Shown: one piece after another, positions 1 through 64,000 of the stretch | Layout of the letters: every line of letters starts with the position of its first letter | Position numbering within the stretch: position 1 is the stretch's first letter | Assembly: GCA_016176465.1 (NCBI GenBank) | Contig: JACOXD010000006.1 | Location: 7,878 to 71,877, forward strand | Length of the DNA: 64,000 nt | DNA from: Candidatus Daviesbacteria bacterium | Lineage (GTDB): Bacteria > Patescibacteriota > Microgenomatia > Daviesbacterales > UBA10151 | Direction: 5' to 3' | Translations under genes and position numbers: made by a program | Notes under the pieces: generated by a model | What the model was told of the DNA's origin: nothing | The model's input: only the letters and a program-made list of their open reading frames with translations | The model's database searches: none

Positions 1-11
1 TAGAAACTGCG

Positions 12-1019
12 ATGGGTGAAAGAGGATTAGTCTTTGTACGCAATGGCAGATCAGAAACTCCTATTACAGATCATTTAGATTCATTCGGAAGCGAACCCGT
101 AATATTTGGTAGAAGGCAATCTATAGAGCCTCAACACCCAAGAGAAGGGTTAGTTTTTATGAGTGACACACGTAGACTAATTGTTTATCCAAATCCTCAC
201 GCAGTTATTGGTGCCTCTGCACTACCAGGCGGCGAAGGGTTTATTATTCAAAGCCGAGAAGAAGCTGGAGTAATAACTTTAGCCACATTAGATCCCTATC
301 GCTTAACCCCTCTTTATACCTCTTTACAGACTATGCGCGATAGGAGGTTTGGACCTGTAGTTACCAGCTTTAGACAAACTGATACAGGAGCTTTTGCCAA
401 CATGCCCGGAGTGTATGAAGCTTATGGTCCAGCAGTTGATCCTGGACAAGATTACCAATTAGCTAGCGAATTTAGGTTCATAACACGACACATGGTTAGA
501 ACAGACACCAAAGATTCTTTTGAAAGAGCTTTCCCCGTACATGTACCTGAAGACTTAAGTTATTCTAAAATCCTAACAGATTTTGTTAAACCTAATGAGA
601 TTTATGTTCTTTGGTTAGCCAGTTCAGTTGAGGATAGAAATGGCAATAAAATATCTACTATTTTAGAACTAGATCCCCCTAGAAATCATCTTTGGAGACG
701 TTTTGGTCTAAATCAAGAATTAGAAATAAATAATCCAACTATAAAATCCGCGACAAGATATGGGGAATCTGTTTACCTTTTAGTTGATTCCAAGGACTTG
801 GAAGATCAAGAGAGATCTCTCATTATTAAAGTATCTACTACACAACCTCAAAACCAAGAATTAGTAGACACTGATGGTTGTGGAGGAGAGGTAATTAAAA
901 AACTAGAGATCATAGATTATGATGGTAAGCCTGGATTTGTCGCAATAACAGCTAATAGAGTTTATTCTAAAATACAAAATAGACCTCAATCAGACTGGAA
1001 AACTGCACAACTAGTTTAA
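12..1019 (+). CDS. hypothetical protein; may start upstream of the window
   Basis: 335-aa ORF with no stop in frame back to the window edge. No recognisable motifs. Confidence 0.4.
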   Translation: MGERGLVFVRNGRSETPITDHLDSFGSEPVIFGRRQSIEPQHPREGLVFMSDTRRLIVYPNPHAVIGASALPGGEGFIIQSREEAGVITLATLDPYRLTPLYTSLQTMRDRRFGPVVTSFRQTDTGAFANMPGVYEAYGPAVDPGQDYQLASEFRFITRHMVRTDTKDSFERAFPVHVPEDLSYSKILTDFVKPNEIYVLWLASSVEDRNGNKISTILELDPPRNHLWRRFGLNQELEINNPTIKSATRYGESVYLLVDSKDLEDQERSLIIKVSTTQPQNQELVDTDGCGGEVIKKLEIIDYDGKPGFVAITANRVYSKIQNRPQSDWKTAQLV

Positions 1020-1043
1020 TAACACCCTCAGGGTGATTTAGCT

Positions 1044-3278
1044 TTACACCTTTTCTTCTTTAGGCTTTGTCCATGAAGCATATTTACAATTTGGGTAATT
1101 TTTACATCCATAAAAAACTCTTCCTTTTTTAGTTCTTCTAACTACTATCTCTCCCCCATCTTGGGGGCATTTAGCATTTATTTTTATATCCAGACTTCCT
1201 GTATATTTACACTCAGGGAAGCCTGAGCAAGCTAAAAACTTACCAAACCTGCCTATTCTAATTACTAAATTTTTGCCACAATTAGGACATTTTTCATCTG
1301 TCATTTCTAGCTCTAATTTAACTTTTCCTGCTTTTTCTTCTGTTTTTTCTAATTTTTCTTCAAAAGGAGTGTAAAAATTTTTTAAAGTTTCTTTCCAGGG
1401 TCTCTCACCCCTTGAGATCTCATCCAATTGATCCTCCATATTAGCCGTAAATTTATAATCAAAAACATCTGGAAAATATTTAATTAAAAAATCCACTACA
1501 GCTATCCCTAAAGGTGTTGGGAATAATTTTCTTTCTTTTCTTTCTATGTAGTAGCGCTCTGTTATTGTGGCTAAAATTGGGGCATAAGTAGAAGGTCTAC
1601 CTATCCCCAGCTCTTCCAGTTTTTTAATTAAAGATGCTTCAGTATACCTGGGAGGAGGTTCAGTAAAGTGTTGAGAAGGCAACACCTGAACCATATTTAA
1701 ATCTTCCCCCTCACTAAGTTTTGGCAAAATCTGCTTTCTTTCATCTTTATCCTGAGCGTCCGCAGTGAGCGAAGCCGAACTGGAGTCGAAGGACTCTTCC
1801 TCAACTTGTTTTACCCCATATACACCCAACCATCCATCAAACTTTAAAACAGAGCCAGTTGCTCTAAGAAGATATTTATTCTTTGGGGGTCCTGCCAGCT
1901 CGGTATCTCGTCGTACCTCCTCATCTTGTAACAACTGCGCTGCGGGGGTGCGCCGAGACCTCTCCTCCCTGTCACCCTCCAAAGAGGTAACTACATCCAC
2001 AGTAGTCTGATCTAAAACAGCCTCATTCATTTGAGAAGCAAGCGTCCTTTTCCAAATTAGATCATAAAGTCTGCCATGATCCCTTGTCAGACCATTCTGA
2101 ATTCCGACATCCGACATCCGATATCCGATCTTGGTTGGCCTAATAGCCTCATGAGCCTCCTGGGCATTTTTTGATTTGGATTTATAAAATTTAGGCTGAT
2201 GGGGTAAATAAGCTTTGCTAAAATTTGAGGAGATATAAGCTCTAATAGCTGATAGCGCTGATTGAGCTAAATTAAAAGAATCAGTTCTCATATAAGTGAT
2301 TAACCCTTGCTCATAAAGGTTTTGCGATAACATCATAGTTTTTTTTGCTGTAAAGCCAAGTTTGTTCCCAGCATTTTGAACTAAAGTAGAAGTGATAAAA
2401 GGAGGGGAGGGGTAGCGTTTAACTTGCTTTTGCGTTATTTTAGAGATCTGATAACTAGCTTCTTTTAGATCAGCTACAATTTTATCTGCTTCTTTTTTGT
2501 CTTTTACATCTGCCTTTTTACCATTTACCTCAATCAGTTTGACAAAAAAGTTTTGCTTTTCAGTATTTTCCAATTCTACTTCTATAACCCAGTATTCTTG
2601 TGGTTTAAACTTCTCAATTTCTCTTTCTTTTTCTACTATTAACCTTAAAGCAACAGATTGAACTCTACCTGCAGATAATCCTCTTTTTATTTTTTGCCAA
2701 AGTAGGGGGGAGAGTTTATAACCTACCAGCCTATCTAAAACTCTCCTAGCTTGTTGAGCATCTACCAATTTTATGTCTATATCTCTTGGGTTTTTAAATG
2801 CATCATCTATAGCTTCTTTAGTAATCTCATGAAAAACGACCCTTTTTATTTGGACAGATTTGGACAAATTCTTTTCTGTTCTATCACCTCCTACTGCCAA
2901 ATCGTCCAATCGAACTTCTCTCTGATCTTGTCCACTTTTAACTTTTAACCTCGGGCCCCCGGATGGGAGTTTAACTTCAGGATTACTCAGTAATTCTGCT
3001 GTGTGCCAAGCAATAGCTTCACCTTCCCTATCAGGGTCTGTGGCTAACCATATTTGTTTAGCTCCCTTTGCTATCTTTTTAAGCTCATTTACCCTTTTTC
3101 TTTTATCTCTGGGAATAATATATTTAGGTTCAAAGTTAGCCTCTATATCTATTCCTAATTCAGCCTTAGGTAAATCCCTAATGTGGCCCATTGAGGCTTC
3201 AATTTGGTAACTATTTCCTAGAAACCTCGCTAGAGTGCGTGCCTTGGTAGGGCTCTCTACTATTACAAGATTATTCAT
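1044..3278 (-). CDS. topA: DNA topoisomerase I
   Basis: N-terminal Toprim segment MNNLVIVESPTKARTLARFLG. Conserved QHFTEPPPRYTEASLIKKLEELGIGRPSTY. C-terminal Cys4 zinc ribbons (CPNCGK...CSGFPEC, CPQDGG...CKNYPNC). Confidence 0.9.
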   Translation of the reverse strand: MNNLVIVESPTKARTLARFLGNSYQIEASMGHIRDLPKAELGIDIEANFEPKYIIPRDKRKRVNELKKIAKGAKQIWLATDPDREGEAIAWHTAELLSNPEVKLPSGGPRLKVKSGQDQREVRLDDLAVGGDRTEKNLSKSVQIKRVVFHEITKEAIDDAFKNPRDIDIKLVDAQQARRVLDRLVGYKLSPLLWQKIKRGLSAGRVQSVALRLIVEKEREIEKFKPQEYWVIEVELENTEKQNFFVKLIEVNGKKADVKDKKEADKIVADLKEASYQISKITQKQVKRYPSPPFITSTLVQNAGNKLGFTAKKTMMLSQNLYEQGLITYMRTDSFNLAQSALSAIRAYISSNFSKAYLPHQPKFYKSKSKNAQEAHEAIRPTKIGYRMSDVGIQNGLTRDHGRLYDLIWKRTLASQMNEAVLDQTTVDVVTSLEGDREERSRRTPAAQLLQDEEVRRDTELAGPPKNKYLLRATGSVLKFDGWLGVYGVKQVEEESFDSSSASLTADAQDKDERKQILPKLSEGEDLNMVQVLPSQHFTEPPPRYTEASLIKKLEELGIGRPSTYAPILATITERYYIERKERKLFPTPLGIAVVDFLIKYFPDVFDYKFTANMEDQLDEISRGERPWKETLKNFYTPFEEKLEKTEEKAGKVKLELEMTDEKCPNCGKNLVIRIGRFGKFLACSGFPECKYTGSLDIKINAKCPQDGGEIVVRRTKKGRVFYGCKNYPNCKYASWTKPKEEKV
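1741..1995. repeat. two GC-rich in-frame insertions in topA resembling the palindromic MITE-like element family
   Basis: nt 1741-1810 (atcctgagcg...cgaagcc...ggagtcgaaggac) matches copies at 35.7 and 50.2 kb. The segment 1900-1995 is GC-rich. In the protein these flank the native FRLKARGRILRFDGW-equivalent segment and add about 20 and 33 residues relative to E. coli TopA. Confidence 0.45.
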
Positions 3279-3348
3279 ATTTTTAACTTTCCAGTAAGTT
3301 TACCTTACTTGTCAAGTATTCTAATTATTTGACATCTTATTCTATATT

Positions 3349-3390
3349 CTATTCCACCTGGGAGGTGGATTAGCTAGACACCTAGGGAAT
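3349..3390. repeat. hairpin repeat unit, copy 1 (ccacctgggaggtgg + attagctagacacctaggg)
   Basis: Perfect 5-bp stem hairpin followed by an agctagacac motif. Related to the copy at 3932-3995 in inverted and partly direct orientation. Confidence 0.5.
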
Positions 3391-3411
3391 TTCTGTTAAG
3401 TTTTAGAAGAA

Positions 3412-3642
3412 TTATTTTGGTGGTCTGATGCTATCAAGTTGCTTTTGGTATGCTTCACTTGTCTGATCTCTAAAAAATCGAAAAACAGTAGCTGCTCCTG
3501 CCACTACAACCATGGATAAACTCCCCCAAGTAGGTATTGCCTCCACGGACATAGATCTCGTACTTCCTGGAGAAGTTGCTTCCATAGCAGTTGTTAAAGC
3601 AATTGTTAATAATGGTCCACCAATAATAAAAGTTCTCATCAT
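3412..3642 (-). CDS. small hypothetical protein with 2 predicted TM helices
   Basis: 76-aa ORF in a segment bounded by inverted hairpin repeats. Weak call. Confidence 0.2.
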   Translation of the reverse strand: MMRTFIIGGPLLTIALTTAMEATSPGSTRSMSVEAIPTWGSLSMVVVAGAATVFRFFRDQTSEAYQKQLDSIRPPK

Positions 3643-3931
3643 CCTTTCCTTCGTTCTGGCATCGACTATTTGTGTCTCTAAATTTCGTATTTGTTCCTCT
3701 TACTTAATTTTTTCCCTAAGTTCGTGTATCGCAGGAGAATGGTTAGGCAGTAACCTCCTCCCGCCAAGACCTATAACAACATTCCCGCCTAATCTGAACC
3801 TTCTTGCTGCAAACCTTTCTTGAATTCCTGCTTGATGTCCTTCAAGACTTCCTTCACCCCATCGCATAATAAAGTATTATAAGGGTAAATATTTACCAAA
3901 ATCAATTTTCATAGTAAAAGGAGAGGTGCAA

Positions 3932-3995
3932 AGCTAATCCACCTTTCAGGTGGATTATATAAGGCACCTATCGGGTATGAAATAGCTAGACACAT
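3932..3995. repeat. hairpin repeat unit, copy 2 (agctaatccacctttcaggtggatt ... atagctagacacatgagg)
   Basis: 8-bp perfect stem. Shares agctaatccacctNNcaggtgg and agctagacac with copy 1. Confidence 0.5.
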
Positions 3996-4011
3996 GAGGA
4001 GTGGATTTTAG

Positions 4012-4347
4012 TTAACCAGTTAGGGAAAGACCATTCCCATTTAGTAAGGTTGGCGGACGCTGACAGTTTTTAATAATCTTAACCCACGAATTTAAGGAAT
4101 CGTTAAATTTATACTTGTCAAATTGTCTTGATCTAATATAACCTAGCGTAAATCCTACCGGTGCTAAGATACTAAGCGTAAGTCCAAAAACTCTTCCTAA
4201 AAATGTTGGATTTACCTCCGGACCTGCCATCAAAATTGCCCAAGTCGTTGCAGCTGCTACACCACCAACGCTCAGATCGATTAATAAAGATCTAAGTGCC
4301 CTATCAACTTCAGATTTTGAAACAGGGATTTCTCTCTCTGTAGCCAT
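4012..4347 (-). CDS. hypothetical membrane protein
   Basis: 111 aa with hydrophobic central helices. Abuts the upstream ORF. Confidence 0.4.
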   Translation of the reverse strand: MATEREIPVSKSEVDRALRSLLIDLSVGGVAAATTWAILMAGPEVNPTFLGRVFGLTLSILAPVGFTLGYIRSRQFDKYKFNDSLNSWVKIIKNCQRPPTLLNGNGLSLTG

Positions 4348-4746
4348 TTATTTTAAAAGAAGCTTGCGTGTTGCTAGTAGCCCTGCCCCTAAGAAAAGAT
4401 AAAACGCTGCTTGAGAGATATCATTTATTTTGGCATTTTCCCTTTCCCTTTTTACAACTCTAAGACAAGACTCTTGATCTTTCTTTTGCTGTTCTTTTTG
4501 GAATTCCTCGGATGGAACTTGATCAGTAGCTGGGTAATAAGCACTGTAGGGTATCTGGCAATCTTCCTCTCTTTGACCATAATATGGTGGGATACCTGAA
4601 ATATTTAGAGGCACAACAGCACTACCTGTAGGATATTGGGTAAATAGGGTAAAATTAGCTGCTGTTTTTAATGCAGCAAACAGTCCAATTAGAAACAAAA
4701 CTGTACCTACAAATAAAAACCAATTTGAGACACTATCTTTCATCAC
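4348..4746 (-). CDS. hypothetical membrane protein
   Basis: 132 aa with N- and C-terminal hydrophobic helices. Confidence 0.4.
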   Translation of the reverse strand: MMKDSVSNWFLFVGTVLFLIGLFAALKTAANFTLFTQYPTGSAVVPLNISGIPPYYGQREEDCQIPYSAYYPATDQVPSEEFQKEQQKKDQESCLRVVKRERENAKINDISQAAFYLFLGAGLLATRKLLLK

Positions 4747-4767
4747 TTATTAAAAAATATAGCGCAA

Positions 4768-7278
4768 TTAACTAAGCATGTCTACACCCACCTCAATATT
4801 TTCTCCTTTAGCAATCTGATTATTTAAAATCATCATAGCTAATCTAGCTTCTAAGGTATCTTGGATTAATCTTCTTAAGGGTCTTGCCCCCAATACAGGA
4901 TCAAATCCTTTTATAGCTAATTGCTTAACTAATCCCTCTTCAAAGCTGATTAAATATCCTTGATCTTTCATTAAAGAAGCTAGTGATTTAAGTTTAAGAT
5001 CAACAATTTTTGTTAAGTCTTCAGCAGATAAAGGTTTAAAAATCACAACAGAGTCAAATCTATTAACTAACTCTGGCTTAAAAATATTTAATAACTCCTC
5101 CTTTACGCCTTCTTCCAAATCAGCCAGGCTCGCTCCTTTGGCTAACCCATTAGCAATAGTTAAAGAAGCCGCATTTGATGTAGCAATAATAATAGAATTG
5201 GTAAAATCTATTTCCCTTCCAGAACCATCTGTTAAATGTCCATCATCTAAAACCTGTAAGAATAAATTTAGGATATTTTTATTGGCCTTCTCAAACTCAT
5301 CTAAAAGTAATAAGACATAAGGCTTGTTTCTTATTTGATCTGTTAAAACTCCAGGGTTTTCTTGGGTACCAATTAACCTATTTAGAGAATCTTCGTTTTG
5401 GTATTCACTCATATCAAAGCGTAGATAAGCTCCTCTATCCTTAAAATAGATCTCAGCTAGTGTTTTAGCTAATTCTGTTTTCCCAACCCCTGTTGGGCCA
5501 ACAAATAAAAATGAACCTATTGGCCGATTTTCTTCCCGCAAAGCTGCTGCAGCTCTTCTTAGGGTATCTGCTACTGCTTTAACAGCTTCTTCTTGGTCAA
5601 TCAATTTTTCATGGATTAAGTTTTCTAAATTTAATAATCTATCTCTTTGAGTACTACCAACAGCCTCTAGTGGGACATTTATTCTTTCTGATAAAACTTT
5701 TTTAACTTCATAAGTTGTAATTTTGCCATCTTTTTCTAGTGCTTCTGCCTCATTTAAAATTGCTAGCGCACTATCAGGCAAAACTCGATCGTGAATCAGC
5801 TTAAATGAGAGTTCCACCATTTCTTTTATTGCCAGATAATTTACTTTAATTTTTTTATCCTTCTCTAAATTAATGGCGTATGTTTGGAGAACCTTTATAG
5901 TATCATCCTTACTTGCTGGTGGAACTTCTACTCTGGTAAATAGCCTAACTAGTGCAGAATTTTTTTCTAGAATCTTGGAATAACTCTCTGATTGGGTTGA
6001 ACCAATAAATTGAAACTCGCTTGATTCTAAATGGGGAAGCATCAATGAAAATAAATTAAACTCAACTCCGACCTCGCCAATTCCTAGGTTTGATATCTCA
6101 TCTACATAAATAATAATATCATCGGCAAACCTTACTTCTTCAAAAATGTTTTTAATTTTCTCTGCCAAAGATCCTTGAGTTGATACTCCAGACATTAGTT
6201 TACCCAAATCCAGCCTAACTAATCTTTTTGTAGCCAAACTGGGAGGTGCATCCCCTGTGACAATTTTTTTGGCTAAATAATTTACCAAAGTAGTTTTTCC
6301 TGCACCTGGAGGCCCTACTAAAATTACATTTTTATCTTTTTCTTGAGACAAAATATTAACAACCTCAGATAAGACTTCCTCCCTACCTATAAAATCTGGG
6401 AATCCTTTGGTAGCAGCCATTTTGGTTAAATCTTCTGAAGCAGAATCTAGTGAGGGGGTTGGAACACCCAGCCAACCCCTATTTACCCCTTTTAAATGTT
6501 TGACGCTAAATTTATTATCCCAAATATAAACAGCTTGCCATGTATTTTTTTTAAGTTGCAAGTAACTTATGGTGTTTTCAAAATCAGCAAGATTTAAGTT
6601 TAACTTTAAAAGCTCCTTATCAATTAAGGGGATTGATTTAAGCATTGCCAGAAAAAAGTAACCTTGATCGAGCGACTTTGCATTATTTTTTTTAGCCAAA
6701 GATAGAACTTCCTTATATATAGCATCTGTTATAGGGATATTGAAATTTTCAAAATTGGTTTTATCTATTTCTAAGTTATTTAATATTTCTTGAACCGCTT
6801 TTGACTCTAAGATTTTTTTCCAAGTTAAATCTATTTTTTCAAGTTTTGTAGCATCTAATATTTCATCGGGTTTTTTTATTTCAGCCAAACTTTTTCTTGG
6901 TAAAATCATTACTCTTAATGCAAACAATCCCAATCCTAAAATAAATATAACTTTAAGCATTAAACTTAAAAAAATAGGATTTGGGATAAAAATTAATATT
7001 GGCAGTGCAAACCAAATTAATGCTATAGTTAAAATTGCCAAAGTGGCAAACACAAAGGCTATTAAACCAATCAAGATTCTAAAAAGCCTAAAAATTACAC
7101 TTAATACTCTGCCAACAATTGATGAGTCATGGAAAAGGGGTACAAAAAGCAACCTGGCCATTAAAAAAACTGCTAAATCCTCCTCCAGTAAGGCTATAGT
7201 ATTGGACCAAATCATCATAAATGTAAAAAAAGAAGAAGGATACCAAAACTTAACTATTCTTACGGGCAACTCAAACAT
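4768..7278 (-). CDS. ClpC/ClpB-family AAA+ chaperone ATPase with N-terminal transmembrane extension
   Basis: Two Walker A motifs (LVGPPGAGKTTLV and FVGPTGVGKTELAK). Clp C-terminal GARPLRRLIQ. About 130 N-terminal residues are strongly hydrophobic (3-4 predicted TM helices). Confidence 0.85.
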   Translation of the reverse strand: MFELPVRIVKFWYPSSFFTFMMIWSNTIALLEEDLAVFLMARLLFVPLFHDSSIVGRVLSVIFRLFRILIGLIAFVFATLAILTIALIWFALPILIFIPNPIFLSLMLKVIFILGLGLFALRVMILPRKSLAEIKKPDEILDATKLEKIDLTWKKILESKAVQEILNNLEIDKTNFENFNIPITDAIYKEVLSLAKKNNAKSLDQGYFFLAMLKSIPLIDKELLKLNLNLADFENTISYLQLKKNTWQAVYIWDNKFSVKHLKGVNRGWLGVPTPSLDSASEDLTKMAATKGFPDFIGREEVLSEVVNILSQEKDKNVILVGPPGAGKTTLVNYLAKKIVTGDAPPSLATKRLVRLDLGKLMSGVSTQGSLAEKIKNIFEEVRFADDIIIYVDEISNLGIGEVGVEFNLFSLMLPHLESSEFQFIGSTQSESYSKILEKNSALVRLFTRVEVPPASKDDTIKVLQTYAINLEKDKKIKVNYLAIKEMVELSFKLIHDRVLPDSALAILNEAEALEKDGKITTYEVKKVLSERINVPLEAVGSTQRDRLLNLENLIHEKLIDQEEAVKAVADTLRRAAAALREENRPIGSFLFVGPTGVGKTELAKTLAEIYFKDRGAYLRFDMSEYQNEDSLNRLIGTQENPGVLTDQIRNKPYVLLLLDEFEKANKNILNLFLQVLDDGHLTDGSGREIDFTNSIIIATSNAASLTIANGLAKGASLADLEEGVKEELLNIFKPELVNRFDSVVIFKPLSAEDLTKIVDLKLKSLASLMKDQGYLISFEEGLVKQLAIKGFDPVLGARPLRRLIQDTLEARLAMMILNNQIAKGENIEVGVDMLS

Positions 7279-7285
7279 AGATAAT

Positions 7286-7645
7286 TTAACGCACTCTGAT
7301 AACTGCCCCTTCTGTATCTATCTCTACAAAATGTTTAGAGCTTCCTTGAAGATAAGATGGGCATTGATTTTCAGGCAGATTATCGACGCTAGAGCGGGGT
7401 TTGTGTACTATGTCCGCAACCCAACCTGGGATTAAAGCATCAGAAAGACAAGGACCTCCTGTTAAATCCATATTATTCCTTTTGCTTTCTCTAAAAAGTA
7501 CTAACGCCTGATTCACAGCTCGATCAGCTTCTTGGGAAAGCCCACTTTGGTAGCCTCTTTGCTCCTTATTAAACCAAAAAATAGCCAATCCTTCTAAGGA
7601 GATAACTGCCAATACTAAAATAAATAATTTTAATCTAAAATCCAT
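7286..7645 (-). CDS. small secreted/membrane-anchored hypothetical protein
   Basis: 119 aa with N-terminal signal-anchor MDFRLKLFILVLAVISLEGLAIFWF. Confidence 0.4.
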   Translation of the reverse strand: MDFRLKLFILVLAVISLEGLAIFWFNKEQRGYQSGLSQEADRAVNQALVLFRESKRNNMDLTGGPCLSDALIPGWVADIVHKPRSSVDNLPENQCPSYLQGSSKHFVEIDTEGAVIRVR

Positions 7646-7679
7646 ATACTTAATTTAATCATTTTTTAGTAACTAGAAT

Positions 7680-8759
7680 CTAGAGTCTAGAATAAACTCC
7701 TCCACCTAAATTTCTGACAATTCCTTGAATTTCCATTTTCATCAAACTGGAGCTTATATTTGCCGCTGATTGTTTAAGCAATCGGCAAAGTTCATCAATA
7801 TGTTTGGTTTCATTTTCTAATAAATTATAAATTTGCATTTCTAATCCAGTAAGGTTTGGTTTTATCTGCTCTTTACTTGAGTTAATATTATCAACTCCAA
7901 GTTCCTCCAAAATATCCTTTGTTTCGTAAACTAACTTGGCCCCTTCTTTAATTAGTTTAGCAGGCCCAATAGATAACTTAGAGGTAATAGGTCCGGGCAC
8001 TGCAAAAACCTCTCTGCCATATTCAATTGCCAAATGAGCAGTAATCAAAGAACCTGAATCTCCTGAAGCTTCAGTCACTAAAACTGCAAGAGATAATCCG
8101 GCAATAATTCTATTTCTGGATGGGAAATTTCCAGGTAGTGGGGGGTATTTGGGAGGAAATTCACTCAAAATTATCCCATTATTTTCAATAATTTCTAAAG
8201 CTAGTTTGCTATTTTCAGAAGGGAAAATATAGTCAATGCCTGAACCTAAAATTGCAACAGTTTTTCCTTTATTAAAAACAGTAGTTTTATGAGCGAGTGT
8301 GTCTACTCCTTTTGCTAAACCTGAAACAATACTAAAACCCGCCTCAACTAATTCCCTGGTAAACTTTTCTGTAACTAATTTTCCATAAGAACTCACTTTT
8401 CTTGTACCAACCACAGCAATAGTTTTCTCCTCATCAAAAATAAAATTTCCCTTGTAGTATAAAACGATTGGCGGATCATAAATTTGTTTTAAAAGTTTAG
8501 GATAATTTTCATCAAAAATAGTTAAAATTTTTATATCTTTTTCAATAACTTTCTCTAGAAATTGCTCCGGTATTAAACTTTTTCGTGTATCTTCTAAATT
8601 AGCAATAACAATATCAGGAATACTCAAAGCTTTTAATTCATGAAGAGTTGCCAACCAAGCCAGTTTTGGATCTTCAAAATGATCCAAAACTTTCTTTAGT
8701 CTAATTGGACCCAGTCCATCTATAGAATGTAGCGCTAAAAGATAAGCTAAATTTTTCAT
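7680..8759 (-). CDS. dprA: DNA processing protein DprA (Smf)
   Basis: Rossmann-like core GLAKGVDTLAHKTTV...AVPGPITS. Confidence 0.85.
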   Translation of the reverse strand: MKNLAYLLALHSIDGLGPIRLKKVLDHFEDPKLAWLATLHELKALSIPDIVIANLEDTRKSLIPEQFLEKVIEKDIKILTIFDENYPKLLKQIYDPPIVLYYKGNFIFDEEKTIAVVGTRKVSSYGKLVTEKFTRELVEAGFSIVSGLAKGVDTLAHKTTVFNKGKTVAILGSGIDYIFPSENSKLALEIIENNGIILSEFPPKYPPLPGNFPSRNRIIAGLSLAVLVTEASGDSGSLITAHLAIEYGREVFAVPGPITSKLSIGPAKLIKEGAKLVYETKDILEELGVDNINSSKEQIKPNLTGLEMQIYNLLENETKHIDELCRLLKQSAANISSSLMKMEIQGIVRNLGGGVYSRL

Positions 8760-8829
8760 TTGGATTTTCCAAGATCAATTTAGTATTATTCTTATACCAT
8801 TTCAAGTATGAATAATAAAAAAATTAAGA

Positions 8830-10686
8830 TTATTCTCCTAAAGACTTGGCGCTTTCTGTAGCTACAATTGGAGTTATATCTTTTACTAAATTAGTTTTAT
8901 CAGGAGAAAGAAACCATCTTAAAATTTCTTTAGCTACAGGGGAGGCAACTGATGAGCCTTCCCCACCTCCCTCAATTAAAATTGTGACTGCAACTTTTGG
9001 AGTATCTGTGGGTGCATAGGCAGTATACCAAGCATGAGTTTTATTCTTAGGATCTCCAAACTCAGCTGTTCCTGTTTTGCCTGCAGTTGCTATTGGAAAA
9101 GTAAAAAATGGCCAAGCAGTACCTCCTATCTTTGGTACTTCTTCTAATCCTTTTTTGACCAAGGCCAAATTTTCCCCATTAATTTGGGTAACCAGCGATG
9201 GGTTATATTGGAATTTTTTTATTTCTCTACCTTGCGAGTCAGTAATTTTTAAGGCTATATGCGGAGGGTATTGTTTACCATCTGCTGCTACTATTCCCAT
9301 CATTACGTTTAACTGTAAGGGAGTTGTTAAAACGAATCCTTGGCCTATAGACATATGGAGGGTATCTCCTGGGAACCAAACCTGATCCATATAATTTAAC
9401 TTCCACTCGCTACCTGGAATTACTCCAACTTCCTCACCTGGTAGATCAATCCCTAATTTTTTACCTAAACCTAGCGATTTGGCTGTTTCTCCTATTAACT
9501 TTTCCCCTGTTAATTGGCTAAGTCTATAATAGAAAATATCATTGGAGCGTTTTAGCGCTTTAACTAAATCTACACTTCCTTCTTTCCTTCCATATTGGTT
9601 AAAAAACCAATTTGAAAATTCAAATTCCCCTAAATATATAACCCCTGTATCTTCAAAACTGGTATTTTTATCGATTTTTCCGGAAATTAAACCGGCAAAA
9701 CTGGAGACAATTTTAAATACCGAACCAGGAGGGTAAACTCCGGCTATACTTCTATTCAAAAATGGGAAGTGTTCTCTGTTTAAAGCATTTTCTAAATCTG
9801 ATGGATTATAGGAAGGATAGGAAACTAGGGCTAAAATTTCACCAGTTTGAGGATCAGAAACTAAAGCAGCGGCACAACAAGAGTTAGCTTTAATAGCAGC
9901 TTCTTTTATCAATTTAAAGGTAAGCAGCTGTAAATCTTTATCAATGCTAAGATATAGATTTTGGCCGGGAGAAGGTTTGCTCTCTCGCAGCAACCTCTTT
10001 TTCTTACCCTGCGCATCTATTTCAACAATTTCCCCACCATCTTTACCTCTTAAAATAGACTCATAAATTGATTCAACCCCTTCTTTTCCGATTTTATCCC
10101 CAAGCCTAAGCAATTTATACTTAGGATCCTTTAGTTCCTCATCAGTTATCTCAGCTACATAACCTAACACATGTGCACCTGCTTCTCCCAAAGGGTAGGA
10201 ACGGATGTGGTCTATCTCCAAATTGTTAAAAAGAGGATTACCTTCTATCTCTAATTTTAGCGCCTCATCCCTAGTAATTGTTCGTATTTTTTTAGCTCCA
10301 GGTGAACTTTCATCGATTCTAAATCCTGGTTCGTTTTGAGCTAAAATCTTGCCATTTCGATCATAAATTACACCTCTTGGCGCATGAATAACTTTTATTT
10401 GCACCCGATTAAAATCTGAAAGTTCACGATTAGTTGATCCTTCGATTATTTGTAAATGAAACAACCTAAATAAGAAAGTGGCAAAAACTACTATGACTAT
10501 GATGAGCAAAAAATATCTTCGCCAAATACTAAAAGAAGGAGTTAATTCATTATAAGAGGACCATCCATAAACTAATGACTCAATCCATTCTTGATTTTTT
10601 TCGTTTTGCTTAAAATGCCCACTTTTAACGGAAATCTTGGCCATTTGGTCTTTAAAAGCAAAACCCAAGAACTTTTTCTTTTTCAT
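8830..10686 (-). CDS. mrdA: penicillin-binding protein 2 (elongasome transpeptidase)
   Basis: N-terminal TM anchor, SxxK motif (GSVFKIV) and KTG motif (AGKTGTAE). Directly downstream of mreC-mreD. Confidence 0.85.
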   Translation of the reverse strand: MKKKKFLGFAFKDQMAKISVKSGHFKQNEKNQEWIESLVYGWSSYNELTPSFSIWRRYFLLIIVIVVFATFLFRLFHLQIIEGSTNRELSDFNRVQIKVIHAPRGVIYDRNGKILAQNEPGFRIDESSPGAKKIRTITRDEALKLEIEGNPLFNNLEIDHIRSYPLGEAGAHVLGYVAEITDEELKDPKYKLLRLGDKIGKEGVESIYESILRGKDGGEIVEIDAQGKKKRLLRESKPSPGQNLYLSIDKDLQLLTFKLIKEAAIKANSCCAAALVSDPQTGEILALVSYPSYNPSDLENALNREHFPFLNRSIAGVYPPGSVFKIVSSFAGLISGKIDKNTSFEDTGVIYLGEFEFSNWFFNQYGRKEGSVDLVKALKRSNDIFYYRLSQLTGEKLIGETAKSLGLGKKLGIDLPGEEVGVIPGSEWKLNYMDQVWFPGDTLHMSIGQGFVLTTPLQLNVMMGIVAADGKQYPPHIALKITDSQGREIKKFQYNPSLVTQINGENLALVKKGLEEVPKIGGTAWPFFTFPIATAGKTGTAEFGDPKNKTHAWYTAYAPTDTPKVAVTILIEGGGEGSSVASPVAKEILRWFLSPDKTNLVKDITPIVATESAKSLGE

Positions 10687-10688
10687 TC

Positions 10689-11177
10689 TTAACTTTTAAC
10701 TCTTAACTTTATTTGGGGTCTAACTATAAATCTTCCCTCCCAAAACCTAAGCAGAAAATAGGTTGGTATAGAAATACAAGTTTCAACAATTATTTTTCCA
10801 TAACTTAAACTTATTTTAAGAAAAACAAGTTCTCCAAAAGCCATTAATAAAAATCCAAGAAAAGATAATGGTAAAATTGCATAGATGTTTGAGTGGATTG
10901 GAGTAATTTTAACTAAAGAGAGTAGCTTACTTATAAGTAGAAAAAAAATAGCATAAAAGCCAATATTTTGTGAAGAGAGAAACCCTACTAAAATCCCACC
11001 CAAAAAAGCCAAAAAAAGATTCATCTTTTCTGAAACTATTAATGTTCTAGCGATAAGTAAAGTTAAGCAAAGGTTGAGAGGAATTAGGGTGGTTTGCAAA
11101 ATGGCTGCAACAATCAAAATTACTAAGAATAGTTTCATTATTCGATAATAGTTAAAGTCCAACCAAAGTTCGGCCAA
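10689..11177 (-). CDS. mreD: rod shape-determining protein MreD
   Basis: 162-aa polytopic membrane protein between mreC and PBP2. Confidence 0.6.
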   Translation of the reverse strand: MAELWLDFNYYRIMKLFLVILIVAAILQTTLIPLNLCLTLLIARTLIVSEKMNLFLAFLGGILVGFLSSQNIGFYAIFFLLISKLLSLVKITPIHSNIYAILPLSFLGFLLMAFGELVFLKISLSYGKIIVETCISIPTYFLLRFWEGRFIVRPQIKLRVKS

Positions 11178-11189
11178 AAAATGCCAAAT

Positions 11190-11981
11190 CTAGTTTGTTA
11201 TCACAAAGACAATATCTAAATTAGTTACTTCAAAAATAGGTTTCACTTTGGCTTGTTTAAAAATTTGATTATCCTCATCTTTAACCTCGGAAATACTACC
11301 TATTATTAATCCTCTAGGAAAATTAATTTCTGTCCCTTCTGTATAAACTAAATCTCCAATATTTAGTGGTTCTTGGTGTAAAATTTTCTCCATTAACATC
11401 TCTGAGCCAAACTGGCCAACCAAAATCCCTCTGGCCCGCCCATTTTTATTTGAGGCAAAAACAGAGATTTTTGAATCTGGATCTGTTGGTAAAATAACTT
11501 TGGATTGCCTTGGAGAACTTTCAGTAATTTTACCAAGGTAATTATCCTTATAAACTATAACCATATCTTTTTTCACTCCATCTATACTTCCTTTATCTAT
11601 AAGCAAAAACCTAGAAATCCCTACAGGTCTGGCTGCAATTTGAGTAAAAGTTTGTGGATCTAGAGAACGTTGCTGTTCTAAAAACCCCTCAGTTTCTGCC
11701 AATTTTCTTCTTAAATTAGCATTTTCAGATAAAATTTGAGCTAACTGTTCAGTCAGGGCTTTTTTTTCCTGTCCCGCACGCCTCGCTAAAAAAATAAATT
11801 CAAATTGCCTACTAATAGCCACACCTGATCTATACAAACCATACTGGATAGGAACTGTTACAATTTGGACAGCTTGTTTAGGTAAATTTAATAAATTTAA
11901 ATTATCTGCAAAAATTAAAAGTAAGGAAATAAATAAAAGAGGGATAAAATATTTATAATCCTGGAGCAGCGCTTTTAGCAT
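11190..11981 (-). CDS. mreC: rod shape-determining protein MreC
   Basis: N-terminal TM, coiled-coil (LRRKLAETEGFLEQQ) and C-terminal beta domain with the GLIIGSISEV pattern. Confidence 0.7.
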   Translation of the reverse strand: MLKALLQDYKYFIPLLFISLLLIFADNLNLLNLPKQAVQIVTVPIQYGLYRSGVAISRQFEFIFLARRAGQEKKALTEQLAQILSENANLRRKLAETEGFLEQQRSLDPQTFTQIAARPVGISRFLLIDKGSIDGVKKDMVIVYKDNYLGKITESSPRQSKVILPTDPDSKISVFASNKNGRARGILVGQFGSEMLMEKILHQEPLNIGDLVYTEGTEINFPRGLIIGSISEVKDEDNQIFKQAKVKPIFEVTNLDIVFVITN

Positions 11982-12036
11982 ATGGGAAATATACCAAACT
12001 TTATTTAAGATGACAAAGCTATATTTTAGAAGCTTC

Positions 12037-13173
12037 TCAGGGATAGATTACTTGTCCAACTGCTACCATAATTTGCTCACCGTTAAAAACAGGTACTTCT
12101 CTTAAAACTACTTTTTTTACTCTTCCTTTTACTTTTACCCCATTAAAAGGTGTCCAGCCACACTTGGTATATAAAAACTCATTTCTAATCTCCCACTGCT
12201 CATCTAAATCTACCTCTATATAAGTATTATTGTCATCCTGAGCACGGGCCCCCAGAGGGGAGAAGGATCCATTTAGATTCTTCGTCTCGCCAAAGGCGGA
12301 CTCAAAATGACGGGAAGAAAGTCCAAAAACTTTCTTAGGATTAGTTGAGGTTAGTTCTATTACCCTTTCTAAGGTCAATCTCTTCTCAGCTACAGCATTT
12401 AAAAGTAACGGTAGGGTGGTTTCTAACCCTGGGACCCCAAAAGGAGGGTTTTCTGATTTTAATTTTTCATCAACAGTGTGAGGTGCATGATCAGATGCAA
12501 CCATATCCAAAACATCTAAATTTTTCCAAATATATTCAACATCTTTTTTAGAAGATAGCGGTGGTTTCATAATTCCAAAAGGTCCTAATCTTTTTAAATC
12601 TTCATTTGTTAAAAATAGATGATGGGCAGAAACTTCAGCAGTAATTGGCATTCCCGCTTCTTTAGCTATCCTAACTTGATCAATTTCTGAAGCTAGCGAT
12701 AAATGACAAACATGGAGTCTTTGTCCATGACGTTTTGCCAGATCAATCGCCGTGGCTAGGGTCGGACCCTCTGCGTGAACCATAATTATTTTACTCTTGG
12801 GCCAGTTAGCAAAAATTAACTCCAAATCATTTTGATCCTCAATAAGTAGGGGACCTGTGGTGTGATTCATATACACCTTTAGCCCCCAAACTTTTTTCTT
12901 TACTTGTTCAAAAAAAGGAACAGAAACTTTAGAGCCACCAAAGTGAAACCCTAAATCACAAAATATCCTCCCAGGAGCTAAATCTATTTTTTCTTCTAAT
13001 GATATATTGTCAACTATGGGGTTTGGGTTATTGGGCATGTCAAAAATAGTAGTATACCCTCCTGCTATGGCAGCTTTGCTGCCTGTAGCAAAGTCTTCTT
13101 TTTGGATATTCCCAGGCTCTCTTAAGTGAACATGGACATCAACTAGACCTGGCAGTTTAACAATTTTAGACAT
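12037..13173 (-). CDS. pyrC: dihydroorotase carrying an in-frame palindromic-element insertion
   Basis: Metal-binding LPGLVDVHVHLREPG. Amidohydrolase fold. C-terminal region contains a ~28-aa GC-rich insert. Confidence 0.8.
   Translation of the reverse strand: MSKIVKLPGLVDVHVHLREPGNIQKEDFATGSKAAIAGGYTTIFDMPNNPNPIVDNISLEEKIDLAPGRIFCDLGFHFGGSKVSVPFFEQVKKKVWGLKVYMNHTTGPLLIEDQNDLELIFANWPKSKIIMVHAEGPTLATAIDLAKRHGQRLHVCHLSLASEIDQVRIAKEAGMPITAEVSAHHLFLTNEDLKRLGPFGIMKPPLSSKKDVEYIWKNLDVLDMVASDHAPHTVDEKLKSENPPFGVPGLETTLPLLLNAVAEKRLTLERVIELTSTNPKKVFGLSSRHFESAFGETKNLNGSFSPLGARAQDDNNTYIEVDLDEQWEIRNEFLYTKCGWTPFNGVKVKGRVKKVVLREVPVFNGEQIMVAVGQVIYP
12231..12312. repeat. MITE-like palindromic element inserted in-frame within pyrC
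   Basis: tgtcatcctgagcacgggcccccagaggggagaaggatcc...agattcttcgtctcgcc...ctcaaaatgacgg has the family termini and GGGCCCC core. The ORF reads through it. Confidence 0.75.
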
Positions 13174-13900
13174 TTAAATTCCTTGAATAATTTAAATATT
13201 TTACTGTTTCATCATACTGATCCTTAGATATTGTTTTAGTACTCAAATAATAATCTAAAAGCTGACTTAAAGTTAAAGCAGAATATATTTTATAACCCTT
13301 CTCTTCCATAACCTCCTTACCTCCTTCTTCTCTATCTATTAATATAAGTAGACCCATCACCTTATAGCCAAGGTCTTCTGCGACGTTTATAGCTTCCATT
13401 TTTGATCCTCCTTTTGTTATCAAATCATCTACTATTAAAAGCTTTTTTCCATTTCCTTTTTGTGCATTACCTGCTGGGAGTATTTGATGATGTTGTGGGG
13501 TATCATCCTTTTCAAGGATTGCTACATAAGGAATACCACTAATCTCTGAGAATTTTTTTGCATAAGGTACCGCTGCATTAGGAATTCCCGTACAAAAATC
13601 AGGTCTTTCATCAAGTTTAATTTCATTTAAAACTTTAGCTATCTGATCTATAACATTCCCTGGAAGGCTTCTTAAATTTATATACATTGGAGAAAGAGCA
13701 GCTCCTGGAGTAACTTCGTGGTGTTTAAAAACAAATTCTCCAGGATCTATCCTAAAATCAAATGGTGAGGTATCCCTGATAATATGATAAAATTCGAAAC
13801 TTCCATCAGGATTTTGCTTTCTTCTTCTAATTTTAGCTTGAGTCTTGGTTTTAAACAGTAAATCTGCTAATTTTTTTTGTTTGGCAGTTAATTCACTCAT
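13166..13900 (-). CDS. pyrE: orotate phosphoribosyltransferase
   Basis: PRPP-binding motif LLIVDDLITKGGS. N-terminal FKHHEVTPGAALSPMYINLRSL resembles the OPRTase hood. Confidence 0.75.
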   Translation of the reverse strand: MSELTAKQKKLADLLFKTKTQAKIRRRKQNPDGSFEFYHIIRDTSPFDFRIDPGEFVFKHHEVTPGAALSPMYINLRSLPGNVIDQIAKVLNEIKLDERPDFCTGIPNAAVPYAKKFSEISGIPYVAILEKDDTPQHHQILPAGNAQKGNGKKLLIVDDLITKGGSKMEAINVAEDLGYKVMGLLILIDREEGGKEVMEEKGYKIYSALTLSQLLDYYLSTKTISKDQYDETVKYLNYSRNLNV

Positions 13901-13906
13901 AAGTAT

Positions 13907-14785
13907 TTATGCAGCATATTTTAGGACACTTCGATGTAACTCCTCTGTCTTGGCTCTGGCAGCTTCTGCAAAATCCTCACCCGCTGATGCAAAAATGATT
14001 GTACTACTGGAGTTTATGATCATTCCCCAACCTCTGGAATCTCTTCCTGCTTGAATGGTTGCTTCCACATCTCCATCTTGAGCACCGAGTCCAGGAATTA
14101 AGATTGGAATATCTCCAATGATGGATCTAACAACTGCAAGTTCCTTTGGAAAAGTAGCCCCTACTACTACTCCACAGTTACCATTTTTATTCCATACAGT
14201 AGCTACTCTCTCGGCCACCGTCTCATAGAGAGTTTTGCCCGTATCAGCCAGTTTTTGATCCTGAAATTCCCCATTACCTTTATTAGATGTTTTAACAAGA
14301 ATTATAACTCCTTTATTTTTATAAGCTAAAAATGGATCTAGAGCATCTTCTCCAAAATATGGATTTACTGTGACTGCACCGAACCCCAAATTATCAAAAA
14401 TAGATCTAGCATAGGATGCACTAGTTCTATCTATGTCACCTCTTTTGGCATCTAATATAGGTACTATATGGGGATAATTTTTATTTATGTAAGCTGCTGT
14501 TCTAGCAAGAGCATTCCAACCTTCTGCACCCTGTTCTTCATAATAAGAACTTTGGGGTTTAAAAGCACAAACTAAGTCAGCAGTTGCATCAACTATAGCT
14601 CTGTTAAATTCAAATATTGCATCCTCAACTGAGCTACCATCCTTAACTGCTTGAGGTAGTCTCGCATAATCACTATCCAACCCAACACAAACAAATAATC
14701 CTTTTGCCCACTGCCCCTCAAGCTTTGTTACAAATTCACTCTTTCCCATTGCAAGCAATTTACTATTAATTAAATTAAGTGTCAA
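13907..14785 (-). CDS. pyrF: orotidine 5'-phosphate decarboxylase (long type 2 form)
   Basis: VCVGLDSDY and ILDAKRGDIDRT...PGLGAQ motifs. Confidence 0.8.
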   Translation of the reverse strand: MTLNLINSKLLAMGKSEFVTKLEGQWAKGLFVCVGLDSDYARLPQAVKDGSSVEDAIFEFNRAIVDATADLVCAFKPQSSYYEEQGAEGWNALARTAAYINKNYPHIVPILDAKRGDIDRTSASYARSIFDNLGFGAVTVNPYFGEDALDPFLAYKNKGVIILVKTSNKGNGEFQDQKLADTGKTLYETVAERVATVWNKNGNCGVVVGATFPKELAVVRSIIGDIPILIPGLGAQDGDVEATIQAGRDSRGWGMIINSSSTIIFASAGEDFAEAARAKTEELHRSVLKYAA

Positions 14786-14872
14786 TGTTAATTTGCGGTG
14801 TTAGTTAGATTGATCAATTAGCATTTTGTATCTGATACAAAGGAATGCTATAGCTTATGTTTGTATCATTTA

Positions 14873-14910
14873 TTACACCTCCTATCACACCTCCGAGGTG
14901 TGATAAAAAA
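14873..14910. promoter_or_regulatory. 17-bp perfect palindrome (tcacacctccgaggtgtga) in the divergent pyrF / 14976 promoter region
   Basis: Perfect hairpin with A-run. The same core recurs at 49274-49293. Confidence 0.35.
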
Positions 14911-14975
14911 TCTTCCTAAGTTTGATATATTTAATATATATTGTCCAAAAATGAGGGGTTTGCTAGTATGGAAAA

Positions 14976-15320
14976 ATGTTAACTAAACAGGATTTGGAAG
15001 CAATAGATAGGCTCGTAACTAAAAGATTAGATCCTATTAAACAAAGAGTAAATGAAGTAGAAATCAGTTTAAGATCAGAATTGCAGGGAGAAATTGGTTC
15101 ATTAAATAAAACAGTAGGTTCATTAAGTGGGACAGTAGAGGAGTTGAGGAAAGATATGAACAGAGGATTTAAAGATGCACGTAGAGAATTAAACAAATTA
15201 CACCAGAGTCAGGAAGAAATTATTAAATTCTTTAATGAAGAAGCTTTATCTCTAAAAAAGGAGGTCGATAGAATTGAAAAAGTTCTTAATCTCCCTCCAT
15301 TACCCAAACTCACTTCTTGA
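14976..15320 (+). CDS. small coiled-coil hypothetical protein (paralog of the 40184 ORF)
   Basis: 114 aa with heptad-rich sequence. N-terminus MLTKQDLEAIDRLVTK resembles MLTVDDIKKLAEVFVTK of ORF 40184. Confidence 0.4.
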   Translation: MLTKQDLEAIDRLVTKRLDPIKQRVNEVEISLRSELQGEIGSLNKTVGSLSGTVEELRKDMNRGFKDARRELNKLHQSQEEIIKFFNEEALSLKKEVDRIEKVLNLPPLPKLTS

Positions 15321-16533
15321 CAGCAAATTCCTTCTAACTTATAGTAGCTTTGAGTTAATGAAGGCTAATAATAGGGGCAAATCTTCAAATAATCTTCTTC
15401 ATCCCAATCAACCCACCTTTATATATGATATTAATAAACCTTGGGAAGAGGTGATAAAGAGTGAACCTATTTGGCTTTCTCAAAAATTCCCTCCCCGCCC
15501 AAAACTTTACTGCTTTTTAGGACACACCCTAATTTCCCCTGTCGTTATAGCAGCGGGGCCTGCCTCTGGAAAAATCTGGACAGATTTTTACTTTAAGATG
15601 GGCTATGGTGCTGTAATTCAAAAAACTATGAGAACTGCTCCCCGCAGCTCTAACTTAGCTCCTAATATTGCTATTGTTAAAGCAAGCAAACCTATAGCTA
15701 GAAATAGTTTAGGTCAAACAATGCATGCTACTATGAACCAGGATGAATATCCTAAATTTCAAAGCATCACCAACTCTTTTGGCAACCCCTCACCTCTACT
15801 TTCAACTTGGGCTAATGAGTTAAAAGAGCAAAAGAAGGGTGTTAATCCAGGGCAATTATTAGGGTGCTCAGTAACAGCCTCTATTGGAGAAAACTCAAGC
15901 TGCAGCGTTATCTTTGGTGAGAATCCCCCAATCTCCCAGGTTTTAGAAGTAGCCACAGACCTTTTAACAGCAGCCTCTGTTGCTGTAACTTCAGGAGCTG
16001 ATTTTGTGGAGTTAAATTTAGCTTGCCCTAATGTAATGGAAAATACTGAAGAAAGTGAGATGTTTCAAAACGCCAAGTTGATTCAATATACTTTAGAGGA
16101 ATTTAAAAAAAGATTTCCTAATATTCCAATAGGATTTAAGTTTGGCTTATATAAAGATAAAGATCAAATGAAGCGAGTTTTTGCACAAGCAGGAGATAAT
16201 CTTGATTATGTTTCAGGAATTAATGCCTTAGCTATGCCTGTTGAGGCTGAGGATGGTAAAGATATTTTACCCGGAAGGAAAAAGAGTGGTGTTTGTGGAA
16301 GGGTAATTAAAGATATTGCACTAGAACATATTGAGTGGGCCTCCCAAATCAGAGAAGAAGAAGGGTTAAAGTATGAAATACTAGGTGGTGGGGGAATTTT
16401 AGAATCTGAAGATGTAGATAAATTTTTAAACCTAGGTGCTAATGCAGTCCAAGTTGCAACAGTAGCCCTAACTAATCCCTTATTTGCTCATCAATATAGC
16501 CTCCACACTCAATATCAATCCCATGCAAATTAA
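15274..16533 (+). CDS. pyrD: dihydroorotate dehydrogenase-like flavoprotein
   Basis: ISPVVIAAGPASGKIW, ELNLACPNV and GGGGI...ANAVQVAT motifs. About 90-aa N-terminal extension, so the true start may be internal. Confidence 0.65.
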   Translation: MKKFLISLHYPNSLLDSKFLLTYSSFELMKANNRGKSSNNLLHPNQPTFIYDINKPWEEVIKSEPIWLSQKFPPRPKLYCFLGHTLISPVVIAAGPASGKIWTDFYFKMGYGAVIQKTMRTAPRSSNLAPNIAIVKASKPIARNSLGQTMHATMNQDEYPKFQSITNSFGNPSPLLSTWANELKEQKKGVNPGQLLGCSVTASIGENSSCSVIFGENPPISQVLEVATDLLTAASVAVTSGADFVELNLACPNVMENTEESEMFQNAKLIQYTLEEFKKRFPNIPIGFKFGLYKDKDQMKRVFAQAGDNLDYVSGINALAMPVEAEDGKDILPGRKKSGVCGRVIKDIALEHIEWASQIREEEGLKYEILGGGGILESEDVDKFLNLGANAVQVATVALTNPLFAHQYSLHTQYQSHAN

Positions 16534-16542
16534 TATATCACT

Positions 16543-17643
16543 TTACTTGAGACCTCCTGTTACCCTAACTTTACTTAATAAATCCAGATCATCTAGCAAC
16601 TTATAACAACCCCTAACCACTGTAGTTAGAGGATCCTCTGCTATCCAAACTGGCATTTTAGTCTCATCTGACAACCTTTTATCAAACCCTCTAATTAGAG
16701 CTCCTCCTCCAGTTACCACAATTCCTCTCTCAAGTAGATCCCCTACAAGCTCTGGTGGAGTTTCCTCTAAAACCTCCTGGATTGCTCCAATAATTTGATT
16801 GAGAGTAGAACTCAAAGCTTCTCTTACCTCTGAGGCAGAAATCTTAATGGATTTTGGTAAGCCCGTTGCAAGTTCTCTTCCCCTAACTATTGTTTCCCTT
16901 TCTTTTTCTAGCTGTATCGCAGAACCTAAATCTATCTTTACCTCTTCTGCAGTCCTCTCACCAATCAACATCCCATATCTCATCCTTAAATAATTAATTA
17001 TATCTTGATCCATCTCATCTCCAGCTATTCTTAAAGATTTATTTATGACCATTCCACCTAAAGAGATAACTGCTATCTCTGTTGTGCCTCCCCCAATATC
17101 TACAACAAAACATCCATCAGGCTCCTCTATCCTTAGATCAGCTCCAATAGCAGCTGCCATGGGTTCTTCTATTAAAAATGCTTCCCTTGCACCTGCAGAT
17201 AAGGCTGCATCCTGAACTGCCCTTCTCTCAACCTCTGTTACACCAGATGGAATGCCTATCACTACTCTTGGCCTTGGGATTTTGGGAATCCGCCAGCTGG
17301 CGAAGCCAGGAGATTGGTGCACTTTTTGGATAAAGTGTCTTAGCATTGCCTCAGTTGTATCAAAATCAGAAATTACCCCATCCCTTAGTGGTCTAACTGC
17401 CTCTATTACTGCTGGAGTTCTCCCTAACATCCTTTTTGCCTCAGAACCTATAGCTAAAACCTGCTTGGTTTTTTTATGGATTGCTACAACAGAGGGTTCT
17501 CTAATTACAATACCTTTACCCTTAACAGCTACTAAAGTATTAACTGTTCCTAAATCTATACCTATATCATGAGAAAAAAGACTCCAAATCCTTCCTAACA
17601 TTGCAAAGGGGAGTGTAACAAGAAAACCCGGGCAAGACAACAA
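16543..17643 (-). CDS. mreB: rod shape-determining actin homolog MreB
   Basis: IGIDLGTVNTLVAV phosphate-1 and VVDIGGGTTEIAV phosphate-2 motifs. Confidence 0.9.
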   Translation of the reverse strand: MLSCPGFLVTLPFAMLGRIWSLFSHDIGIDLGTVNTLVAVKGKGIVIREPSVVAIHKKTKQVLAIGSEAKRMLGRTPAVIEAVRPLRDGVISDFDTTEAMLRHFIQKVHQSPGFASWRIPKIPRPRVVIGIPSGVTEVERRAVQDAALSAGAREAFLIEEPMAAAIGADLRIEEPDGCFVVDIGGGTTEIAVISLGGMVINKSLRIAGDEMDQDIINYLRMRYGMLIGERTAEEVKIDLGSAIQLEKERETIVRGRELATGLPKSIKISASEVREALSSTLNQIIGAIQEVLEETPPELVGDLLERGIVVTGGGALIRGFDKRLSDETKMPVWIAEDPLTTVVRGCYKLLDDLDLLSKVRVTGGLK

Positions 17644-17664
17644 TCAACGTCTTAGATGTAGGCA

Positions 17665-19805
17665 ATGCTAAACAAATTTGTTAAACTCAAGAAAAGCAAT
17701 TGTATGCTAAATAAAGTATTAACTTGGAGTTTTTATATCCTCTTTTTTGCAACACCCCTTGTTTGGGCCTCTTTTACTAGTGAGCTTTTTGAGCTAAATA
17801 AAATGTTTTTAGTCTATTTTTTGACCATTGTTATTACTACAACTTGGGTTATTAAAATGGTTCTAGAAAAAAAACTAATCTTTAAAAAAACTCCTTTAAG
17901 TATGCCTTTACTTTTATTTTTAGGAGCAAACTTTTTATCTACTGTTTTCTCAAGCGATGCCCATCTTTCTATTTATGGCTACCACTCCAGGCTAAATGGG
18001 GGGTTACTTTCCATAATTTCTTATACTCTTTTATATTTTGCTTTAACTTCTAATTTTGGCAAAGAACAAATTATTAACTTTTTAAGAACAATACTTCTTG
18101 GAGGGTTTTTAGTCTCTTTATATGCTATCCCTGAGCATTTTGGTGTCTCCCCTTCCTGCTTAATTTTGACTGGCAGCTTAAATGCAGACTGTTGGGTTCA
18201 AGATGTAGAGGCTAGGGTTTTTGCCACTTTGGGCCAGCCAAATTGGCACTTTATTTTTACATTACAGCTAAATCAAGAGTGCAAACTATTATCTATTTCC
18301 TATTATCTATTACCTATTATCTGGCTTTTACTTTTACTTACTCAAGAGGAGCTAGCTTAGGATTTTTAGCAGGCCTAGGGGTGTTTATAGTCTTACAAGT
18401 TTTAGCTTTCAACCCCCGGGGTTTCAATCTAAAGTTTTTGTACACTTTTAAGCCTATATTCATAGTGCTTATTATTTTTCTTTTTATAAATCTACTTTTT
18501 GGCTCAGCTTTAATGGGAGACTTTAAGCTGATTAAACAAAACGCTCCTCCTGCTAGACCAGCAATAAGTGTAGGTACCCAATTAGAAAATGGGGGCAGCG
18601 AGTCTGGACAAATTAGATTAATTGTTTGGAAGGGGGCCTTGGAGATATTCAAAAATAATTTTTTACTTGGATCAGGTGTTGAAACTTTTGCCCAGACTTA
18701 TTATCAATATAGACCTAAAGAACACAACTATACTTCTGAATGGGATTTTTTATATAACAAAGCTCATAATGAATACTTAAACTATCTGGCTACTACTGGA
18801 CTGGTGGGATTTTTAAGCTATTTGGCAATTATCCTAATCTTTATAGTATATAGTATTTGGTATATTGTATATGGTAAAAAAGAAATACAAAATACTAAAT
18901 ACAAAATACTAAATACTAGCTTGCTAGCATCCTATATGAGCTATTTAATCCAAAATATTTTTGGATTTTCAGTAGTCATTATTGCTGTATTTTTTTATTT
19001 ATTCCCAGGTTTTGCTTTTCTAGTTGCAGATTCTATAAAAGAGGTTAATGCCTCCAAGAGGCTATCCTCTATACGCTATTTACTCTACGCTACTTTATAC
19101 AGACGTCAATTATACAGCTACATTTTTCTTGGTTTTATATTCTTAACAGCAGCCTACTTAATTTATAGCTTAAACTTAATGTACCGAGCAGATATACATT
19201 TTGCCAAAGGTTCTCAAGCCCTAGAACAGGAAAATCCTGGAAGGGCATACAATGAACTTTTAGAAGCTGTTGAACAAAACCCAATAGAGCCTGTTTATAG
19301 AAGCTACTTGAGCCTTTCTGCAGCAACCGCAGCTTCAGGATTACTTGGCGAGGATAAAAAAATTGCGGAGGAGTTAAAAGATGTTGCTTTATTTGAAGCA
19401 GAGCTAATACTTAAAACTTATCCTCAAAATGTTTCTTACCTTAGAAATGCTATCAGCACTTATTTTGCACTATCAGCCTTAGATCCTAAATACTTAAATC
19501 AAGCTTTAGATGTAGTTAATAGGGCAATAAAGCTTGCCCCAACTGATCCTAAACTGCTCGTAAATAAAGCCATAGTGTTAGAGGAAATTGGGAAGAAAAA
19601 AGAGGTTGAGGAAGCATATAAATTTGCTATTAATTTAAAACCTGACTATGCCGAAGCCCATTTTGGTTTAGCTTACTTTTATGAGAAGCAAAAAGATAAG
19701 GAAAATGCTATAAAAGAGTATAAAGAGGTGTTAAAGATAGTACCAGGACATCCTGAAGCTTTGCAGAAAGTTGGAGAATTAGAAAAAAACAACGCGGGTA
19801 AATAA
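17665..19805 (+). CDS. O-antigen ligase/Wzy_C-family membrane protein with C-terminal TPR repeats; apparent frameshift near 18240-18300
   Basis: ORFs 17665..18360 and 18243..19805 are consecutive parts of one polytopic protein. LGQPNW is in frame 1 and YSRGASLGF is in the second frame. The C-terminus has TPR-like repeats. Confidence 0.6.
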
Positions 19806-19808
19806 TTA

Positions 19809-20093
19809 ATGAAGAAAGTATCTCAAATACTTGATCAAACCCAAGCTATCTTTAAAGATAGGCCTAAAAACTTATCTAAAGAATTTCAAGTTTATGGAGT
19901 ATATTTAGCAGAAGCCTTAGGAGATACCAAGCATTATTCTTTATACATTAAGCTTGCTAAAACATTACCTAGGCATATATTAGATGAGGCTTTAACTTTT
20001 TGCAAGGAATATCGAAATGCCAGAAGCAAAGGAAAGATCTTTATGTGGAAGTTAGAAAAGTTAAAACAGCAACTTAAAGAGGCGACCGTTTAA
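19809..20093 (+). CDS. hypothetical protein
   Basis: 94-aa ORF immediately after the TPR gene. Confidence 0.35.
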   Translation: MKKVSQILDQTQAIFKDRPKNLSKEFQVYGVYLAEALGDTKHYSLYIKLAKTLPRHILDEALTFCKEYRNARSKGKIFMWKLEKLKQQLKEATV

Positions 20094-20308
20094 CATGGTT
20101 CTATTGGCTTGATTTTACTAGGCCTACCTCGTTTTACCTGCGCTAACTTGGGATCTGCGGCAAATTCTGCTCTGGCCTTGGCGATTGACTGTTCCAATGC
20201 TAATTTTCCCTTTTTGCCATCTAGTTCTTCTTCTTTCTGGTCGAGCGCATCAAAGAAACTAACTGCATCTAAACCCCTAGGTTGCAATTCTAAACTTTCT
20301 CTACCCAT
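20090..20308 (-). CDS. small basic hypothetical protein
   Basis: 72 aa, Lys/Ala-rich, in a locally GC-richer segment. Confidence 0.3.
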   Translation of the reverse strand: MGRESLELQPRGLDAVSFFDALDQKEEELDGKKGKLALEQSIAKARAEFAADPKLAQVKRGRPSKIKPIEPC

Positions 20309-20425
20309 AAGAAAAAAATTATAGAAACCTATTCGTTTTATGTCAAATTACCCTATAGGTCTAAATTAAAAAAATTTATAGGGTATCATAGGTAACTTTA
20401 GCCTGAAATATGCTACAATTTATTA

Positions 20426-20944
20426 ATGGAGATAATTATAGCCCCAGATGCAAGGTTGCGAGTAAAAACAAAAATTGTTAATAAACTAACCCCCTCATTA
20501 AAGGCAATAATAAAGGAGATGGTGAAACTAAGCAAAACGTTTATAGACCCAGAGGGTGTGGGCTTAGCATCAACCCAAATTGGAAATTCTGAACAATATT
20601 TTGTTATGAAATTAAGTGATGGAACTTTTAAGGCAGTCTTTAATCCTAAAATTTTATCTTATGGTAAAAAAACTAAAGTCTTTTTTGAAGGCTGTTTATC
20701 TATCCCCAAGTATTATGGAGAAGTAAAACGCCCTACTAATATTAGGGTAATTTACATGGATAAAGATGGGACACAAGTCAAAGAATCCTTAAAAGGAGTG
20801 TCTGCCTGGATTTTTCAGCACGAATATGACCATTTACAAGGAAAGTTATTTATGGACTTGCTTTTAGCCCAAAAAGGTAAATTATTTAAAGTTGTTGGTA
20901 AAGATAGAGCAGGCGCAGACATTTTTCAGGAAGTAGGTCTTTAA
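20426..20944 (+). CDS. def: peptide deformylase
   Basis: GVGLASTQIG, EGCLSIP and QHEYDHLQG motifs. Confidence 0.9.
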   Translation: MEIIIAPDARLRVKTKIVNKLTPSLKAIIKEMVKLSKTFIDPEGVGLASTQIGNSEQYFVMKLSDGTFKAVFNPKILSYGKKTKVFFEGCLSIPKYYGEVKRPTNIRVIYMDKDGTQVKESLKGVSAWIFQHEYDHLQGKLFMDLLLAQKGKLFKVVGKDRAGADIFQEVGL

Positions 20945-20945
20945 A

Positions 20946-21049
20946 TGTCATTCTGAAGCGCGGGCCCCTTTAGGGAGGAAGGATCTAAAAGAGCTAGATT
21001 CTTCTGGTCCACTGGACCATCAGAATGACAACTTTGCTCAGAATGACAA
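20946..21049. repeat. MITE-like palindromic element at the def/fmt junction
   Basis: tgtcattctgaagcgcgggcccctttagggaggaaggatct...agattcttc...cagaatgaca with an extra terminal half-repeat. The element's ATG is in frame with fmt. Confidence 0.8.
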
Positions 21050-21912
21050 AACTAATTTTTTTTGGAAATACAAAATACTCAATAATTGGAGCAAAGGTTA
21101 TTCATAAAACCTTTCCTTTATCCGCTGTAGTGACAATTCCTGATAAAATTATTGGACGCAAAAAAGAAGTAGTACTCTCCCCTGTTAAAAAATTTGCCAT
21201 TTTGCATAACATCCCAGTTATTGAGACTAATAAATTAACAGATGAGGTGGTAGACAAAATAAAGTATTTAAACCCTGATTTTTTAGTTGTAGAAGATTAT
21301 GGCCTAATTTTACCTTTAAAATTACTAGAGATTCCTAAAATTGCTCCTTTAAACATTCATCACTCCTTACTTCCTAAATATAGAGGCCCATCCCCTGTTC
21401 CCAGCGCAATTTTAAATGGGGAAAAGTTAAGTGGAGTGACTATAATCAGGATGACTAAAGATATAGATGCAGGGGATATTTTAGCACAAAAAGAATATAC
21501 ACTAATACCTAATGAGACTACTGATTCTCTTTTAACTACATTAAACTCAATGGGTGGCGAACTTTTAGTTGATGTGATTAATCAATATTTACAAGGAACC
21601 ACTACACCACAAGCACAGAATAAAGATAAAGCTACTTTAACCAGACTTATAAAAAAAGAGGATGGGTATTTTGATATTGAAAATCCTCCAGACTCTGAGC
21701 AATTAGATAGAATGATTAGAGCTTACTTTCCCTGGCCAAATGTTTGGACAAAATGGAAGGGTAAAGTAGTGAAATTTTATCCCTCTCCCAATCATCCTGA
21801 TTCAGCTTCCGCCGGAGAAGGATCTATTCTTGTACAAATGGAAGGAAAACAAAAAACTCCTCTTAAAGATTTCCTCAATGGCTACCCAAATTTTCCTATA
21901 AAAAAAATTTAA
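21025..21912 (+). CDS. fmt: methionyl-tRNA formyltransferase
   Basis: FFGN...NIHHSLLPKYRGPSP motif. The first ATGs lie inside the element's terminal repeat, so the real start is likely near 21046. Confidence 0.85.
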   Translation: MTTLLRMTKLIFFGNTKYSIIGAKVIHKTFPLSAVVTIPDKIIGRKKEVVLSPVKKFAILHNIPVIETNKLTDEVVDKIKYLNPDFLVVEDYGLILPLKLLEIPKIAPLNIHHSLLPKYRGPSPVPSAILNGEKLSGVTIIRMTKDIDAGDILAQKEYTLIPNETTDSLLTTLNSMGGELLVDVINQYLQGTTTPQAQNKDKATLTRLIKKEDGYFDIENPPDSEQLDRMIRAYFPWPNVWTKWKGKVVKFYPSPNHPDSASAGEGSILVQMEGKQKTPLKDFLNGYPNFPIKKI

Positions 21913-21916
21913 AATA

Positions 21917-22624
21917 TTATTCTCTTTCTCTGCTTGGAGATCCTATCATTCCTTCTGAGGCTTCTTGATTAACAAATGGAGAATTATCCATAAGATCATA
22001 TCTGCCAGACCAGACTTCTTTTAATACTGCTTCTGATAATTTTCCATCCTGAACATCCATAATTAAAGAAAGTACTCCTCTATTATATGCCAACTCCCTT
22101 CTGGTCTGAAGATGCTGGCCAGATTCTGATTCAATTAGGGGCATCCGAAGTTCATTCTCATCTACCATTTCTTCAACATAAGAGGTAAATTGCTCATATA
22201 AAATACCTTTATGTCTTTCCAATATACGTAATTGATCTCTCCTTCTTTGTTTAGGCTCAAAGGCCATATCCATAAAATCCTTACTAAACCAAACATCAGG
22301 TAGCTCTGAGTAACCAGGGGTTCCTCTATTTAGGACTGATTCCCATCCTTCCCAGCTTTCATAACCTAAATCTATCGACGAGGTAACATTGCCATCAGTA
22401 TTTGTTGCATCAATCTTCACTCTAACTCCGCGCATGGGTCTAGTTAAAGGTCTATCACTAAGTGTAAACTCAATGGAAGAATTCCACCCAGGCTTCTTTG
22501 CTGCAGCTTCTGCAGTTCTTACTGCTTTATTAATTTCAGATTCCTTCCTATCTGAGACAGTAAGTCTGGTTGGAGTATAAGCAAAAACATTAGGGGTATA
22601 AGCTAGGACGTAAAGTGTTTTCAT
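21917..22624 (-). CDS. hypothetical protein
   Basis: 235-aa ORF. No recognised motifs. Confidence 0.45.
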   Translation of the reverse strand: MKTLYVLAYTPNVFAYTPTRLTVSDRKESEINKAVRTAEAAAKKPGWNSSIEFTLSDRPLTRPMRGVRVKIDATNTDGNVTSSIDLGYESWEGWESVLNRGTPGYSELPDVWFSKDFMDMAFEPKQRRRDQLRILERHKGILYEQFTSYVEEMVDENELRMPLIESESGQHLQTRRELAYNRGVLSLIMDVQDGKLSEAVLKEVWSGRYDLMDNSPFVNQEASEGMIGSPSRERE

Positions 22625-22689
22625 ACTCTAGGATAGATTTATACTCCTATGCCTAAATTTTGTCAAGGAAGAGATTAAAGACTTTTAAA

Positions 22690-22929
22690 TTAAACTTGAG
22701 CTTGAGAGGCCTCCGGGGCTTTTTGGAATTTGGCTATAAAGCTTGCCTTTATCTTTCTTAAACACTTTGTACAGTACTTTTTTCCTTTAAATTTATGTAA
22801 ATTAGGGTGTTGAACTCTTTTGCTGATTTGAGCACGCAAAGGCCACTCAGATGCACCAGAGGAACCTTTTTTATGTCTCGACCAGGAAATTTTATTAGGC
22901 TTCTTCCCACAATTACTACAGATTAACAT
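22690..22929 (-). CDS. rpmB: ribosomal protein bL28-like
   Basis: CSNCGKKP...RVQHPNLH resembles the L28 zinc-ribbon N-terminus and PNLH motif. Very basic. Confidence 0.5.
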   Translation of the reverse strand: MLICSNCGKKPNKISWSRHKKGSSGASEWPLRAQISKRVQHPNLHKFKGKKYCTKCLRKIKASFIAKFQKAPEASQAQV

Positions 22930-22987
22930 AAATTTATTAGTCCTTTAGAAGAAAAATATTAACACAGAAATTAGAAAAAAGAAAGGA

Positions 22988-23443
22988 TTATGATCCTCGA
23001 ATAGATTTAATGACTCTGCTGCCTACCATTCCAACGGCCCGAACAAATGGTCTCCCAGTGAAACCTACTGCCCATCCAACTTCGCTTCTTCCGGTAATAG
23101 CGGCTGCAACAAATCCTGCGCCTATCGAACCTACAGCTTCAAACGTAGCTATTACCATACTTATTCCGGCATCTCTTTCTAATCGACGTATTGCTCTTGA
23201 CCAATACGCTTCATCCTCCTGGTTATATTCTTGTGAATTAAATACTAAACCATGCAACCTATTAAGGTGCTCACTTAGTTTTATATGGTTTATCGCTCCA
23301 ACATAATGCCTATATGCTTCTAATGCTGGGAAATAAGTAAGCTCTATTTCACCTATAATAGTCATTAACCCTTGGCCAAAAGGATCATTAGGCGTAAGAT
23401 CTTTTGCAAATTCTCTTGGCGATAATCTTTTATATTCACTCAT
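22988..23443 (-). CDS. hypothetical protein with C-terminal glycine-zipper-like membrane segment
   Basis: 151 aa. C-terminus is GxxxG/A-rich (VGSIGAGFVAAAITG...AVGFTG...AVGMVG) and GC-rich at nucleotide level. Confidence 0.45.
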   Translation of the reverse strand: MSEYKRLSPREFAKDLTPNDPFGQGLMTIIGEIELTYFPALEAYRHYVGAINHIKLSEHLNRLHGLVFNSQEYNQEDEAYWSRAIRRLERDAGISMVIATFEAVGSIGAGFVAAAITGRSEVGWAVGFTGRPFVRAVGMVGSRVIKSIRGS

Positions 23444-23529
23444 ATAAGTTTAATATAATACTATATATTATAGGATAATGCAAATTTTTCCCTATATTTA
23501 TTCGGAACGAGTCTGGTAAAATACCATAA

Positions 23530-24183
23530 ATGAGCCCTGAATTTCTAGCAATTTTACTGGTAGTTTTAATTTTTTCTGTAATAGTTCATGAGGTAATGCA
23601 TGGATTGGTGGCCTTATATTTTGGAGATCACACCGCTGAAAGGGCGGGAAGGTTAACTTTAAACCCTATCCCTCATATTGACCCCATTGGAACGATTTTT
23701 CTTCCTGCAGCACTACTTTTACCTGCCATACTTAGTGGTATGTCTCCACAATTCTTTCTGGCTTGGGCAAAACCTGTGCCTGTTAATCCTCTCAATTTTA
23801 GCGATTTAAGAAAAGGCGAGCTATTTGTTTCAGCTGCTGGGGTGTTGGCAAACTTAAGTTTAGCATTAATTGGAGCTATTATATATCATCTATCGAACAC
23901 CGCTTTTACCCTACCCTATTTAAATGTGGTCGCCCTTATTACTGTTAATATCAACCTATTACTAGCAGCTTTTAACTTACTCCCCATTCCTCCGTTAGAT
24001 GGATCAAAAGTGCTTTTATCACAACTCCCTTATAACTTAGCCAGAGAATACCAAAAAATAGAACCTTATGGATTCTTAATACTGATTGCCCTTCTTTTTA
24101 TTAGAATTGGTGACACTTCTATAATTGGCATTTTTTTAGAAATTGTGGTAGGAAACTTAAGTAGATTACTAATAGGTTCTTAG
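23530..24183 (+). CDS. site-2 protease-family (M50-like) intramembrane zinc metalloprotease
   Basis: HExxH inside the first TM helix (VIVHEVMHGLVA). Polytopic membrane protein. Confidence 0.7.
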   Translation: MSPEFLAILLVVLIFSVIVHEVMHGLVALYFGDHTAERAGRLTLNPIPHIDPIGTIFLPAALLLPAILSGMSPQFFLAWAKPVPVNPLNFSDLRKGELFVSAAGVLANLSLALIGAIIYHLSNTAFTLPYLNVVALITVNINLLLAAFNLLPIPPLDGSKVLLSQLPYNLAREYQKIEPYGFLILIALLFIRIGDTSIIGIFLEIVVGNLSRLLIGS

Positions 24184-24214
24184 TGAGTTTGAGGCTAATT
24201 TACACATTTCTTAC

Positions 24215-24243
24215 TTGACTGATTAAACTTACTTTGATATGAT
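24215..24243 (+). promoter_or_regulatory. sigma70-like promoter (TTGACT-17 bp-TATGAT)
   Basis: Near-consensus -35 and -10 with 17-bp spacing. Confidence 0.45.
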
Positions 24244-24477
24244 AACTTTGTCCTTAAAAAGGACAAAGTAGATGGCAAAAAGCCATAGCCTACTGGCACG
24301 TTTGACATTTGAAGATTAATTTTCCTCCGCTGCTGTTTAACCTTTTCGGGTTTCCAGTAGTCTTTAAGGATTTAATCCTTAAAGAGAGGACTCCCATCTT
24401 TTTGTATTAGGGGGAAAACCTTCAAAAAACGACCAAGTAGGCAGAAATCATCTGTCCAAAAGACGTTTATAGATTTT

Positions 24478-24513
24478 ATCCACACACCTTTTTTAGGTGA
24501 GTGGATTTTTTAT
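24478..24513 (+). terminator. rho-independent terminator-like hairpin + T-run
   Basis: atccacacacc/ggtgagtggat stem followed by tttttta. Confidence 0.45.
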
Positions 24514-24558
24514 AGGATTTCAATTAAAATAAATCCTATCACAAAAACTACTAAATTA

Positions 24559-24630
24559 GCCTCCTTAGCTTAATGGTAGAGCAATAGTTTTGTAAACTAT
24601 AGACGACGGTTCGATTTCCGTCAGGAGGCT
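24559..24630 (+). tRNA. tRNA-Thr (anticodon UGU)
   Basis: Hand-folded cloverleaf: acceptor gcctcct/aggaggc, D-arm gctt...gagc, anticodon stem atagt/actat with loop tttgtaa, T-arm gacgg/ccgtc (8-nt T-loop, slightly atypical). Confidence 0.7.
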
Positions 24631-24898
24631 CATAATAATTATAAATTTTGATATATTTACATTTGGGTAATATTCGGTATATCCTCTTCATATGCGTCCT
24701 GCCTTTTATGATAATCCTGGATATAAAAGAAAACAGGCGGAGATAACCCATAGATATTGGCAAAGGGGCACCTTTAACTTTATAATAAAACCGCGTCAAA
24801 TAAGAATTTGTTCTAACATAAAATGCTCCCTATCCTTTCGGACCTTACCTGCCGATCCAAAAAAATATTGTAGCCATAAAGCTTTACTGGAAATTTTT

Positions 24899-25135
24899 CT
24901 AAGCAACTTGGCCTTGCCCTCCTTGCATATTAGAACCCTGCTCACTCCAACCCAAAGCTTTAATAACTTCATCTGCAGAGCTGTATGTTCCCTCAGGGAG
25001 ATTTTGCATAAACCATTTTTTATCTTCCTCAGAAAAGTCAGATAAATTACTACACTCCGCTACTAGCTGATCTTTTGTTGCAGGGTAATTTTGATGTGAC
25101 TTTAAATGCATCATAGCATTATCTTTATCTTGCAT
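24899..25135 (-). CDS. small DUF2795-like protein
   Basis: NYPATKDQLVAECSNLSDFSEEDKKWFMQNLPEGTYSSADEVIKALG matches my recollection of the DUF2795 pattern. Confidence 0.5.
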   Translation of the reverse strand: MQDKDNAMMHLKSHQNYPATKDQLVAECSNLSDFSEEDKKWFMQNLPEGTYSSADEVIKALGWSEQGSNMQGGQGQVA

Positions 25136-25193
25136 TCTTTCTCACCTCCTTTATATTAAAGTTGCTTATATATAAATCATGAAAAATAATTTT

Positions 25194-26153
25194 TCAAGTG
25201 GGAATCTCTTTTGAAGGTATAATAGTATTAGGGAAAGGTTCTGGAAATAATTTAGCAAATTTATTTAAACTAAAAAATCCTTTAACTTTAATTCTTCCAA
25301 GTAACATTGCTAAAAAGGGACTTTGGATATTATTAATGGTTTTAACAAAAGTTTCTATAGATTGACTCATTACCAAATTTGGGTTATTAACTTTTCTCTC
25401 TACAACTTCAAATTGGTCATTTTTTACTTTGATACTAAAAACTCCATTATATTCTCCAACAAAATCAAAAATTGCCCTAAACTCTTTAATTTTCAAAGCC
25501 TCAGATTTATTTAAAAACATTCCCATCAGTTCCATATACATCCCCAAAGCTTTTTTAGTAACTGAAGGGAGAGGCAAAGGCTCATTTCTTTTAAGGTGAA
25601 TCCTAAGCTGCATTAGGAGATTCCAGGTATGCCCAATTAAACCAAGTAAGGCTTCCTCTGCGCTAATCCATCCCATTCCGGGTAAAGGTACAAAAACTTT
25701 ATCTTTAAGGTTAGAATCCTTCATCTTTTCTAATACTTTTCTAATTAAATTTCTTGACTGTCTCATTTGCCTTAAAGATTTTTCTACACTTTGTTTCTTG
25801 GGGCGCATTTTAAACATGAATGCGTTCCAATTGTTTAATTGCCTCATTGTTTTCATCACTACTTGTTTTTTCTTGGGATATTTTTTACCTTTTTTTAATG
25901 CAAAATAAACTAAACCTTTATCAAAATAAGAAAGGTGGTATGGTACATCTGCCATAATCCAATCTTTTCCATGTTTTTTTTGCCAATCATTTGGGGAAAT
26001 AGAAGATAGAAGTTTATCTAATCCTTCCCATAAGTTTTCTAAATTAGAAAGGATCTCTTTTACTTTTAAGCCTTTTTTAGTTTTAGATCTAGCTAACATA
26101 AATAAAGGCAGATTAGTTTGGGGTATCTTAAAAATATAATAGATAAAAGTCAA
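25194..26153 (-). CDS. hypothetical protein, possibly DinB/YfiT-like N-domain plus SCP2-like C-domain
   Basis: 319 aa. The architecture guess rests on weak motif resemblance only. Confidence 0.4.
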   Translation of the reverse strand: MTFIYYIFKIPQTNLPLFMLARSKTKKGLKVKEILSNLENLWEGLDKLLSSISPNDWQKKHGKDWIMADVPYHLSYFDKGLVYFALKKGKKYPKKKQVVMKTMRQLNNWNAFMFKMRPKKQSVEKSLRQMRQSRNLIRKVLEKMKDSNLKDKVFVPLPGMGWISAEEALLGLIGHTWNLLMQLRIHLKRNEPLPLPSVTKKALGMYMELMGMFLNKSEALKIKEFRAIFDFVGEYNGVFSIKVKNDQFEVVERKVNNPNLVMSQSIETFVKTINNIQSPFLAMLLGRIKVKGFFSLNKFAKLFPEPFPNTIIPSKEIPT

Positions 26154-26210
26154 TTAATTAGTTTTGTAGTTGGAACTAATATAAAAAAGTTGTTAAAATA
26201 TCAGCCTAGT

Positions 26211-26285
26211 GCCGACTTAGCTCAGTGGTAGAGCAACTCCATGGTAAGGAGTAGGTCGTGGGTCCAATTCCCACAGTCGGCTCCA
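26211..26285 (+). tRNA. tRNA-Thr (anticodon GGU), CCA encoded
   Basis: gccgact/agtcggc acceptor, tagctcagtggtagagc D-arm, anticodon stem actcc/ggagt with loop atggtaa, T-arm gtggg-tccaatt-cccac, terminal tcca. Confidence 0.85.
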
Positions 26286-26441
26286 AATGAAACTGAAAGG
26301 TTTGAATTAGCCTCAATCTGTACTTGATATTTAGATCTAATCCAAGATTTGAAATATAACTCTGTTTACAACAGGAGTCCTTTAGATAGATTATTAAATA
26401 GTTGTTACGCAGTTTTTTATTCATTATGGTAATATTTACTT

Positions 26442-26654
26442 ATGAAGATCACAGTTACTAAACAACCTGAAACTAAAATTACTCAACCAATTGAACCGTC
26501 AGGTTCGGTCAAAATAGCTGGAGAAAAAGTCTCTATTGGTACACAAACAGTATCCAGTAAACCAGGATCATCACCAAAGGCTATTTTAAAGGGTTTAAAA
26601 GAGGCTTCTAAGAAAGCTATTTTCCCACCTCCTGCCTTAGCTATTAATGAATGA
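26442..26654 (+). CDS. putative antitoxin (VapB-like partner of the PIN protein)
   Basis: 70-aa ORF overlapping the downstream PIN gene start by 8 nt. Confidence 0.4.
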   Translation: MKITVTKQPETKITQPIEPSGSVKIAGEKVSIGTQTVSSKPGSSPKAILKGLKEASKKAIFPPPALAINE

Positions 26655-27183
26655 GGAGACACCACAACAAGTTATTATCCTTGACACAAATATTCTTCAG
26701 TATATAAACAACCAAAAAATTTTAACTCAGCTCCTCTCTTATTTGACAGATCTAGTCAAAAGAGGGTTCGGTTTGGCGATATCAGAGGTTACTTACTATG
26801 AACTGTTGTCTGGTACAACAGCTAAGCAGGAAGAAGACGGACTAAATATCCTTAACAATTTCACAAGATATGTTGTTGAATTAAGGGTATTAGTGGCTGC
26901 ATCCCAATTATCTACTCTTTATTATCATCAATGTAAGTTGGAAGGTAGAACTTCACATGACATTTCTGTGCAAGATAAAATTATTGCCTCAACAGCTATC
27001 TTAACAGGTTCGCTTATATTAACTGCTAATATTAATGACTTCCCTAGACCTTTCTTTCAGGAGACCGAGGAGAAACCTATTTTTTACAAAGATGGAAATA
27101 GATCTAAAATGTTAGTGCTACAATTACTAAGGCCAAACCAAGTTGTTATTCAGCAAAGATTTCAAGAAAGACCAGTTAAATAG
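26647..27183 (+). CDS. vapC: PIN-domain toxin (VapC-like)
   Basis: ILDTNIL at the N-terminus and DKIIASTAILTGSLILTANINDF later, matching conserved PIN acidic positions. Confidence 0.7.
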   Translation: MNEETPQQVIILDTNILQYINNQKILTQLLSYLTDLVKRGFGLAISEVTYYELLSGTTAKQEEDGLNILNNFTRYVVELRVLVAASQLSTLYYHQCKLEGRTSHDISVQDKIIASTAILTGSLILTANINDFPRPFFQETEEKPIFYKDGNRSKMLVLQLLRPNQVVIQQRFQERPVK

Positions 27184-27353
27184 TATCCTGCTTTAAAACT
27201 CCCTCTAGGTTATTTTTGAGAAGTTCTAATTGAAAAGCTAGAAGTTTAGCCTCATCTGAGTTATCATTGAATAGTTTTGGAGTCCGACCCTAACACCGAC
27301 TCCCGCTCCCTTTTTATTTGACTCCTTTTGCTTAAATATGACATCCTTATCTT

Positions 27354-28466
27354 ATGAACCCGGAAGCTGTCCAACCAAGCGCTAAGACAATTTCTAAAGC
27401 TGCGGCGGCAAAGCAAACCGCTGGTATAAGGGAAGCTGGAGCAACAGAGCGTACAGCAGATATTAATCGGCGTTTAACTGCTTCAGCCCAAGGAAAACCA
27501 GCACAGGCTGTTAATTTAGCTGAGTTAAGAGCTAGATTTGCAATTGCCACTCCTATGTCTTACGAAAAACCTCAATCACAATTTGAAGCTTTTCCAACAA
27601 ATCAACCTCCTAGTCCCATTGAAGATAGAGATAGCCCAGAATTAGAGAGACTTAGAGAATTAGCCACCCAAGTAGAAGAAACTATCAAAATGAGCCATGG
27701 TTTAGAAAATGAGGATCTGCCCAGAATTGCAGAACATTTATGGGATGGAACAGATGATGAGTTAAAAGCTTTAACTCGACGTTCTACTCTCAACCCAAAA
27801 GCCTCTAACTACACAATTGCAGGAAGAGATCAAAGTGGGCAGGGTATTTATTCTGATGTAGTTTATCTTAGTCCAAAAATCCGTGAAAGCTTATCTAATG
27901 CTTCAGCTGAATCTTTATCGGAAGTTGGTACAACAAGATCTGAATTCCAAGCACTTATAGAAGAAGTGAGCCATTTTGTTTACAAAAATTACTACCGCCA
28001 ACTTTATGGAAGTAATCCCCACTCTGCATCTGTAGAATTAGTTGCTGTTTTGGATGAGTATAATGTTTTCCAATATCTATCAAGAGCTGCTCAAGGGAGA
28101 ACATTAAGCATTGAAGAACATTTGGCTACCATGGAACAATATGCGGCAGCCTATAATCCCGAGTACAGATCAGAAGGAGAATATATTGTTGGTCATGAAC
28201 TAGGATCCAAATATTTACTCTATTTAAATAGATTGCACAATAGTGGGCAAGATGCTGGAGCAGAACTTGGCAGATTTTATAGACTAACTAATCGCCAACA
28301 ACTTGAGTATTTATTTTACAATATAGGTTTAAGGGTAGAACACAAAACAAAAAATGAACAGCAAGAAGTAGCAAGGGTATTTTCTGAAATTAGTTCTTTG
28401 CAAAGTTCTGTTAGTAATCAGCCTCAAAGTAATGGCCGAGTATTCACTCCCAATAGGGCAGCATAA
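27354..28466 (+). CDS. hypothetical soluble protein with atypical (GC-richer) composition
   Basis: 370 aa with Ala/Gln-rich N-terminus. No TM or signal peptide. Confidence 0.5.
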   Translation: MNPEAVQPSAKTISKAAAAKQTAGIREAGATERTADINRRLTASAQGKPAQAVNLAELRARFAIATPMSYEKPQSQFEAFPTNQPPSPIEDRDSPELERLRELATQVEETIKMSHGLENEDLPRIAEHLWDGTDDELKALTRRSTLNPKASNYTIAGRDQSGQGIYSDVVYLSPKIRESLSNASAESLSEVGTTRSEFQALIEEVSHFVYKNYYRQLYGSNPHSASVELVAVLDEYNVFQYLSRAAQGRTLSIEEHLATMEQYAAAYNPEYRSEGEYIVGHELGSKYLLYLNRLHNSGQDAGAELGRFYRLTNRQQLEYLFYNIGLRVEHKTKNEQQEVARVFSEISSLQSSVSNQPQSNGRVFTPNRAA

Positions 28467-28606
28467 ATCCCTTTGAGTTGAACTTATTTAAAATCCTTGC
28501 TAAGCTTAAACTTAAGTATTTATGATTTTTAAAGTTTTTACTCATAAAGTTGTTGATCCTAAAGAGTTATTTTTTAATAAAGCTTTAAGAATCCTTTTAA
28601 CCACAA

Positions 28607-29071
28607 ATGCTTTGGTTTTGTGGGGATTTGATGGCTGCCAGCATAACTGGTGCAATTTTTGCTTTAACTGCAGGGATAGTTGTCTTATTTTCAGCTAAAA
28701 TCTCTGACAAAATAAAAAGAGCAGATTTAATTGTTATCTTAGGGTACCTTTTAATTGGCCTAGGATTTTTACTATTTATTTTTGCAAATTCTCTTCTTTT
28801 TTTATTTTTAATCCAAATTGTTATTGGTTTGGGTGAGGCCATTTATGCACCGGCTTTTGATAAACTTTACTCATCCCATTTAACTCCTGCTAAAACAGGT
28901 AGGGAATGGGGGGCTTGGGAAGCAACTCATTATTTTGCTATAGCAGTTGGTGCAGTTTTGGGTGGAATAATAGTCACAAATTTTGGTTTTAATGTATTAT
29001 TTATGATAATGGCTTTACTTTGTTTTTTCAGTGCCTTTTATATATATAAATTGCCCAAGCATATTCTTTAA
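28607..29071 (+). CDS. membrane protein resembling half of an MFS transporter (possible gene fragment)
   Basis: 154 aa with about 4-6 TM helices. No N-terminal half in frame upstream. Confidence 0.35.
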   Translation: MLWFCGDLMAASITGAIFALTAGIVVLFSAKISDKIKRADLIVILGYLLIGLGFLLFIFANSLLFLFLIQIVIGLGEAIYAPAFDKLYSSHLTPAKTGREWGAWEATHYFAIAVGAVLGGIIVTNFGFNVLFMIMALLCFFSAFYIYKLPKHIL

Positions 29072-30028
29072 ATGAGCCATAGAAAACTCACTTTAACACT
29101 ATTTATTGTTTATATTGTGGGCATGACTGCTGTTATGATTTGGCAAGGGATAGGAATTGCCCCTGATCGCTATGCCTTTGTTTTGCTTTTAGGAAGCTTA
29201 CTGGTAAAAAGGACAAGAAGATTTTTATTAGATTGGGTACCATTTTTATTCATCTTAATTTCTTATGATTTTTTAAGAGGTTTTGCCGATAATTTAAACA
29301 ACAGGGTCCATTTTTTTGAACTGATCCATTTTGATAAAGCCTTATTTGGAGAGCTTCCTACAACTCATTTACAAAAGTTGCTTTACACTCCTGGAGTGGT
29401 TCACTGGTACGATGTTGCATTTACAATTATTTATTTTCTCCACTTTGCACTACCTATGGCGTTTGGGTTTTTACTCTGGCTTTATAGTAAACCCCGCTTT
29501 AGGGAGTTTACTTTAGGGCTATTACTACTTTCTTATGCTGCCTGGATTACATATATTATCTACCCTGCTGCTCCCCCCTGGATGGCTGCTGATAAAGGCT
29601 ACGTACAAGTGGATAAAGTTATGTTTCAAACATTTGGGCTGTTTCCAGAAAAAATTTCTCTACCTACTGTCTATCATAAGTTTAATCCAAATCCAGTAGC
29701 TGCCATTCCTTCTATGCACGCAGGCTACCCGATATTTGTTTTACTGTTTGCTTTTACTATTTTTAAGAAAAAAGCATTGTTTTTCTTGCCTTATGTATTA
29801 ATTGTTTGGTTCGCCATAATTTATCTTGGAGAACACTATGTTATTGATGTATTACTTGGTGCTCTTTATGGAGTATTCTTCTTTATAGTTGCAAAAAAGC
29901 TCTCAGCTCATGTAAAATTCCTCCACCATTCTGAGACACACACTGGCTCTAAAGCTCAATTGGCAGAATTAAAGAATGAGGAAGGAGATACATTTAGGTG
30001 GCTAAAAAAGAAAATAGACAGATTTTAG
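29072..30028 (+). CDS. PAP2-superfamily-like integral membrane protein
   Basis: Polytopic protein with PSMHAGYP and GEHYVIDVLLG resembling PAP2 motifs C2/C3. Confidence 0.5.
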   Translation: MSHRKLTLTLFIVYIVGMTAVMIWQGIGIAPDRYAFVLLLGSLLVKRTRRFLLDWVPFLFILISYDFLRGFADNLNNRVHFFELIHFDKALFGELPTTHLQKLLYTPGVVHWYDVAFTIIYFLHFALPMAFGFLLWLYSKPRFREFTLGLLLLSYAAWITYIIYPAAPPWMAADKGYVQVDKVMFQTFGLFPEKISLPTVYHKFNPNPVAAIPSMHAGYPIFVLLFAFTIFKKKALFFLPYVLIVWFAIIYLGEHYVIDVLLGALYGVFFFIVAKKLSAHVKFLHHSETHTGSKAQLAELKNEEGDTFRWLKKKIDRF

Positions 30029-30171
30029 GATTGGATTGCAGCGTTTGTAAAAACCGAAACTATATAACTTCAAAAAATACTCTTAACACTAAAGATAAGT
30101 TAAGATTAAATAAATACTGCAAGCACTGTAGAAAAGTGACCCCTCATGAGGAAGTTAAAAAGCTCCATTAG
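29998..30171 (+). CDS. rpmG: ribosomal protein bL33 (not in ORF track because it is under 60 aa; GTG start)
   Basis: Hand translation gives VAKKENRQILGLDCSVCKNRNYITSKNTLNTKDKLRLNKYCKHCRKVTPHEEVKKLH*. This is the canonical L33 pattern with a CxxC...CxxC zinc ribbon. Confidence 0.85.
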   Translation: MAKKENRQILGLDCSVCKNRNYITSKNTLNTKDKLRLNKYCKHCRKVTPHEEVKKLH

Positions 30172-30218
30172 TTTGCTCCACCGTCCAAAAAAATTTGATT
30201 GACAAAATGTATATTTAA

Positions 30219-30509
30219 GTGTACATTTACAATATGCAAAATATAACTACTACCCAACTTAGAACAAAATCAAAAGAGTTAGTAAAAACTCTTAAAGAAG
30301 GGGGGACATTTCGTCTAATCCATAGATCTAGCGTGATAGGCGAGATTACACCATTAAGGCATCAACCAAAACCAATCACAGATATAGAAGCTTTCAAAAG
30401 GGCACTTGATGCTATCAGACCCAAGAAACTGATCCCTAAATCTCAGAGAGAAAAGGTTTATAGGAAGCACTTAGAAGAAAAACATGGTAAAAATATTTTT
30501 CGACGCTAA
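30219..30509 (+). CDS. putative antitoxin of a second VapBC-like pair
   Basis: 96-aa ORF overlapping the downstream PIN ORF by 26 nt. Confidence 0.4.
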   Translation: MYIYNMQNITTTQLRTKSKELVKTLKEGGTFRLIHRSSVIGEITPLRHQPKPITDIEAFKRALDAIRPKKLIPKSQREKVYRKHLEEKHGKNIFRR

Positions 30510-30849
30510 TTTCTATATTAGTCTAGTCGAGCAGAGAACCGCAATAGATCTAGATTATTTTAAATCACACATCCTTTTTGTCTCTCCCTTATCAATTGCG
30601 ATCCTAACCTATCTTTATAAATATCAGGTTCCTAATCAGAAATTAATTACTTCTTTGGACGATTTTCATTTAGTTACTTTAGATCAAGAAATTATCTATG
30701 CAGCTCTAGACGGACCAACTTCTGATCTTGAGGATAACATTCAGCTTCACTCTGCTTTTGAGGCTGAGTGTGATCTATTTTTAACAGAGGACAAGAGACT
30801 ATTAAGTTTAAAGTTTTTTGGCAAACTTAAGATTATCTCCAATCTTTAA
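30484..30849 (+). CDS. PIN-domain toxin-like protein
   Basis: IFFDANFYISL at the N-terminus and C-terminal FEAECDLFLTEDKRL (conserved D). Confidence 0.6.
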   Translation: MVKIFFDANFYISLVEQRTAIDLDYFKSHILFVSPLSIAILTYLYKYQVPNQKLITSLDDFHLVTLDQEIIYAALDGPTSDLEDNIQLHSAFEAECDLFLTEDKRLLSLKFFGKLKIISNL

Positions 30850-30890
30850 TGTTTATCCCTAAACTTAAATTTGGTAAAATTAGCATCTAT

Positions 30891-30966
30891 AGGGGTGTGG
30901 CGCAATTGGTAGCGCATCGGTCTCCAAAACCGACGGTTACAGGTTCGAGTCCTGTCGCCCCTGCCA
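30891..30966 (+). tRNA. tRNA-Trp (anticodon CCA), CCA encoded
   Basis: aggggtg/cgcccct acceptor, gcgc-aattggta-gcgc D-arm, anticodon stem tcggt/accga with loop ctccaaa, T-arm acagg-ttcgagt-cctgt, gcca end. Confidence 0.85.
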
Positions 30967-31003
30967 ACTCCTAAATCCTATAGTTTGAGTTTTTCTCCTT
31001 AGA

Positions 31004-31423
31004 ATGTTAATATTAGATCCTATGGAACGTGGACATTTACGTGTAGTCGGCGGCAATAAATCCTCTTTTATAGAGTCAGTAACTTTGCAAATTCCAGATA
31101 AGCATGATAGAAGATATACAACTGTGCTTCTTCGCGCCTCAAGAGATCGGCCTTTATTTAGCTTAGTTGCTCACAATCAAGAAGTGGGTATCGCTCCTCG
31201 GTCCAATATAATTGCAACGATTACTGAAGTATTAGCAGGAGGAGGAACCGCAGAAGTAAGTATAAAAGGTCAAAAAGATGGGGACTCTATAACTGTTATT
31301 TACTCTGGTCCTCATCAAGATAATCCAGGGAGTTTTTTGTTAGATAGTGAAACGTATAGATTTTCTGTAGATGTTGGATGGAAAAAAATAAGGAGTGCGT
31401 TGCTTATCCCTTCCCTAGAATAG
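31004..31423 (+). CDS. hypothetical protein (GC-richer orphan next to tRNA-Trp)
   Basis: 139-aa ORF. Confidence 0.4.
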   Translation: MLILDPMERGHLRVVGGNKSSFIESVTLQIPDKHDRRYTTVLLRASRDRPLFSLVAHNQEVGIAPRSNIIATITEVLAGGGTAEVSIKGQKDGDSITVIYSGPHQDNPGSFLLDSETYRFSVDVGWKKIRSALLIPSLE

Positions 31424-31463
31424 AATCTTGCTCTTTTTAAAGCTTTACTTTTAAAATTAGTTA

Positions 31464-32942
31464 ATGCTCGCTATTTTTAAACCTTTTTTAATATTTTTAT
31501 TTTTCCCAATTTATCTACTTTTAGAAAATTTTATCTTTAGAAAAGATGAGCTTAAAAGGGGTTATAAAATTTTTACATCCCTACTTGCAGTTTTTATTTT
31601 ACTTCCAATTTGGATTGTAATTTATTTTAGCGCTGCTTTAATTATAGCTGGGCAACTGCATTTTTTTAAAGAGCCTGTAGCTATTGCTGGTAGCGGCTCA
31701 ATGTATCCCACTTTTCCCAAAGGAGTCGAAAAAGACCCTAAGGTTGCTGCAAAAGAGATTGTTGGAGAATACTTTGCACTACCTTATCCAACTGGGTTTA
31801 ACCTTTTTGGTAAATCTTTTTTTTCTTACCAAATTAGTCATGGGGATATTGTTATTTTTGAAAACGAAAAAGTCAAAGCTATAACTAATACAGTTTATGG
31901 CTCCCCTTCCGGTTTAATAAAAAGGGTAATTGCTCTTCCAGGAGACAGTATTGAAATAAGAGATGGGTTGGTAATACTAAACAACAAAACTTTGGAAGAA
32001 CCATACATCGCTAGAGCCAGATCTACATTTGGCGGTGAATTTTTACCTGAATGCAAAAAGTTAGTTATTCCACAGGACAAATTATTTGTGATGGGAGATA
32101 ATAGGACAGGAAGTTCTGACTCTAGGTATGATGTACAACTAATAGACTTTTCAGATATTACCCATGTAATCCCCTTTGATAACCAAAAAGGTAAGTTAGA
32201 TAAAAATTGGCGCGACAGCACAAATGATTTACTTGAAAGTTCCAAAATTCACCTTGATAAGTTTGTCTATTTGGAACTTTTAAATAAAAAAAGAGTGGAA
32301 AATGGACTAAAGCCACTTAAATACCAACCTAAACTAGAATTATCTGCCAAATTACGTGGAGAGATAATGCTAAGGTTTGATGATTTCTCATTTGAAGCCT
32401 CAAGGAGTGGCTATACAATGGAAAAAGCACTCCAAGATGTTTCATATTCCAATATCACTTGGGGAGAAATTCCCACTCAAGGGTATTTTGAGGCAGAGGA
32501 GTTAATTGAAGGATTATTTGAATTTCCTGAAGGTAAAAAGTTTTTACTAAACCCAGATGATGAGGAGTTTGGAATTGCGCAAGTGCCAGGAGAGTTAAAT
32601 GGCTGTCCCACTCAAGTAATAGTCCAACATTTTGCCGGGTATATACCCCCTAATTATTCCGCGAAGGATATAGAGTCCTGGAAATCTCTTCTTAAAAACT
32701 TGCAGGAGATTAAAGCAGGTTGGCAAAACTTAAAAGACTTGGAAAAGTTTTATCAGGAAGAAAAGATTGATGTTGATAGAATAAATGAAATCATTCAATT
32801 TAGGTTAAATAATGTACCCAGAATAATTTCCCGTATGGAAGCAAATGAATGGCTGACTAAAGAAGAGCTTGACTATATTAAACAGGATAAAAATCTTAGC
32901 GAGGAACAAAATCAAATAGCAGACAAATTAAATAAAAGGTAG
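31464..32942 (+). CDS. lepB: signal peptidase I with long C-terminal extension
   Basis: Catalytic Ser region GSGSMYPTF, KRVIALPGDSIEIRDG and GDNRTGSSDSRYD boxes. An extra ~270 C-terminal residues. Confidence 0.8.
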   Translation: MLAIFKPFLIFLFFPIYLLLENFIFRKDELKRGYKIFTSLLAVFILLPIWIVIYFSAALIIAGQLHFFKEPVAIAGSGSMYPTFPKGVEKDPKVAAKEIVGEYFALPYPTGFNLFGKSFFSYQISHGDIVIFENEKVKAITNTVYGSPSGLIKRVIALPGDSIEIRDGLVILNNKTLEEPYIARARSTFGGEFLPECKKLVIPQDKLFVMGDNRTGSSDSRYDVQLIDFSDITHVIPFDNQKGKLDKNWRDSTNDLLESSKIHLDKFVYLELLNKKRVENGLKPLKYQPKLELSAKLRGEIMLRFDDFSFEASRSGYTMEKALQDVSYSNITWGEIPTQGYFEAEELIEGLFEFPEGKKFLLNPDDEEFGIAQVPGELNGCPTQVIVQHFAGYIPPNYSAKDIESWKSLLKNLQEIKAGWQNLKDLEKFYQEEKIDVDRINEIIQFRLNNVPRIISRMEANEWLTKEELDYIKQDKNLSEEQNQIADKLNKR

Positions 32943-32954
32943 TACACTAAAAAT

Positions 32955-33500
32955 ATGTCTGCCCTATTACGTAGTAACATATTAAAAAGTAAAAGAGGCT
33001 TCACATTAGTTGAATTAATAGTGACAATTACCATTATTGCTGTTTTATCGGCTGTTGCTCTAACTACCTACTCCAGTGCCCAAACTAAAGCCAGGGACCA
33101 TAGAAGAAAACAAGACATAAAATCAATCCAAACCGCTTTGGAGCTTTATTATTCAGTGAATAAAAAATATCCAAGTTCAACAGGTTGGTACTTATCTGAT
33201 AATACCTCTACCTGGTTGCCAGGACTTGATACAACTTACATCAATCAAGTTCCAAATGATCCCAAGAAAAACGGCCAAAATCCCGTTTTAACAAGCGGTG
33301 CACTAGGATACGCTTTTAGATCAGGTCCGATTAACGGAGGCTCGTGTAGTGGAATTTCTGGTACAGACCAATATTATATTTTAGCGACGGGTCTGGAGGA
33401 TAAAAATGATGGAGAAAGGAATGCTATTAAACAATATAAAGACTGCAACAATGACACCCCAACTAATCCGGATGCCTATGTAGTCTTTAGCAACCAGTAA
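32955..33500 (+). CDS. type IV pilin/pseudopilin
   Basis: Prepilin leader and N-methylation motif KRGFTLVELIVTITIIAVLSAVAL. Confidence 0.8.
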   Translation: MSALLRSNILKSKRGFTLVELIVTITIIAVLSAVALTTYSSAQTKARDHRRKQDIKSIQTALELYYSVNKKYPSSTGWYLSDNTSTWLPGLDTTYINQVPNDPKKNGQNPVLTSGALGYAFRSGPINGGSCSGISGTDQYYILATGLEDKNDGERNAIKQYKDCNNDTPTNPDAYVVFSNQ

Positions 33501-33523
33501 AAGAGTTCATAGTTGGTAGTTAT

Positions 33524-34831
33524 ATGTCTGATAATTTACCTAAAGCGATCCACGACCACAATACTCTAAAGTTTCCCGAAGGCTTTCTCTGGGGTAGCGC
33601 CACATCCGCTCACCAGGTAGAAGGAGCCAATATTAATAATGATTGGTGGCAGTGGGAAGCGCAAAGGCCTCTTAGTTTTCGATCGGGTTTAGCCAGCGAC
33701 CAATATAACCGCTACGAGGGTGATTTTGAATTAGTTAAAAATCTAGGACACAATGCTCATCGCCTAGGAGTTGAATGGTCCAGAATTGAACCCGCTGATG
33801 GAGAGTTTGATACAAGCGAAATTAGACACTACCAACAAGTTCTTAACTCTTTAAAGGATAAAAAAATAAAAATTATGCTAACACTTTGGCACTTTACCTT
33901 ACCTTTATGGGTGGCTAAAAAAGGAGGGTGGGAAAATCCAAAGATAAGTTTTTATTTTGAAAGGTTTGTTAAAAGATTAGTACCAGAGATAAAAGATTTT
34001 GTAGATTTTTGGATTACATTAAATGAACCAACTGTTTATCTTTACAATCTATATATTGACCCAAAATGGCCCGGGGGTAAAAAAACCTGGCTACTTAGGA
34101 ATATAAAAACTTTTTTTAATTTTACCTCCGCACATAAAAAAACATACAGGGTTTTAAAACTACTTGATCCTAATAAACCCGTGGGGATAGCTAATAATAT
34201 ACAATCGTTTGAACCTTTCCATAAACATTCTATCCCAGAGCAATTAGCTGTTGTTTTTAGCGATATTGTTACTAATCATATGTTTTATTTTTTTACCAAA
34301 GGAACACACGATTTCTTAGGGGTAAATTATTACTTTCACTATCGCTTGGATCATTTTCCAACCATTAGCAGGCCAAAGAAGCTATTTTCCGCACTTGTTG
34401 GAGATAAGCAAAAATTCCGAGATGTTTCTGATTTAGGTTGGGAGATTTACCCTGAGGGAATTTTTGACATACTTATAGATTTAAAAAATCACCTACCAGT
34501 TTATATAACTGAGTGTGGTATTGCTTCAACTAATGATGATAGAAGAACTAGGTTTTTAATTCATTATTTACAAGAAATTTTTAGAGCTATTAAATCAGGG
34601 GTGAATGTCAAAGGATTTTTTTATTGGTCGCTTCTTGATAACTTTGAGTGGCATCTGGGATTTAATCCCAGATTTGGATTAGTAGAGATAGATTATGGCA
34701 ACAATCAAAAAAGAACAGTTAGACCCTCAGCCTATGTTTATAAAGAGATAGCAGAAACTAATGGCATACCCCATAAACTTCTAAAATTATTAGGTCATGG
34801 GATGAGAGTTGAGGAATTAATAAAAGTATGA
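33524..34831 (+). CDS. glycoside hydrolase family 1 beta-glucosidase
   Basis: FLWGSATSAHQVEGA N-terminal signature, TLNEP acid/base and YITECG nucleophile motifs. Confidence 0.85.
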   Translation: MSDNLPKAIHDHNTLKFPEGFLWGSATSAHQVEGANINNDWWQWEAQRPLSFRSGLASDQYNRYEGDFELVKNLGHNAHRLGVEWSRIEPADGEFDTSEIRHYQQVLNSLKDKKIKIMLTLWHFTLPLWVAKKGGWENPKISFYFERFVKRLVPEIKDFVDFWITLNEPTVYLYNLYIDPKWPGGKKTWLLRNIKTFFNFTSAHKKTYRVLKLLDPNKPVGIANNIQSFEPFHKHSIPEQLAVVFSDIVTNHMFYFFTKGTHDFLGVNYYFHYRLDHFPTISRPKKLFSALVGDKQKFRDVSDLGWEIYPEGIFDILIDLKNHLPVYITECGIASTNDDRRTRFLIHYLQEIFRAIKSGVNVKGFFYWSLLDNFEWHLGFNPRFGLVEIDYGNNQKRTVRPSAYVYKEIAETNGIPHKLLKLLGHGMRVEELIKV

Positions 34832-35724
34832 CACATATTCCCATTACTCTTCTTGCCTATCTCTTAAACGGTCTCGCCGTGATTGGGGGTAAATTTTTAA
34901 TTTCTACCACTCTTCCTCGCCCACTGACCTATGTTTTTTACTTCAGCGCCTTCTCTTTAGTAGCCTTAATCCTTCTTCCTTTTACTTTAGTCCCCAGTTT
35001 GGAGGCTTTTGTTTTAGCTTCAACTTCTACTCTTCTTTGGACCTCTGGGGCTTATTTTATGTTTCAAGCGTTAAAATTGGGCCAAGCTTCCAGGGTAGTT
35101 CCTATTATTGGGGTATTAATTCCTACTTTCTTGCTATTTGATGCAACAATTTCACTTAGCATTCTACCAAATGAAATTTATGCTGTAGTTTTATTTATCT
35201 TAGGGTTATTTTTTTTGACTTTATCAAACTTAAAAGGAGACTTTCAAAAAAATGAGCTTATTTTTGAAGTTTTAAGCGCTTTCTTTTTTGCTATTTCTTA
35301 TTTAGTATTAAGAGAGGCCTATCTTCGCGCAGATTACTTATCTGTGCTTGTTTACTCACGATTTATCTTAATTCCGGTTGCAATTGTCATTTTATTAATT
35401 CCATCCTGGCGCCGGGTTATCCTTTTTTCCTCTGGAGCCATCTCACTTGTAAAAATCCGCTCTAAAATTGGTATCCTTTTTCTACTAACTCAAGCAGCTG
35501 GTGGAGCATCCGAGCTGCTTTTGACCTTTGCCATATCTTTAGCAAACCCTGCATTAGTAAACTCATTACAAGGAGCTCAGTACATATTTATTTTTGTTAT
35601 TAGCTTAGTTCTGGGAAGGTTTTACCCATCAATTTTTAAAGAAAGCTACAGCTTTGCAAGTCTATCAGGTAAAATTTTTGGCATAATTCTAGTAGGTGCG
35701 GGATTATATATATTAGCATTTTAG
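34828..35724 (+). CDS. DMT/EamA-like polytopic membrane transporter
   Basis: About 10 predicted TM helices with duplicated 5-TM halves. Confidence 0.45.
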   Translation: MTHIPITLLAYLLNGLAVIGGKFLISTTLPRPLTYVFYFSAFSLVALILLPFTLVPSLEAFVLASTSTLLWTSGAYFMFQALKLGQASRVVPIIGVLIPTFLLFDATISLSILPNEIYAVVLFILGLFFLTLSNLKGDFQKNELIFEVLSAFFFAISYLVLREAYLRADYLSVLVYSRFILIPVAIVILLIPSWRRVILFSSGAISLVKIRSKIGILFLLTQAAGGASELLLTFAISLANPALVNSLQGAQYIFIFVISLVLGRFYPSIFKESYSFASLSGKIFGIILVGAGLYILAF

Positions 35725-35917
35725 TAAGCGTCATCCCCTCGGGTCTGAGCTCCCCGAGTCTGAGCCTCGGAGTCGAAGACCTGAAGCGCATTAGTAATTG
35801 TCATCCTGAAGCGCGGGCCCCTTTAGGGAGGAAGGATCTCAGGATCTAGATTCTTCGCCTTCGGCTCAGAATGACAAAAAAATATCAGAATGACACAATA
35901 AGTCAGAACGACACAAT
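35725..35917. repeat. composite of two adjacent palindromic MITE-like elements (two subfamilies)
   Basis: gcgtcatcccctcgggtctgagc...ggagtcgaagacctgaagcgc followed by tgtcatcctgaagcgcgggcccctttagggaggaaggatct...gctcagaatgacaaaaaaatatcagaatgacacaataagtcagaacgacaca. Confidence 0.8.
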
Positions 35918-35923
35918 AAATAT

Positions 35924-36943
35924 ATGTCTAAATTACTGCTCACTTTTGTTTGTTTGTTGTTTTTAATTATTCTATCTGTCTTTTTTTACTCTTATTCTTT
36001 GGAGAAATCTGCTTTAGAAAAAAATCCCAAACTGGGAGTTACCTTTTCAGATAAATATGCCAGGTATTTAGGCTTAAATCCAATTGAAGTGCTAGAGGCA
36101 AGCATTAAAGAGTTGAAGGTTAAAAATATAAGAGTTCCACTTTACTGGGATCAAATAGAAAAAGCTGTGGGTGAATATGAATTTAGTGATGTAGATAAAT
36201 ATGTTAATTTAATATCCAAAAATGGTGGGAAAATTATTTTAGTAATCGGTAATAAAGTTCCCCGCTGGCCAGAATGCCATACACCCACTTATTTAAAAAA
36301 TCTCAGCAAAGAAAGAAAGCAAGAAAGGCTTTTAAAATATTTAGAAATTGTGGTTAAACGCTATGATAAGAATCCCTCTATCGTTGCTTGGCAGATAGAA
36401 AATGAGCCATTTTTAAATTTTGGGATTTGTCCTAAGCTAGATAAGCAAAGCTTTCCTACGGATAGGGAATTTTTAGAAAAAGAAATTAGTTTGGTTAGGA
36501 GCTTAACTCAAAAACCCACTATTGTAACTGATTCCGGAGAACTAACTACTTGGAAAAATAGCCTTAAATTATCTGATATTTTGGGTATCTCTGTTTATAG
36601 GGTGGTTCATGATCCATTCTTTAGTTACGTAAATTACCCATTTTCTCCATCATTTTATTCCTTAAAAGACAAACTACTTCGTTTTCTTTTTCCTTCAAAC
36701 AACAAAGAAACAATCATTGTAGAATTGCAAGCAGAGGGCTGGTTCACTAAAGGTATTAGAGAAACCAAAGTTCAAGAACAAATTAAGGCATTCCCAGTAA
36801 AAAATATAGAGAAAAATTTGCAGTTTGCTAAAAAAACAGGATTCGCTGAAGTTTATTTTTGGGGGCTTGAGTGGTGGTATTACTTAAAGCTAAAGGGACA
36901 TAGTGAGTACTGGGAGAAAGCTAAAGAAATCTTTAATAATTAA
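35924..36943 (+). CDS. membrane-anchored clan GH-A glycoside hydrolase (GH5-like)
   Basis: N-terminal TM. AWQIENEP (acid/base Glu) and IVELQAEGW (nucleophile Glu) spaced as in (beta/alpha)8 clan-A enzymes. Confidence 0.55.
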   Translation: MSKLLLTFVCLLFLIILSVFFYSYSLEKSALEKNPKLGVTFSDKYARYLGLNPIEVLEASIKELKVKNIRVPLYWDQIEKAVGEYEFSDVDKYVNLISKNGGKIILVIGNKVPRWPECHTPTYLKNLSKERKQERLLKYLEIVVKRYDKNPSIVAWQIENEPFLNFGICPKLDKQSFPTDREFLEKEISLVRSLTQKPTIVTDSGELTTWKNSLKLSDILGISVYRVVHDPFFSYVNYPFSPSFYSLKDKLLRFLFPSNNKETIIVELQAEGWFTKGIRETKVQEQIKAFPVKNIEKNLQFAKKTGFAEVYFWGLEWWYYLKLKGHSEYWEKAKEIFNN

Positions 36944-36997
36944 TTTGACAATATAGTTTTATAAAGTATATGCTCAAATGAGAGAGAATTTCTGCTC

Positions 36998-38884
36998 ATG
37001 GGTAAAGCTAAACTGTTTTTAATTCTAACTTTTTTTCTATTATTTTTTCTCCTAACACCCAAGGTTTATGGACAAGGAGGTTCAGGTGGAGTTATTAAAC
37101 AAGAGGATACTCCATGTCCCAATACACCAGTAATCGGGGATGCATGTGAATGGGTTGACGACAATATAATCACACCTGTTAATCAATGGGGTTGTGATAA
37201 TTTTGGGAAATGCAGTGACGAAGGACGAGACCCTATCACCCCAACTCCAGAAGAACCAAACCCCACTAATCAATCAGCTACATCAGAGGGCGATGATCCC
37301 CCTCCTAATTGCGGAATCGTACAATTTGTATGTAATGCGGTAGAACCAATAGTTGATGCAGGCGAGTCAGCAGTTGAAGCTGGAGGGGGTGTTGTTGAAA
37401 CAGTTAAAACTGCTGTTGGTGACGCAGTTACCAGTGTTACATGCGGAGTAGCTGGAGTTTGGTGTGGAGACGACAACTCCTCATCCGCTCAAGGAAGTGA
37501 TCAAGAAACTAGTACTAATGATGAAGATGGTAATAGTAATCTTCCAGTTCCTGCTGATAGGGGTAACAGGAATGATGAAGATAATGACCGTATTCCGGAT
37601 GATGAAGATGTTTGTCCTTACAGAGCAGGGCCTAGAAGAAATGTAAATAATGGGTGTCCTATTAGTACAACTGGGCAAGGCCAAGAAGACCAAGGACAGA
37701 GTGCTACCTCTGATTGTAATACACTTGGATGTCCGCAAGGCAAACAATGTCTTCCACTTAGCATTGTAGGAGGTGATCCAAACACTTTTAGATGTATACT
37801 TAAAGCAGCTTTAAATGATTGTAGGACTAAGGGTTGTCCAGATCCAGTAAATCAAGTATGTACTCAAATAGGAACTAGTGGAGCTTGGGGTTGCCCAGGG
37901 ATTAACACGCCTGGAGCTGGAGTCAAAAATGAAACTCCTTATAATCCAGCTAATGATCGAGATGGTGATGGAATACCAAATATTAATGGGGAGGATGTTT
38001 GTCCAGATTCCAGGGGACCTAGAAGGGCTGTTAGAAACGGCTGTCCAGCTGGGCCTGATCCTGACTTTGAAGAAGCAGATTGTAATGGTAGGTGTGGAAT
38101 CAATGATATGGTAAACTTTCCGCGCTGTCTCTATGTCGCCGCAGGATTATATGCGTGTTATGCTAATGACCCATCAGCTGAGGTTCCCTCACGGACAAGA
38201 GAAGTAGAAAATCAAGCAACTATAGCAACCAATGGGGAGTATCGACCTGGTCAATCCACGCAGTTCACCCCTCCCTCTAATCCTAATTTATCTGATGTAC
38301 CTTGTATATACACAGATCTAAAAGGAGGAGAAAATAAGTGTTATATAGGAAAATGTAGAAAAGATCACTTGGAAGATTGTACTTTTAATAATTGGTGTGA
38401 ATACTCACCTGATATTCATAGACAAATAGATTGTCCAAGCAGACCCCAGGTATGTATTTATCCTCAGAAAGAAACAACTGGGGATGCTTGTTATTATGGA
38501 ATCTGTGAAGGTGATAATTGTAAGCAGGGACAAGTATCAGACCAATGTGCGTATATGGGAGGGTTGGGACAAAAATTAAATAGCTGCCCAACTGGCTCTA
38601 CTACTTCTGCCTCTAGTCAAGGATCAGGAGGTAGTAAAGGGTTAAGAGAGATCTGGATATATGAACAGCCTTTTTCAAATGATATTCCTGTTAAGAAACT
38701 CCTCCCTTCAGATTGTAATTTTATTTCAGGCAATCTATTATGTAACTACAAATTCAGGGATAATATAAAAGAACCAAAAACTATTTATGTTAGATTTATA
38801 TCTAATGAAAAAGATCTCAATACTCCAGATCCAGATGACTATAAATTTAAAGATGCAGAGCCATTAAGAATTGATAGGAACTAG
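36998..38884 (+). CDS. secreted Cys-rich protein with thrombospondin type-3-like Ca-binding repeats and a C-terminal Cys-rich module shared with ORF 43701
   Basis: Signal peptide. Two DxDxDGIPDxxDVCP...GPRRxVxNGCP units. C-terminal PCIYTDLKGGENKCYIGKC...QIDCP...VCIYPQ...CYYGICEG...GQKLNSCP. Confidence 0.6.
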   Translation: MGKAKLFLILTFFLLFFLLTPKVYGQGGSGGVIKQEDTPCPNTPVIGDACEWVDDNIITPVNQWGCDNFGKCSDEGRDPITPTPEEPNPTNQSATSEGDDPPPNCGIVQFVCNAVEPIVDAGESAVEAGGGVVETVKTAVGDAVTSVTCGVAGVWCGDDNSSSAQGSDQETSTNDEDGNSNLPVPADRGNRNDEDNDRIPDDEDVCPYRAGPRRNVNNGCPISTTGQGQEDQGQSATSDCNTLGCPQGKQCLPLSIVGGDPNTFRCILKAALNDCRTKGCPDPVNQVCTQIGTSGAWGCPGINTPGAGVKNETPYNPANDRDGDGIPNINGEDVCPDSRGPRRAVRNGCPAGPDPDFEEADCNGRCGINDMVNFPRCLYVAAGLYACYANDPSAEVPSRTREVENQATIATNGEYRPGQSTQFTPPSNPNLSDVPCIYTDLKGGENKCYIGKCRKDHLEDCTFNNWCEYSPDIHRQIDCPSRPQVCIYPQKETTGDACYYGICEGDNCKQGQVSDQCAYMGGLGQKLNSCPTGSTTSASSQGSGGSKGLREIWIYEQPFSNDIPVKKLLPSDCNFISGNLLCNYKFRDNIKEPKTIYVRFISNEKDLNTPDPDDYKFKDAEPLRIDRN

Positions 38885-38916
38885 ACTATTTTAAAAAAAT
38901 AAGATAATCTAAATTT

Positions 38917-40110
38917 ATGACCCTTTTAGAAAAAATCAGAAATTCTCAAATAGGACAGTTACTAGATAGAAAAAATTTTAAAAACTTAGTTATTGTTGTA
39001 ATTTTACTCCTGCTTTTACCTATTGCCTTATTTTTAATCTCTCAGCAAGCCAAGTATAAATCACAAGCAGCAACAGCAGGAGTGCAAGTTGCAAGAGATA
39101 ATCGAATACAAAAAGATAGTAATCCTCCAGTGGCTTTAGGTGATGAGATTGGTCTAATTTTAACTTCTCCTTTTGATGTGCCTGGAGGCAATCAAGCAGG
39201 TGGACAACCAGTAAGTTCACAGACCCAATCAGGATTGGATGCAGCTAAAATAGCTAGGTGTGAAGCAATCCCTCATTGTAGTGGTGCCAACTGTACTTTT
39301 GAGGTTAAGTTTTATAAAAACGGTCAAAAACAATCTTCTGGCTACGAAATAGCTTGGGAAGCTAATGCAGGGGATGCAAGATTTACCAAACAAGATCCTT
39401 CTAAGCCTGCTGGAAGCTGTAACAAAGACCATCCTGAAAATTGTATTCCTGAAAGTGGGGATCCAAAAGCAATTTCTGGCTGGTTATCTTTAACAACTCC
39501 TAATGATAAAGGTGATGTTGCTACTGATTCCAAGGTATCTATTGACTATGGTAATGCTGCTGAGGGGCCTTATACAGCTAAATTTAATATAAGAACCAAT
39601 GATGACCCAGGTTTATTTGCCTCTTGCCAAGTAAGGGTTTTGAGCCCAGGAGGTATAGCTTCAGGAACAGGAGCTGATATTGGTTATAACTGCTCCAGAG
39701 CCTGCAATGGACAAATTAGGGTTCATGTATTTGAAGATCTAAATGGGAATAAGAAGTTAGACAATGACCCCTCTATAGATGATGTATTAAATGGGGCAAA
39801 AGTAAAAATTGTCAGCACAGATGATTCTAGGGACCACGTAGAGATTACCAGGATTACCCAAGATAGAGGAAGAGCTTACTTTGACTGTATTCCAGCCAAA
39901 CAAGTTTCACTAAAACCAAATTGTATACCAAATGATAAAGACGACTGTACTACAAATGATGGTATAAAATATAGTGTAACTTTGCAATCAGTTCCTTCAG
40001 GCCACTCACTTCCTTCTGTAAATGTAAGCACCTCTCCTAACTTAGATTCCTGCAATGATACAGATGATGTTAACTTCCCTTTACCACCCAGCTTCGGGGC
40101 CAACCGTTAA
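38917..40110 (+). CDS. secreted/anchored hypothetical protein
   Basis: 397 aa with N-terminal signal-anchor. Cys-containing extracellular region. Confidence 0.5.
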   Translation: MTLLEKIRNSQIGQLLDRKNFKNLVIVVILLLLLPIALFLISQQAKYKSQAATAGVQVARDNRIQKDSNPPVALGDEIGLILTSPFDVPGGNQAGGQPVSSQTQSGLDAAKIARCEAIPHCSGANCTFEVKFYKNGQKQSSGYEIAWEANAGDARFTKQDPSKPAGSCNKDHPENCIPESGDPKAISGWLSLTTPNDKGDVATDSKVSIDYGNAAEGPYTAKFNIRTNDDPGLFASCQVRVLSPGGIASGTGADIGYNCSRACNGQIRVHVFEDLNGNKKLDNDPSIDDVLNGAKVKIVSTDDSRDHVEITRITQDRGRAYFDCIPAKQVSLKPNCIPNDKDDCTTNDGIKYSVTLQSVPSGHSLPSVNVSTSPNLDSCNDTDDVNFPLPPSFGANR

Positions 40111-40160
40111 GATTGACTAAACCCCTAACTACCTATTAAGTAAGATATTGAGATAGTGTG
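40109..40160 (+). promoter_or_regulatory. repeated promoter motif (attgactaa...ta(t)tcta), copy 1 of 3
   Basis: TTGACT -35-like box. Related sequences at 40463 and 41345. Confidence 0.4.
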
Positions 40161-40183
40161 CCTTTTTTGTTAATGTAAAGCAT

Positions 40184-40453
40184 ATGTTAACTGTTGATGA
40201 TATTAAAAAATTAGCTGAGGTTTTTGTTACTAAAGAAGAGTTAAAGCAGGAAGTTGAAAAACTTTTAACTAGGGATGAATTTAATGAGAAATATGACAAG
40301 ATTATGAACATGCTTGATAAAGTTTATGGTGAAGTAAAGACTATGCGAGAGGAACAAGCAGCTCACACTCAGAGACACGAGGACGTTGAAAATCGCCTAA
40401 TCAAAATAGAGACAATCCCCTCTGTTGCTCATGAACTTAAAAAGAAACTCTAA
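40184..40453 (+). CDS. small coiled-coil hypothetical protein (paralog of the 14976 ORF)
   Basis: 89 aa, heptad-rich, shared N-terminal motif. Confidence 0.4.
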   Translation: MLTVDDIKKLAEVFVTKEELKQEVEKLLTRDEFNEKYDKIMNMLDKVYGEVKTMREEQAAHTQRHEDVENRLIKIETIPSVAHELKKKL

Positions 40454-40462
40454 AAAGTTTAG

Positions 40463-40583
40463 ATAGAATTGACTAATTCCCTCTTAAGTCTTATTCTAAA
40501 GATGGACTAAAGATCTGCCACAAATGCTAATAAAGAAGATTTTGAACTCCTAAGGTCAGGAAACCCTAATATTTCCAAGGATT
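40463..40583. repeat. ~120-bp direct repeat copy A (duplicate of promoter + first ~20 codons of gene 41404)
   Basis: About 85% identical to 41345-41464. The reading frame is disrupted here. Confidence 0.7.
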
Positions 40584-40610
40584 GCATAAGTAGGTGGTAT
40601 TATTTTAATA

Positions 40611-41195
40611 ATGGTCATCTTCATTGATGAATCTGGTACTCATAAACAATCTGATCATGCAACTATTGCTTTAGTTTATGTAGAAATAACAGATTTGGAA
40701 ATCTTTGAGCAAGCTGTTGAAGGGATTGAAAAAGGGCTTGGTATTAAGTACTTCCACTGGACTGATGAAAAATGGCAAAAGAGAGAAAAATTTATTGAGC
40801 AACTTTTAAAGTTAGATTTTACTTTCAAGGTAGCCATTTTGGAAAATCCTGTTAAACTTTCCAAGGATCTAGAAGAAATATTAAAACACCTTGTGGTTGA
40901 AGAAAATATCAGGAAAATTATTCTTGATGGCAGAAAACCTAAGTGGTACAACCAACGGCTTAAAAAATTACTTAGAGATAAAGGAGTATCAGTAAAAAAG
41001 ATTGTAACAATCAGAAAAGATGAATCTAGCCCTGGAATAAGAGTAGCTGATTGTTTAGCAGGACTTGTCAGAACTTCCTTTGATAATCCAGACTCTTTAG
41101 CTTCCAAGCTATATAACAAATTGAAAAAAGCAAACAAGGTTAGATTTGAATTAACTGGTTACTCGCATAAGCAGAGCTTGCGACCTTCGGTCTAA
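40611..41195 (+). CDS. DUF3800-like protein
   Basis: N-terminal IFIDESG motif and later RVADCLAG, as in DUF3800 proteins. Bracketed by the 120-bp direct repeats. Confidence 0.5.
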   Translation: MVIFIDESGTHKQSDHATIALVYVEITDLEIFEQAVEGIEKGLGIKYFHWTDEKWQKREKFIEQLLKLDFTFKVAILENPVKLSKDLEEILKHLVVEENIRKIILDGRKPKWYNQRLKKLLRDKGVSVKKIVTIRKDESSPGIRVADCLAGLVRTSFDNPDSLASKLYNKLKKANKVRFELTGYSHKQSLRPSV

Positions 41196-41344
41196 AAAAA
41201 GCCCCGCTTAAAGCGAGGCCAGTTGTACAAGTAGTTCCAAATTGCTTGAAACTCGGCGGCTCACCGTCCTTTGTCCCTGCCAACTTGTTGTAGCTGTATG
41301 TTACCACAATTATTATATTAATGTAAAGACATATTTCTTCTTAA

Positions 41345-41464
41345 TAGATTGACTAGTCCCCATTTAAGCTTTATTCTAAAGATAGATATAAATTCTGCCT
41401 TAAATGTTAAGTAAAGAAGATTTTGAACTCCTAAGATCAGGAAATCCTAATTTATCCAAGGATT
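41345..41464. repeat. ~120-bp direct repeat copy B (native promoter/5' end of gene 41404)
   Basis: See copy A. Confidence 0.7.
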
Positions 41465-43692
41465 TTAGGAAATTAAAGTTTGTACTAATTATTTTAATAG
41501 TATTAACTTTTATAATTATTGCTACTCCTTTAGGAGTTTATTTAGTAATAGAAAATTCAAATAAAGATTCCTCTCTAGCCTCCTCCCAAAACTCTAACCT
41601 TTTATACAATACAGGAAGACAAATTTATAATTTAGGGAGTGCTGCAGCTGCTAGATTAGGACTAGCTTCATCGGATACTACCTTTACAGGGAATATTATT
41701 GCACACGAAGGCGAAGGAGGACATATATTAGCAGGGCCTCCATTATCTGATACAGGCAGATCTAATAAAGAAGATATAAAAATAAGAATTGAAGCTCCTG
41801 TAGGCACTACTAAAGTTATCTTATCTGATGCGTTTAGATTAAATTATCCTTTTCTAAACGCACAAGGCATGCCATCTTGCACTGACTCTCAAACAGGACA
41901 AAAATTAAGTAGTTGTCAGGAAATAACAAATTTTATTTATTCAGATGGTAGCACGGATGTTGACTGGAATTTAAAAAGAGGAACAAACCAAATTCAAGCT
42001 TTGTATATTATTGATAATCAGTTTGATTTAGGTAATGCCAGTACAAGTAATATCTTAAGTGTTTTTTATGATCCTGTTTGCATGGCGCAAAGATTAATTG
42101 ACAGTGAGGGAAATCCTATCTCACTTGATTATATTGATACTGATCCTGATAGATATTACAGTAGCTTATATGCAACTGAAATTTATAGCTGTAGTGAAGA
42201 AACAGGTTTTTGTGATGGTAGACTTTTATCCCCTGGTTATGCATGCCAGATTTCAAACCCTACTGAAAGGGATATAACTGGGACCATTAGAACGTGTGTA
42301 ACAAAAACACCTGGTGGATCACATCTACAAAGTATTCAATGTACTGCCAACATAAGACCTTGTAATCCACTAGAGGTAGGAGGTTCTAATGAAAGTATAC
42401 TAGACGCTCTCGTAGACAGTTTAGTCGAGGATTTAACCGTTGGAGAATACTGTTACATAGAAGGGACTGCAAATACTTATTCTGAGGATACAGGGCATAT
42501 AGTTTTAGGCGCTACAGCTGTTAGTTCAGAAACTGTCAGAGCACTTGAGCAAAGAGCCTCAAACGGACAACTTTCTCCTGAAGAATTAAGTAGATTAGAA
42601 AGAGTCAGAGCCATTCAAAGTAGACAAATTGCCCAACGCATGGGAGAAAATATAAGCGGAGGAGGCAGAGTCAAAGCCTTATTAAGAATCGCCTCAGTTG
42701 CGGTCTTAGTCCTTCCCCATATCGCTGGTATTGTTAGTAACATTCCAGGAGGGGTAACTGTTGGAGACAATATTACACCTCCAGTTATAGAGGGTATCCA
42801 ACTTTGTGAAAATGTAACTGATCCTACTCAGTTTTGTATTGATGGAGAGACTGGTGAACTATGGTTTTATCCCGCATTTCTAAATAGTTTTGGACTAGGT
42901 ATACAAAATGCTAATATAAAGCGTTTTTCACTCCCTAATATGCTCAATAGGTTTGTAAGGTATGATCCCACAGGAAGAGCAAATTTAGTAGACGAGAATG
43001 GTCGTGTCGCAATGGTGGTTGACGCAGGTTTAAAACTAAGCCGTTTACATGAAAGTGCCAATAATTTGACTGGACGAGTTTTAAAAGAAATCTTTCCTAA
43101 TAAAAATTTCCGAGTTTTATTAAATGAAGGTAGTGGAGGTGTTCTCTGGCAAGATATCGGGGAACCTTCCTTAGTTTATAAGGTAGCTTTTCCTTTAGAT
43201 GATGTGCCAAAAGATACTGATTGGGAAAACTGGTATTCAAGTTATCGTCATTCTGATGATACCTACCAACGGAACGAGGCTAAAGTAATAGCTTTATTAA
43301 ATCAATACGGTCTTACGCCTCGCTTGCATTTATTTGTTCCATCCAGCGCGAATCCTGACCCTATACCAGGAAGGGTTTTAGATACAGTGGAAATCCCAAT
43401 AAGTAGACAGACTTCCAGAGTACCTATTATTGTTATGGACTATGTAGAAATTAATGAAGATAGGTTGGATCAATTACCCGAAGAACAAAAAAGACAATGG
43501 GCGTTAAGAACGGCCCAGATATTAGAAAGTTTACGACTTTTCCCGGCGGATACTGAAATAGTTTTTGATGAAATATCAGGAACTATAAAATTTGTAGATT
43601 TAGGAGGTATGTCTGAGAAATACGATGGGTTAGTTGAACATTTTGGTTCTCTTTATGAAAGACTCAGTAGTCTGCTTCAGATTACTCCTTAA
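41404..43692 (+). CDS. large membrane-anchored extracellular protein
   Basis: 762 aa with N-terminal TM anchor. Shares the GQKLSSC motif with neighbouring Cys-rich proteins. Confidence 0.5.
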   Translation: MLSKEDFELLRSGNPNLSKDFRKLKFVLIILIVLTFIIIATPLGVYLVIENSNKDSSLASSQNSNLLYNTGRQIYNLGSAAAARLGLASSDTTFTGNIIAHEGEGGHILAGPPLSDTGRSNKEDIKIRIEAPVGTTKVILSDAFRLNYPFLNAQGMPSCTDSQTGQKLSSCQEITNFIYSDGSTDVDWNLKRGTNQIQALYIIDNQFDLGNASTSNILSVFYDPVCMAQRLIDSEGNPISLDYIDTDPDRYYSSLYATEIYSCSEETGFCDGRLLSPGYACQISNPTERDITGTIRTCVTKTPGGSHLQSIQCTANIRPCNPLEVGGSNESILDALVDSLVEDLTVGEYCYIEGTANTYSEDTGHIVLGATAVSSETVRALEQRASNGQLSPEELSRLERVRAIQSRQIAQRMGENISGGGRVKALLRIASVAVLVLPHIAGIVSNIPGGVTVGDNITPPVIEGIQLCENVTDPTQFCIDGETGELWFYPAFLNSFGLGIQNANIKRFSLPNMLNRFVRYDPTGRANLVDENGRVAMVVDAGLKLSRLHESANNLTGRVLKEIFPNKNFRVLLNEGSGGVLWQDIGEPSLVYKVAFPLDDVPKDTDWENWYSSYRHSDDTYQRNEAKVIALLNQYGLTPRLHLFVPSSANPDPIPGRVLDTVEIPISRQTSRVPIIVMDYVEINEDRLDQLPEEQKRQWALRTAQILESLRLFPADTEIVFDEISGTIKFVDLGGMSEKYDGLVEHFGSLYERLSSLLQITP

Positions 43693-43700
43693 CTAAACTA

Positions 43701-45077
43701 ATGAATCAATTTTCCCAAAAAACTATCTTTGACAATCATATTGAAGAGAACTATCCTAAGTTAGTAAGTAAAACTCAATTAATGTTAAGTATTTTATCCA
43801 AGCTAATTATACTCTCAGTAATATTGATACTTATTTTATTAGGAATCCCTTATATAGAAGGTGGAGTATTAGGCTCTGATACAGATGTACCAAGTACAGG
43901 TAGTGATGCATCAACCATTCTCGAACAAATCAACAAGAGAAATGAGGCACCATCATCGAATCAAGGCTGGGAATTAGATTCTGCTGAAGGTCCTTGGCAA
44001 ATTTGGAAATCGAGCGAAAGAATATTACTTTGGGACCAAAGAAGTAACCATAGAGCAGTAGTTATTCGACGTACTCCTAATAACTGGGAAAGTTTAATGC
44101 TATTAAGGAGTGTCCTTAATCAGCAAATACCAGTAGGTACACAAGGTTTATTAAAATTTAATATTGCTCCTCCTGGTGATCCTGAACCACCCCCTTTTTC
44201 AACTGTTACTACTAACGAATTCTCTAATAAAGCCTGTGTTTACTCCCAGCTCGATAATGGTATAGAAAATTGTTATTGGGGAAATTGTAAAGATTCTTCT
44301 AAAAATTGTGGGAGTACTGTTAATGATAATTGTACATATATCCCTGGTAAATCTTCTGGAGAAAAATTATCTTCCTGTCCAGTAGGAGATATCTCTAACT
44401 TAACTCCTTCAAACTATACTATTACTGATCTCTCCTTTAACCCCCCTTGTATCTACTCTGAAGGAGAGAATAAATGTTTTGTAGGAAGGTGTGAGGACAG
44501 TTTAGGAAGGGGTTGTTCATTTAGCAATAATTGTAAATATAATCAAGCTACTCATCAGCAGATAGATTGTCCAGGAAGTGGGGGTAATGTAGATATCTCA
44601 GGTAATGTTTGTATCTATCCTCAAGCAGGAGCTAGTGGTACCTCTTGTTACTATGGAGTGTGTACTAAAGAAGCAGAAGCACAGGGTAAATGTAAACCAT
44701 ATACTGTATCAGAAGGATGTATCTACTCTTCAGGTTTTGGACAAAAACTAAACTCTTGTCCTGCATCAGGGAGTTTAATAGCTAACCCCTCATTGCTGGA
44801 GAGGGCTGCTGGGTTGCTTGGGCTAGGAAGTAATAAATATTTAGTAAAAATAGAAATAGATGATGATCCTAACTTTATAAATGTTTCTTCTGATAATATA
44901 TATAAGGGAGAAAAATTAAATAGTTTAAGAAAAGAGGGTGGAAGTATAATTATTCCAAGCTTTAAACTATCTCCAGCATCTCAAGAGAATAGACAAATAT
45001 GTGTAAGATATACCTCTAATTTAGGAGATACTAATTCTCCACCATGTATATCTATTAGGAAAACTCCTGAACTTTAA
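43701..45077 (+). CDS. membrane-anchored Cys-rich protein with two copies of the CxY...ENKC[YF]xGxC...GQKLNSCP module
   Basis: Paralogous to the C-terminus of ORF 36998. The two C-termini align over about 120 aa with conserved Cys spacing. Confidence 0.55.
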   Translation: MNQFSQKTIFDNHIEENYPKLVSKTQLMLSILSKLIILSVILILILLGIPYIEGGVLGSDTDVPSTGSDASTILEQINKRNEAPSSNQGWELDSAEGPWQIWKSSERILLWDQRSNHRAVVIRRTPNNWESLMLLRSVLNQQIPVGTQGLLKFNIAPPGDPEPPPFSTVTTNEFSNKACVYSQLDNGIENCYWGNCKDSSKNCGSTVNDNCTYIPGKSSGEKLSSCPVGDISNLTPSNYTITDLSFNPPCIYSEGENKCFVGRCEDSLGRGCSFSNNCKYNQATHQQIDCPGSGGNVDISGNVCIYPQAGASGTSCYYGVCTKEAEAQGKCKPYTVSEGCIYSSGFGQKLNSCPASGSLIANPSLLERAAGLLGLGSNKYLVKIEIDDDPNFINVSSDNIYKGEKLNSLRKEGGSIIIPSFKLSPASQENRQICVRYTSNLGDTNSPPCISIRKTPEL

Positions 45078-45102
45078 GGATAAAAGTGCCCGAGCAACAA
45101 GG

Positions 45103-45218
45103 TGTCATCTTGAGCCTCCTCCTTGTCATCCTGATCAGGCGAAGCCTGAGAAGGATCTAGACTCTTCCTCCCTAAAGGGGCCCGCGGCTCAGAATGACAA
45201 AATAAACATCAGAATGAC
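45103..45218. repeat. MITE-like palindromic element (inverted orientation) with tandem terminal repeat
   Basis: tgtcatcttgagcc...tgtcatcctgatcaggcgaagcc...ggatctagactcttcctccctaaaggggcccgcggctcagaatgacaaaataaacatcagaatgac. Confidence 0.8.
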
Positions 45219-45225
45219 TGATAGA

Positions 45226-45540
45226 TTAGGCCAATTCTGCTCTATGCTGTAGGATATTTGCCCAAGTTAAAGCCTTTTCAGCCCATAATAGTCTATTTTT
45301 CCCATTAATTTGTTGTTTTCTTAAGTTTTTATACTCTTTTTTGAAGTTATTCAGAGTACTCTTGAACTTTTCACTAACTTTCTCAGACTGCAGATCACTT
45401 AAATAAGTATCTGTTTGATGGAAAAATCTTTCAATTAACGGGATTTTTTCTTGATAGTCAGCTTGCGCAACCCAGCCTCCAATTCTCCCCATATTTACAG
45501 AAATATTTAAGATTTGAATGTTTTTTGGTAAGTCTCTCAT
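45226..45540 (-). CDS. hypothetical protein
   Basis: 104-aa ORF overlapping the upstream ORF by 4 nt (operonic). Confidence 0.4.
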   Translation of the reverse strand: MRDLPKNIQILNISVNMGRIGGWVAQADYQEKIPLIERFFHQTDTYLSDLQSEKVSEKFKSTLNNFKKEYKNLRKQQINGKNRLLWAEKALTWANILQHRAELA

Positions 45541-45932
45541 AACAATAATTTAGTAATTATTTTATCAATTTTTTCTCTAATTTCAGGGGCGGCTACTATT
45601 CGGCTTGGATTATCCTGATTTGGTCTAACATTAATCATTGAGTCATAATCTATTTTTTTTGTCTTTATATCTACTCCTGCTCCCCATAAATTTTCTTGAC
45701 TACATCCATATTGAAGCAACAGTCTTTCCTTATCATAGTGCATTTCTCCACCGCCCGCTAAGATTTCTTTCTCTATATCCACTACTACCTTAATATAATC
45801 TCCATACTCGTAGCACATTTTCTCAATCTCATTATCATTAGCTTTTTTTTCTCTAAGAATGATAATTGGCATCGATAAATTATAGCATTTTAAAACACTC
45901 TTAAAATATAGATCTTTTTTAGCCTCAAGCAA
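45537..45932 (-). CDS. hypothetical protein
   Basis: 131-aa ORF. Confidence 0.4.
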   Translation of the reverse strand: MLEAKKDLYFKSVLKCYNLSMPIIILREKKANDNEIEKMCYEYGDYIKVVVDIEKEILAGGGEMHYDKERLLLQYGCSQENLWGAGVDIKTKKIDYDSMINVRPNQDNPSRIVAAPEIREKIDKIITKLLL

Positions 45933-46083
45933 GTAATAAAAAGTTATTAAAAATAGTATATATCCTATATTTGATCCTATGAGATATATTTTGATATAAT
46001 TAATATTACTTTATTTTTGGCCCTTACTTACTCTAGAATGTGCTTGGGGTAAGTGGGGGTCAATAAAAATTTAAAGGAGGTTC

Positions 46084-48438
46084 ATGTTTAGAAAATCTAA
46101 AACCCTTTTACCGCTACTACTTCTAGTCTGGTTTTTAATTAAACTCGGTCAAATTCCCCTAACTTTAGTTAATTCACTAGCTTCCCTCCTTTATAAATGT
46201 TATTTCTTGCTCAGTAAAATAAATAAATTATCCCCCTCTGAAATCTTTAAAAAAAGAAAAATAAAACATGAGATCCAAATCAAAAACTCATCCATCAGAG
46301 GTTTAAGGTTACATTTACTTTTTTCTAAGAAAAAGAGGGGACGTCCCAGAATCCAACCTTTTTTACCTTTTTATTTAGGTAAACTAAAGAAACTTTTAAA
46401 TAAAATATTCCCTAAACCTTTAAGAATTGGGGTAGGTTTAGCGATTGTAGCTTTAACTTTATTTGCATACTCCTATTTTTTAATAGTAATCGCCCATGAT
46501 TTGCCCTCACCTGATAAACTAAGCAATTTGCAAGGCCCGCTAACTACTACTTTTTATGATAGAAAGGGAAGACTCCTTTATAAATTATATGAGGGAAGAA
46601 ATAGAACTTTAGTTAGCCTTAAAGACTTACCTCCTGATTTAGTAGATGCAACTATTGCTATTGAGGATAAGCATTTTTATAACCATCCCGGCGTAGATAT
46701 TTTTGCAGTAGGAAGAGCACTACTATCTAACGCCAGAGATGAATCTGTTCAAGGAGGCTCAACTATTACTCAACAATTAATTAAAAACACTCTTTTAACT
46801 CCTGAGAGAACTTTAGAGCGAAAAATTAAGGAAGTTTTGCTTTCCTTTTGGGCAGAGAAAATCTTTACCAAAGAAGAGATTCTCTCAATGTATTTTAATG
46901 AATCCCCTTATGGTGGAACAGCCTGGGGAATTGAGGCTGCAGCTGAGACTTATTTTAATAAAAAAGCTAAGGATTTAAATCTGGCAGAGAGCGCATTTTT
47001 AGCAGGACTTCCCGCCTCCCCAACTACCTACTCACCTTTTGGAGCTCACCCAGAACTTTCTAAGAAAAGACAAAGGCAAGTACTAAACAGGATGGTTGAG
47101 GATGGCTATATCAGCAAAAGTCAATCTGATGAGGCGGCTAAATTGGATTTGAATTTTAATACTTTAAATAACCAGATCAAGGCTCCTCATTTTGTTATGT
47201 ACACGAGGGAAATTTTAGCCAAAAAATATGGGGAAAAAGTAGTTTCTCAAGGAGGATTAAAAGTTATTACCACTCTTGACTTAGATATCCAGGAAATGGT
47301 TGAAGAGGTAGTTAAAAATGAAGTAGCCAGCCTCTTAAATCTAAACGTAACAAATGGTGCGGCAATGGTAACAGATGCTAAAACAGGACAAATTTTAGCC
47401 ATGGTTGGATCAAAAAACTATTTTGATTTAAAATTAGGCAATTATAATGTCACAACAGCAGAGCGCCAACCAGGTTCCTCTATCAAGCCTGTTACTTATG
47501 CTACAGCCTTTAAAATGGGTTATTCCCCTGGAAATATTCTACTTGATACTCCTACAGTTTTTAAAAATGCCTGGGAAACTTATGCTCCTATTAATTATGA
47601 TGGCAAATTTCATGGTGCTGTAACCATAAGAGTGGCCCTTGGTTCCTCCTACAATGTAACTGCAGTTAAAATGCTGCAAATTGTTGGCATCCAAAATATG
47701 ATCCAAACAGCTAAAGATTTAGGGATTACCACATTTAAGGATCCAAATAGGTATGGTTTATCCCTAACTTTAGGAGGAGGGGAGGTTAAATTAATAGATA
47801 TGATGAGTGTTTATGGGACTCTTTCTCAAAATGGCGTTAAATATGAAGTTAGCCCTGTTTTAATGATAGCTGATGCATCTGGAGTAATTATTGAGGATAA
47901 CCAAACACCCCAAGGTAGCCAAGTTTTAGCTCCGGGTGTTGCTTATTTACTAACAGATATTTTGATGGATAATAAAGCCAGGACTCCTGCTTTTGGGGAA
48001 AATTCCCTGCTTAAGATTAGAAATCACCAAGTTGCAGTAAAAACAGGTACCACAGATAGCAAAAAAGACAACTGGACTTTTGGCTATACACCTGAATATG
48101 TGGTTGGGGTTTGGGTTGGAAATAATGATAGCTCCCCCATGGATTCATCCTTAACTTCTGGAATAACAGGGGCTGCTCCTATTTGGAATAAAATAATGAA
48201 TAATTTACTTATAGATAAAACTCCTGTCATTTTTAAAAAACCAGATGATATAGTTTTAGCTAGTGTTGATGGAAGAAAAGATTATATTGTTTCGGATTTA
48301 AGCCAAAGAAGCGTTGTGGGTATGGAAAGAAAAAGAGTTAAGGATGATAAAACTAAAGAAGAAAAAGATGTTATTACTTTTACAGACCCATTCACCACTG
48401 TCCAATCAGACCAATCAGGAACAACTACAATGCCTTAA
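46084..48438 (+). CDS. class A penicillin-binding protein (bifunctional GT51 transglycosylase/transpeptidase)
   Basis: GT51 motifs IAIEDKHFYNHPGVD and GGSTITQQL. TP motifs SSIKP, SYN and KTGTT. Strong SD (aaaggagg) upstream. Confidence 0.85.
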   Translation: MFRKSKTLLPLLLLVWFLIKLGQIPLTLVNSLASLLYKCYFLLSKINKLSPSEIFKKRKIKHEIQIKNSSIRGLRLHLLFSKKKRGRPRIQPFLPFYLGKLKKLLNKIFPKPLRIGVGLAIVALTLFAYSYFLIVIAHDLPSPDKLSNLQGPLTTTFYDRKGRLLYKLYEGRNRTLVSLKDLPPDLVDATIAIEDKHFYNHPGVDIFAVGRALLSNARDESVQGGSTITQQLIKNTLLTPERTLERKIKEVLLSFWAEKIFTKEEILSMYFNESPYGGTAWGIEAAAETYFNKKAKDLNLAESAFLAGLPASPTTYSPFGAHPELSKKRQRQVLNRMVEDGYISKSQSDEAAKLDLNFNTLNNQIKAPHFVMYTREILAKKYGEKVVSQGGLKVITTLDLDIQEMVEEVVKNEVASLLNLNVTNGAAMVTDAKTGQILAMVGSKNYFDLKLGNYNVTTAERQPGSSIKPVTYATAFKMGYSPGNILLDTPTVFKNAWETYAPINYDGKFHGAVTIRVALGSSYNVTAVKMLQIVGIQNMIQTAKDLGITTFKDPNRYGLSLTLGGGEVKLIDMMSVYGTLSQNGVKYEVSPVLMIADASGVIIEDNQTPQGSQVLAPGVAYLLTDILMDNKARTPAFGENSLLKIRNHQVAVKTGTTDSKKDNWTFGYTPEYVVGVWVGNNDSSPMDSSLTSGITGAAPIWNKIMNNLLIDKTPVIFKKPDDIVLASVDGRKDYIVSDLSQRSVVGMERKRVKDDKTKEEKDVITFTDPFTTVQSDQSGTTTMP

Positions 48439-50219
48439 CTCCCAACTGGAATTTTGACCTTCCCTAATTTTTGCCCCAACCATAAAACAGAGGTTAATAA
48501 AAAGTAATAAATTTTACCATGATAATCTTTTGAGCTTTTAACTAACTGCTTATACGCTTCCCCTTCTTTTAATTTCTTGGTAGAAGCACCGTGGTGATGG
48601 ATAAATTTAGCTGTGGGAATAAAATATATTGGCACCTCATATTCTTTGAGTCTTCTGCAATATTCCACATCCTCAAAAAAGATAAATTTATCTTCATCTA
48701 AATAGCCCACCCTATTTAAAATTTTTCTGGGGATTAGAAAACAGGCCATAACCAAACACTGCACCTTAACAGGTTTATCACCCAAAGGCAAATACATAAA
48801 ATAAGCTCCTTTTTGAGCCAGAAAATATTCTTTAAAAGCTCCAGTTATGGTAGGTAAGTTAAAAACAGAATCTTGGTTACTCATATCAGGAAAATATAAT
48901 CTTCCTCCTAAAACTGCCTCTCCTTTAAACTCCTCTGTAGCTTTAGTAATTTCCGCTAAACTATTCTCCAAAACTTCTATATCTGAGTTAAGCATTAAAA
49001 TATACTCACCCCTAGTAAACTTCATTGCTCTGTTATAACCCCCGCTAAATCCTGTATTTTCAGGATTTTCTATATATCTTGCTTGGGGATAGTCTTTCAT
49101 AAAGGACCCAACTGGATTTAACTTACCATTATCTAAAACTACTACCTCAGTTGATTGTTTATATATGCCTGATTTTTTATCATATATGCTTTTTAGAAGC
49201 GCTTTTACTAAATTTGCAGTATTGTAGTTAACAATTACTACTGATAGCTTTTTTTGATAACTTGAGCTCAATGTTACACCTCCGAGGTGTGAACCTGTGT
49301 CTTTATTTATTAAATCCTCTGGTGCTCCTTTTACACCCTTTAGAAAGTCCAAAACAGCCTTTTTTTGAGCCTTTCTGCCCACAATAAGAAACTTTATAGC
49401 CTCCCTAATAAGGGCAAATTTAGTTTTAAATGAGGCATATTTAAATCCAAAAATAAGTCTATTTCTAGTATGGAAATAATCAGTAAAGAAGGAGCCTATG
49501 CCTGTGGTTTGGGAGACTTTGTGATAGATAGAAACTGTCCCGTTATAAAATTTTTTAAACCCAAGCTTATTTGTTCTTAAAGAAAAATCATTGTCCTCCA
49601 TATAAGCAAAAAGATCCTCATCAAACATACCAACCTTTTCTAAAACCTCCTTTTTTATCAGCATGCAACAGCCTGTGATTAGATTTGTCTGCTCTACTTG
49701 GTCATATTTCCCTGAATCTACCTCATCTATTCCCCTATGTTTTGAGTAAACATTATTAAAATCAAACTCCCCACCGCCATACCATATAACTTTTCCCCTA
49801 TCTTTATCAGAATACCTATCCTTGTGAAACTCAAACCCAGGAGCAAAATAGATTTTAGGAGAAACTAGACCAATTTTTTCGCTAGATTTAGCAGTTTTGA
49901 TAAGCTCTTTACATAAATCTTTTGAATTTATTAAGGTATCATTATTAATAATCAAGATATAATCTGCTCCCCAAGCTAGTGAGTATTCCATTCCTCTGTT
50001 ATAGCCACCAGAAAAACCTTTATTTATATCTGTTTGGACTAAATCTACATTGGGAAACTTTTTTAAAATATCCTCAACTGAAGTATCTGAGGAACCATTA
50101 TCCACTACCACAGTTTTAACATCTAATCCAGAGGTATCAAGTTTTTTTAAACTCTCTAAAAACTCTAAAGTGTCCTTGGTGTTATTATAATTAACAGTAA
50201 CTATGGCAATTTTATCCAT
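48435..50219 (-). CDS. tandem two-domain family-2 glycosyltransferase
   Basis: Two GT-A modules, each opening with the IVTVNYNN / VVIVNYNT pattern and DxD-type motifs. Confidence 0.8.
   Translation of the reverse strand: MDKIAIVTVNYNNTKDTLEFLESLKKLDTSGLDVKTVVVDNGSSDTSVEDILKKFPNVDLVQTDINKGFSGGYNRGMEYSLAWGADYILIINNDTLINSKDLCKELIKTAKSSEKIGLVSPKIYFAPGFEFHKDRYSDKDRGKVIWYGGGEFDFNNVYSKHRGIDEVDSGKYDQVEQTNLITGCCMLIKKEVLEKVGMFDEDLFAYMEDNDFSLRTNKLGFKKFYNGTVSIYHKVSQTTGIGSFFTDYFHTRNRLIFGFKYASFKTKFALIREAIKFLIVGRKAQKKAVLDFLKGVKGAPEDLINKDTGSHLGGVTLSSSYQKKLSVVIVNYNTANLVKALLKSIYDKKSGIYKQSTEVVVLDNGKLNPVGSFMKDYPQARYIENPENTGFSGGYNRAMKFTRGEYILMLNSDIEVLENSLAEITKATEEFKGEAVLGGRLYFPDMSNQDSVFNLPTITGAFKEYFLAQKGAYFMYLPLGDKPVKVQCLVMACFLIPRKILNRVGYLDEDKFIFFEDVEYCRRLKEYEVPIYFIPTAKFIHHHGASTKKLKEGEAYKQLVKSSKDYHGKIYYFLLTSVLWLGQKLGKVKIPVGS
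49274..49293. repeat. second copy of the acacctccgaggtgtga palindrome, inside the GT2 inter-domain linker
   Basis: Identical 17-bp core to 14885-14903. Encodes GSHLGGVT. Confidence 0.4.
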
Positions 50220-50226
50220 AAAAGCT

Positions 50227-50368
50227 TGTTATCCTTTCGGGTCTGAGCCTCAGGGTCGAAGACCTGATCTTTCCTCTCGTCATCCTGAGGGCAAAACCCG
50301 AAGGATCTAGTCTAGAGATTCTTCACTTAGTACGCTCAGAATGACAATGAGTATACTTAGAACGACAC
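50227..50368. repeat. MITE-like palindromic element (composite subfamilies) between GT2 genes
   Basis: gttatcctttcgggtctgagcctcagggtcgaagacctg...cgtcatcctgagggcaaaacccgaaggatctagtctagagattcttc...gctcagaatgacaatgagtatacttagaacgacaca. Confidence 0.8.
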
Positions 50369-50369
50369 A

Positions 50370-51278
50370 TCATAGAACTCCTAAAGCCTCCAGGTAAGCA
50401 TCTTTTCTATCTTTTTTCCCCAAAATTGCAAACAAAAAGGCTCTAAAAATTAAAGATATAACCATTACTAATTTTACAAAAGGATATTCATCCTTGTAGT
50501 GCTGCCTATAGTACCTAACAATAGCTTTGATTTCACTCAAAAGCGGGTTTTTAAGCTCCCCTTTGGAGCTGGCTTTATCTATGTGAGTCACCTCAATTGA
50601 GGGTACATACATTAACCCAAAACCTTGATCTTTAATCCTTTTACACCACTCAACCTCCTCTCCATACATAAAAATACTCTCATCAAACCCATTTGTTGCA
50701 TCATATACTTCTCTTTTAAACATAAAATAAGCTCCCATTACCCACTGCACTTTTCTTTCTTTACTAAAAAAACTACTATCTTTAGGATGAATTGGGGATG
50801 CAATTTGATCCATCAAAGGAAACCTAGCCAAACCTGAAATCCAAAGTATGGTATTTAAAGGAGTAGGTAAATAACCTGCACTTGGCTGCAGTCTTCCATC
50901 TTTAAAGTTTAACCTAGGTCCAATTAAGTCTACCTCAGGATGGTTTTTAAAATATTCCAGTGATTTAACCAAAGTATCATCTACTACAAAACAATCTGAG
51001 TTTAAAAGCAAAATAAACTTACCCCTACTAGCTTTCATGCCTATATTATTCCCTCCACTAAAACCAGTATTAGTTTTAGAGATTATAAGCCTAACCCATC
51101 CATGTCTACTCTCCAGCATCTCCTTAGAACCATCAGAAGATGCATTTTCCACTACAATTACCTCTATTTCGCTCTTTAAGTTCTTTTCAGCAAATTCCTT
51201 AGCTTTTTTTACCCTGCTTAAACATTCATCAATTATATCTTTGGTATTAAAGCTTAAAATTATGATAGATAAATCCAT
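50370..51278 (-). CDS. family-2 glycosyltransferase
   Basis: N-terminal LSIIILSFNT GT-A pattern. Confidence 0.8.
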   Translation of the reverse strand: MDLSIIILSFNTKDIIDECLSRVKKAKEFAEKNLKSEIEVIVVENASSDGSKEMLESRHGWVRLIISKTNTGFSGGNNIGMKASRGKFILLLNSDCFVVDDTLVKSLEYFKNHPEVDLIGPRLNFKDGRLQPSAGYLPTPLNTILWISGLARFPLMDQIASPIHPKDSSFFSKERKVQWVMGAYFMFKREVYDATNGFDESIFMYGEEVEWCKRIKDQGFGLMYVPSIEVTHIDKASSKGELKNPLLSEIKAIVRYYRQHYKDEYPFVKLVMVISLIFRAFLFAILGKKDRKDAYLEALGVL

Positions 51279-52193
51279 TTAACTTAAAGTTATTTTTAAA
51301 ACCCTGTATTTTTCCAGTAAGTTGATCCCCAATAGTACAAAGTCTCTTAAAATTGGTGGATATTTTTTATAAAAATGCTTCTTATAAAAAATTCTCATAG
51401 CCATAGTACCAGCTTTAGCAGATTTGAGCTTTCTCTCCTTATTTACCTTTACAGCACCTGTATTCCATAAACCAGATGATGAACCTTTATAATGTATGAT
51501 TTGTGCCCGCGGATAATAATAAAACTGCCAACCTTTCTCCTTTAAGTTATAACAAAACTCAATATCCTCCCCATTCCAGAAATAATCGCTACTCCACCAA
51601 TTAATTTCCTCTCCAGATTGTTTTCTTACCATTAAGAAAGTTCCGTTGCCACAATCAACAGGATGAATAGTGTTTACGTCTAAATAAGTAGCGCTATAGC
51701 CTGAGAAAAGTTTAGATTTGGGAAAAAGTTTCGAGAGTCCTGAAAAATAGGCAAAAGCATTCCAGGGTGTGGGAAAACCTCTATGGCAAGAATAATCCAA
51801 GCGTCCATCTGGTAAAACTACTTTACAAGTTAACCCACCTATCTTTTCATCAGTTTTTAAAAAAGCTAAAGACTTGGAAATAGCATTATCCAACACTTTA
51901 GTATCAGGATTTAAGAATAATATAAAATCTGCCTTAGCTTTAGGCACTCCTAAGTTATTTCCCCTAGCAAAACCTAAATTTTCTTTACTTTCTATAATCT
52001 CTACTTGAGGATATTCTTTTTTTAAAGCCTCTACAGAGTTATCAATTGAGGCATTATCAACCACTATCACCTGCCAATTTTTACTATTTTGATCCTGATA
52101 AACACTCTTTAAACAATCTAAAAGCAAATCTTTAACATTGTAATTGAGGATGATTATGGATAAATCGGGTTTAGAATATCTTTCAGCCACCAA
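51279..52193 (-). CDS. family-2 glycosyltransferase
   Basis: N-terminal LSIIILNYNV GT-A pattern. Confidence 0.8.
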   Translation of the reverse strand: MVAERYSKPDLSIIILNYNVKDLLLDCLKSVYQDQNSKNWQVIVVDNASIDNSVEALKKEYPQVEIIESKENLGFARGNNLGVPKAKADFILFLNPDTKVLDNAISKSLAFLKTDEKIGGLTCKVVLPDGRLDYSCHRGFPTPWNAFAYFSGLSKLFPKSKLFSGYSATYLDVNTIHPVDCGNGTFLMVRKQSGEEINWWSSDYFWNGEDIEFCYNLKEKGWQFYYYPRAQIIHYKGSSSGLWNTGAVKVNKERKLKSAKAGTMAMRIFYKKHFYKKYPPILRDFVLLGINLLEKYRVLKITLS

Positions 52194-52249
52194 TTAATTA
52201 TACTAGAGCGAGCATTTTAAAGAAAATTAGATATAAACTAGTATTTTCG

Positions 52250-52654
52250 TTAAAGCACCATCCAGCCTCTTAAATCTTTTTTCTTAATCCTTACAGGTGA
52301 GGTAATAAACTTTTCTACTTCATCCATAAAAATTAAGGTAGCATATTTGGCATTTAAATGTTTATCAAAGTATCTCTGATCTTTTTTCTTGGAACCTAAG
52401 GATAAATTTTTCCCATATTTTTGCTTTATTAACTCCCACTCATCTTTACTCAAACCATCTATAAAAATAACTTTGGCAACCTTAAACTGACCCACTACTT
52501 CTCTTCCAGGAGGTTTAATGTAAACAATATCCCCACGCTCAATTACTCCAAAAGGAGCAATCTTTTTCTGAGAAAACCTGCTCTCAATATTTTTTCTACC
52601 GGCAAAGATTTCTTCAATTACATCTTTACTAAAAATTGCTAAATGCTTGCTCAT
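52250..52654 (-). CDS. ASCH/PUA-like domain protein
   Basis: 134 aa. Beta-barrel-like pattern resembling ASCH domain proteins (weak). Confidence 0.45.
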   Translation of the reverse strand: MSKHLAIFSKDVIEEIFAGRKNIESRFSQKKIAPFGVIERGDIVYIKPPGREVVGQFKVAKVIFIDGLSKDEWELIKQKYGKNLSLGSKKKDQRYFDKHLNAKYATLIFMDEVEKFITSPVRIKKKDLRGWMVL

Positions 52655-52987
52655 CAGTTTGGACTATACCTTACAACTTTATCCTTTTCAATATCAAAAG
52701 CTTGCTGTATTATCCAATCATAATATGGCTGGATTAGAAAGTGTGGAGAGGAAAAATGGCAGGAGAGGGTTTATCGTCCGCACAGGATTGTTTATAGTCG
52801 GAGGGTTAACAGCATTGGCTACCAGGGTTGGATTGAAGACAAAACCACTCATTCCTTTATTACTCTAAGAGAAGGTTATCAACCTTGGTTAAAAGATGTA
52901 ATTTTTGAGAATGAAATAATTTTAGACATAACTAAACATTTTGTTAGCTACTTTAATGAAAGTCGTAGACGAGGAAACAGGTTACTG

Positions 52988-53773
52988 TTGGGAGATTTCC
53001 TGACTTATACTTTTGAGCATACTTATGAAGTTTTAAATAAGCTTCCCTCTGATCAAAAAGAACCCGATATTAACATTCGACTTGAGGCTGCTCATGCTAC
53101 TCTTATTGCTTTAATGGGTGCTACTAATCCAAAGTGGGAAGCAGTGGAGTGGAGAAAATTGGGAGGAGAAATACCAGAAGATGGTTCGATACTAGATGAT
53201 TTTGAAGGAAAAAACGGGTTAAATAAAGTGGTTTTCCCATCAATTCTAAGTACAGGTGAACAATCAGATCGTGAAGGTCACTTTAGACATTTTATTCATA
53301 GTGCTGGTATTGCTTTTGAGAGAGGTTACGCTAAGTTATTTGGCCTGGCTGAGTATCGAACTATTCCAATTGGTCCTCAACTTTGGGCGCAAATTGTTAA
53401 GCCTTTTTATAAAGATTATGAAACAGAGGCCGTAAAAGTTGCTGATATTTTGGGTAAAGCTCATGAATTAGTTAGTACTTTTAGGAAAAACTCCATACCT
53501 CTAATTCAAACACCATCAGAAGGAATATTTGATCCTAATGTTGGCGGTGACTTAGCAGTAAATATTTTAGGAGCTAGGTTTGGAGCCAGAGTTTTATCTA
53601 TTTTACAAATGACTCCGTTTGCTAGACTTCGTTATCTTCTACTCCTTAGAAAAGAACTTAATGATCCTAAGTTTGAAAAGCTCTCTGATGGAGCTATTTT
53701 AGAAACCGCTACCCCCAAAGCAACTAAAGGTTTTCTCTTAAGGATTTTATCCCCACTGGAGGTTAGGGGTTAA
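52988..53773 (+). CDS. hypothetical protein (non-ATG start likely)
   Basis: 261-aa ORF immediately upstream of secE. Confidence 0.45.
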   Translation: MGDFLTYTFEHTYEVLNKLPSDQKEPDINIRLEAAHATLIALMGATNPKWEAVEWRKLGGEIPEDGSILDDFEGKNGLNKVVFPSILSTGEQSDREGHFRHFIHSAGIAFERGYAKLFGLAEYRTIPIGPQLWAQIVKPFYKDYETEAVKVADILGKAHELVSTFRKNSIPLIQTPSEGIFDPNVGGDLAVNILGARFGARVLSILQMTPFARLRYLLLLRKELNDPKFEKLSDGAILETATPKATKGFLLRILSPLEVRG

Positions 53774-53775
53774 AT

Positions 53776-53976
53776 TTGTTAAAATTAACGACAATGGTAA
53801 ATCCACTTGATTTTTTGCGTGAAGTTAGGGTAGAATTACAAAAAGTTGTATGGCCAACTTGGCCACAAACTTTTAGGCTTACAGTTATTGTTGTAATAGT
53901 TACAATTGCTGTAGGCTTTTTTATTGGCGGAATTGATCTAGCCTTAACTAAATTGACTGAACTTTTGCTAGAATAA
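53776..53976 (+). CDS. secE: preprotein translocase subunit SecE
   Basis: 66 aa. FLREVRVELQKVVWPT followed by a single TM helix. Position upstream of nusG. Confidence 0.75.
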   Translation: MLKLTTMVNPLDFLREVRVELQKVVWPTWPQTFRLTVIVVIVTIAVGFFIGGIDLALTKLTELLLE

Positions 53977-54003
53977 TGAAGCCAAGAGGCGCGATAGCGA
54001 CTC

Positions 54004-54057
54004 ATTGGCGGAATAGACCTACTTTTGACTAAACTAACAGAGTTAGTTTTACAATAA
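54004..54057 (+). pseudogene. diverged duplicate of the last 18 codons of secE
   Basis: IGGIDLLLTKLTELVLQ* versus secE C-terminus IGGIDLALTKLTELLLE*. In frame with its own stop 3 nt before the nusG ATG. Confidence 0.55.
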
Positions 54058-54059
54058 AT

Positions 54060-54728
54060 ATGGATGATGACAAAAAATTAAAACCTGAGGCTAATAAAGG
54101 ACCTTTGCAAACTACTGATCATGTAGTGGAAGCTTTGCAAGAAGAGGAAGATACCAAACAAACAGTCGATGCTATGTCAGAATCATTCAAATCTGACAAT
54201 CCACTAGCTAAATGGTATGTGGTCCATACTTATTCCGGACACGAAAACAGAGTTGCTAATGCTTTGAAACAGCGTGTTGAATCAGAGCACTTGGAACATA
54301 AAATTGTAGGTGTTTTAGTCCCTACCCAAGATAAAATAGAGATTAAAGGTGGTAAAAAGACCCAAGTTAAAGAAAAAATCTTCCCAGGTTATATTTTAGT
54401 AAAAATGGTTTTGGATGATAATACTTGGCTGGCTGTTAGAACTACTCAAGGAGTAACCTCATTTGTAGGAATTGGTAATAAACCTACTCCTATTCCTGAG
54501 CATGAGGTAAAAACAATTGTTAAATTTATGGAACAAGGAGCTCCTTCTACCTTTAAAGATGTTTACTTAGTAAATGACACTATTAAAATTGTTGATGGTC
54601 CATTTTCTGATTTTATAGGTAAAGTAGATGCTGTAGATAAAGAAAAAGGTAAAATTAGAGTTTTGGTTTCCATCTTTGGTAGAGAAACACCAGTTGAACT
54701 GGACTTTTTGCAGGTGCAAAAATTATAG
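54060..54728 (+). CDS. nusG: transcription antiterminator NusG (N-terminally extended)
   Basis: NGN domain KWYVVHTYSGHENRV and KOW motif GPFSDFIGKVDAVD. About 45 extra N-terminal residues. Confidence 0.9.
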   Translation: MDDDKKLKPEANKGPLQTTDHVVEALQEEEDTKQTVDAMSESFKSDNPLAKWYVVHTYSGHENRVANALKQRVESEHLEHKIVGVLVPTQDKIEIKGGKKTQVKEKIFPGYILVKMVLDDNTWLAVRTTQGVTSFVGIGNKPTPIPEHEVKTIVKFMEQGAPSTFKDVYLVNDTIKIVDGPFSDFIGKVDAVDKEKGKIRVLVSIFGRETPVELDFLQVQKL

Positions 54729-54839
54729 AAAATTTTTAATTATCAATTCTTAATTTTCATTGAATTTTCAATGTTTCAAAATTGAGTCATTGTAATATTG
54801 ATTAAAAATTGTAAAATTAGAAACTGAAAATTTAAACAT

Positions 54840-55265
54840 ATGCCAGCAAAAAAAATTAAAACTTACATTAAACTAAATATTCCAGCAGGCATAGCTACTG
54901 CTGCTCCTCCTGTGGGACCAGCCTTGGGTCAACATGGATTGCCTATTATGGACTTTGTCAAAGCTTTTAATGAGAGAACCAAAGAAAAAACTGGCAATAT
55001 TTTACCTGTTGTAATAACAGTTTTTACAGATAGAACTTTTAAGTTTATTACTAAAGAACCACCTGTAGCTGAGATGATTAAAAAAGCACTTAATTTGGAA
55101 AAAGGTTCAGGTAAATCTGGTCATGAATCTGCAGGTACCTTATCTAAAGCTCAAGTAGAAGAGATAGCTAAGAAAAAAATGCCTGATTTAAATGCTAATT
55201 CTGTTCAAGGTGCGATGAAAATTGTAGAAGGTACAGCCAGATCAATGGGAGTTAAAATAGGATAA
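54840..55265 (+). CDS. rplK: ribosomal protein uL11
   Basis: [38 protein letters not shown]. Confidence 0.95.
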
Positions 55266-55266
55266 A

Positions 55267-56187
55267 ATGGGAAGGCCAAAAATAAAAATTATAGATGACA
55301 GCAAGCCGGCAGAAGAATCCGCCTCCGCTAAAGCTACTGCGGACAAAGGAAGTAAAAAGGTAGCTCCTAAAGATAAATTAGCTACTTCCTTACTTGAGGA
55401 ATTAAACCAAGAGTTTGGCGAAGTCCAAGTAAAACCCTCCTTTGCTAAAGCTACGGAGGGCAAGGAAGAGAAAAAGCCTTCGACTCAAACCGCTCAGGCC
55501 AAGGAAACTCCTAAACAAGGTAAAGCTAAACCCAGAAGCAAAAAATACCAAGAAGCGTTAAAGCAAGTTGATCCAAACAATAAATATGATTTAAACGAAG
55601 CTGTCACACTAGCTCAAAAGGTATCATACAGTAAATTTCCAGCTACACTAGAGTTACATATTAATACTAATGTTAAAAACTTAAGAGGTTTTCTAACTTT
55701 GCCCTTTGCATCAGGTAAAAAACTAAGAATTTTAGCTTTTGGTCCTCATTCGCTAAAAGCTTCGGAAGGACAAGCCCTTCTATCTGATGGCGTAACCTTG
55801 GGTGATGATCAAATTCTAGAGGAGATTATAAAAGGAAAAGTCCAAGATGTGGATGTAGTGGTTACCACTCCTGAATGGATGCTTAAACTGGCAAAAGCTG
55901 CTAAAGTTTTAGGGCCTAAGGGTTTAATGCCTAATCCTAAAAATGGGACAGTCACGGATAACTTAGCTAAAACTGTAGCAGAGCTTCAGGGGGGCAAAAC
56001 AGAGTATAAAACAGAAGCAAATGGTTCTGTTATCCATTTAGCTGTTGGTAAAGTTTCACAACCTATTGAGGAGATTACAGCCAATATTAAATCTCTTTAT
56101 CAAATTATTGGTAAAACCAAAATTAAAAAAATTACCCTTGCTCCTACCATGGGACCAGGAGTAAAATTGGACCTATCCTCTCTTTAG
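55267..56187 (+). CDS. rplA: ribosomal protein uL1 with ~80-aa Lys/Ala-rich N-terminal extension
   Basis: L1 core (KYDLNEAV...VVVTTPEWMLKLAK...LGPKGLMPNPKNGTVT) preceded by a low-complexity basic extension. Confidence 0.9.
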   Translation: MGRPKIKIIDDSKPAEESASAKATADKGSKKVAPKDKLATSLLEELNQEFGEVQVKPSFAKATEGKEEKKPSTQTAQAKETPKQGKAKPRSKKYQEALKQVDPNNKYDLNEAVTLAQKVSYSKFPATLELHINTNVKNLRGFLTLPFASGKKLRILAFGPHSLKASEGQALLSDGVTLGDDQILEEIIKGKVQDVDVVVTTPEWMLKLAKAAKVLGPKGLMPNPKNGTVTDNLAKTVAELQGGKTEYKTEANGSVIHLAVGKVSQPIEEITANIKSLYQIIGKTKIKKITLAPTMGPGVKLDLSSL

Positions 56188-57171
56188 CATTTTCTTCCAA
56201 ACTAAACCTAGATCAAATTTTAGAAAATATATTGCGCCAATACCTAATATTAATAGGGCAAGGGTAGTTAGAATATGACCCAAAACTGTACTTGCTGCAA
56301 CTATGTTTGAATTTAATCCTAAAATACCAGAAAAAATTGCTAGTGCGGAAGCTTCTGCAGAGCCTATATAGCCTGGGGCTGATGGAATTAAAAAAGTTAG
56401 TGCTGAGAGTAAATTTCCAAGGTAAGCTTGTATAAGAGTAATATTTAACCCAAAAGCTAAAAATAAAAAAAGCCAAATTAAACCGTCAAGTAAAAAAGCA
56501 AAAGCAGTTAATCCTAGTAGTGATAAAATTTGCCAAGGATTTTTTCTTAATACTGCAAACCCATCAAGAATATTAAAGCTAAAACTTAAGAATTTATTTT
56601 TGAGGATTTTTAAAAAAAATAAGCTGCTTAAGAGCCTTAATAACTTTTTAAAAAAATTAACCTGGGTGATTACCAAAATACTTACCAGAGTAAATATTCC
56701 AAGTATTATAACCAATATTTGGGTAAAATTAGAAGGAAGCTTACTTGATGTAAAGTTTATTAAAATTCCTATGGCAGCCAATGCAAACCAAAAATCAAAA
56801 AATCTATCAATTAATATCCAAATTATAGTTTTTCCTAAAGGAAGAGAATATTGCGTGTTTAAATAAACACTTTTACTAATCTCCCCTGCTCTTATGGGAA
56901 TAAAAAAAGAAAGAAGTTGGCTTAAAAAATTTAAAAAAATTAAATTTTTCCAGGGAATTTTAAATTCATCCAGAATTACTTTTAGCCTAAGAGCCCTGAC
57001 TACAGATGAGGAGGCATATAAAATAAAAAAGACTAAAGTATATTTTAAATCTACCTTTTTTAGAGTATCCAAAAGTTTACTTCCATCGATAAACTGTAGC
57101 CAAATAAAAATTAGTACTACTCCAATTAAGGTATTGATTAGGATTTGTAAAAGAGTTTTTGTAGAAAACAT
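56173..57171 (-). CDS. polytopic membrane protein resembling lysylphosphatidylglycerol-synthase-TM/flippase-like family
   Basis: 332 aa with about 8 TM helices. PSAPGYIGSAEASALAIF motif typical of that family (weak). Confidence 0.45.
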   Translation of the reverse strand: MFSTKTLLQILINTLIGVVLIFIWLQFIDGSKLLDTLKKVDLKYTLVFFILYASSSVVRALRLKVILDEFKIPWKNLIFLNFLSQLLSFFIPIRAGEISKSVYLNTQYSLPLGKTIIWILIDRFFDFWFALAAIGILINFTSSKLPSNFTQILVIILGIFTLVSILVITQVNFFKKLLRLLSSLFFLKILKNKFLSFSFNILDGFAVLRKNPWQILSLLGLTAFAFLLDGLIWLFLFLAFGLNITLIQAYLGNLLSALTFLIPSAPGYIGSAEASALAIFSGILGLNSNIVAASTVLGHILTTLALLILGIGAIYFLKFDLGLVWKKMLKRG

Positions 57172-57184
57172 AGAGAAAAATTAG

Positions 57185-57252
57185 TGTCATTCTGAGCGAA
57201 GCGAAGAATCTAATTAGATCCTTCAATCGTTTCACTCCTTCAGGATGACAAT
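57185..57252. repeat. MITE-like palindromic element (minimal form)
   Basis: gtgtcattctgagcgaagcgaagaatctaattagatccttcaatcgtttcactccttcaggatgacaa. Confidence 0.85.
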
Positions 57253-57293
57253 ATAGATTTTTAATTTAGATGTATTCATAGTATATTAAAGTT

Positions 57294-58172
57294 ATGCTGC
57301 ATGTAAATCTATCCTGGGAATTTCTACAAAATGGGTTTTTTCAAAATAGAAAGGCTTTAATAGGGATTTTTGTTGGACTTATCATCGCCATACCTACCCT
57401 AACCTTTCTTCTTAAAACAAGAGTAGGTTTTCAGTCTCAAGCTTCAACAGATCAACCATATAATCAAACAGTAACTGATAAAACTAAAGATAAAAAAGGT
57501 TTATCGCTTGAGGATTTAACCAAAGACACTAAAGGGGCAACAGATTCAGCTGAAATTACCCCTAAAGTAGGCTTTGGACCAACTCTAAATTTTAAAATTC
57601 AGCTTCAAGGCAGGCCAAAATCTGATCAATCCACCTCCCTTTTTATTGGTTTGGCAGAGGGGGATATCAAGGTAAACCCACCTTATCTTTTAACCTTTAC
57701 CATAGATATAGATAAAACAGGGATTTTTGAAGGGTTATCCTTAGCAGGATTAACAGTTGGAAGTAAATATAGTGCTTACTTAAAAGGAACTGCACAAATT
57801 GCATCCTCATCCACATTTACCATGGGAGGTGCCACTAATATATTAAATTCTAATAATCCCATTTTATTAACCACTGGGGATTTAAATGAAGATAATACCA
57901 TAGATAGTTTGGATTACAACATTGCCAAAGCAGCTATGGGCAAAACCTCTAAATCCCCAAACTGGAACGGAGTTATAGACTTTAACCTGGATAGAGTTAT
58001 TAATAATCTAGATCTATCTATCATTGTTAAAAATATGAGTAAAACAGGCGCGGGTGATTTATATATTTCTAAAGTTTCCAGCCAATCTGGTATCTTAACT
58101 CCAAGTACAGGTTCAACTCCTAATGAGCTACCTACTCCTAGGGGTGGCTATTGGCTCTGGGTTCCAGAGTAA
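57294..58172 (+). CDS. secreted protein with C-terminal dockerin-like Ca-binding repeat pair
   Basis: N-terminal TM/signal. TGDLNEDNTIDSLDYNIAKAAMGK and GVIDFNLDRVINNLDLSIIVKNM resemble the duplicated dockerin type-I segment. Confidence 0.5.
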   Translation: MLHVNLSWEFLQNGFFQNRKALIGIFVGLIIAIPTLTFLLKTRVGFQSQASTDQPYNQTVTDKTKDKKGLSLEDLTKDTKGATDSAEITPKVGFGPTLNFKIQLQGRPKSDQSTSLFIGLAEGDIKVNPPYLLTFTIDIDKTGIFEGLSLAGLTVGSKYSAYLKGTAQIASSSTFTMGGATNILNSNNPILLTTGDLNEDNTIDSLDYNIAKAAMGKTSKSPNWNGVIDFNLDRVINNLDLSIIVKNMSKTGAGDLYISKVSSQSGILTPSTGSTPNELPTPRGGYWLWVPE

Positions 58173-58242
58173 AATTAGCTTTTCCCCATAAAACCTATGA
58201 GCTTGATTTTAAACTATATTAGTAGTATCATTAGCCTCAAAT

Positions 58243-58920
58243 ATGAGTAATATCACCAGACCAGAAGGAGCCAAACACGCTTTCTTAGCATGCCTAGAAC
58301 AATATAATATTGGCGATGAAGAGGTCGTGAGCGCATACTTGGATAAAGCTCGAGACGCTTTAAACACTGAGCTTGATGGACCGGGAGTAAACAGTTTTGC
58401 AGCTTACCAAGCCAGGAGATCCCCTAGTTATTTAATAGACACAGTTTCTTTTGTATCAAGGCTGCCTGATGAATTTCAAGATTTATTTAAGTCATTGTGG
58501 GGAGAAGATCAAGGTAAATCCATGCCTGAGTGGGTCAGATTTAACATAGAAAGAACGGGAACCCCTAATATTCGAGTTATTACCATAAATGGGCAGCCAA
58601 CTCCTGAGCCTCCCCCACAAATCCACAAAGTTAGATTTGAGTTTCTTTCAAACAACGCCATTAATTACCTAAACAAGACCGGAGTAGTATTGCCATCTCA
58701 GGAAATTCTAGCTTCTTTGGAATTAACTATGGAAGGCAATAGAGCTAAGTATCTGTGCCAATACCCAAAACCAAATCCAGTTATGGAAATTTCCCTATCT
58801 GAGCTGCAAAAACCCGATAGAGGAGCTACTATTGCTTTAATGCTGGCTAGAAGTGTGGGTGAGGAGATTGCTTTAATTAAATCCAGGCAGGGCCTTCCTG
58901 AGGGACGCAAAACAGCCTAG
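58243..58920 (+). CDS. hypothetical protein
   Basis: 225-aa ORF. Confidence 0.45.
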   Translation: MSNITRPEGAKHAFLACLEQYNIGDEEVVSAYLDKARDALNTELDGPGVNSFAAYQARRSPSYLIDTVSFVSRLPDEFQDLFKSLWGEDQGKSMPEWVRFNIERTGTPNIRVITINGQPTPEPPPQIHKVRFEFLSNNAINYLNKTGVVLPSQEILASLELTMEGNRAKYLCQYPKPNPVMEISLSELQKPDRGATIALMLARSVGEEIALIKSRQGLPEGRKTA

Positions 58921-60311
58921 AGTTCTATCCAGGATAAATAATTTTTTCCAAGTTCAGGACCTGTGGTGGCAAAAATTACAGGGGCAATATTTTTTCCTAA
59001 GTAATCTAGATACACTTTAGCTTCCTTTGGCAAATCTTTAGGAGATTTTATTTTTTTAATCTCTTCCCCATCCCAACCTTTAAACTCAACTCCCCTAGCT
59101 TCTAACTTATCTAAATGATCTTGATAAGGTAAGTAAAAACTTTTTTCTCCTGTTTTCCTATTTCTATACTCAGTTATAACTTTTATTTTTTCTCCTTTGC
59201 TGGCATCTAAATGGGTTGCAATTAAATATTGATAACCCGCTGCTTTTTTAAGATATTGCGCGATAGGCACAGATACAGGGTATATATCGCGCAATCTGCC
59301 AGTTGAACGACCTTTCTCATCAAACTTTTCTTGGATCCATTTTTCAAGCTTTGGATCAGCAATGGTTGGCAAGATTCTTTGCCCTACAGAAGACATATAA
59401 GTTGTTTTCATTACTGCAGCTCTAATAGCAATATCAGCAGGCTCAACTATAGAGTAAGTTGAATCTCCAATAAAGCGAGACATTGGCCTGGATGAGGTTA
59501 CATCAGGATAGACTCCATGGTATGGATCTAAACCTGCCCCTTGAGCTCCTTCAAAAGTAAAAGCTACTTTAGTATTTTCCCAAGCATTTTTTAAAACTTC
59601 ATAAAAATTCCAACCAATATACTCTCTTAAAGCTACGATACCTACTTTTAAACTATTAATAAAGTCCTTTTCTGAACCTACTCTTAACTTTCCATCAATA
59701 CCTAATCTTTTTACCTCTATATCTGCTAAATTAAACTTTTTTCCAAAACCCAAGGTCATGTTTCTATAAAACTTATAATGATCCCTTAAGAGCCCTTGCC
59801 AATCATTTAGATATAGATCCCCAAAAGTTACTGGGAAACGTAAATAAAAACTGGCATAAGCTGTAGCTAACCCTCTTCCTGTTGAACCCTTTCCTCCTGA
59901 AGTTGCACTGTTATACACAGTTTCTAAGGCTCGATGAGTATCTAGACAAAGAGGAGTTTTAGGATCTATTAATAATTTTCCCGGCAATTTACCTTTAAAG
60001 ATTTTTTTTACTTGACTTAATTCTGTAACTAAGTCTTGAGGGTGAATTACCATTCCTCTTCCCATTAGAGCTGTTGCTCTTTCTTGGATAACTGTCATGG
60101 GAAGTTGATGAGTTACTATCTGTTTACCATTAACATAAACCTCATGCCCTGCATTTGCTCCTCCATTATATCTTAAGGAATATAAAGATCTCTTTGTAGA
60201 TAGCAACCTATTAAATTCTGCAACTACTCTACCCTTACCTGAATCCCCAAAAAATACATCCTCAACTGATACTGAGTTAACTCTGACTCCAGGCTTTAGT
60301 ATAAATTTCAT
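58917..60311 (-). CDS. purA: divergent adenylosuccinate synthetase-like protein
   Basis: FFGDSGKGRVV P-loop, RYNGGANAGHEV and GGKGSTGRGLATAYAS correspond to AdSS motifs GDEGKGK / GGHNAGHT / GTTGRGIGPAY. Confidence 0.6.
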   Translation of the reverse strand: MKFILKPGVRVNSVSVEDVFFGDSGKGRVVAEFNRLLSTKRSLYSLRYNGGANAGHEVYVNGKQIVTHQLPMTVIQERATALMGRGMVIHPQDLVTELSQVKKIFKGKLPGKLLIDPKTPLCLDTHRALETVYNSATSGGKGSTGRGLATAYASFYLRFPVTFGDLYLNDWQGLLRDHYKFYRNMTLGFGKKFNLADIEVKRLGIDGKLRVGSEKDFINSLKVGIVALREYIGWNFYEVLKNAWENTKVAFTFEGAQGAGLDPYHGVYPDVTSSRPMSRFIGDSTYSIVEPADIAIRAAVMKTTYMSSVGQRILPTIADPKLEKWIQEKFDEKGRSTGRLRDIYPVSVPIAQYLKKAAGYQYLIATHLDASKGEKIKVITEYRNRKTGEKSFYLPYQDHLDKLEARGVEFKGWDGEEIKKIKSPKDLPKEAKVYLDYLGKNIAPVIFATTGPELGKNYLSWIEL

Positions 60312-60391
60312 GAATCAAGGTTAGTCTAGCTAATAAATAAGTATTTGACAATAGAGTTAATCAAAGTTAAAATATTCAAAGCTTAAGATAG

Positions 60392-60433
60392 TGAGTTCTT
60401 AGATCCTTCGCTAAAACGCTCAGGATGACACGA
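60392..60433. repeat. half MITE-like element
   Basis: gagttcttagatccttcgctaaaacgctcaggatgacac matches the right arm of the family. Confidence 0.6.
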
Positions 60434-60592
60434 GGATAAATCTCACCGAGGCGGATTTAAGCTAGCGTTTAGTTAATAGCGTCTAGCGTTAAGTTACGCG
60501 CCTTGAGCGCGTTTTTTTATGGAAATCATGAAGAAAGGAAAGATAGAGGTTTAGAAACTTTACCCTTTACGCTAAACCCTATACCCTAGCAG
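60434..60592 (+). promoter_or_regulatory. candidate rplJ (L10) leader with terminator-like hairpin
   Basis: acgcgccttgagcgcgt + T7 at 60494-60517 sits about 75 nt upstream of the rplJ ATG. This resembles the autoregulatory L10 leader arrangement. Confidence 0.3.
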
Positions 60593-61138
60593 ATGCCTAA
60601 AACAAGACAACAAAAGAAAGATTTAGTAACTAAATTAGCTGAGAAGTTAGCTAGAGCTTCCAGCGTAGTTTTTGCAGACTATCGAGGCCTTACTATGGCA
60701 AAGCTACAAGAGCTTAGGAAAGCTTTAAGGGAGCAAGAAGCAGAGTTTAGCATAACCAAAAACAACTTGCTCAAACTGGCAATAAAAGACTCATCACTCA
60801 TTACTAATTACCCATCACTGTTTGAGGGTCCAACTGCAACTCTCTTTGCTTATGGTGACCAAATCTTACCATTAAAAACTATGACAAAATTAATTAAAGA
60901 TACTAAAATTGGGGAAATAAAATTAGGTTTAATGGATGGGGAGATTTTAGATAAATATGCAATTGAAAAACTTGCTTCCCTTCCTTCAAAAGATGAACTT
61001 AGAGCTAAAATTGTGGGAAGCTTGGGCGCTCCACTTTATGGAATTGTTGGGGTTTTGCAAGCTAATTTAAGGAATTTAGTTTACGCACTAGATGGAATTA
61101 GAAAACAAAAAGGAGGTGACATACAAATGTCATCTTGA
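60593..61138 (+). CDS. rplJ: ribosomal protein uL10
   Basis: VVFADYRGLTMAKLQELRKALRE...EFSITKN. Stop codon lies inside a MITE terminal repeat. Confidence 0.9.
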   Translation: MPKTRQQKKDLVTKLAEKLARASSVVFADYRGLTMAKLQELRKALREQEAEFSITKNNLLKLAIKDSSLITNYPSLFEGPTATLFAYGDQILPLKTMTKLIKDTKIGEIKLGLMDGEILDKYAIEKLASLPSKDELRAKIVGSLGAPLYGIVGVLQANLRNLVYALDGIRKQKGGDIQMSS

Positions 61139-61201
61139 GCGTAAGCGAAAGATCTCAAGATTTAAGTCTTTAGATTCTTCGTCTTCGCCTCAGAATGACA
61201 A
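61128..61201. repeat. MITE-like palindromic element spanning the rplJ stop / rplL start
   Basis: tgtcatcttgagcgtaagcgaaagatctcaagatttaagtctttagattcttcgtcttcgcctcagaatgacaa. Confidence 0.85.
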
Positions 61202-61725
61202 TTGTTATTATGCAAGATTTACAAAATAAACCAAAAGATGCTCCAGTAGCTGGAGAAAACACAATAGTTGAAGCTGCGCCAGCAGAGCCTGCAAAAGAAG
61301 CAGCTGAAGTTTTAGAGAAAGTAGAGGAACCTAAACCTGTTTCAGCAAGCTTAGAAAAAATAATTGAACAGATTGAAAAATTATCTGTTTTAGAGTTGGC
61401 TGATTTGGTTCATGCTCTTGAAGAAAGATTTGGAGTAAGCGCAGCAGCTCCTGTAGCAGTTGCAGCAGGTGCCCCCTCCACCGGAGGTGCCGGCGAGCCA
61501 CAGGAAGAACAAACTACTTTTAATGTAGTTTTGGCAAATGCTGGAGCTAATAAAATTGGTGTTATTAAAGCAGTTAGAGAGTTAGTTCCAACTTTAGGAT
61601 TAAAAGAGGCTAAAGATTTAGTTGAAAGCGCACCAAAACCAGTTTTGGAAGGCGTTAATAAGCAGACCGCTGAGGGGGCAAAAGCTAGATTAGTTAGTGC
61701 TGGGGCTCAAGTTGAGTTACAGTAA
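61195..61725 (+). CDS. rplL: ribosomal protein bL12 (L7/L12)
   Basis: [30 protein letters not shown]...[34 protein letters not shown]. The first ATG is the element's cagaATGaca, so the in-frame ATG at 61210 may be the real start. Confidence 0.9.
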
Positions 61726-61752
61726 TAGCTTGGTCAGTTAACGGTCAAGCTT

Positions 61753-61772
61753 GCGAAATACTTCGCTTTTTA
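61753..61772 (+). terminator. rho-independent terminator after rplL
   Basis: gcgaa-atac-ttcgc hairpin followed by ttttta. Confidence 0.5.
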
Positions 61773-61811
61773 CAATGATCGTTGTCTTGTAAAGGCTACG
61801 TATTTCTTAAG

Positions 61812-61874
61812 GAGACTGCTAATGAGGCTAAGACGAAACTTACAGCTTCTGGAGCAACAATAGAACTGCAGTAA
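61812..61874 (+). pseudogene. diverged duplicate of the last 20 codons of rplL
   Basis: ETANEAKTKLTASGATIELQ* versus rplL C-terminus [21 protein letters not shown]. Confidence 0.55.
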
Positions 61875-61918
61875 ATTTAGATACAAGAAGCTTGGCATCT
61901 GGTATCTATTTTCGTATC

Positions 61919-61947
61919 TTGACATGTTCTGAAAATATGTGATATAC
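61919..61947 (+). promoter_or_regulatory. sigma70-like promoter (TTGACA -35) upstream of the HTH gene
   Basis: Exact TTGACA. The AT-rich -10 region tgtgatatac lies 15-17 bp downstream. Confidence 0.35.
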
Positions 61948-61958
61948 AAAAGATTAGT

Positions 61959-62195
61959 ATGGCAGATAAAATCTCACTTGAAAATCTCCCAGATTTACTC
62001 ACAGTAAAAGAAGTTGCTCAAGTTCTAAGAGTATCTCCCCTAACAATTAAAAGGTGGGGTAAAAGAGGAAAACTCCCGGCAATTAGAATAAATTCCAGAG
62101 GTGATAGGAGATATAAGAAGGAAGCAGTTCTTTGGTTATTGGGAATCTCCCAAAAATCTTCTGCAGATTCTGGTTCTGGCTCTCCATCATATTAG
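61959..62195 (+). CDS. small HTH DNA-binding protein (excisionase/MerR-like)
   Basis: LTVKEVAQVLRVSPLTIKRWGKRGKLPAIRI fits a helix-turn-helix excisionase/AlpA-type motif. Confidence 0.5.
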   Translation: MADKISLENLPDLLTVKEVAQVLRVSPLTIKRWGKRGKLPAIRINSRGDRRYKKEAVLWLLGISQKSSADSGSGSPSY

Positions 62196-62252
62196 CAATT
62201 AAGTAACTATTTATGCTAGTTGCTATAGATTAGACTTTTACAATAGGAAAAA

Positions 62253-63032
62253 CTATTTTTTCAGAATTAAGAAAATAAATTTCACAAGAGCATCAAATCT
62301 TTTTATCCTCCAAGGTTGAACTATTAATCTAAATAACCATTCAAATCCTATCAGTCTAATAAAAAGTGGTGCTCTTGGAATCTTTCCTGAGATATAATCA
62401 AGGGTGCCTCCAACACCGATAAATACTTTACTATCAATATGTTTTATATTTTCCTTGATCCATTTCTCTTGCTTTCCATGACCAAAAGCTACCAATAAAA
62501 TATCAACTTTTTCTATTTTTATTTTTTCATTATTTAGCATTTCTCCATCACTACTTATTTTTCCACCATGATCTGTATAGACAATTTTCAAATTGGGAAA
62601 TTTAGTTAACAAGCGCTCTTTTGCTTTGGCTGCTACATTTTTTTGCCCTCCCAAAAGGCCTATTCTAAAGCCTTTTTCCTCACAAATAGACATAAATTTC
62701 AGTATTAAATCTGTACCAGTTACTGTAGGAAATTTGCTTTCTATCAATTTAGGAAATATAAAAAAAGGCCAGTAGATCAATTTCACTATAAAGTTGTTAG
62801 TTTCTAAAACTTTTAGTGCCCATCCTAACCTAGAACTATCGGGAATAGATAAATCTGCATCATTTATTATTTTTTTAAATTCTAAATCTTTCTGAGCCTG
62901 TATAATTATTTCTACATTGGTTGTGACTATATAGTGTTTACCCTGGCCACTAATCCAGACTTGAATATGTTTTAAAACATCTTGGTAATTTACTTTACTT
63001 ACTTTTACTCCTAAGATATTAACTTGCTCCAC
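62253..63032 (-). CDS. WecB/TagA/CpsF-family (GT26) glycosyltransferase
   Basis: VNILGVKVSKVNYQDVL...DADLSIPDSSRLGWAL N-terminus and overall length are typical of GT26. Confidence 0.7.
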   Translation of the reverse strand: MEQVNILGVKVSKVNYQDVLKHIQVWISGQGKHYIVTTNVEIIIQAQKDLEFKKIINDADLSIPDSSRLGWALKVLETNNFIVKLIYWPFFIFPKLIESKFPTVTGTDLILKFMSICEEKGFRIGLLGGQKNVAAKAKERLLTKFPNLKIVYTDHGGKISSDGEMLNNEKIKIEKVDILLVAFGHGKQEKWIKENIKHIDSKVFIGVGGTLDYISGKIPRAPLFIRLIGFEWLFRLIVQPWRIKRFDALVKFIFLILKK

Positions 63033-63999
63033 TGTTTACCTCCTTAAATAGCTTAAGTGTCTCTTTTGCAGCTATCTGCCAAGAAAATTTATTTAACTGC
63101 AAATAACCCTTTTTTGTTAGTTTATCCCTAAAATTATTATCCGTTAATTTGATCATACCATCTCTAATTGCATCAATATTATAAGGGTCAACCAAAATGG
63201 CTGCCTCACCTGCAACTTCAGGTAAGGAGGAAATATTTGAAGTTAAAACAGGACAGCCACAAGAGAAAGCCTCCAATATAGGCAAGCCAAATCCTTCAAA
63301 CAGGGAAGGATATACTAAACCTAGTGCTCCGGAATACAAAGCAGGCAAATCCCTATCTTCCACCCTGCCCAGAAATTTTACTTTACCTTCAATTCCCAGC
63401 TTCTTTGGTAACTCGTAAATTTCATCAGATTTCCACCCTTTATCTCCTACTAAAACTAATTTAATACTGTCATTCTGAACCGAAGGTGAAGAATCTATCA
63501 AACTATTCTTTCGCACTTGAGATCCTTCCTCGCTAAAAGGGGCCCGTGCCCTCAGGATGACATCACTAAAAGCCTTAATTAATCTCTCCAGATTTTTCCT
63601 TGGCTGAATTGTTCCTACAAAGAGAAAAAAGTTTTTTGATACTAGGTTATACTGCCTCAAACTGTTTACTAACATCTTACCTTTGACAGCTTTAAATACC
63701 TCTCTATCTACTCCTTCATAAATAACTTTAATTTTTTCCTCCTTAATCCCTACTTTTTCTACTAAATCTTTCTTTGTAGCATTTGATACTGCAATAATTT
63801 TTATGGCAGTTTTGAGTTGAATTTTGGTTATAAATTTTAGATATAAGATTTGTTTTAGCTGATGGTATCCAGGCAGGTATTCTGAACCCAAATCATGAAC
63901 AGTAAGTACAGTTTTAAGTCTTGGATTTCTAACTATGGGCAAAGTATGCGCAGGTATAAAAAGAAGATCTAAGTTATCCTTAAAGGTTTCAATTCCCAA
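63019..63999 (-). CDS. GT4-family glycosyltransferase (N-terminus beyond window) with in-frame palindromic-element insertion
   Basis: C-terminal GT-B motifs FLFVGTIQPRKN...LVLVGDKGW...PSLFEGFGLPILEAFSCGCPVLTS. A 32-codon GC-rich insert sits between the beta-strand and the LVLVGD motif. Confidence 0.75.
   Translation of the reverse strand: MGIETFKDNLDLLFIPAHTLPIVRNPRLKTVLTVHDLGSEYLPGYHQLKQILYLKFITKIQLKTAIKIIAVSNATKKDLVEKVGIKEEKIKVIYEGVDREVFKAVKGKMLVNSLRQYNLVSKNFFLFVGTIQPRKNLERLIKAFSDVILRARAPFSEEGSQVRKNSLIDSSPSVQNDSIKLVLVGDKGWKSDEIYELPKKLGIEGKVKFLGRVEDRDLPALYSGALGLVYPSLFEGFGLPILEAFSCGCPVLTSNISSLPEVAGEAAILVDPYNIDAIRDGMIKLTDNNFRDKLTKKGYLQLNKFSWQIAAKETLKLFKEVNSGAS
63468..63563. repeat. MITE-like palindromic element inserted in-frame in the GT4 gene
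   Basis: tgtcattctgaaccgaaggtgaagaatct...gatccttcctcgctaaaaggggcccgtgccctcaggatgacat. 96 nt = 32 codons, read through as ...SDVILRARAPFSEEGSQVRKNSLIDSSPSVQNDS... Confidence 0.8.
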
Positions 64000-64000
64000 T

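Follow-up and report, generated by a model that had tools for sequence, protein, structure and literature searches.

The topA gene of this Candidatus Daviesbacteria genome raises the question of how stretches of coding sequence that differ in base composition from the rest of the gene came to lie within an essential enzyme. A reading made from the nucleotide sequence alone had singled out two such segments, 1741-1810 and 1900-1995, as GC-richer than the surrounding gene. This is borne out by their GC contents of 51% and 57%, respectively, compared with 35.5% for topA minus its inserts and 35.6% for the whole 64-kb stretch of DNA analysed here, which we refer to as the window. The cores of the inserts, 1749-1796 (site B, in segment 1) and 1886-1977 (site A, in segment 2), have GC contents of 60% and 64%, and only a fraction of 3e-5 of the 92-nt windows across the 64 kb is at least as GC-rich as site A. 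The features discussed below are as follows:

1044-3278, minus strand: topA, encoding type IA DNA topoisomerase I (744 residues), from the list of open reading frames; it carries all of the inserts.
1749-1796, plus strand (antisense to topA): site B, a single outer hairpin unit of family 1 (ATCCTGAGCG...GAGTCGAAGGAC), from a gapped pattern and ortholog DNA.
1763-1782, plus strand: mini-hairpin CAGTGAGCGAAGCCGAACTG, nested inside the site B unit, in its loop, as seen when site B DNA of five genomes is aligned.
1886-1977, plus strand (antisense to topA): site A, a long-hairpin element of family 2 of ~92 nt, from alignment to the topA insert of genome P0023.
2865-2969, minus strand: site C, an insert of ~40 residues in a loop of the TOPRIM domain (residues 103-140), from its low occupancy and the gap in E. 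coli TopA.

The topA product matches E. coli TopA structures with an E-value of 1e-146 (HMMER) and is 100% identical to an NCBI entry for type I DNA topoisomerase from Candidatus Daviesbacteria bacterium. The precomputed Pfam domains are Toprim, Topoisom_bac and the zinc ribbon, and nothing else. The reading frame runs uninterrupted across every insert, each of which is in frame and stop-free, and the TopA motifs that flank the inserts can be aligned with those of E. coli TopA and the orthologs. Residues 430-507 of the query correspond to residues 418-441 of the E. coli enzyme, with ~54 additional residues around YLLRATGSVLKFDGW, in agreement with the ~33 and ~20 added residues that had been estimated. 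Comparison with 119 orthologs identifies residues 441-464 and 497-505 as query-specific, together with a third region, residues 107-138. An intein or intron was considered and rejected: the inserts span only 16-40 residues, the Pfam domains are those given above, and an Rfam search returned no family matching the elements and nothing within topA.

In an AlphaFold model of the protein, pLDDT falls below 50 at residues 103-140, 443-464 and 494-513, each of these stretches being flanked by more confident secondary structure. Site A lies between the model β-strands 420-433 and 469-480, at the tip of a β-hairpin. All three inserts are thus placed by the model in loops that are predicted to be disordered and would be compatible with the fold. 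From the alignment with the E. coli enzyme, and from the published domain limits, sites A and B presumably belong to domain II of TopA. The peptides encoded by the palindromic elements of Rickettsia are likewise said to lie on the protein surface and to be compatible with the fold.

Hairpin units of the window and site B

Family 1 proves to be a genuine structured repeat. Its unit of ~30-45 nt consists of a TGTC tag (sometimes CGTC), a stem arm AT[CT]CTGA, a variable inner stem-loop, the closing arm GAAG[AG]AT and a tail CT. The window holds 18 such units, 15 tagged with TGTC, two with CGTC and one with AATC. The stem is formed by 5 bp, a 2x2 G-A/A-G internal loop and 3 or more further bp, and it opens with an A-T pair in all 18 units followed by T-A in 17 and T-G in one. 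In the proposed stem, 88% of cells are paired compared with 74% in shuffles, and the covariation score of 0.378 (0.170 in shuffled alignments) was reached by none of 500 shuffles. The loops range from 4 to ~25 nt, some of them with nested modules, and at eight of the ten loci the units form inverted pairs with their tags pointing outward. The copies had been taken to be intergenic, a description that does not hold for several of them, which sit within genes. The dihydroorotase of the window contains an in-frame element insert of 28 residues, visible as a gap in comparison with human CAD, and a glycosyltransferase probably also carries an element in frame.

Site B, which appears in the protein as SFDS[SSASLTAD]AQDK (approximately residues 495-510), had been linked to copies elsewhere through common motifs. 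ATCCTGAGCG occurs exactly at 1749, its sole other exact match in the window being at 60417 on the minus strand, within an element, and when one mismatch is allowed there are nine matches compared with 1.2 expected. A second motif, GGAGTCGAAGGAC at 1782, differs from the copy at 35769 by two mismatches, a likeness that was equalled by 5 of 100 shuffles and so is not significant alone. The gapped pattern AT[CT]CTGA-N5-35-GAAG[AG]A has 16 matches in the window, made up of 15 recognised element sites and site B, where Markov shuffles give a mean of 0.6. The tag at site B is degenerate, TTTATC replacing TGTC.

Examination of the orthologs as DNA reveals the outer unit of site B in topA from L001, L088 and L090 at the matching position and in the matching orientation. 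In P0002, the outer unit is present and the mini-hairpin of the query is absent; CAGTGAGCGAAGCCGAACTG accounts for the 24 nt (eight residues) that are found at site B in the query only. P0016 and P0005 each have a different nested unit at the point where the mini-hairpin is inserted in the query. The occurrence of the outer unit in four genomes, each with a nested insert of its own, would be explained by common ancestry, and the site in the query may have been built by arrival of the outer unit first, with the small hairpin gained later within its loop.

The sequence-only reading had proposed, as a test that could overturn it, that a profile of the element consensus be run against both segments, and here the result was negative, with no significant match to either. 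The best topA match of an nhmmer model built from the 18 family 1 units of the window was 1749-1774, with a non-significant E-value of 0.23, and the family 1 covariance model run with its filters off placed site B at 1752-1774 with E=7, again not significant. The covariance model also misses the simpler copy in P0002. At site B the nested loop is long, which is probably why neither kind of model succeeds there. The RNA fold of the site B copy does not improve on that of shuffled sequence (z = -0.4). Smith-Waterman alignment of segments 1 and 2 to the library of window elements gave marginal values (p ~0.02-0.04 with shuffled controls) and no signal for either site C or a control segment. Overall, the assignment of segment 1 to family 1 is supported.

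Site C was absent from the list of segments given by the sequence-only reading. Residues 102-142 of the query have no counterpart in E. coli TopA, and the region has low occupancy in the alignment of 120 TopA sequences. Its parts are what is left of an array of heptamer repeats, the 21-nt module CCTCGGGCCCCCGGATGGGAG at 2949-2969 (plus strand) and ~70 nt that match nothing. The module pattern has six matches in the window compared with 0.26 expected, and these are confined to element loops and site C. At the corresponding position, orthologs have (GTCAAAA)n arrays.

Filled and empty sites among TopA orthologs

The 120 sequences aligned with MAFFT are the query and 119 orthologs, whose lengths range from 650 to 759 residues. 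The inserts are lineage-specific, and many of the orthologs are without them. Site A in particular is empty in many of them (TTVDVSAS-DYLLRATGS), and under 30% of the sequences have residues in the columns of the query insert. In 44 of the 120 sequences, the query included, site A is at least eight residues above the baseline length, and 13 of these 44 have family 1-type peptides (HPERSEGS, VILG...ARMT), as recognised by an ad hoc regular expression. The site A inserts of L082, L083 and L084, viewed as DNA, are recognisable inverted pairs, for which the covariance model returned E-values of 0.011, 0.5 and 9e-9, respectively. A scan of contigs with two universally conserved TopA peptides yielded TopA from unrelated phyla and no Daviesbacteria loci.

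These data do not support the proposal that the inserts have been domesticated, that is, that the former elements are now functional parts of TopA whose domain II loops contact DNA or a partner and are kept by selection. We regard this as quite improbable. Four orthologs with protein identities of only 60-70% do indeed retain the outer unit of site B, with no shift in position or frame, and the same four loops have been filled repeatedly among the 120 sequences. In L082, L083 and L084, topA holds every family 1 unit that the covariance model detects, although these loci had been picked for their TopA signature. Against this, the sequences at the sites are not conserved among the orthologs: site A can be empty, and where the sites are filled they hold unrelated sequences that derive from several repeat families and vary in orientation and frame. 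The inserts are also predicted to be disordered, and the same elements are found in unrelated proteins, namely dihydroorotase, a glycosyltransferase and PolA (see below). Selection may merely filter which insertions persist, the encoded peptides having no function of their own.

A second, long-hairpin family at site A

Site A encodes EGDREERSRRTPAAQLLQDEEVRRDTELAGP, at approximately residues 434-465. Another Daviesbacteria genome, P0023, has a topA insert that is in frame, sits at a different loop of the protein and lies in the opposite orientation. Its local alignment with site A has a score of 78; the arms are ~84-94% identical, and the difference is confined to the middle. Outside the query, the two known copies of this element, which is ~95 nt long, occur in topA of L086 and polA of L087, both in frame, and a model of three copies (that of the query included) matches site A with an nhmmer E-value of 8e-24. 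The polA copy is situated in the linker of PolA, with the exonuclease domain on one side and the polymerase domain on the other. The topA and polA copies, on two metagenome contigs, are identical across a 97-nt core. To judge from these identical in-frame copies in two genes, the family 2 element is demonstrably mobile, and by the same alignments site A represents a second, separate family and is fairly well preserved.

The P0023 copy folds at -52 kcal/mol. The plus strand of the site A copy in the query folds at -35.7 kcal/mol (z = -2.0), and its mRNA strand folds no better than shuffled sequences. The site A copy is open in four of its six reading frames. Site A is the sole copy in the window, and inspection of its flanks gave no consistent direct repeats. 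A metagenome scan with a 21-base family 2 pattern found one locus, and a scan of viral contigs gave no match. Among 1.84 billion representative proteins, the peptide read from the + frame of site A gave three matches, which were spurious and all involved unrelated repeat proteins.

The sequence-only reading had described both segments as decayed copies of the one palindromic family of the window. Segment 1 does belong to that family; segment 2 belongs to another and is fairly well preserved, and we consider a single family for both to be very improbable. The match of segment 1 to the family 1 pattern is what such a reading would predict, and there are also faint resemblances at segment 2: the 17-nt CTCCTCCnTGTCAnCCT is common to it and to 45115-45132 (local alignment p ~0.03), and the family 2 end (CTGTCACCC) is slightly like the family 1 head TGTCATCC. 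These are outweighed by the finding that family 1 nhmmer and covariance models match nothing within 1886-1977, whereas over its whole length the segment can be aligned with another element, which has its own long-hairpin fold, and by the identity of its arms to copies in another genome, which shows no sign of decay.

It is scarcely credible that no element is involved and that the segments reflect ordinary loop expansion by slippage or duplication, with GC content set by amino-acid composition, or an assembly artefact, even though loop length varies in all orthologs, some fillings (the site C heptamer arrays, for example) are plain tandem repeats and the profile searches were non-significant, for composition cannot explain the DNA homology of site A to a polA insert and to a topA insert of opposite orientation read in another frame, site B has the conserved arms of a repeat family, and in-frame inserts of the same kind are present in independent NCBI, ENA, JGI and Logan assemblies.

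We conclude that the GC-rich segments of topA are, with high probability, small, selfish hairpin repeats that entered the gene and have survived there. As the profile searches were non-significant, this conclusion rests on the gapped pattern test, the comparison of filled with empty ortholog sites and the DNA alignments between genomes. The earlier proposal of in-frame hairpin element insertions in variable loops of an essential enzyme is thereby supported for both segments. Survival of the elements in topA would be accounted for by their being in frame and stop-free and lying in loops that tolerate additional residues. They may move as single-stranded hairpins by means of a transposase acting in trans, as has been proposed for REP elements.

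Relation to known elements and significance

Earlier work describes CGTC- or TGTC-tagged REPs that lie within genes, where they encode 20-30 residues; genes for replication and repair account for many of these cases (PMC3733652; PMC3184786). The CGTC/TGTC superfamily (Di Nocera et al. 2013) includes RPE-4 and RPE-6 of Rickettsia and dRS3 of Neisseria, and its tag is often TGTC rather than CGTC (PMC3733652). Family 1 shares with these REPs an unpaired tag, a stem opening of A-T/T-A, a short unpaired tail and an arrangement mostly in inverted pairs, and the elements studied here resemble them further in having intragenic copies, in the 20-30 residues encoded by pairs and in that no dedicated transposase is known (PMC3733652). 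The differences are that the REP stem is a continuous 8-9 bp whereas that of family 1 is interrupted by the G-A/A-G internal loop, that REP loops are 4-5 nt whereas those of family 1 extend to ~25 nt and can hold nested hairpins, and that the tail is CTA in family 1 compared with CCA (PMC3733652). In addition, the host is a candidate-phyla-radiation bacterium, outside the REP survey (PMC3733652), and the topA copy itself is without the tag. Because its stem and loop depart from the four described CGTC families, we call family 1 REP-like and do not file it under any of them.

The likeness to Rickettsia palindromic elements that had been proposed is apt. RPE-1 (Ogata et al. 2000), as cited in PMC3184786 and PMC3733652, is palindromic, ~100-150 nt long and found in frame within numerous unrelated genes, some of them essential, of a small, reduced genome. 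Family 2 behaves like RPE-1 as so described, a likeness of behaviour that is drawn from the three copies known, none of which is intergenic. Relative to that description of RPE-1, a distinguishing feature of the present case is that several families, nested insertions and heptamer arrays accumulate at the same loops of TopA in many species.

REPIN/RAYT elements and MITEs are also small, non-autonomous hairpins, often paired as inverted doublets able to form a single long hairpin, and their movement is thought to need a transposase in trans. The elements described here differ from these in being without the GTAG tag and in that neither a target-site duplication nor the terminal inverted repeat of a known insertion sequence was seen. 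A literature search found no paper linking Patescibacteria to REP or MITE elements, and a search with the element sequence returned primers only. Rickettsia and a small number of other bacteria are known to have intragenic hairpin elements; in the literature searched, such elements are unreported for the candidate phyla radiation.

A broader proposal, which we think rather unlikely, is that the domain II loops of TopA, and DNA-metabolism genes such as topA and polA, are preferred targets or retention sites of hairpin elements in candidate-phyla-radiation bacteria. Such a preference might arise if single-stranded hairpins transpose where these enzymes or genes are engaged, or if longer loops on the topoisomerase arch confer an advantage. 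Were it true, these small genomes would have, in the recurrent capture of repeat DNA, a general means of building new protein loops.

The favoured reading, of selfish hairpin elements that landed in topA and survived, reveals no new mechanism. It extends to Daviesbacteria the process known from Rickettsia, here acting on several loops of one essential enzyme and on several genes within 64 kb. Much of the variation in length of the TopA orthologs is due to repeat DNA and not to new domains, and inserts of this kind are a potential source of error in alignments, trees and structure predictions. With their filled and empty sites, their several element families and their nested insertions, the 120 TopA sequences constitute a natural experiment on the tolerance of insertions and the choice of targets.

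Lineage-specific inserts in TopA

The topA gene encodes a protein 100% identical to an NCBI entry from Candidatus Daviesbacteria, which belongs to the candidate phyla radiation. Alignment with E. coli TopA structures using HMMER (E = 1e-146) has three breaks. Residues 102–142 have no E. coli counterpart, and residues 430–507 correspond to just 24 E. coli residues, 418–441. Inside this second region lies YLLRATGSVLKFDGW, which corresponds to E. coli FRLKARGRILRFDGW, in agreement with the sequence-only reading, which had placed the inserts around this conserved segment. The features concerned are as follows.

1044–3278, minus strand: topA, open reading frame of 744 residues
1749–1796: site B, the first GC-rich segment; the plus strand reads ATCCTGAGCG TCCGCAGTGAGCGAAGCCGAACTG GAGTCGAAGGAC
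1763–1782: mini-hairpin CAG-TGAGCG-AAGC-CGAA-CTG nested in site B, of the same design as family 1, the TGTC-tagged hairpin repeat of the window
1886–1977: site A, the second GC-rich segment
2865–2969: site C, a lineage-specific insert in a TOPRIM-domain loop (residues 103–140) that the earlier reading had not listed

The GC content is 35.6% for the window and 35.5% for topA minus the inserts, against 60% for the core 1749–1796 and 64% for 1886–1977, so that the two segments are indeed richer than the gene around them. Across all 64 kb, the fraction of 92-nt windows as GC-rich as 1886–1977 is 3e-5.

A protein search gave 119 further TopA sequences (58–70% identity, 650–759 residues, mostly from Daviesbacteria where named). 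In a MAFFT alignment of the 120 sequences, columns with less than 30% occupancy are found at query residues 107–138, 441–464 and 497–505, and family-wide the length varies at the three insert sites and at a fourth near residue 239. Site A, between TTVDV and YLLRATGS, is empty in many orthologs and at least 8 residues above the baseline length in 44 of the 120 sequences, the query included. The inserts are therefore lineage-specific, as the proposed ortholog comparison was to establish.

In an AlphaFold model based on 32 sequences the mean pLDDT is 71, and values fall below 50 at residues 103–140, 443–464 and 494–513, the three inserts, whose loops are predicted to be disordered. In the model, site A lies at the tip of a β-hairpin, since it is flanked by strands 420–433 and 469–480. 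From the E. coli alignment and the published domain limits, we take sites A and B to lie in domain II, the arch, away from the catalytic tyrosine, Y329 in GLITYMRTDS.

Family 1 in the window and at site B

Repeat finding and pattern searches of the window defined the family 1 unit as a tag TGTC, a stem arm AT[CT]CTGA, a variable inner stem-loop, a closing arm GAAG[AG]AT and a tail CT. The window holds 18 clear units, mostly in inverted pairs.

12232–12311: pair, in frame in dihydroorotase (ORF 12037–13173, minus strand), encoding SRHFESAFGETKNLNGSFSPLGARAQDD
20947–21029: pair
21791–21825: single unit in fmt (ORF 21025–21912, plus strand), encoding NHPDSASAGEGS
35800–35875: pair
45125–45198: pair
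50279–50345: pair
57186–57249: pair
60401–60429: single unit
61129–61199: pair
63469–63561: pair, in frame within a glycosyltransferase of family 1 (ORF 63022–63999, minus strand), encoding VILRARAPFSEEGSQVRKNSLIDSSPSVQND

Support for the proposed stem comes from covariation, which scores 0.378 against 0.170 in shuffles (0 of 500 reach 0.378), and the signal is lost when the partner columns are slid; pairing cells amount to 88% versus 74% in shuffles. A nested module, CGGGCCCC...GGGAG, is present in some loops. No Rfam family matches family 1; elsewhere in the window, Rfam identifies a DUF3800-II RNA at 41217–41291 on the minus strand (55 bits, gathering score 43.2). Variant units at 35731–35786 and 50232–50268, adjoining standard pairs, have arms GGTCT...AGACC and the family 1 inner consensus CTGAGC...GTCGAAG. 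From one subfamily to another, the two outer arms change together: ATCCT/AGGAT, ATTCT/AGAAT, GGTCT/AGACC and, among orthologs, CCCT/AGGG. Just outside complete elements, at 35866–35923, 45189–45218 and 21020–21047, the end sequence TCAGAATGACA recurs in additional copies spaced by ~18–19 nt, which look like subterminal repeats.

The copies had been described as intergenic; several are in fact within genes. The dihydroorotase insert is a clean 28-residue gap against the human CAD dihydroorotase domain. The glycosyltransferase pair is a probable element insert, the protein being ~22 residues longer than the Pfam profile across the match, and the length of Fmt is unchanged relative to a solved Fmt structure. 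Among the spacers, that between def and fmt is wholly element (20947–21047), and its repeated ...CAGAATGACA ends give candidate ATG starts for fmt. The rplJ–rplL spacer is filled by the pair 61129–61199, whose left end, ATCTTGA, supplies the TGA that terminates the L10 reading frame. The ATG in its right end (GAATGACA) opens a reading frame ~50 residues longer than is typical of L7/L12, so that the true start codon is uncertain.

Site B, which encodes SFDS-SSASLTAD-AQDK on the topA strand, does not match the family 1 profiles significantly (nhmmer, E = 0.23; covariance model, E = 7), probably because of its long inner piece. Folded as RNA, it does not outperform shuffled sequences. Its tag has decayed from TGTC to TTTATC. 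The gapped pattern AT[CT]CTGA-N5-35-GAAG[AG]A has 16 matches in the window, 15 at recognised element sites and the other at site B, compared with a mean of 0.6 in Markov shuffles. P0002, which at 70% identity is the closest ortholog, carries GTCCTGAGCG-GAGTCGAAGGATTC (SFDSAQDK) at this site, oriented as in the query and lacking the inner 24 nt. In P0016 and P0005 the outer unit is that of the query and the nested units differ; the related unit of P0039 encodes FDYAQGK. From the gapped-pattern match and the outer unit common to orthologs, we conclude that site B is a family 1 unit. The claim that this segment is a decayed family copy thus holds as to membership, without a significant profile match. 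We infer that the unit probably goes back to a common ancestor of the query and these orthologs and that its loop later took in a nested insertion.

Family 1 also occupies site A in some orthologs. Direct translations of its units, such as HPERSEGS and VILG...ARMT, were recognised with an ad hoc regular expression in 13 of the 44 sequences lengthened there. At the DNA level, three of the orthologs bearing this signature have recognisable inverted pairs, in frame and exactly at site A; that in locus L082 reads TGTCATTCTGG...CCAGAATCT...GATTCTGG...CCAGAATGACA. The covariance model gave E = 9e-9 for L084, a weak 0.011 for L082 and 0.5 for L083.

Other sequences at sites A and C

Segment 1886–1977 had been taken for a decayed copy of the same family, a reading that must be corrected. 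It has no match to the family 1 nhmmer or covariance models, and its local alignment with the window element library is marginal (p ~0.03), all of it from one 17-nt stretch. It aligns end to end with a different element (family 2): its plus-strand translation, GGPASSVSRRTSS...AAGVRRDLSSLSP, matches the insert PGPASSVSRRTSSLSGSAGSAAGVRQDLSELSP of ortholog P0023 at site D, another variable TopA loop, near residue 225. The DNA alignment scores 78, with identities of ~33/35 in the left arm and 31/37 in the right and differences confined to the central hairpin. On this alignment, the antisense copy in the query and the sense copy in P0023 are one ~95-nt element at different topA sites.

L086 4069–4167: family 2 copy in topA of P0023
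L087 2949–3047: family 2 copy in polA

The polA copy, the one further copy that a 21-base pattern detected in metagenomes, lies in frame in the exonuclease–polymerase linker of a 753-residue PolA. The 97-nt core is identical to that of P0023 and the flanks alone differ, which argues for recent transposition. The two metagenome contigs have equal GC content (38.5–38.9%) and may come from one organism. Family 2 folds as one long imperfect hairpin, with energies of −52 kcal/mol in P0023 and −35.7 kcal/mol in the query, and the query copy is open in 4 of 6 frames. It is rare in the data reached, since no second copy was found in the window and no further copies in 1.84 billion representative proteins or viral contigs. 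In P0016, P0118 and P0076, more long inserts at sites D and A have a common peptide, GPVGSQPHSTSS...AGAQ...PLAATPR, which suggests that at least one further family targets the same loops.

At site C, the TOPRIM loop of orthologs is filled in frame by heptamer tandem repeats, for example (GTCAAAA)3–4 encoding SEVKSQKSKVK. The query has a heptamer-array remnant split by a 21-nt module, CCTCGGGCCCCCGGATGGGAG. The CGGGCCCCC..GGGAG module occurs elsewhere in family 1 loops only (6 matches versus 0.26 expected). For ~70 nt of site C, local alignment found no match in the window element library. The window abounds in tandem repeats with a period of 7 nt (7673, 10689, 18286, 18842, 18883, 60561 and 60789), and a TCCGACA x3.7 repeat at 2103–2128, inside topA, encodes IGYRMSDVG.

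Persistence of the inserts and known repeat families

The topA inserts are homologous to elements elsewhere, which also occur in unrelated proteins; ortholog sites are both filled and empty, and the topA reading frame is intact. Domestication, as had been proposed, is not supported, because what fills the hot-spot sites is a set of unrelated sequences, in either orientation, and because many orthologs have no insert; it retains a small probability because the site B unit has been kept across four diverged orthologs. We prefer a passive explanation, in which hairpin repeat elements would insert widely and, in essential genes, only in-frame, stop-free copies in permissive loops would persist. 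The route by which the elements move, like the neutrality of the encoded peptides, is what we infer.

Family 1 resembles the CGTC/TGTC-tagged REP superfamily, which includes Rickettsia RPE-4 and RPE-6, in its tag, stem opening, tail and dimer pairing, but its stem and loop dimensions differ (Di Nocera et al., PMC3733652); it is therefore REP-like and is not placed in any of the four described families. Such REPs are reported within genes, many of them for replication and repair (PMC3733652), and internal in-frame fusion of repeats to genes is an established feature of Rickettsia RPEs and of further REP or MITE families (PMC3184786, PMC3733652). Our literature search found no paper linking in-frame intragenic repeat elements to Patescibacteria. 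The topA inserts thus add a new member to a kind of process already known, and their added interest is that, in a single essential enzyme, the same loops have received elements of several families, nested insertions and heptamer arrays alike.

Follow-up and report, generated by a model that had tools for sequence, protein, structure and literature searches.

Hairpin repeats in the Daviesbacteria window

The window, a 64-kb stretch of a Daviesbacteria contig analysed as a whole, carries a real dispersed family of hairpin repeats, most of them inverted doublets, which lie both between and within genes. The copies are as follows, with strands in brackets.

1745-1800 (-): degenerate single antisense-arm unit, in frame in topA, peptide EEESFDSSSASLTADAQDKDE, seen by eye
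12229-12314: inverted doublet, units 12229-12270 (+) and 12273-12314 (-), 12.7 and 23.1 bits
20946-21049: doublet between def and fmt, units 20947-20988 (+) and 20994-21032 (-), plus outer half-unit 21038-21048 (-)
21788-21827 (+): single, slightly degenerate unit, in frame near the fmt 3' end, peptide NHPDSASAGEGSI
35725-35917: composite: orphan CGTCATCC tag; "module C" hairpin, 35739-35784; doublet, units 35800-35841 (+) and 35846-35878 (-); further outer half-units, 35885-35895 (-) and 35903-35913 (-)
45103-45219: doublet, units 45122-45160 (+) and 45160-45199 (-), between convergent genes, flanked on both sides by orphan half-units (45103-45113 (+), 45209-45219 (-))
50227-50368: composite: TGTTATCC tag; "module C" hairpin, 50238-50267; doublet, units 50276-50310 (+) and 50314-50348 (-); outer half-unit, 50355-50366 (-); flanked by two GT2 genes on the minus strand
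57183-57252: simplest doublet, units 57183-57213 (+, GCGAAGC apex) and 57214-57252 (-), 47.7 and 30.4 bits, between divergent genes
60399-60432 (-): complete single unit upstream of rplJ, 37.6 bits, E 6e-08
61126-61202: doublet between rplJ and rplL, found by regular expression and covariance model
63466-63562: doublet, units 63466-63498 (+) and 63518-63562 (-), in frame in a GT4 glycosyltransferase gene (63019-63999, (-))

The terminal motif TGTCATYCTGAGC, allowing at most one mismatch, matched the 64-kb window 13 times as compared to 0.06 expected, a count reached in 0 of 100 shuffles, and TCAGRATGACA matched 24 times (1.65 expected). The inner core GAAGRATCTA alone is about 2-fold enriched (29 versus 14.8) and is found together with the termini. 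Trained on 138 units from genomes of other phyla and one window unit, a covariance model detected 14 window units at E<=0.02 and 3 further units with long GC-rich apical inserts (E 0.17-0.39). The identical 17 units were recovered by a two-half-site regular expression, which gives about 4 low-quality matches per shuffle. The elements have a GC content of 39-55%, as compared to about 35% for the window.

A first-pass annotation of this DNA had described a dispersed, GC-rich, palindromic family tolerated in frame within genes; this description is borne out, the copies are related well above background, and all nine that it listed are present in their places. The fmt 3' unit, which matches the regular expression with 1 mismatch and the covariance model at 17.6 bits (E 0.019), was missing from its list. 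The copy at 60392-60433 that it took for a half element is the complete single unit upstream of rplJ, and the sub-family with a (G)GTCGAAGACCTGA core exists, in two copies only, at 35772 and 50255. Its supposed remnants in topA correspond to the degenerate antisense unit at about 1745-1800, which is tentative because neither the covariance model nor the regular expression detects it. This unit, GAAGAGTCCTTCGACTCC..GCTTCGCTCA..GACGCTCAGGATAAAGA, is similar to some right arms from other phyla, e.g., AGATCCTTC-GACTCGCTTCGCTCGC-TCAGGATGACG, and lies in a part of topA that exceeds E. coli TopA by about 54 residues.

The copies inside genes appear to be accommodated in loops. For example, the doublet at 12229-12314 adds 26 aa in frame to a pyrC-like amidohydrolase gene (12037-13173, (-)), most homologues of which are 353-355 aa long without the inserted segment; the inserted residues form coil with pLDDT <50 in the predicted structure. 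The insert in the GT4 gene is 32 aa long, and the alignment to MshA (3c4q) is interrupted exactly there, with 45 residues in the query versus 25. The annotated use of stop and start codons by the elements holds for the L10 (rplJ) stop TGA (61136-61138), inside the left tag of the doublet at 61126-61202, and for the first ATGs of fmt (21025 and 21043), inside tags of the element between def and fmt; the def stop lies 1 nt upstream of that element.

Each arm is an independent hairpin

The repeating unit is no MITE with terminal inverted repeats but a hairpin of 27-45 nt, consisting of an unpaired 5' YGTC tag, a 5-bp basal stem (ATYCT/AGRAT) and a CT tail, and between the two stem strands lies a variable apical hairpin set off by tandem G·A mismatches (GA opposite GA), so that the order is YGTC, ATYCT, tandem G·A, apical GNA mini-hairpin, tandem G·A, AGRAT and CT. 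The first base of the tag is T in 278 and C in 29 of 325 units, while the GTC of the tag and the CT tail are >90% conserved. The commonest apex is RC-GNA-GY, e.g., GCGAAGC, and of the 136 seven-base apexes 108 have a GNA loop. Where the apical insert is long, it is itself a hairpin, with at least 3 terminal pairs in 48 of 111 inserts (5.5 expected). The units are usually arranged as inverted doublets with the tags outward, and single and direct (head-to-tail) tandem units also occur.

Covariation among 139 units supports this fold. Within arms, pairing holds in 98.2% of cells, and 5 of 7 pairs have changed at both positions; a covariation score of 0.314 (versus 0.165) was reached in 0 of 500 shuffles, and all slid registers collapse. 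The stem pair Y9-R25 is U-A in 69 and C-G in 64 units, the apical pair 14-20 is G-C in 90, A-U in 38 and G-U in 7, and three other pairs show rarer compensations. In the window, the left unit of the doublet at 61126-61202 carries the compensated stem variant ATCTT/AAGAT. As just two states are common at the main covarying pair, the signal could in part come from two old alleles that were inherited.

In 291 of 307 cases, the variable base of a "terminus" is Watson-Crick-paired with the inner core of the arm to which it belongs, while the outer-left and outer-right variable positions of doublets are uncorrelated (C/A 36, C/G 31, T/A 26, T/G 26). The stem type agrees across arms in 56 of 124 doublets, and only 20 of the 124 have the same apex on both arms. 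These results indicate that each terminus is the 5' half of a hairpin unit of its own, independent of the other.

Distribution and local expansion

The exact pattern, scanned in MAGs and genomes and in IMG/VR, occurs under the labels of many different bacterial phyla among the matches listed, and is also carried by 34 IMG/VR contigs. The earlier idea of a system in a CPR-like genome was thus too narrow. The unit is nearly unchanged across many phyla.

We found a local expansion in the lineage of the window, about 10-fold denser than in related loci (17 units per 64 kb versus 23 units per 800 kb in 80 pyrC-related loci). This lineage has its own GC-rich apical variant, which also indicates local expansion: at least 3 doublets contain the B-type arm GGGCCCCTTTAGGGAGG at 88-96% identity, with a different partner unit each time, and more diverged versions lie in two other doublets. 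The same arm was not found in 126 loci or in JGI metagenome contigs. The pyrC site is empty in some relatives, while others have a doublet of the window's repeat family or a CGTC-2-like unit, which in one relative reads AGTCATTCCGAA-TTCAT-TTCGGAATCT; identity to the closest pyrC homologue is 69%. At the elements, short-read contigs from the same strain break off.

Origin of the repeats

No target-site duplication was detected in 131 doublets, where adjacent direct repeats of 0, 1, 2, 3 and 4 nt occur in 84, 31, 9, 3 and 4 cases, respectively, nor did these doublets share a flanking or target motif. The trans-acting transposase that the annotation proposed to look for was likewise not encountered: a Pfam search of 50 window ORFs, about one third of which have no Pfam match, gave no Y1/HUH or other transposase, and clustering of ORFs at 120 genome loci gave no recurrent neighbours beyond housekeeping families. 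Ten element-adjacent ORFs on viral contigs matched capsid, portal and ABC-transporter proteins and no transposase, and none was enclosed by such ends in any locus examined. The literature on CGTC REPs likewise ties no enzyme to the class (PMC3733652).

The repeats thus combine a hairpin unit with tag and tail, lineage-specific amplification, a patchy and very broad distribution and tolerance in frame, without target-site duplication. They are probably CGTC/TGTC-tagged REP-type repeats rather than transposon-derived MITEs, spread by a trans-acting, structure-specific enzyme. We infer a single-stranded intermediate as well as such an enzyme. The unit would fold while the DNA is single-stranded, e.g., at the replication fork, and its foot and tag would be recognised by the enzyme, possibly an HUH Y1-type transposase by analogy with RAYT/REP and IS200/IS605, which would cut and re-join the DNA without target duplication. 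In a compact genome, copies might then persist at places where they cause little damage, either between genes or in frame in protein surface loops. The near-identity across phyla is not obviously explained by a lineage-bound domesticated transposase.

It is rather unlikely that the repeats are instead host-selected cis-acting elements, i.e., RNA 3' stabilisers, attenuators or processing sites, or DNA binding sites for a conserved protein, whose sequence is maintained by function and not by selfish spread. The strong hairpin covariation, the unpaired flanks conserved across phyla, the stop codons preceding many copies and the resemblance of the T-type unit to a weak sigma-70 promoter (TTGTCA-16/18-AAGAAT) fit such a role, and many REPs are described as lying downstream of genes and probably transcribed (PMC3733652). 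However, in-frame copies occur in four unrelated genes and others lie between divergent promoters or convergent genes, relatives vary in whether an orthologous site is occupied, related lineages differ about 10-fold in density, and tandem arrays exist. The annotation had also considered terminators; the hairpins have no T-tract behind them, a terminator scan with a total equal to shuffle expectation did not pick the units up, and no Rfam family matches.

Passive landing pads or recombination sites for other mobile elements, multiplying by local duplication and gene conversion, are a distinctly improbable source. Neisseria dRS3 is reported to be used in this way by filamentous prophages with IS110-type recombinases. 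Doublet tandem arrays with conserved linkers, orphan 5' half-units stacked outside full units (52 cases versus 11 and 3+3 otherwise), apical variants shuffled between arms and the reported insertion of ISPpu9 into REPs (PMC12288879) are consistent with it, but dispersal to unlinked sites including coding loops requires some mobilisation step, the same apical variant lies at sites 9-43 kb apart, and no IS110-like gene stands beside any copy among the 120 genome loci and ten viral-contig ORFs. Finally, a classical MITE, i.e., a deletion derivative of a DDE-type IS with TIRs TGTCATYCTGAGC...GCTCAGRATGACA mobilised in trans as double-stranded DNA, is scarcely credible: the 60-140 bp size, the dispersal and the outer 11-13 nt of the doublets, inverted repeats starting 5'-TGT like many DDE elements, recall the "MITE-like" label of the annotation, but the two "TIRs" vary independently while covarying with their own arms, complete single and head-to-tail units exist, and both the target-site duplication and a transposase enclosed by these ends are missing at the loci examined.

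Comparison with known repeat families

Bacterial MITEs such as Correia and MITEAba12 share the small, dispersed, non-autonomous, inverted-repeat outline; they are distinguished by true TIRs, a TSD of fixed length and a parent IS, and no such feature was found for the window units. The GTAG-tagged REPs and REPIN-RAYT systems of E. coli and Pseudomonas are closer, since they are non-autonomous hairpins with a conserved 5' tetranucleotide at the foot, common inverted doublets and BIME-like array clusters. However, their tag is GT[AG]G and not YGTC, and no RAYT gene flanked by window-type units was found. REP/RAYT pairs are normally species-specific, and this lineage specificity contrasts with the near-invariance of the window-type unit.

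The Rickettsia-RPE analogy drawn in the first pass is apt, and "RPE-like" is right in kind because the matched superfamily includes RPE-4 (CGTC-4) and RPE-6 (CGTC-1), as well as Neisseria dRS3 (CGTC-1) (Di Nocera et al. 2013, PMC3733652). RPE-4 and RPE-6 are likewise palindromic repeats in frame in protein-coding genes of a small genome; compared via the published peptides (VIPAKAGIQ, VIPVLDTGI; PMC3733652), their stem and loop are different. dRS3, often in large clusters (PMC3733652), differs in stem sequence.

Compared by text and peptides with that survey, the anatomy of the window repeats matches the CGTC/TGTC-tagged REP superfamily and is closest to CGTC-2. Both have an unpaired 5' CGTC tag (TGTC in many repeats), a stem running A-T then T-A, a short unpaired 3' tail, a predominance of inverted dimers, many of them heterodimers (tags outward in the window), in-frame genic copies, no flanking transposase and hosts in several phyla (PMC3733652). 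The 5' half CGTCATTCTGA is the one implied by the CGTC-2 peptide RHSELVSGS, while the 3' half is GAAGRAT in place of TTCAGRAT, so that the window stem is broken by the tandem G·A and a 2-bp GNA mini-hairpin or longer cap, and the tail is CT(N) versus CCA (PMC3733652). The window-type peptides CHSERSEES, VILSEAKNL and SLRMT are absent from its intragenic tables (PMC3733652). Although the class itself is already known, the hosts listed for it there span 5 phyla, Patescibacteria not among them (PMC3733652), and Daviesbacteria are a new host group for CGTC-tagged REPs.

A dispersed family of inverted hairpin units

The dispersed repeat noticed in the first-pass annotation is confirmed, and all nine copies that it had listed are present as placed, with 39–55% GC in an AT-rich window (~35% GC) whose housekeeping genes are topA, clpB-like, dprA, PBP2, mreC/mreB, pyr genes, def-fmt, purA, rplA, rplJ-rplL, and several glycosyltransferases. 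With one mismatch or none allowed, the window has 13 matches to the word TGTCATYCTGAGC against 0.06 expected; for TCAGRATGACA, the count is 24 against 1.65 expected. Repeat finding returned a 42-nt GC-rich arm at 20946, 35798, and, inverted, 45158, with 88–96% identity. R1, a covariance model of the unit trained on 138 units from other genomes and one from the window, recovered 14 units across the window at E<=0.02; another three, whose GC-rich apexes are long, scored E 0.17–0.39. By this model, the window is arranged as eight inverted doublets, with tags outward, and two single units. Single, degenerate, and variant forms are located as follows.

60399-60432, complete single unit (R1 scan)
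21788-21827, single unit in frame in fmt (R1 scan), absent from the first-pass list
~1745-1800, degenerate antisense unit in topA, seen by eye and unscored by R1
35755-35784 and 50238-50267, module C hairpin, two copies, 90% identical

Module C follows the same design as the unit on another basal stem (GGTCT-GA-apex-GA-AGACC), while the unit at 61126 carries the stem variant ATCTT/AAGAT.

Architecture and covariation of the unit

One genome per GTDB species was scanned with the pattern GAAGRATCT, 0–20 nt, AGATYCTTC, 2–32 nt, TCAGRATGACA, which gave at least 120 loci. This pattern describes the right half of the architecture and does not cover the left arm; among the loci listed, there are nevertheless 120 complete elements with a common left arm. 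The doublet reads TGTCAT[Y]CTGA - h1 - GAAG[R]ATCT - spacer of 0–24 nt - AGAT[Y]CTTC - h2 - TCAG[R]ATGACA. The outer-block Y and the inner-block R of one arm are complementary in 291 of 307 units; the outer positions of the left and right arms are uncorrelated (C/A 36, C/G 31, T/A 26, T/G 26). Complementarity inside arms together with independence between them indicates that each arm is its own hairpin, with the plan YGTC / ATYCT / GA / apex / GA / AGRAT / CT.

To evaluate the pairing, 139 units whose apex is 7 nt long were aligned: 98.2% of cells are paired, five of the seven pairs show changes on both sides, and every slid register collapses. The covariation score is 0.314 as compared to 0.165 when shuffled, and none of 500 shuffles attained 0.314. 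Of the 139 units, 135 have A-U at pair 7-27 and 138 have U-A at pair 8-26; the main stem pair compensates between U-A (69), C-G (64), and G-C (1), the apical pairs between G-C (90) and A-U (38) and between C-G (119) and U-A (9), and two other stem pairs compensate less often. The apex is mostly RC-GNA-GY, and 108 of 136 units have GNA as the loop; d(GCGAAGC) is a classic DNA mini-hairpin of unusual stability. Longer apexes are wholly different in sequence and are hairpins again, with at least three terminal pairs in 48 of 111 against 5.5 expected. The GA/GA positions, the tag GTC, and the CT tail are unpaired yet conserved. The first base of the tag is T in 278 and C in 29 of 325 units, and its G, T, and C are 90–100% conserved. 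Doublets from other genomes combine different apexes in 104 of 124 cases.

Folded in silico, single copies give an outer stem, an inner stem, and side hairpins. This long hairpin of the whole doublet was rejected as the selected structure because the arms do not covary; the comparative data show that this fold, which comes from a check suggested by the first-pass annotation, is not the conserved structure.

Insertion sites and neighbouring genes

The first-pass annotation had also asked whether insertion sites share a target motif or duplication. Across 131 doublets, neither a target-site duplication nor a flanking motif was found, and adjacent direct repeats of length 0–4 (84/31/9/3/4) follow chance. 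Its picture of selfish palindromes tolerated in genes was right in kind; copies lie in frame in the pyrC-like, GT4, and fmt genes. Intergenic elements abut coding sequence, and the contacts with genes are the following.

pyrC-like gene, doublet adding ~24–26 residues; most homologues (353–355 aa) have none there
GT4 gene, insert of 32 residues that coincides with a break in the alignment to MshA
topA, 41 and ~54 residues more than E. coli TopA
def, stop codon 1 nt from a tag
fmt, ATGs inside tags
L10, stop codon inside a tag
GT2, stop 1 nt from an outer half-unit

In the closest relatives, the pyrC site is variously occupied: some are empty (P0005: AGC GAT GAT GGT), one holds a doublet of the same family as that of the window, one holds a CGTC-2-like unit, and others hold further inserts. 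The inserted residues of the pyrC-like protein are modelled as low-confidence coil (AlphaFold; overall mean pLDDT 70, shallow alignment).

In topA (window 1044-3278), the 41-residue GC-rich insertion lies at aa 102–142, after the Toprim domain, and the ~54 additional residues relative to E. coli TopA, also GC-rich, lie at aa 430–507; the stretch CAGGGAGGAGAGGTCTC resembles the apex and inner core of a B-type arm, the GC-rich apical variant of the window. The L7/L12 ORF (window 61195-61345) has its putative start ATG inside an element tag, with ~50 residues ahead of the usual dimerisation domain of the N terminus (at residue 53 by Pfam).

The window contains further repeats. A DUF3800 gene (40611-41195, + strand) is bracketed by ~116-nt direct repeats (40468-40583 and 41348-41464, 76–92% identical); the gene is directly followed, at 41217-41291 on the - strand, by a DUF3800-II RNA motif (Rfam RF02961, 55 bits). 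Ribosomal protein L1 (window 55267-55620) has a ~117-residue N-terminal extension in which a 49-nt repeat that forms a hairpin occurs twice (at 55311-55359, peptide SASAKATAD, and at 55428-55476, peptide PSFAKATEG); this repeat may represent another palindromic insert family. A 34-nt inverted repeat, 82% complementary and unrelated in sequence to the main family (3350-3383 and 3924-3957), encloses a small ORF (3512-3823) without a Pfam match.

Distribution and local expansion

The distribution of the unit is patchy. Among the at least 120 loci listed, from MAGs and isolates, the labels are Nitrospirales, Acidobacteriota, Clostridia and other Bacillota, Bacteroidota, Ignavibacteria, Planctomycetota, Verrucomicrobia, Omnitrophota, Chloroflexota, Armatimonadetes, Cyanobacteria, Myxococcales, Bdellovibrionales, Alpha- and Gammaproteobacteria (including Rickettsiales and Coxiellaceae), and, among Patescibacteria, Curtissbacteria and Saccharibacteria. 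A CPR-specific reading of the system is not supported, as the unit is present under so many phylum labels. In 80 loci around pyrC relatives (800 kb), there are 23 units confined to seven loci, about ten times sparser than in the window.

The element is also found on 34 IMG/VR contigs, some copies near capsid and portal genes, and two of these contigs carry tandem doublet arrays. On three of them (L130, L133, and L160), doublets lie on both sides of phage major-capsid and portal genes, and the family therefore lives in phage genomes too. The arrays, each with at least five doublets and conserved linkers, are BIME-like clusters (L138, 8545-8970, period ~87 nt; L150, 8923-9450, period 78–127 nt). 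There was no match in 50,697 records of cultured phages, and one partial match, from Calothrix, in 72,556 plasmids.

Modules B and C are absent from the 126 loci examined, and module B, the GC-rich apex of the window, is absent from JGI metagenome contigs as well. Within the window, module B is joined to five different partner units. Its absence from these collections and its five partners point to amplification inside the lineage of the window and to units that assort independently.

Exact-protein look-ups for close strains returned only contigs of the same strain, all ending inside elements. Short-read (Logan) contigs of this strain, L161-L164, end 38 or 111 nt beyond the gene upstream of the element, as a multi-copy repeat predicts; thus, the repeats break assemblies. 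They also seed spurious ORFs, lengthen enzymes such as dihydroorotase-like and GT4 proteins by 24–32 residues, and provide neighbouring genes with start or stop codons. They should therefore be masked or modelled by pipelines that annotate CPR genomes.

RNA and regulatory readings

Rfam gave no element match at gathering score across the whole window, and no match at E<=5 across 57100-63700, which holds four elements. An intrinsic terminator role, which the first-pass annotation had considered possible, was rejected: a scan for a hairpin with a T-tract missed the units, and its totals (17 and 17) are at shuffle level (15.9 and 16.3). The sole in-element matches are two overlapping ones on the non-coding strand, at the module C hairpin 50250-50267. 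A hammerhead-like reading of CUGA...GAA was dropped, without Rfam support. T-type units that are preceded by T resemble weak sigma-70-like promoters by consensus match only (TTGTCA or TTGATA, 16–18 nt, AAGAAT or CAGAAT), at these positions.

35877-35850, 50347-50318, 61201-61174, and 63501-63472, - strand, sigma-70-like matches pointing into the doublet

Mobilising activity

A trans-acting transposase was found neither in window ORFs nor in the genome loci or the neighbours on viral contigs. No transposase domain appeared in 50 window ORFs compared with Pfam, about one third of which had no Pfam match. When 2,708 ORFs from 120 loci were clustered, no neighbours recurred apart from housekeeping families, among them ABC transporters and response regulators. 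For ten ORFs that adjoin the elements of viral contigs, the matches were to capsid, portal, and ABC-transporter families, without a transposase. Nor was a parent IS with the same ends found in the loci and viral contigs examined.

Orphan half-units lie just outside full units. There are 52 orphan 5′ halves (tag and 5′ stem) and 11 orphan 3′ halves, as compared to 3 + 3 in the two control arrangements. The 5′ halves are often iterated with a period of 16–28 nt, and in the window they often flank both sides of a doublet. This outward polarity may be the footprint of a mechanism.

By analogy, the most likely mechanism is a structure-specific mobilisation, in which a single-stranded hairpin would be recognised by its structure and moved, without target-site duplication, by a trans-acting HUH-like enzyme. 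Two points speak against it: such an enzyme is missing from the data searched, and the sequence is near-constant across phyla. An alternative that we regard as improbable is that a single REP family, with ~20 nt near-identical in many phyla and some phage contigs, expands in a CPR lineage without a transposase, and that a universally conserved host enzyme of replication or repair moves the units, or binds and maintains them. If this were true, the copying mechanism would have left the outward stutter of 5′ half-units as its footprint, and the small Daviesbacteria genome would give a short list of candidates for the activity that mobilises CGTC REPs. Mobilisation by an HUH-like enzyme remains our preferred reading. 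CPR genomes are typically ~1 Mb, and a reduced genome in which the units expanded recently is well suited to a search for the mobilising activity.

Comparison with known repeat classes

Di Nocera, De Gregorio and Rocco 2013 divided REPs into GTAG-tagged and CGTC-tagged superfamilies (PMC3733652). There, CGTC REPs have an unpaired tag CGTC (variants TGTC and CCTC) at the 5′ foot of the hairpin, a stem of 8–9 positions that opens with A-T and then T-A, a loop of 4–5 nt, and a short, unpaired 3′ tail with the consensus CCA. They occur mainly as inverted dimers, many of them heterodimers, with in-frame copies in genes. Neisseria dRS3 and Rickettsia RPE-4 and RPE-6 belong to this superfamily, whose repeats were found in five phyla and “apparently lack a dedicated transposase” (PMC3733652).

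The family in the window agrees with this description in its tag YGTC, in a stem that begins A-U, U-A with pairing supported across 139 units, in its prevalence of inverted dimers, often heterodimers, and in the absence of a transposase flanked by repeats (window ORFs, 120 loci, viral-contig neighbours). In contrast, G·A mismatches are conserved at two of its nine stem positions, a feature absent in the described families. Its loop, mostly GNA, has 3 nt, or 5 nt with the closing C-G, as compared to 4–5 nt; many units have longer apical hairpins, and its 3′ tail is conserved but reads CT(N) rather than CCA. The likeness to RPEs drawn in the first-pass annotation was right in kind, since RPE-4 and RPE-6 lie in the superfamily that the unit matches.

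The same does not hold for the MITE with terminal inverted repeats that it also proposed. Unlike DDE-type MITEs, the family has no fixed-length target-site duplication, the two ends of a doublet vary without correlation, and no parent element was found in the loci and viral contigs examined. It also differs from REPIN-RAYT systems, with the tag YGTC instead of GT[AG]G and no RAYT (TnpA-REP) gene in the window or the loci. Quentin et al. 2018 tied several TnpA-Y1 subclasses to GT[AG]G REPs and none to CGTC REPs (PMC6006769). No mobilising enzyme has been known for CGTC-class REPs since their description in 2013, and one such family is now shown at high density in a Patescibacteria genome, with a precisely defined unit (a hairpin whose stem has tandem G·A mismatches and whose cap is a GNA mini-hairpin) that is near-constant under many phylum labels.

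No paper on REP-type repeats or MITEs in Patescibacteria, or on palindromic elements in CPR bacteria, was found in the literature library searched, and the peptides and DNA words of the element (CHSERSEES, RFFASLRMT, GAGCGAAGCGAAGAATC, and others) had no match in the literature. The four published CGTC families encode VIPAKAGIQ, RHSELVSGS, VIAGLDPAIH, and VIPVLDTGI (PMC3733652). Compared indirectly, by peptides, the unit differs from CGTC-1 to CGTC-4, as its peptides are absent from the published tables. The 5′ half of the unit is common to CGTC-2, whereas its stem is broken by the tandem G·A and capped by the GNA mini-hairpin. The element belongs to the CGTC/TGTC-tagged class of REPs, here in a host group new for them and locally expanded, and its sequence would possibly make it a fifth CGTC family.

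Follow-up and report, generated by a model that had tools for sequence, protein, structure and literature searches.

An in-frame REP-like hairpin dimer in the pyrC (dihydroorotase) gene of a Candidatus Daviesbacteria bacterium

The CGTC-tagged REPs described by Di Nocera, De Gregorio & Rocco (2013; PMC3733652), which include dRS3 of Neisseria and RPE-4 and RPE-6 of Rickettsia, form a class that 'apparently lacks a dedicated transposase', and no RAYT gene flanked by CGTC repeats was found in that study. Intragenic dimers of CGTC or GTAG REPs coding for 20-30 aa were reported there from several phyla, and different REPs occupied the same site of the orthologous recB genes of Xanthomonas. Genes for small GIY-YIG proteins named Ssn (cd10448) are flanked by hairpins, namely the Neisseria repeat NTS and kindred Ssn-related motifs (SRM; Chenal et al. 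2025, PMC11893778). Binding by SsnA requires the hairpin to be single-stranded DNA, and cleavage takes place a few nucleotides upstream of it; the three bases preceding the palindrome matter for cleavage and the C that follows it for binding, and SsnA has no action on RNA (PMC11893778). A mechanism for the multiplication of SRM or CGTC REPs is established in neither PMC3733652 nor PMC11893778.

The stretch of DNA analysed in this work (the window) is a 64-kb fragment from Candidatus Daviesbacteria (CPR/Patescibacteria) with 35.6% GC. A preliminary description had placed a palindromic, MITE-like element in frame within pyrC. The repeat copy was confirmed by sequence at 12231-12312, within the gene at 12037..13173, and could be parsed into two opposed units.

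12037..13173, minus strand: pyrC, encoding a CAD-type dihydroorotase of 378 aa, host of the insertion (ORF and translation, Pfam, PDB fold matches).
12231..12312, no strand assigned: inserted element, an inverted dimer of two hairpin units with tags outward, corresponding to PyrC residues ~287-313 (sequence, unit parsing, filled versus empty sites, pLDDT, GC).
12231..12270, plus strand: C-type unit TGTC-ATCCT-GA-GCACGGGCCCCCAGAGGGGA-GA-AGGAT-CC, antisense to pyrC, with the outer 5-bp stem ATCCT/AGGAT kept.
12274..12312, minus strand: T-type unit CGTC-ATTTT-GA-GTCCGCCTTTGGCGAGAC-GA-AGAAT-CTA, on the pyrC sense strand (unit parsing, ortholog comparison, fold).

On the coding strand the element extends from CGT CAT TTT GAG to CAG GAT GAC and comprises 27 stop-free codons (81 nt), which bears out the in-frame placement given in the preliminary description. 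The estimate of about 28 extra residues was right in recognizing an extra segment and wrong in the count, the net gain of PyrC being 26 residues when compared with the empty-site orthologs in loci L084 and L087. The translation of the pyrC ORF includes ..SSRHFESAFGETKNLNGSFSPLGARAQDDNN.., and the element reads ..SS-RHFESAFGETKNLNGSFSPLGARAQDD-NN.. inside PyrC. Its GC content was 0.55, compared with 0.356 for the window. The outer stem of the T-type unit is weakened by one T/G mismatch (ATTTT versus AGAAT). Locus L089, which comes from a separate assembly of another run (SRR12113430), was 100% identical across 12.5 kb with the insert included, and the insert is therefore no artefact of one assembly. 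The insert is presumably translated, with SAFGETK and NLNGSFSPLGAR among the predicted peptides.

Pfam assigned the product of 12037..13173 to Amidohydro_1, and DHOase domains were also found in PyrC homologs. A protein identical to the window PyrC (P0001) is labelled as an amidohydrolase of Candidatus Daviesbacteria. The gene belongs to a pyrF-pyrE-pyrC cluster located upstream of mreC-mreD-PBP2, the neighbours being identified by the OMPdecase, Pribosyltran, MreC and PBP families. All family-invariant residues in an alignment of 23 PyrC sequences were kept in the window copy, and the catalytic residues were intact. An AlphaFold2 model built from the alignment had a mean pLDDT of 88, and its best PDB matches were to the DHOase domain of human CAD (40-41% identity, TM 0.88-0.92). 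Values of pLDDT <50 were restricted to residues 287-312, between the last helix of the barrel (268-282) and the strand formed by residues 318-328. In the model the insert lies at the junction of the catalytic barrel with the C-terminal strands. There it most likely forms a disordered loop of 26-27 residues on the surface of an otherwise confidently predicted protein; a check of such a placement had been proposed in the preliminary description. PyrC carrying the insert is probably still a functional enzyme.

Units of the type found in pyrC are ~30-40 nt long and share a common layout, consisting of a (T/C)GTC tag, ATYCT, GA, a variable mini-hairpin, GA, AGRAT and CT(A), with a conserved C just after the palindrome and the 5' tag free. 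The full units of the window all start with TGTC or CGTC, the exception being one degenerate AATC in fmt. Their outer stem is ATYCT/AGRAT, and the 4-nt tag was left unpaired in folds; a single unit folded as DNA gave ....(((((..(((...)))..))))).... The canonical stem comprises 5 bp, GA/GA and 2 bp around a 3-nt loop, or nine stem positions when the G/A pairs are counted. Inside GA/GA the inner stems vary from 2 to 6 bp and the loops are mostly GNA triloops (GAA, GCA, GTA, GGA). The d(GCGNAGC) mini-hairpin, which is very stable, has a loop of the same kind.

The thermodynamic z-scores of single units were modest, and the case for the hairpin therefore rests on covariation. Among 163 independent metagenome matches, retrieved with a pattern in which Y and R were unconstrained, the Y/R pair was T-A in 90, C-G in 72 and T-G in one, and C-A did not occur (Fisher p=3e-46). 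Seven of the eight dimers in the window join one C-type unit (ATCCT/AGGAT) to one T-type unit (ATTCT/AGAAT-like), which indicates that pairing takes place within units and not between the arms of the dimer. An alternative in which the element forms one long hairpin with its ends paired, as in MFE folds, was rejected on the grounds of this C/T-type mixing and of the covariation within units. Unit pairs in metagenome loci had their tags outward in 30 cases, inward in five and in tandem in one.

Matches to the terminal motif TGTCATYCTGA number 24 in the window, compared with 1.8 expected from shuffled sequences, and the density of this tag is 3.6 per 10 kb. The census of the window resulted in 18 full units, arranged as eight dimers and solo units, together with solo tags. 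The repeat family in the window is real and far beyond chance. The copies other than that in pyrC are as follows.

20946..21030, no strand assigned: dimer between def and fmt, beginning 2 nt past the def stop codon and with the listed fmt ATG (21025) in its tag (motif search, unit parsing).
21038-21048: solo tag after the def-fmt dimer.
21790..21824, plus strand: degenerate solo unit in the 3' part of fmt (21025..21912), read as NHPDSASAGEGS (unit parsing; fmt by Pfam).
35799..35876, no strand assigned: intergenic dimer, followed by solo tags at 35885-35895 and 35903-35913 (motif search, unit parsing).
45124..45199, no strand assigned: intergenic dimer, with solo tags at 45103-45113 and 45209-45219 (motif search, parsing, fold).
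50278..50346, no strand assigned: intergenic dimer (motif search, parsing, fold).
57185..57250, no strand assigned: intergenic dimer with a canonical left unit, TGTCATTCTGA-GCGAAGC-GAAGAATCT (motif search, parsing, fold).
60402..60430, minus strand: intergenic solo unit (unit parsing).
61128..61200, no strand assigned: dimer between rplJ and rplL, with the rplJ stop codon (61136-61138) in its tag (unit parsing).
63468..63562, no strand assigned: in-frame dimer in a family-4 glycosyltransferase gene (63019..>63999, minus strand), read as VILRARAPFSEEGSQVRKNSLIDSSPSVQND (parsing, Pfam, homolog alignment).

The dimers of the window measure 66-95 bp and are richer in GC (0.40-0.55) than the genome. 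Five of the 18 full units are intragenic, in pyrC, the glycosyltransferase gene and fmt. The dimers offer 48 reading frames and only nine of them are open, which is about the random level, so that the copies within genes look filtered by selection and not designed to code; a coding design of the elements was rejected for this reason. Searches of the window against Rfam at gathering thresholds gave no match at the elements, the only hits being three tRNAs and a DUF3800-II RNA. In locus L088 the gap between def and fmt is 30 nt only, and its fmt carries an orthologous, better preserved unit (636-670) at an equal distance from the stop codon. The short-read contig L091 stops 13 nt ahead of the dimer at 50278..50346.

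Most PyrC proteins among the best 120 homologs listed are 350-356 aa long and without the segment, and in the alignment of 23 PyrCs it was present in a few close relatives only. The expectation that the insert would be missing elsewhere therefore held for most orthologs, but three other Daviesbacteria (L081, L082 and L083) carry a dimer of the same kind at the same codon and in the same phase as the window (RH[SF]E...QDD). The inner hairpins of these three inserts differ, yet they are near-perfect. The same extra segment encoded by unrelated DNA, which would have spoken against an inserted repeat, was not what these three contained; a different GC-rich hairpin was present at the insertion codon in three others (L085, L086 and L088). 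The site is empty in L084 and L087, whose distance to the window is similar. The four orthologous type-A pyrC inserts are of different lengths, and all are stop-free multiples of three. In a neighbour-joining tree the insert-bearing PyrCs did not form a clade, empty-site sequences being interspersed among them, and one group with 98% bootstrap support mixed type-A and type-B inserts. A single ancestral insertion is unsupported as the whole story, given these non-monophyletic bearers and the mixture of insert types within the 98% clade. The pyrC of another Daviesbacteria (L006) has a CGTC-tagged dimer at a second, different site. Units with the exact signature were few in the closest relatives, and none occurred in the more distant Daviesbacteria loci, where related variants were found.

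The glycosyltransferase gene gave a similar picture. Most of its homologs in Daviesbacteria have differing unit-derived peptides at the same position (VILNKAKRSEGS..PQDD, CHSGAKRSEAIES..LQDD and VIARNEVTKQS..VRND), and a few are empty. Many of these inserts are likewise stop-free multiples of three, and further sites are decorated in this family too. An identical decorated glycosyltransferase protein is encoded in assemblies of two other runs.

The pattern at the pyrC site may reflect an old insertion subject to concerted evolution and to deletions that were nearly precise; alternatively, an occupied site may have been re-targeted, or very few loops may be permissive. A further reading, which we regard as unlikely, is that units in CPR overwrite or re-target positions that are already occupied, such that certain codons (~286 of pyrC and the glycosyltransferase linker) would be self-renewing hypervariable cassettes. 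This is allowed by the finding that, without following the gene tree, the same codon holds variants of the dimer, another hairpin or nothing, and by the near-perfect state of the hairpins in host proteins that are only 67-70% identical. The route could be gene conversion among copies, or an Ssn-type nuclease could nick single-stranded DNA immediately upstream of a hairpin already in place. If true, a nuclease would in this way be linked to the generation of loop diversity, to the control of recombination, or to both, in bacteria that are naturally competent and depend on a host.

In order to find genes associated with the repeats, 847 ORFs lying no more than 1.5 kb from a unit were clustered, the set being drawn from 80 unrelated metagenome loci. 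The sole small recurrent family that looked relevant was a GIY-YIG protein of ~100 aa, and no recurrent transposase family was detected in this set. A GIY-YIG profile matched five of 120 pattern-selected loci (0.61 Mb), compared with none in 1.3 Mb of other loci. The unit-adjacent genes encode single-domain proteins of 96-105 aa (PF01541 by Pfam) and lie 0-420 nt from units; in loci L176 and L163 the gene is bracketed by units on both sides. The unit-flanked nucleases belong to a very large family of proteins of about 96 aa from several phyla, for which NCBIfam holds no specific model. A permissive local profile search of the 64-kb window and of 0.49 Mb of CPR loci found no ssn-like gene. A CPR label was likewise missing from the best 120 relatives of the nucleases found beside units, the matches listed being close relatives from other phyla. 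As no ssn gene was present in the DNA examined, less confidence is placed in a role of Ssn here, and the case for its acting in this organism is evenly balanced.

Taken together, the most likely account is that the pyrC element is a fixed REP-type hairpin dimer (CGTC/TGTC-tagged and SRM-equivalent) in a permissive loop of PyrC, translated and disordered, with units that are probably recognised by an Ssn-type nuclease. The anatomy of the units and their family assignment are held more firmly than this account as a whole. REP-type units would have multiplied in this Daviesbacteria genome, and of the copies landing in genes only those that leave the host frame open and add a harmless peptide would be retained; the dimer in pyrC would have become fixed in a permissive inter-domain loop, where it would be read through as 27 codons. 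An Ssn-type nuclease would recognise the units as single-stranded DNA, and the units may have spread through that nuclease or by recombination between copies. Four rival explanations were considered, all of them weaker than this one.

It is unlikely that the element is REPIN-like and moved by a RAYT (HUH/Y1 tyrosine transposase) without association with Ssn. A REPIN likewise consists of two opposed hairpin units that share a conserved tetranucleotide at the 5' end (PMC3116915), and the lack of an ssn gene in the CPR sequence examined is in keeping with such a mobilizer, but the tag is TGTC/CGTC and not GTAG, RAYT genes flanked by CGTC repeats were missing from the survey of Di Nocera et al. 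(PMC3733652), and the recurrent gene among the 847 ORFs of the 80 loci encodes a GIY-YIG protein and not a transposase.

A classical MITE, that is, a deletion derivative of an IS with terminal inverted repeats that is mobilized by a DDE transposase and produces target-site duplications, is very unlikely. The element is short, AT-flanked and dispersed, and its outer 11 nt (TGTCATYCTGA / TCAGRATGACA) resemble terminal inverted repeats; however, covariation was found inside each unit and not between the ends, the hairpin unit of ~30-40 nt also occurs alone or in various combinations, no target-site duplication flanked any of the eight window dimers, and no IS with such ends was found near units. 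The term 'MITE-like' used in the preliminary description was consequently abandoned, the gene that recurs nearby being one for a small GIY-YIG nuclease rather than for a transposase.

Removal of the insert from the mature product, by excision from mRNA or protein, or decay of pyrC as a pseudogene, is highly improbable. The hairpins of the segment could be processed, but 81 nt is far below the size of a self-splicing intron or an intein, SsnA is inactive on RNA (PMC11893778), and the restriction of the inserts to stop-free multiples of three (four in pyrC and many in the glycosyltransferase gene) is a constraint that excision would make needless. Against a pseudogene stand the catalytic and family-invariant residues that are kept and the intact pyr cluster. 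Finally, a native, lineage-specific loop of PyrC with a coincidental likeness to the repeat, towards which several related PyrCs with extra residues at the same position might point, is effectively refuted by the empty orthologous sites in equally close relatives and by the complete signature of tag, stem, GA and tail that the two units, one on each strand, both display, in addition to a 20-nt left end that has no chance expectation and a GC content of 0.55 in a genome of 0.356.

With regard to the REP-type dimer preferred here, in-frame REP/RPE insertions and the link between SRM and Ssn are already published. What is new is the CPR host, the GA/GA variant that the SRM pattern misses, the large proportion of intragenic units and the turnover at a fixed site in each of two genes. 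Literature searches with the motif string returned primers and vector sequences only, and searches for palindromic elements in CPR found nothing specific. Metagenome contigs with GC contents from 30 to 70% carry the TGTCATYCTGA...GAAGRATCT variant in abundance, and censuses of SRM, along with Ssn specificities that could be useful as ssDNA tools, probably overlook a large class. The repeats also affect annotation, since they give rise to longer proteins, false starts, real stop codons and broken short-read assemblies.

Among the described systems, REPIN-RAYT (Bertels & Rainey 2011, PMC3116915) resembles the units in its opposed doublets of REP hairpins, its conserved 5' tetranucleotide and its non-autonomous nature, but the GTAG tag and the HUH tyrosine transposase gene flanked by repeats apply to none of the units in this work. 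The similarity to the CGTC-tagged REPs is more extensive. The units share with them an unpaired 5' tag CGTC, often TGTC (CCTC also being allowed), a stem that opens with complementary A-T and T-A pairs, a short unpaired tail and a multi-copy, dispersed distribution mainly as opposed dimers. Like those REPs, they are found near the 3' ends of ORFs, where they sometimes provide stop codons, in intragenic dimers that code for 20-30 residues, and as different elements at the same site of orthologous genes. The stem of the CGTC REPs is a continuous one of 8-9 bp with a loop of 4-5 nt, whereas here it is interrupted by GA/GA and the loop is often a 3-nt GNA; their tail is near CCA, whereas here it is CT(A). 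The CPR phylum lay outside that survey, and the intragenic share is high here (5/18). The units fit none of the families CGTC-1 to -4, as judged by the text descriptions of these families.

The unit TGTCATTCTGAGCGAAGCGAAGAATCTA aligns position by position with the NTS CGTCATTCCCGCGMAVGCGGGAATCYRG, keeping the upstream GTC and the C after the palindrome. Like NTS and SRM it is a directional repeat, genes for GIY-YIG proteins of ~96-105 aa are flanked by units in metagenome loci, and the GNA loops and GA pairs would suit a hairpin that acts as single-stranded DNA. The published SRM pattern, HGTCWYN(0-2)YYVSBRHN(0-5)WNVSBRGN(0-2)RNCYNB, which is a search heuristic derived from 29 genomes of four phyla (PMC11893778), matched NTS but none of the units, with no matches in the window, mainly because GA/GA replaces G-C pairs of the stem. 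On sequence grounds, the units are accordingly best described as an SRM-like variant within the wider CGTC/TGTC class of REPs, the claim being one of homology and a like mechanism and not of membership of the pattern. Only 2% of the NTS are intragenic in N. meningitidis, and a role in natural transformation was shown for Neisseria alone (PMC11893778). With about a quarter of the window units in genes, compared with 2% in Neisseria, Daviesbacteria are suited to the study of insert tolerance and turnover.

The comparison with the Rickettsia palindromic elements that was drawn in the preliminary description proved apt, since the TGTC/CGTC tag and AT-initiated stem are those of the CGTC-tagged REP superfamily that includes RPE-4 and RPE-6; the link to RPE rests on this placement by Di Nocera et al. 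(PMC3733652). Both systems involve palindromic repeats in frame in unrelated housekeeping genes, compatible with the fold and tolerated as a surface peptide, in a host-associated organism with a reduced genome (Ogata et al. 2000; PMC10969869). RPE-1 differs in its length of 100-150 bp and in being described as coding for a conserved peptide, whereas the dimers of the window are 66-95 bp long with variable inner hairpins and open frames at the chance level. The view that a Rickettsia-type phenomenon occurs here in a very different lineage holds in that the CPR host is new, but occurrence outside Rickettsia is not, several phyla having been covered already in PMC3733652. 'Selfish DNA inside protein-coding genes' thus reaches CPR, another group with small genomes and a dependent lifestyle, and is tied to the Ssn/SRM system.

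A second dimer read in frame, besides that in pyrC, lay within a glycosyltransferase gene, and a degenerate solo unit was found in fmt:

63468-63562, in-frame dimer in ORF 63019..>63999 (minus strand), family-4 glycosyltransferase
21790-21824, plus strand, degenerate solo unit within fmt (21025..21912)

When glycosyltransferase homologs were aligned (alignment A2), most Daviesbacteria proteins carried differing unit-derived peptides at this same position, with a few being empty there, and unit-derived peptides also occurred elsewhere in the Daviesbacteria homologs. The fmt unit, translated in silico as NHPDSASAGEGS, was situated close to the C-terminus of Fmt. The orthologous fmt unit of a relative (L088, 636-670, minus strand; SHPDPANAGEGS) was better preserved than the window copy, and the distance from unit to stop codon was equal in the two.

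The pyrC codon that holds the window dimer was filled in three relatives by a different, GC-rich hairpin insert (GVKLxHPEGV..):

L085, 247-1383, pyrC with the GC-rich insert
L086, 4431-5534, pyrC with the GC-rich insert
L088, 10001-11086, pyrC with the GC-rich insert

This insert has an inner ACC(C)GGAGG(G)T in common with the units of two further pyrC relatives (L081 and L082). At a second pyrC site a further hairpin (CCCTC..GAGGG, read as KGEGQGEG) was present in L006 (10001-11206) and in the homologous protein P0047. The Daviesbacteria dihydroorotase itself (12037..13173) is of the CAD type: among solved structures, those of the DHOase domain of human CAD are nearest, at 40-41 % identity, with bacterial DHOases far behind (25-29 %).

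Dimers also supplied a stop codon and contained the listed start codons of two ORFs. The dimer at 61128-61200, located between rplJ and rplL, provides the rplJ stop codon (61136-61138), and the ATGs of the listed fmt (21025) and rplL (61195) ORFs are contained in the tag TCAGAATGACA. The listed rplL start is probably false, because the Pfam N-terminal domain begins only at residue 53. The 11-nt tag-plus-left-arm (TCAGAATGACA / TGTCATCTTGA) also occurred as solo copies adjoining full dimers with 18-19-nt spacing. These copies may have arisen by partial duplication or in abortive events, or they may be arrays of binding sites:

21038-21048, solo copy
35885-35895, solo copy
35903-35913, solo copy
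45103-45113, solo copy
45209-45219, solo copy

Another small hairpin family (GGTCTGA-GCC..-GAAGACC) has the same design as the dimer units (stem, GA, hairpin, GA, stem), and its two window copies, 90 % identical, were each directly upstream of a dimer:

35755-35784, second-family hairpin
50238-50267, second-family hairpin

Logan short-read contigs of the source organism (L090, L091, L212 and L213) were just 3-12 kb long, and one end of L091 (window ~50265) fell 13 nt short of a dimer, consistent with fragmentation of assemblies by the repeats.

Other features of the window included an Rfam match (55 bits; gathering score 43.2) directly downstream of a DUF3800 gene (40611..41195, plus strand):

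41217-41291, minus strand, DUF3800-II RNA

Upstream of both the DUF3800 gene and the ORF that follows it lie direct repeats of ~115 nt (40468-40583 and 41348-41464; 76-92 % identical). Separately, a 34-nt inverted repeat (3350-3383 and 3924-3957; 82 % complementary), with arms 540 nt apart, flanks ORF 3512..3823.

The unit-flanked GIY-YIG proteins of metagenome loci (96 aa; P0241-P0360) shared ~80 % identity between contigs whose labels were Nitrospirota, Nitrospinota, Armatimonadota and Binatia, and so high a similarity between phyla suggests a horizontal spread of these small nucleases.
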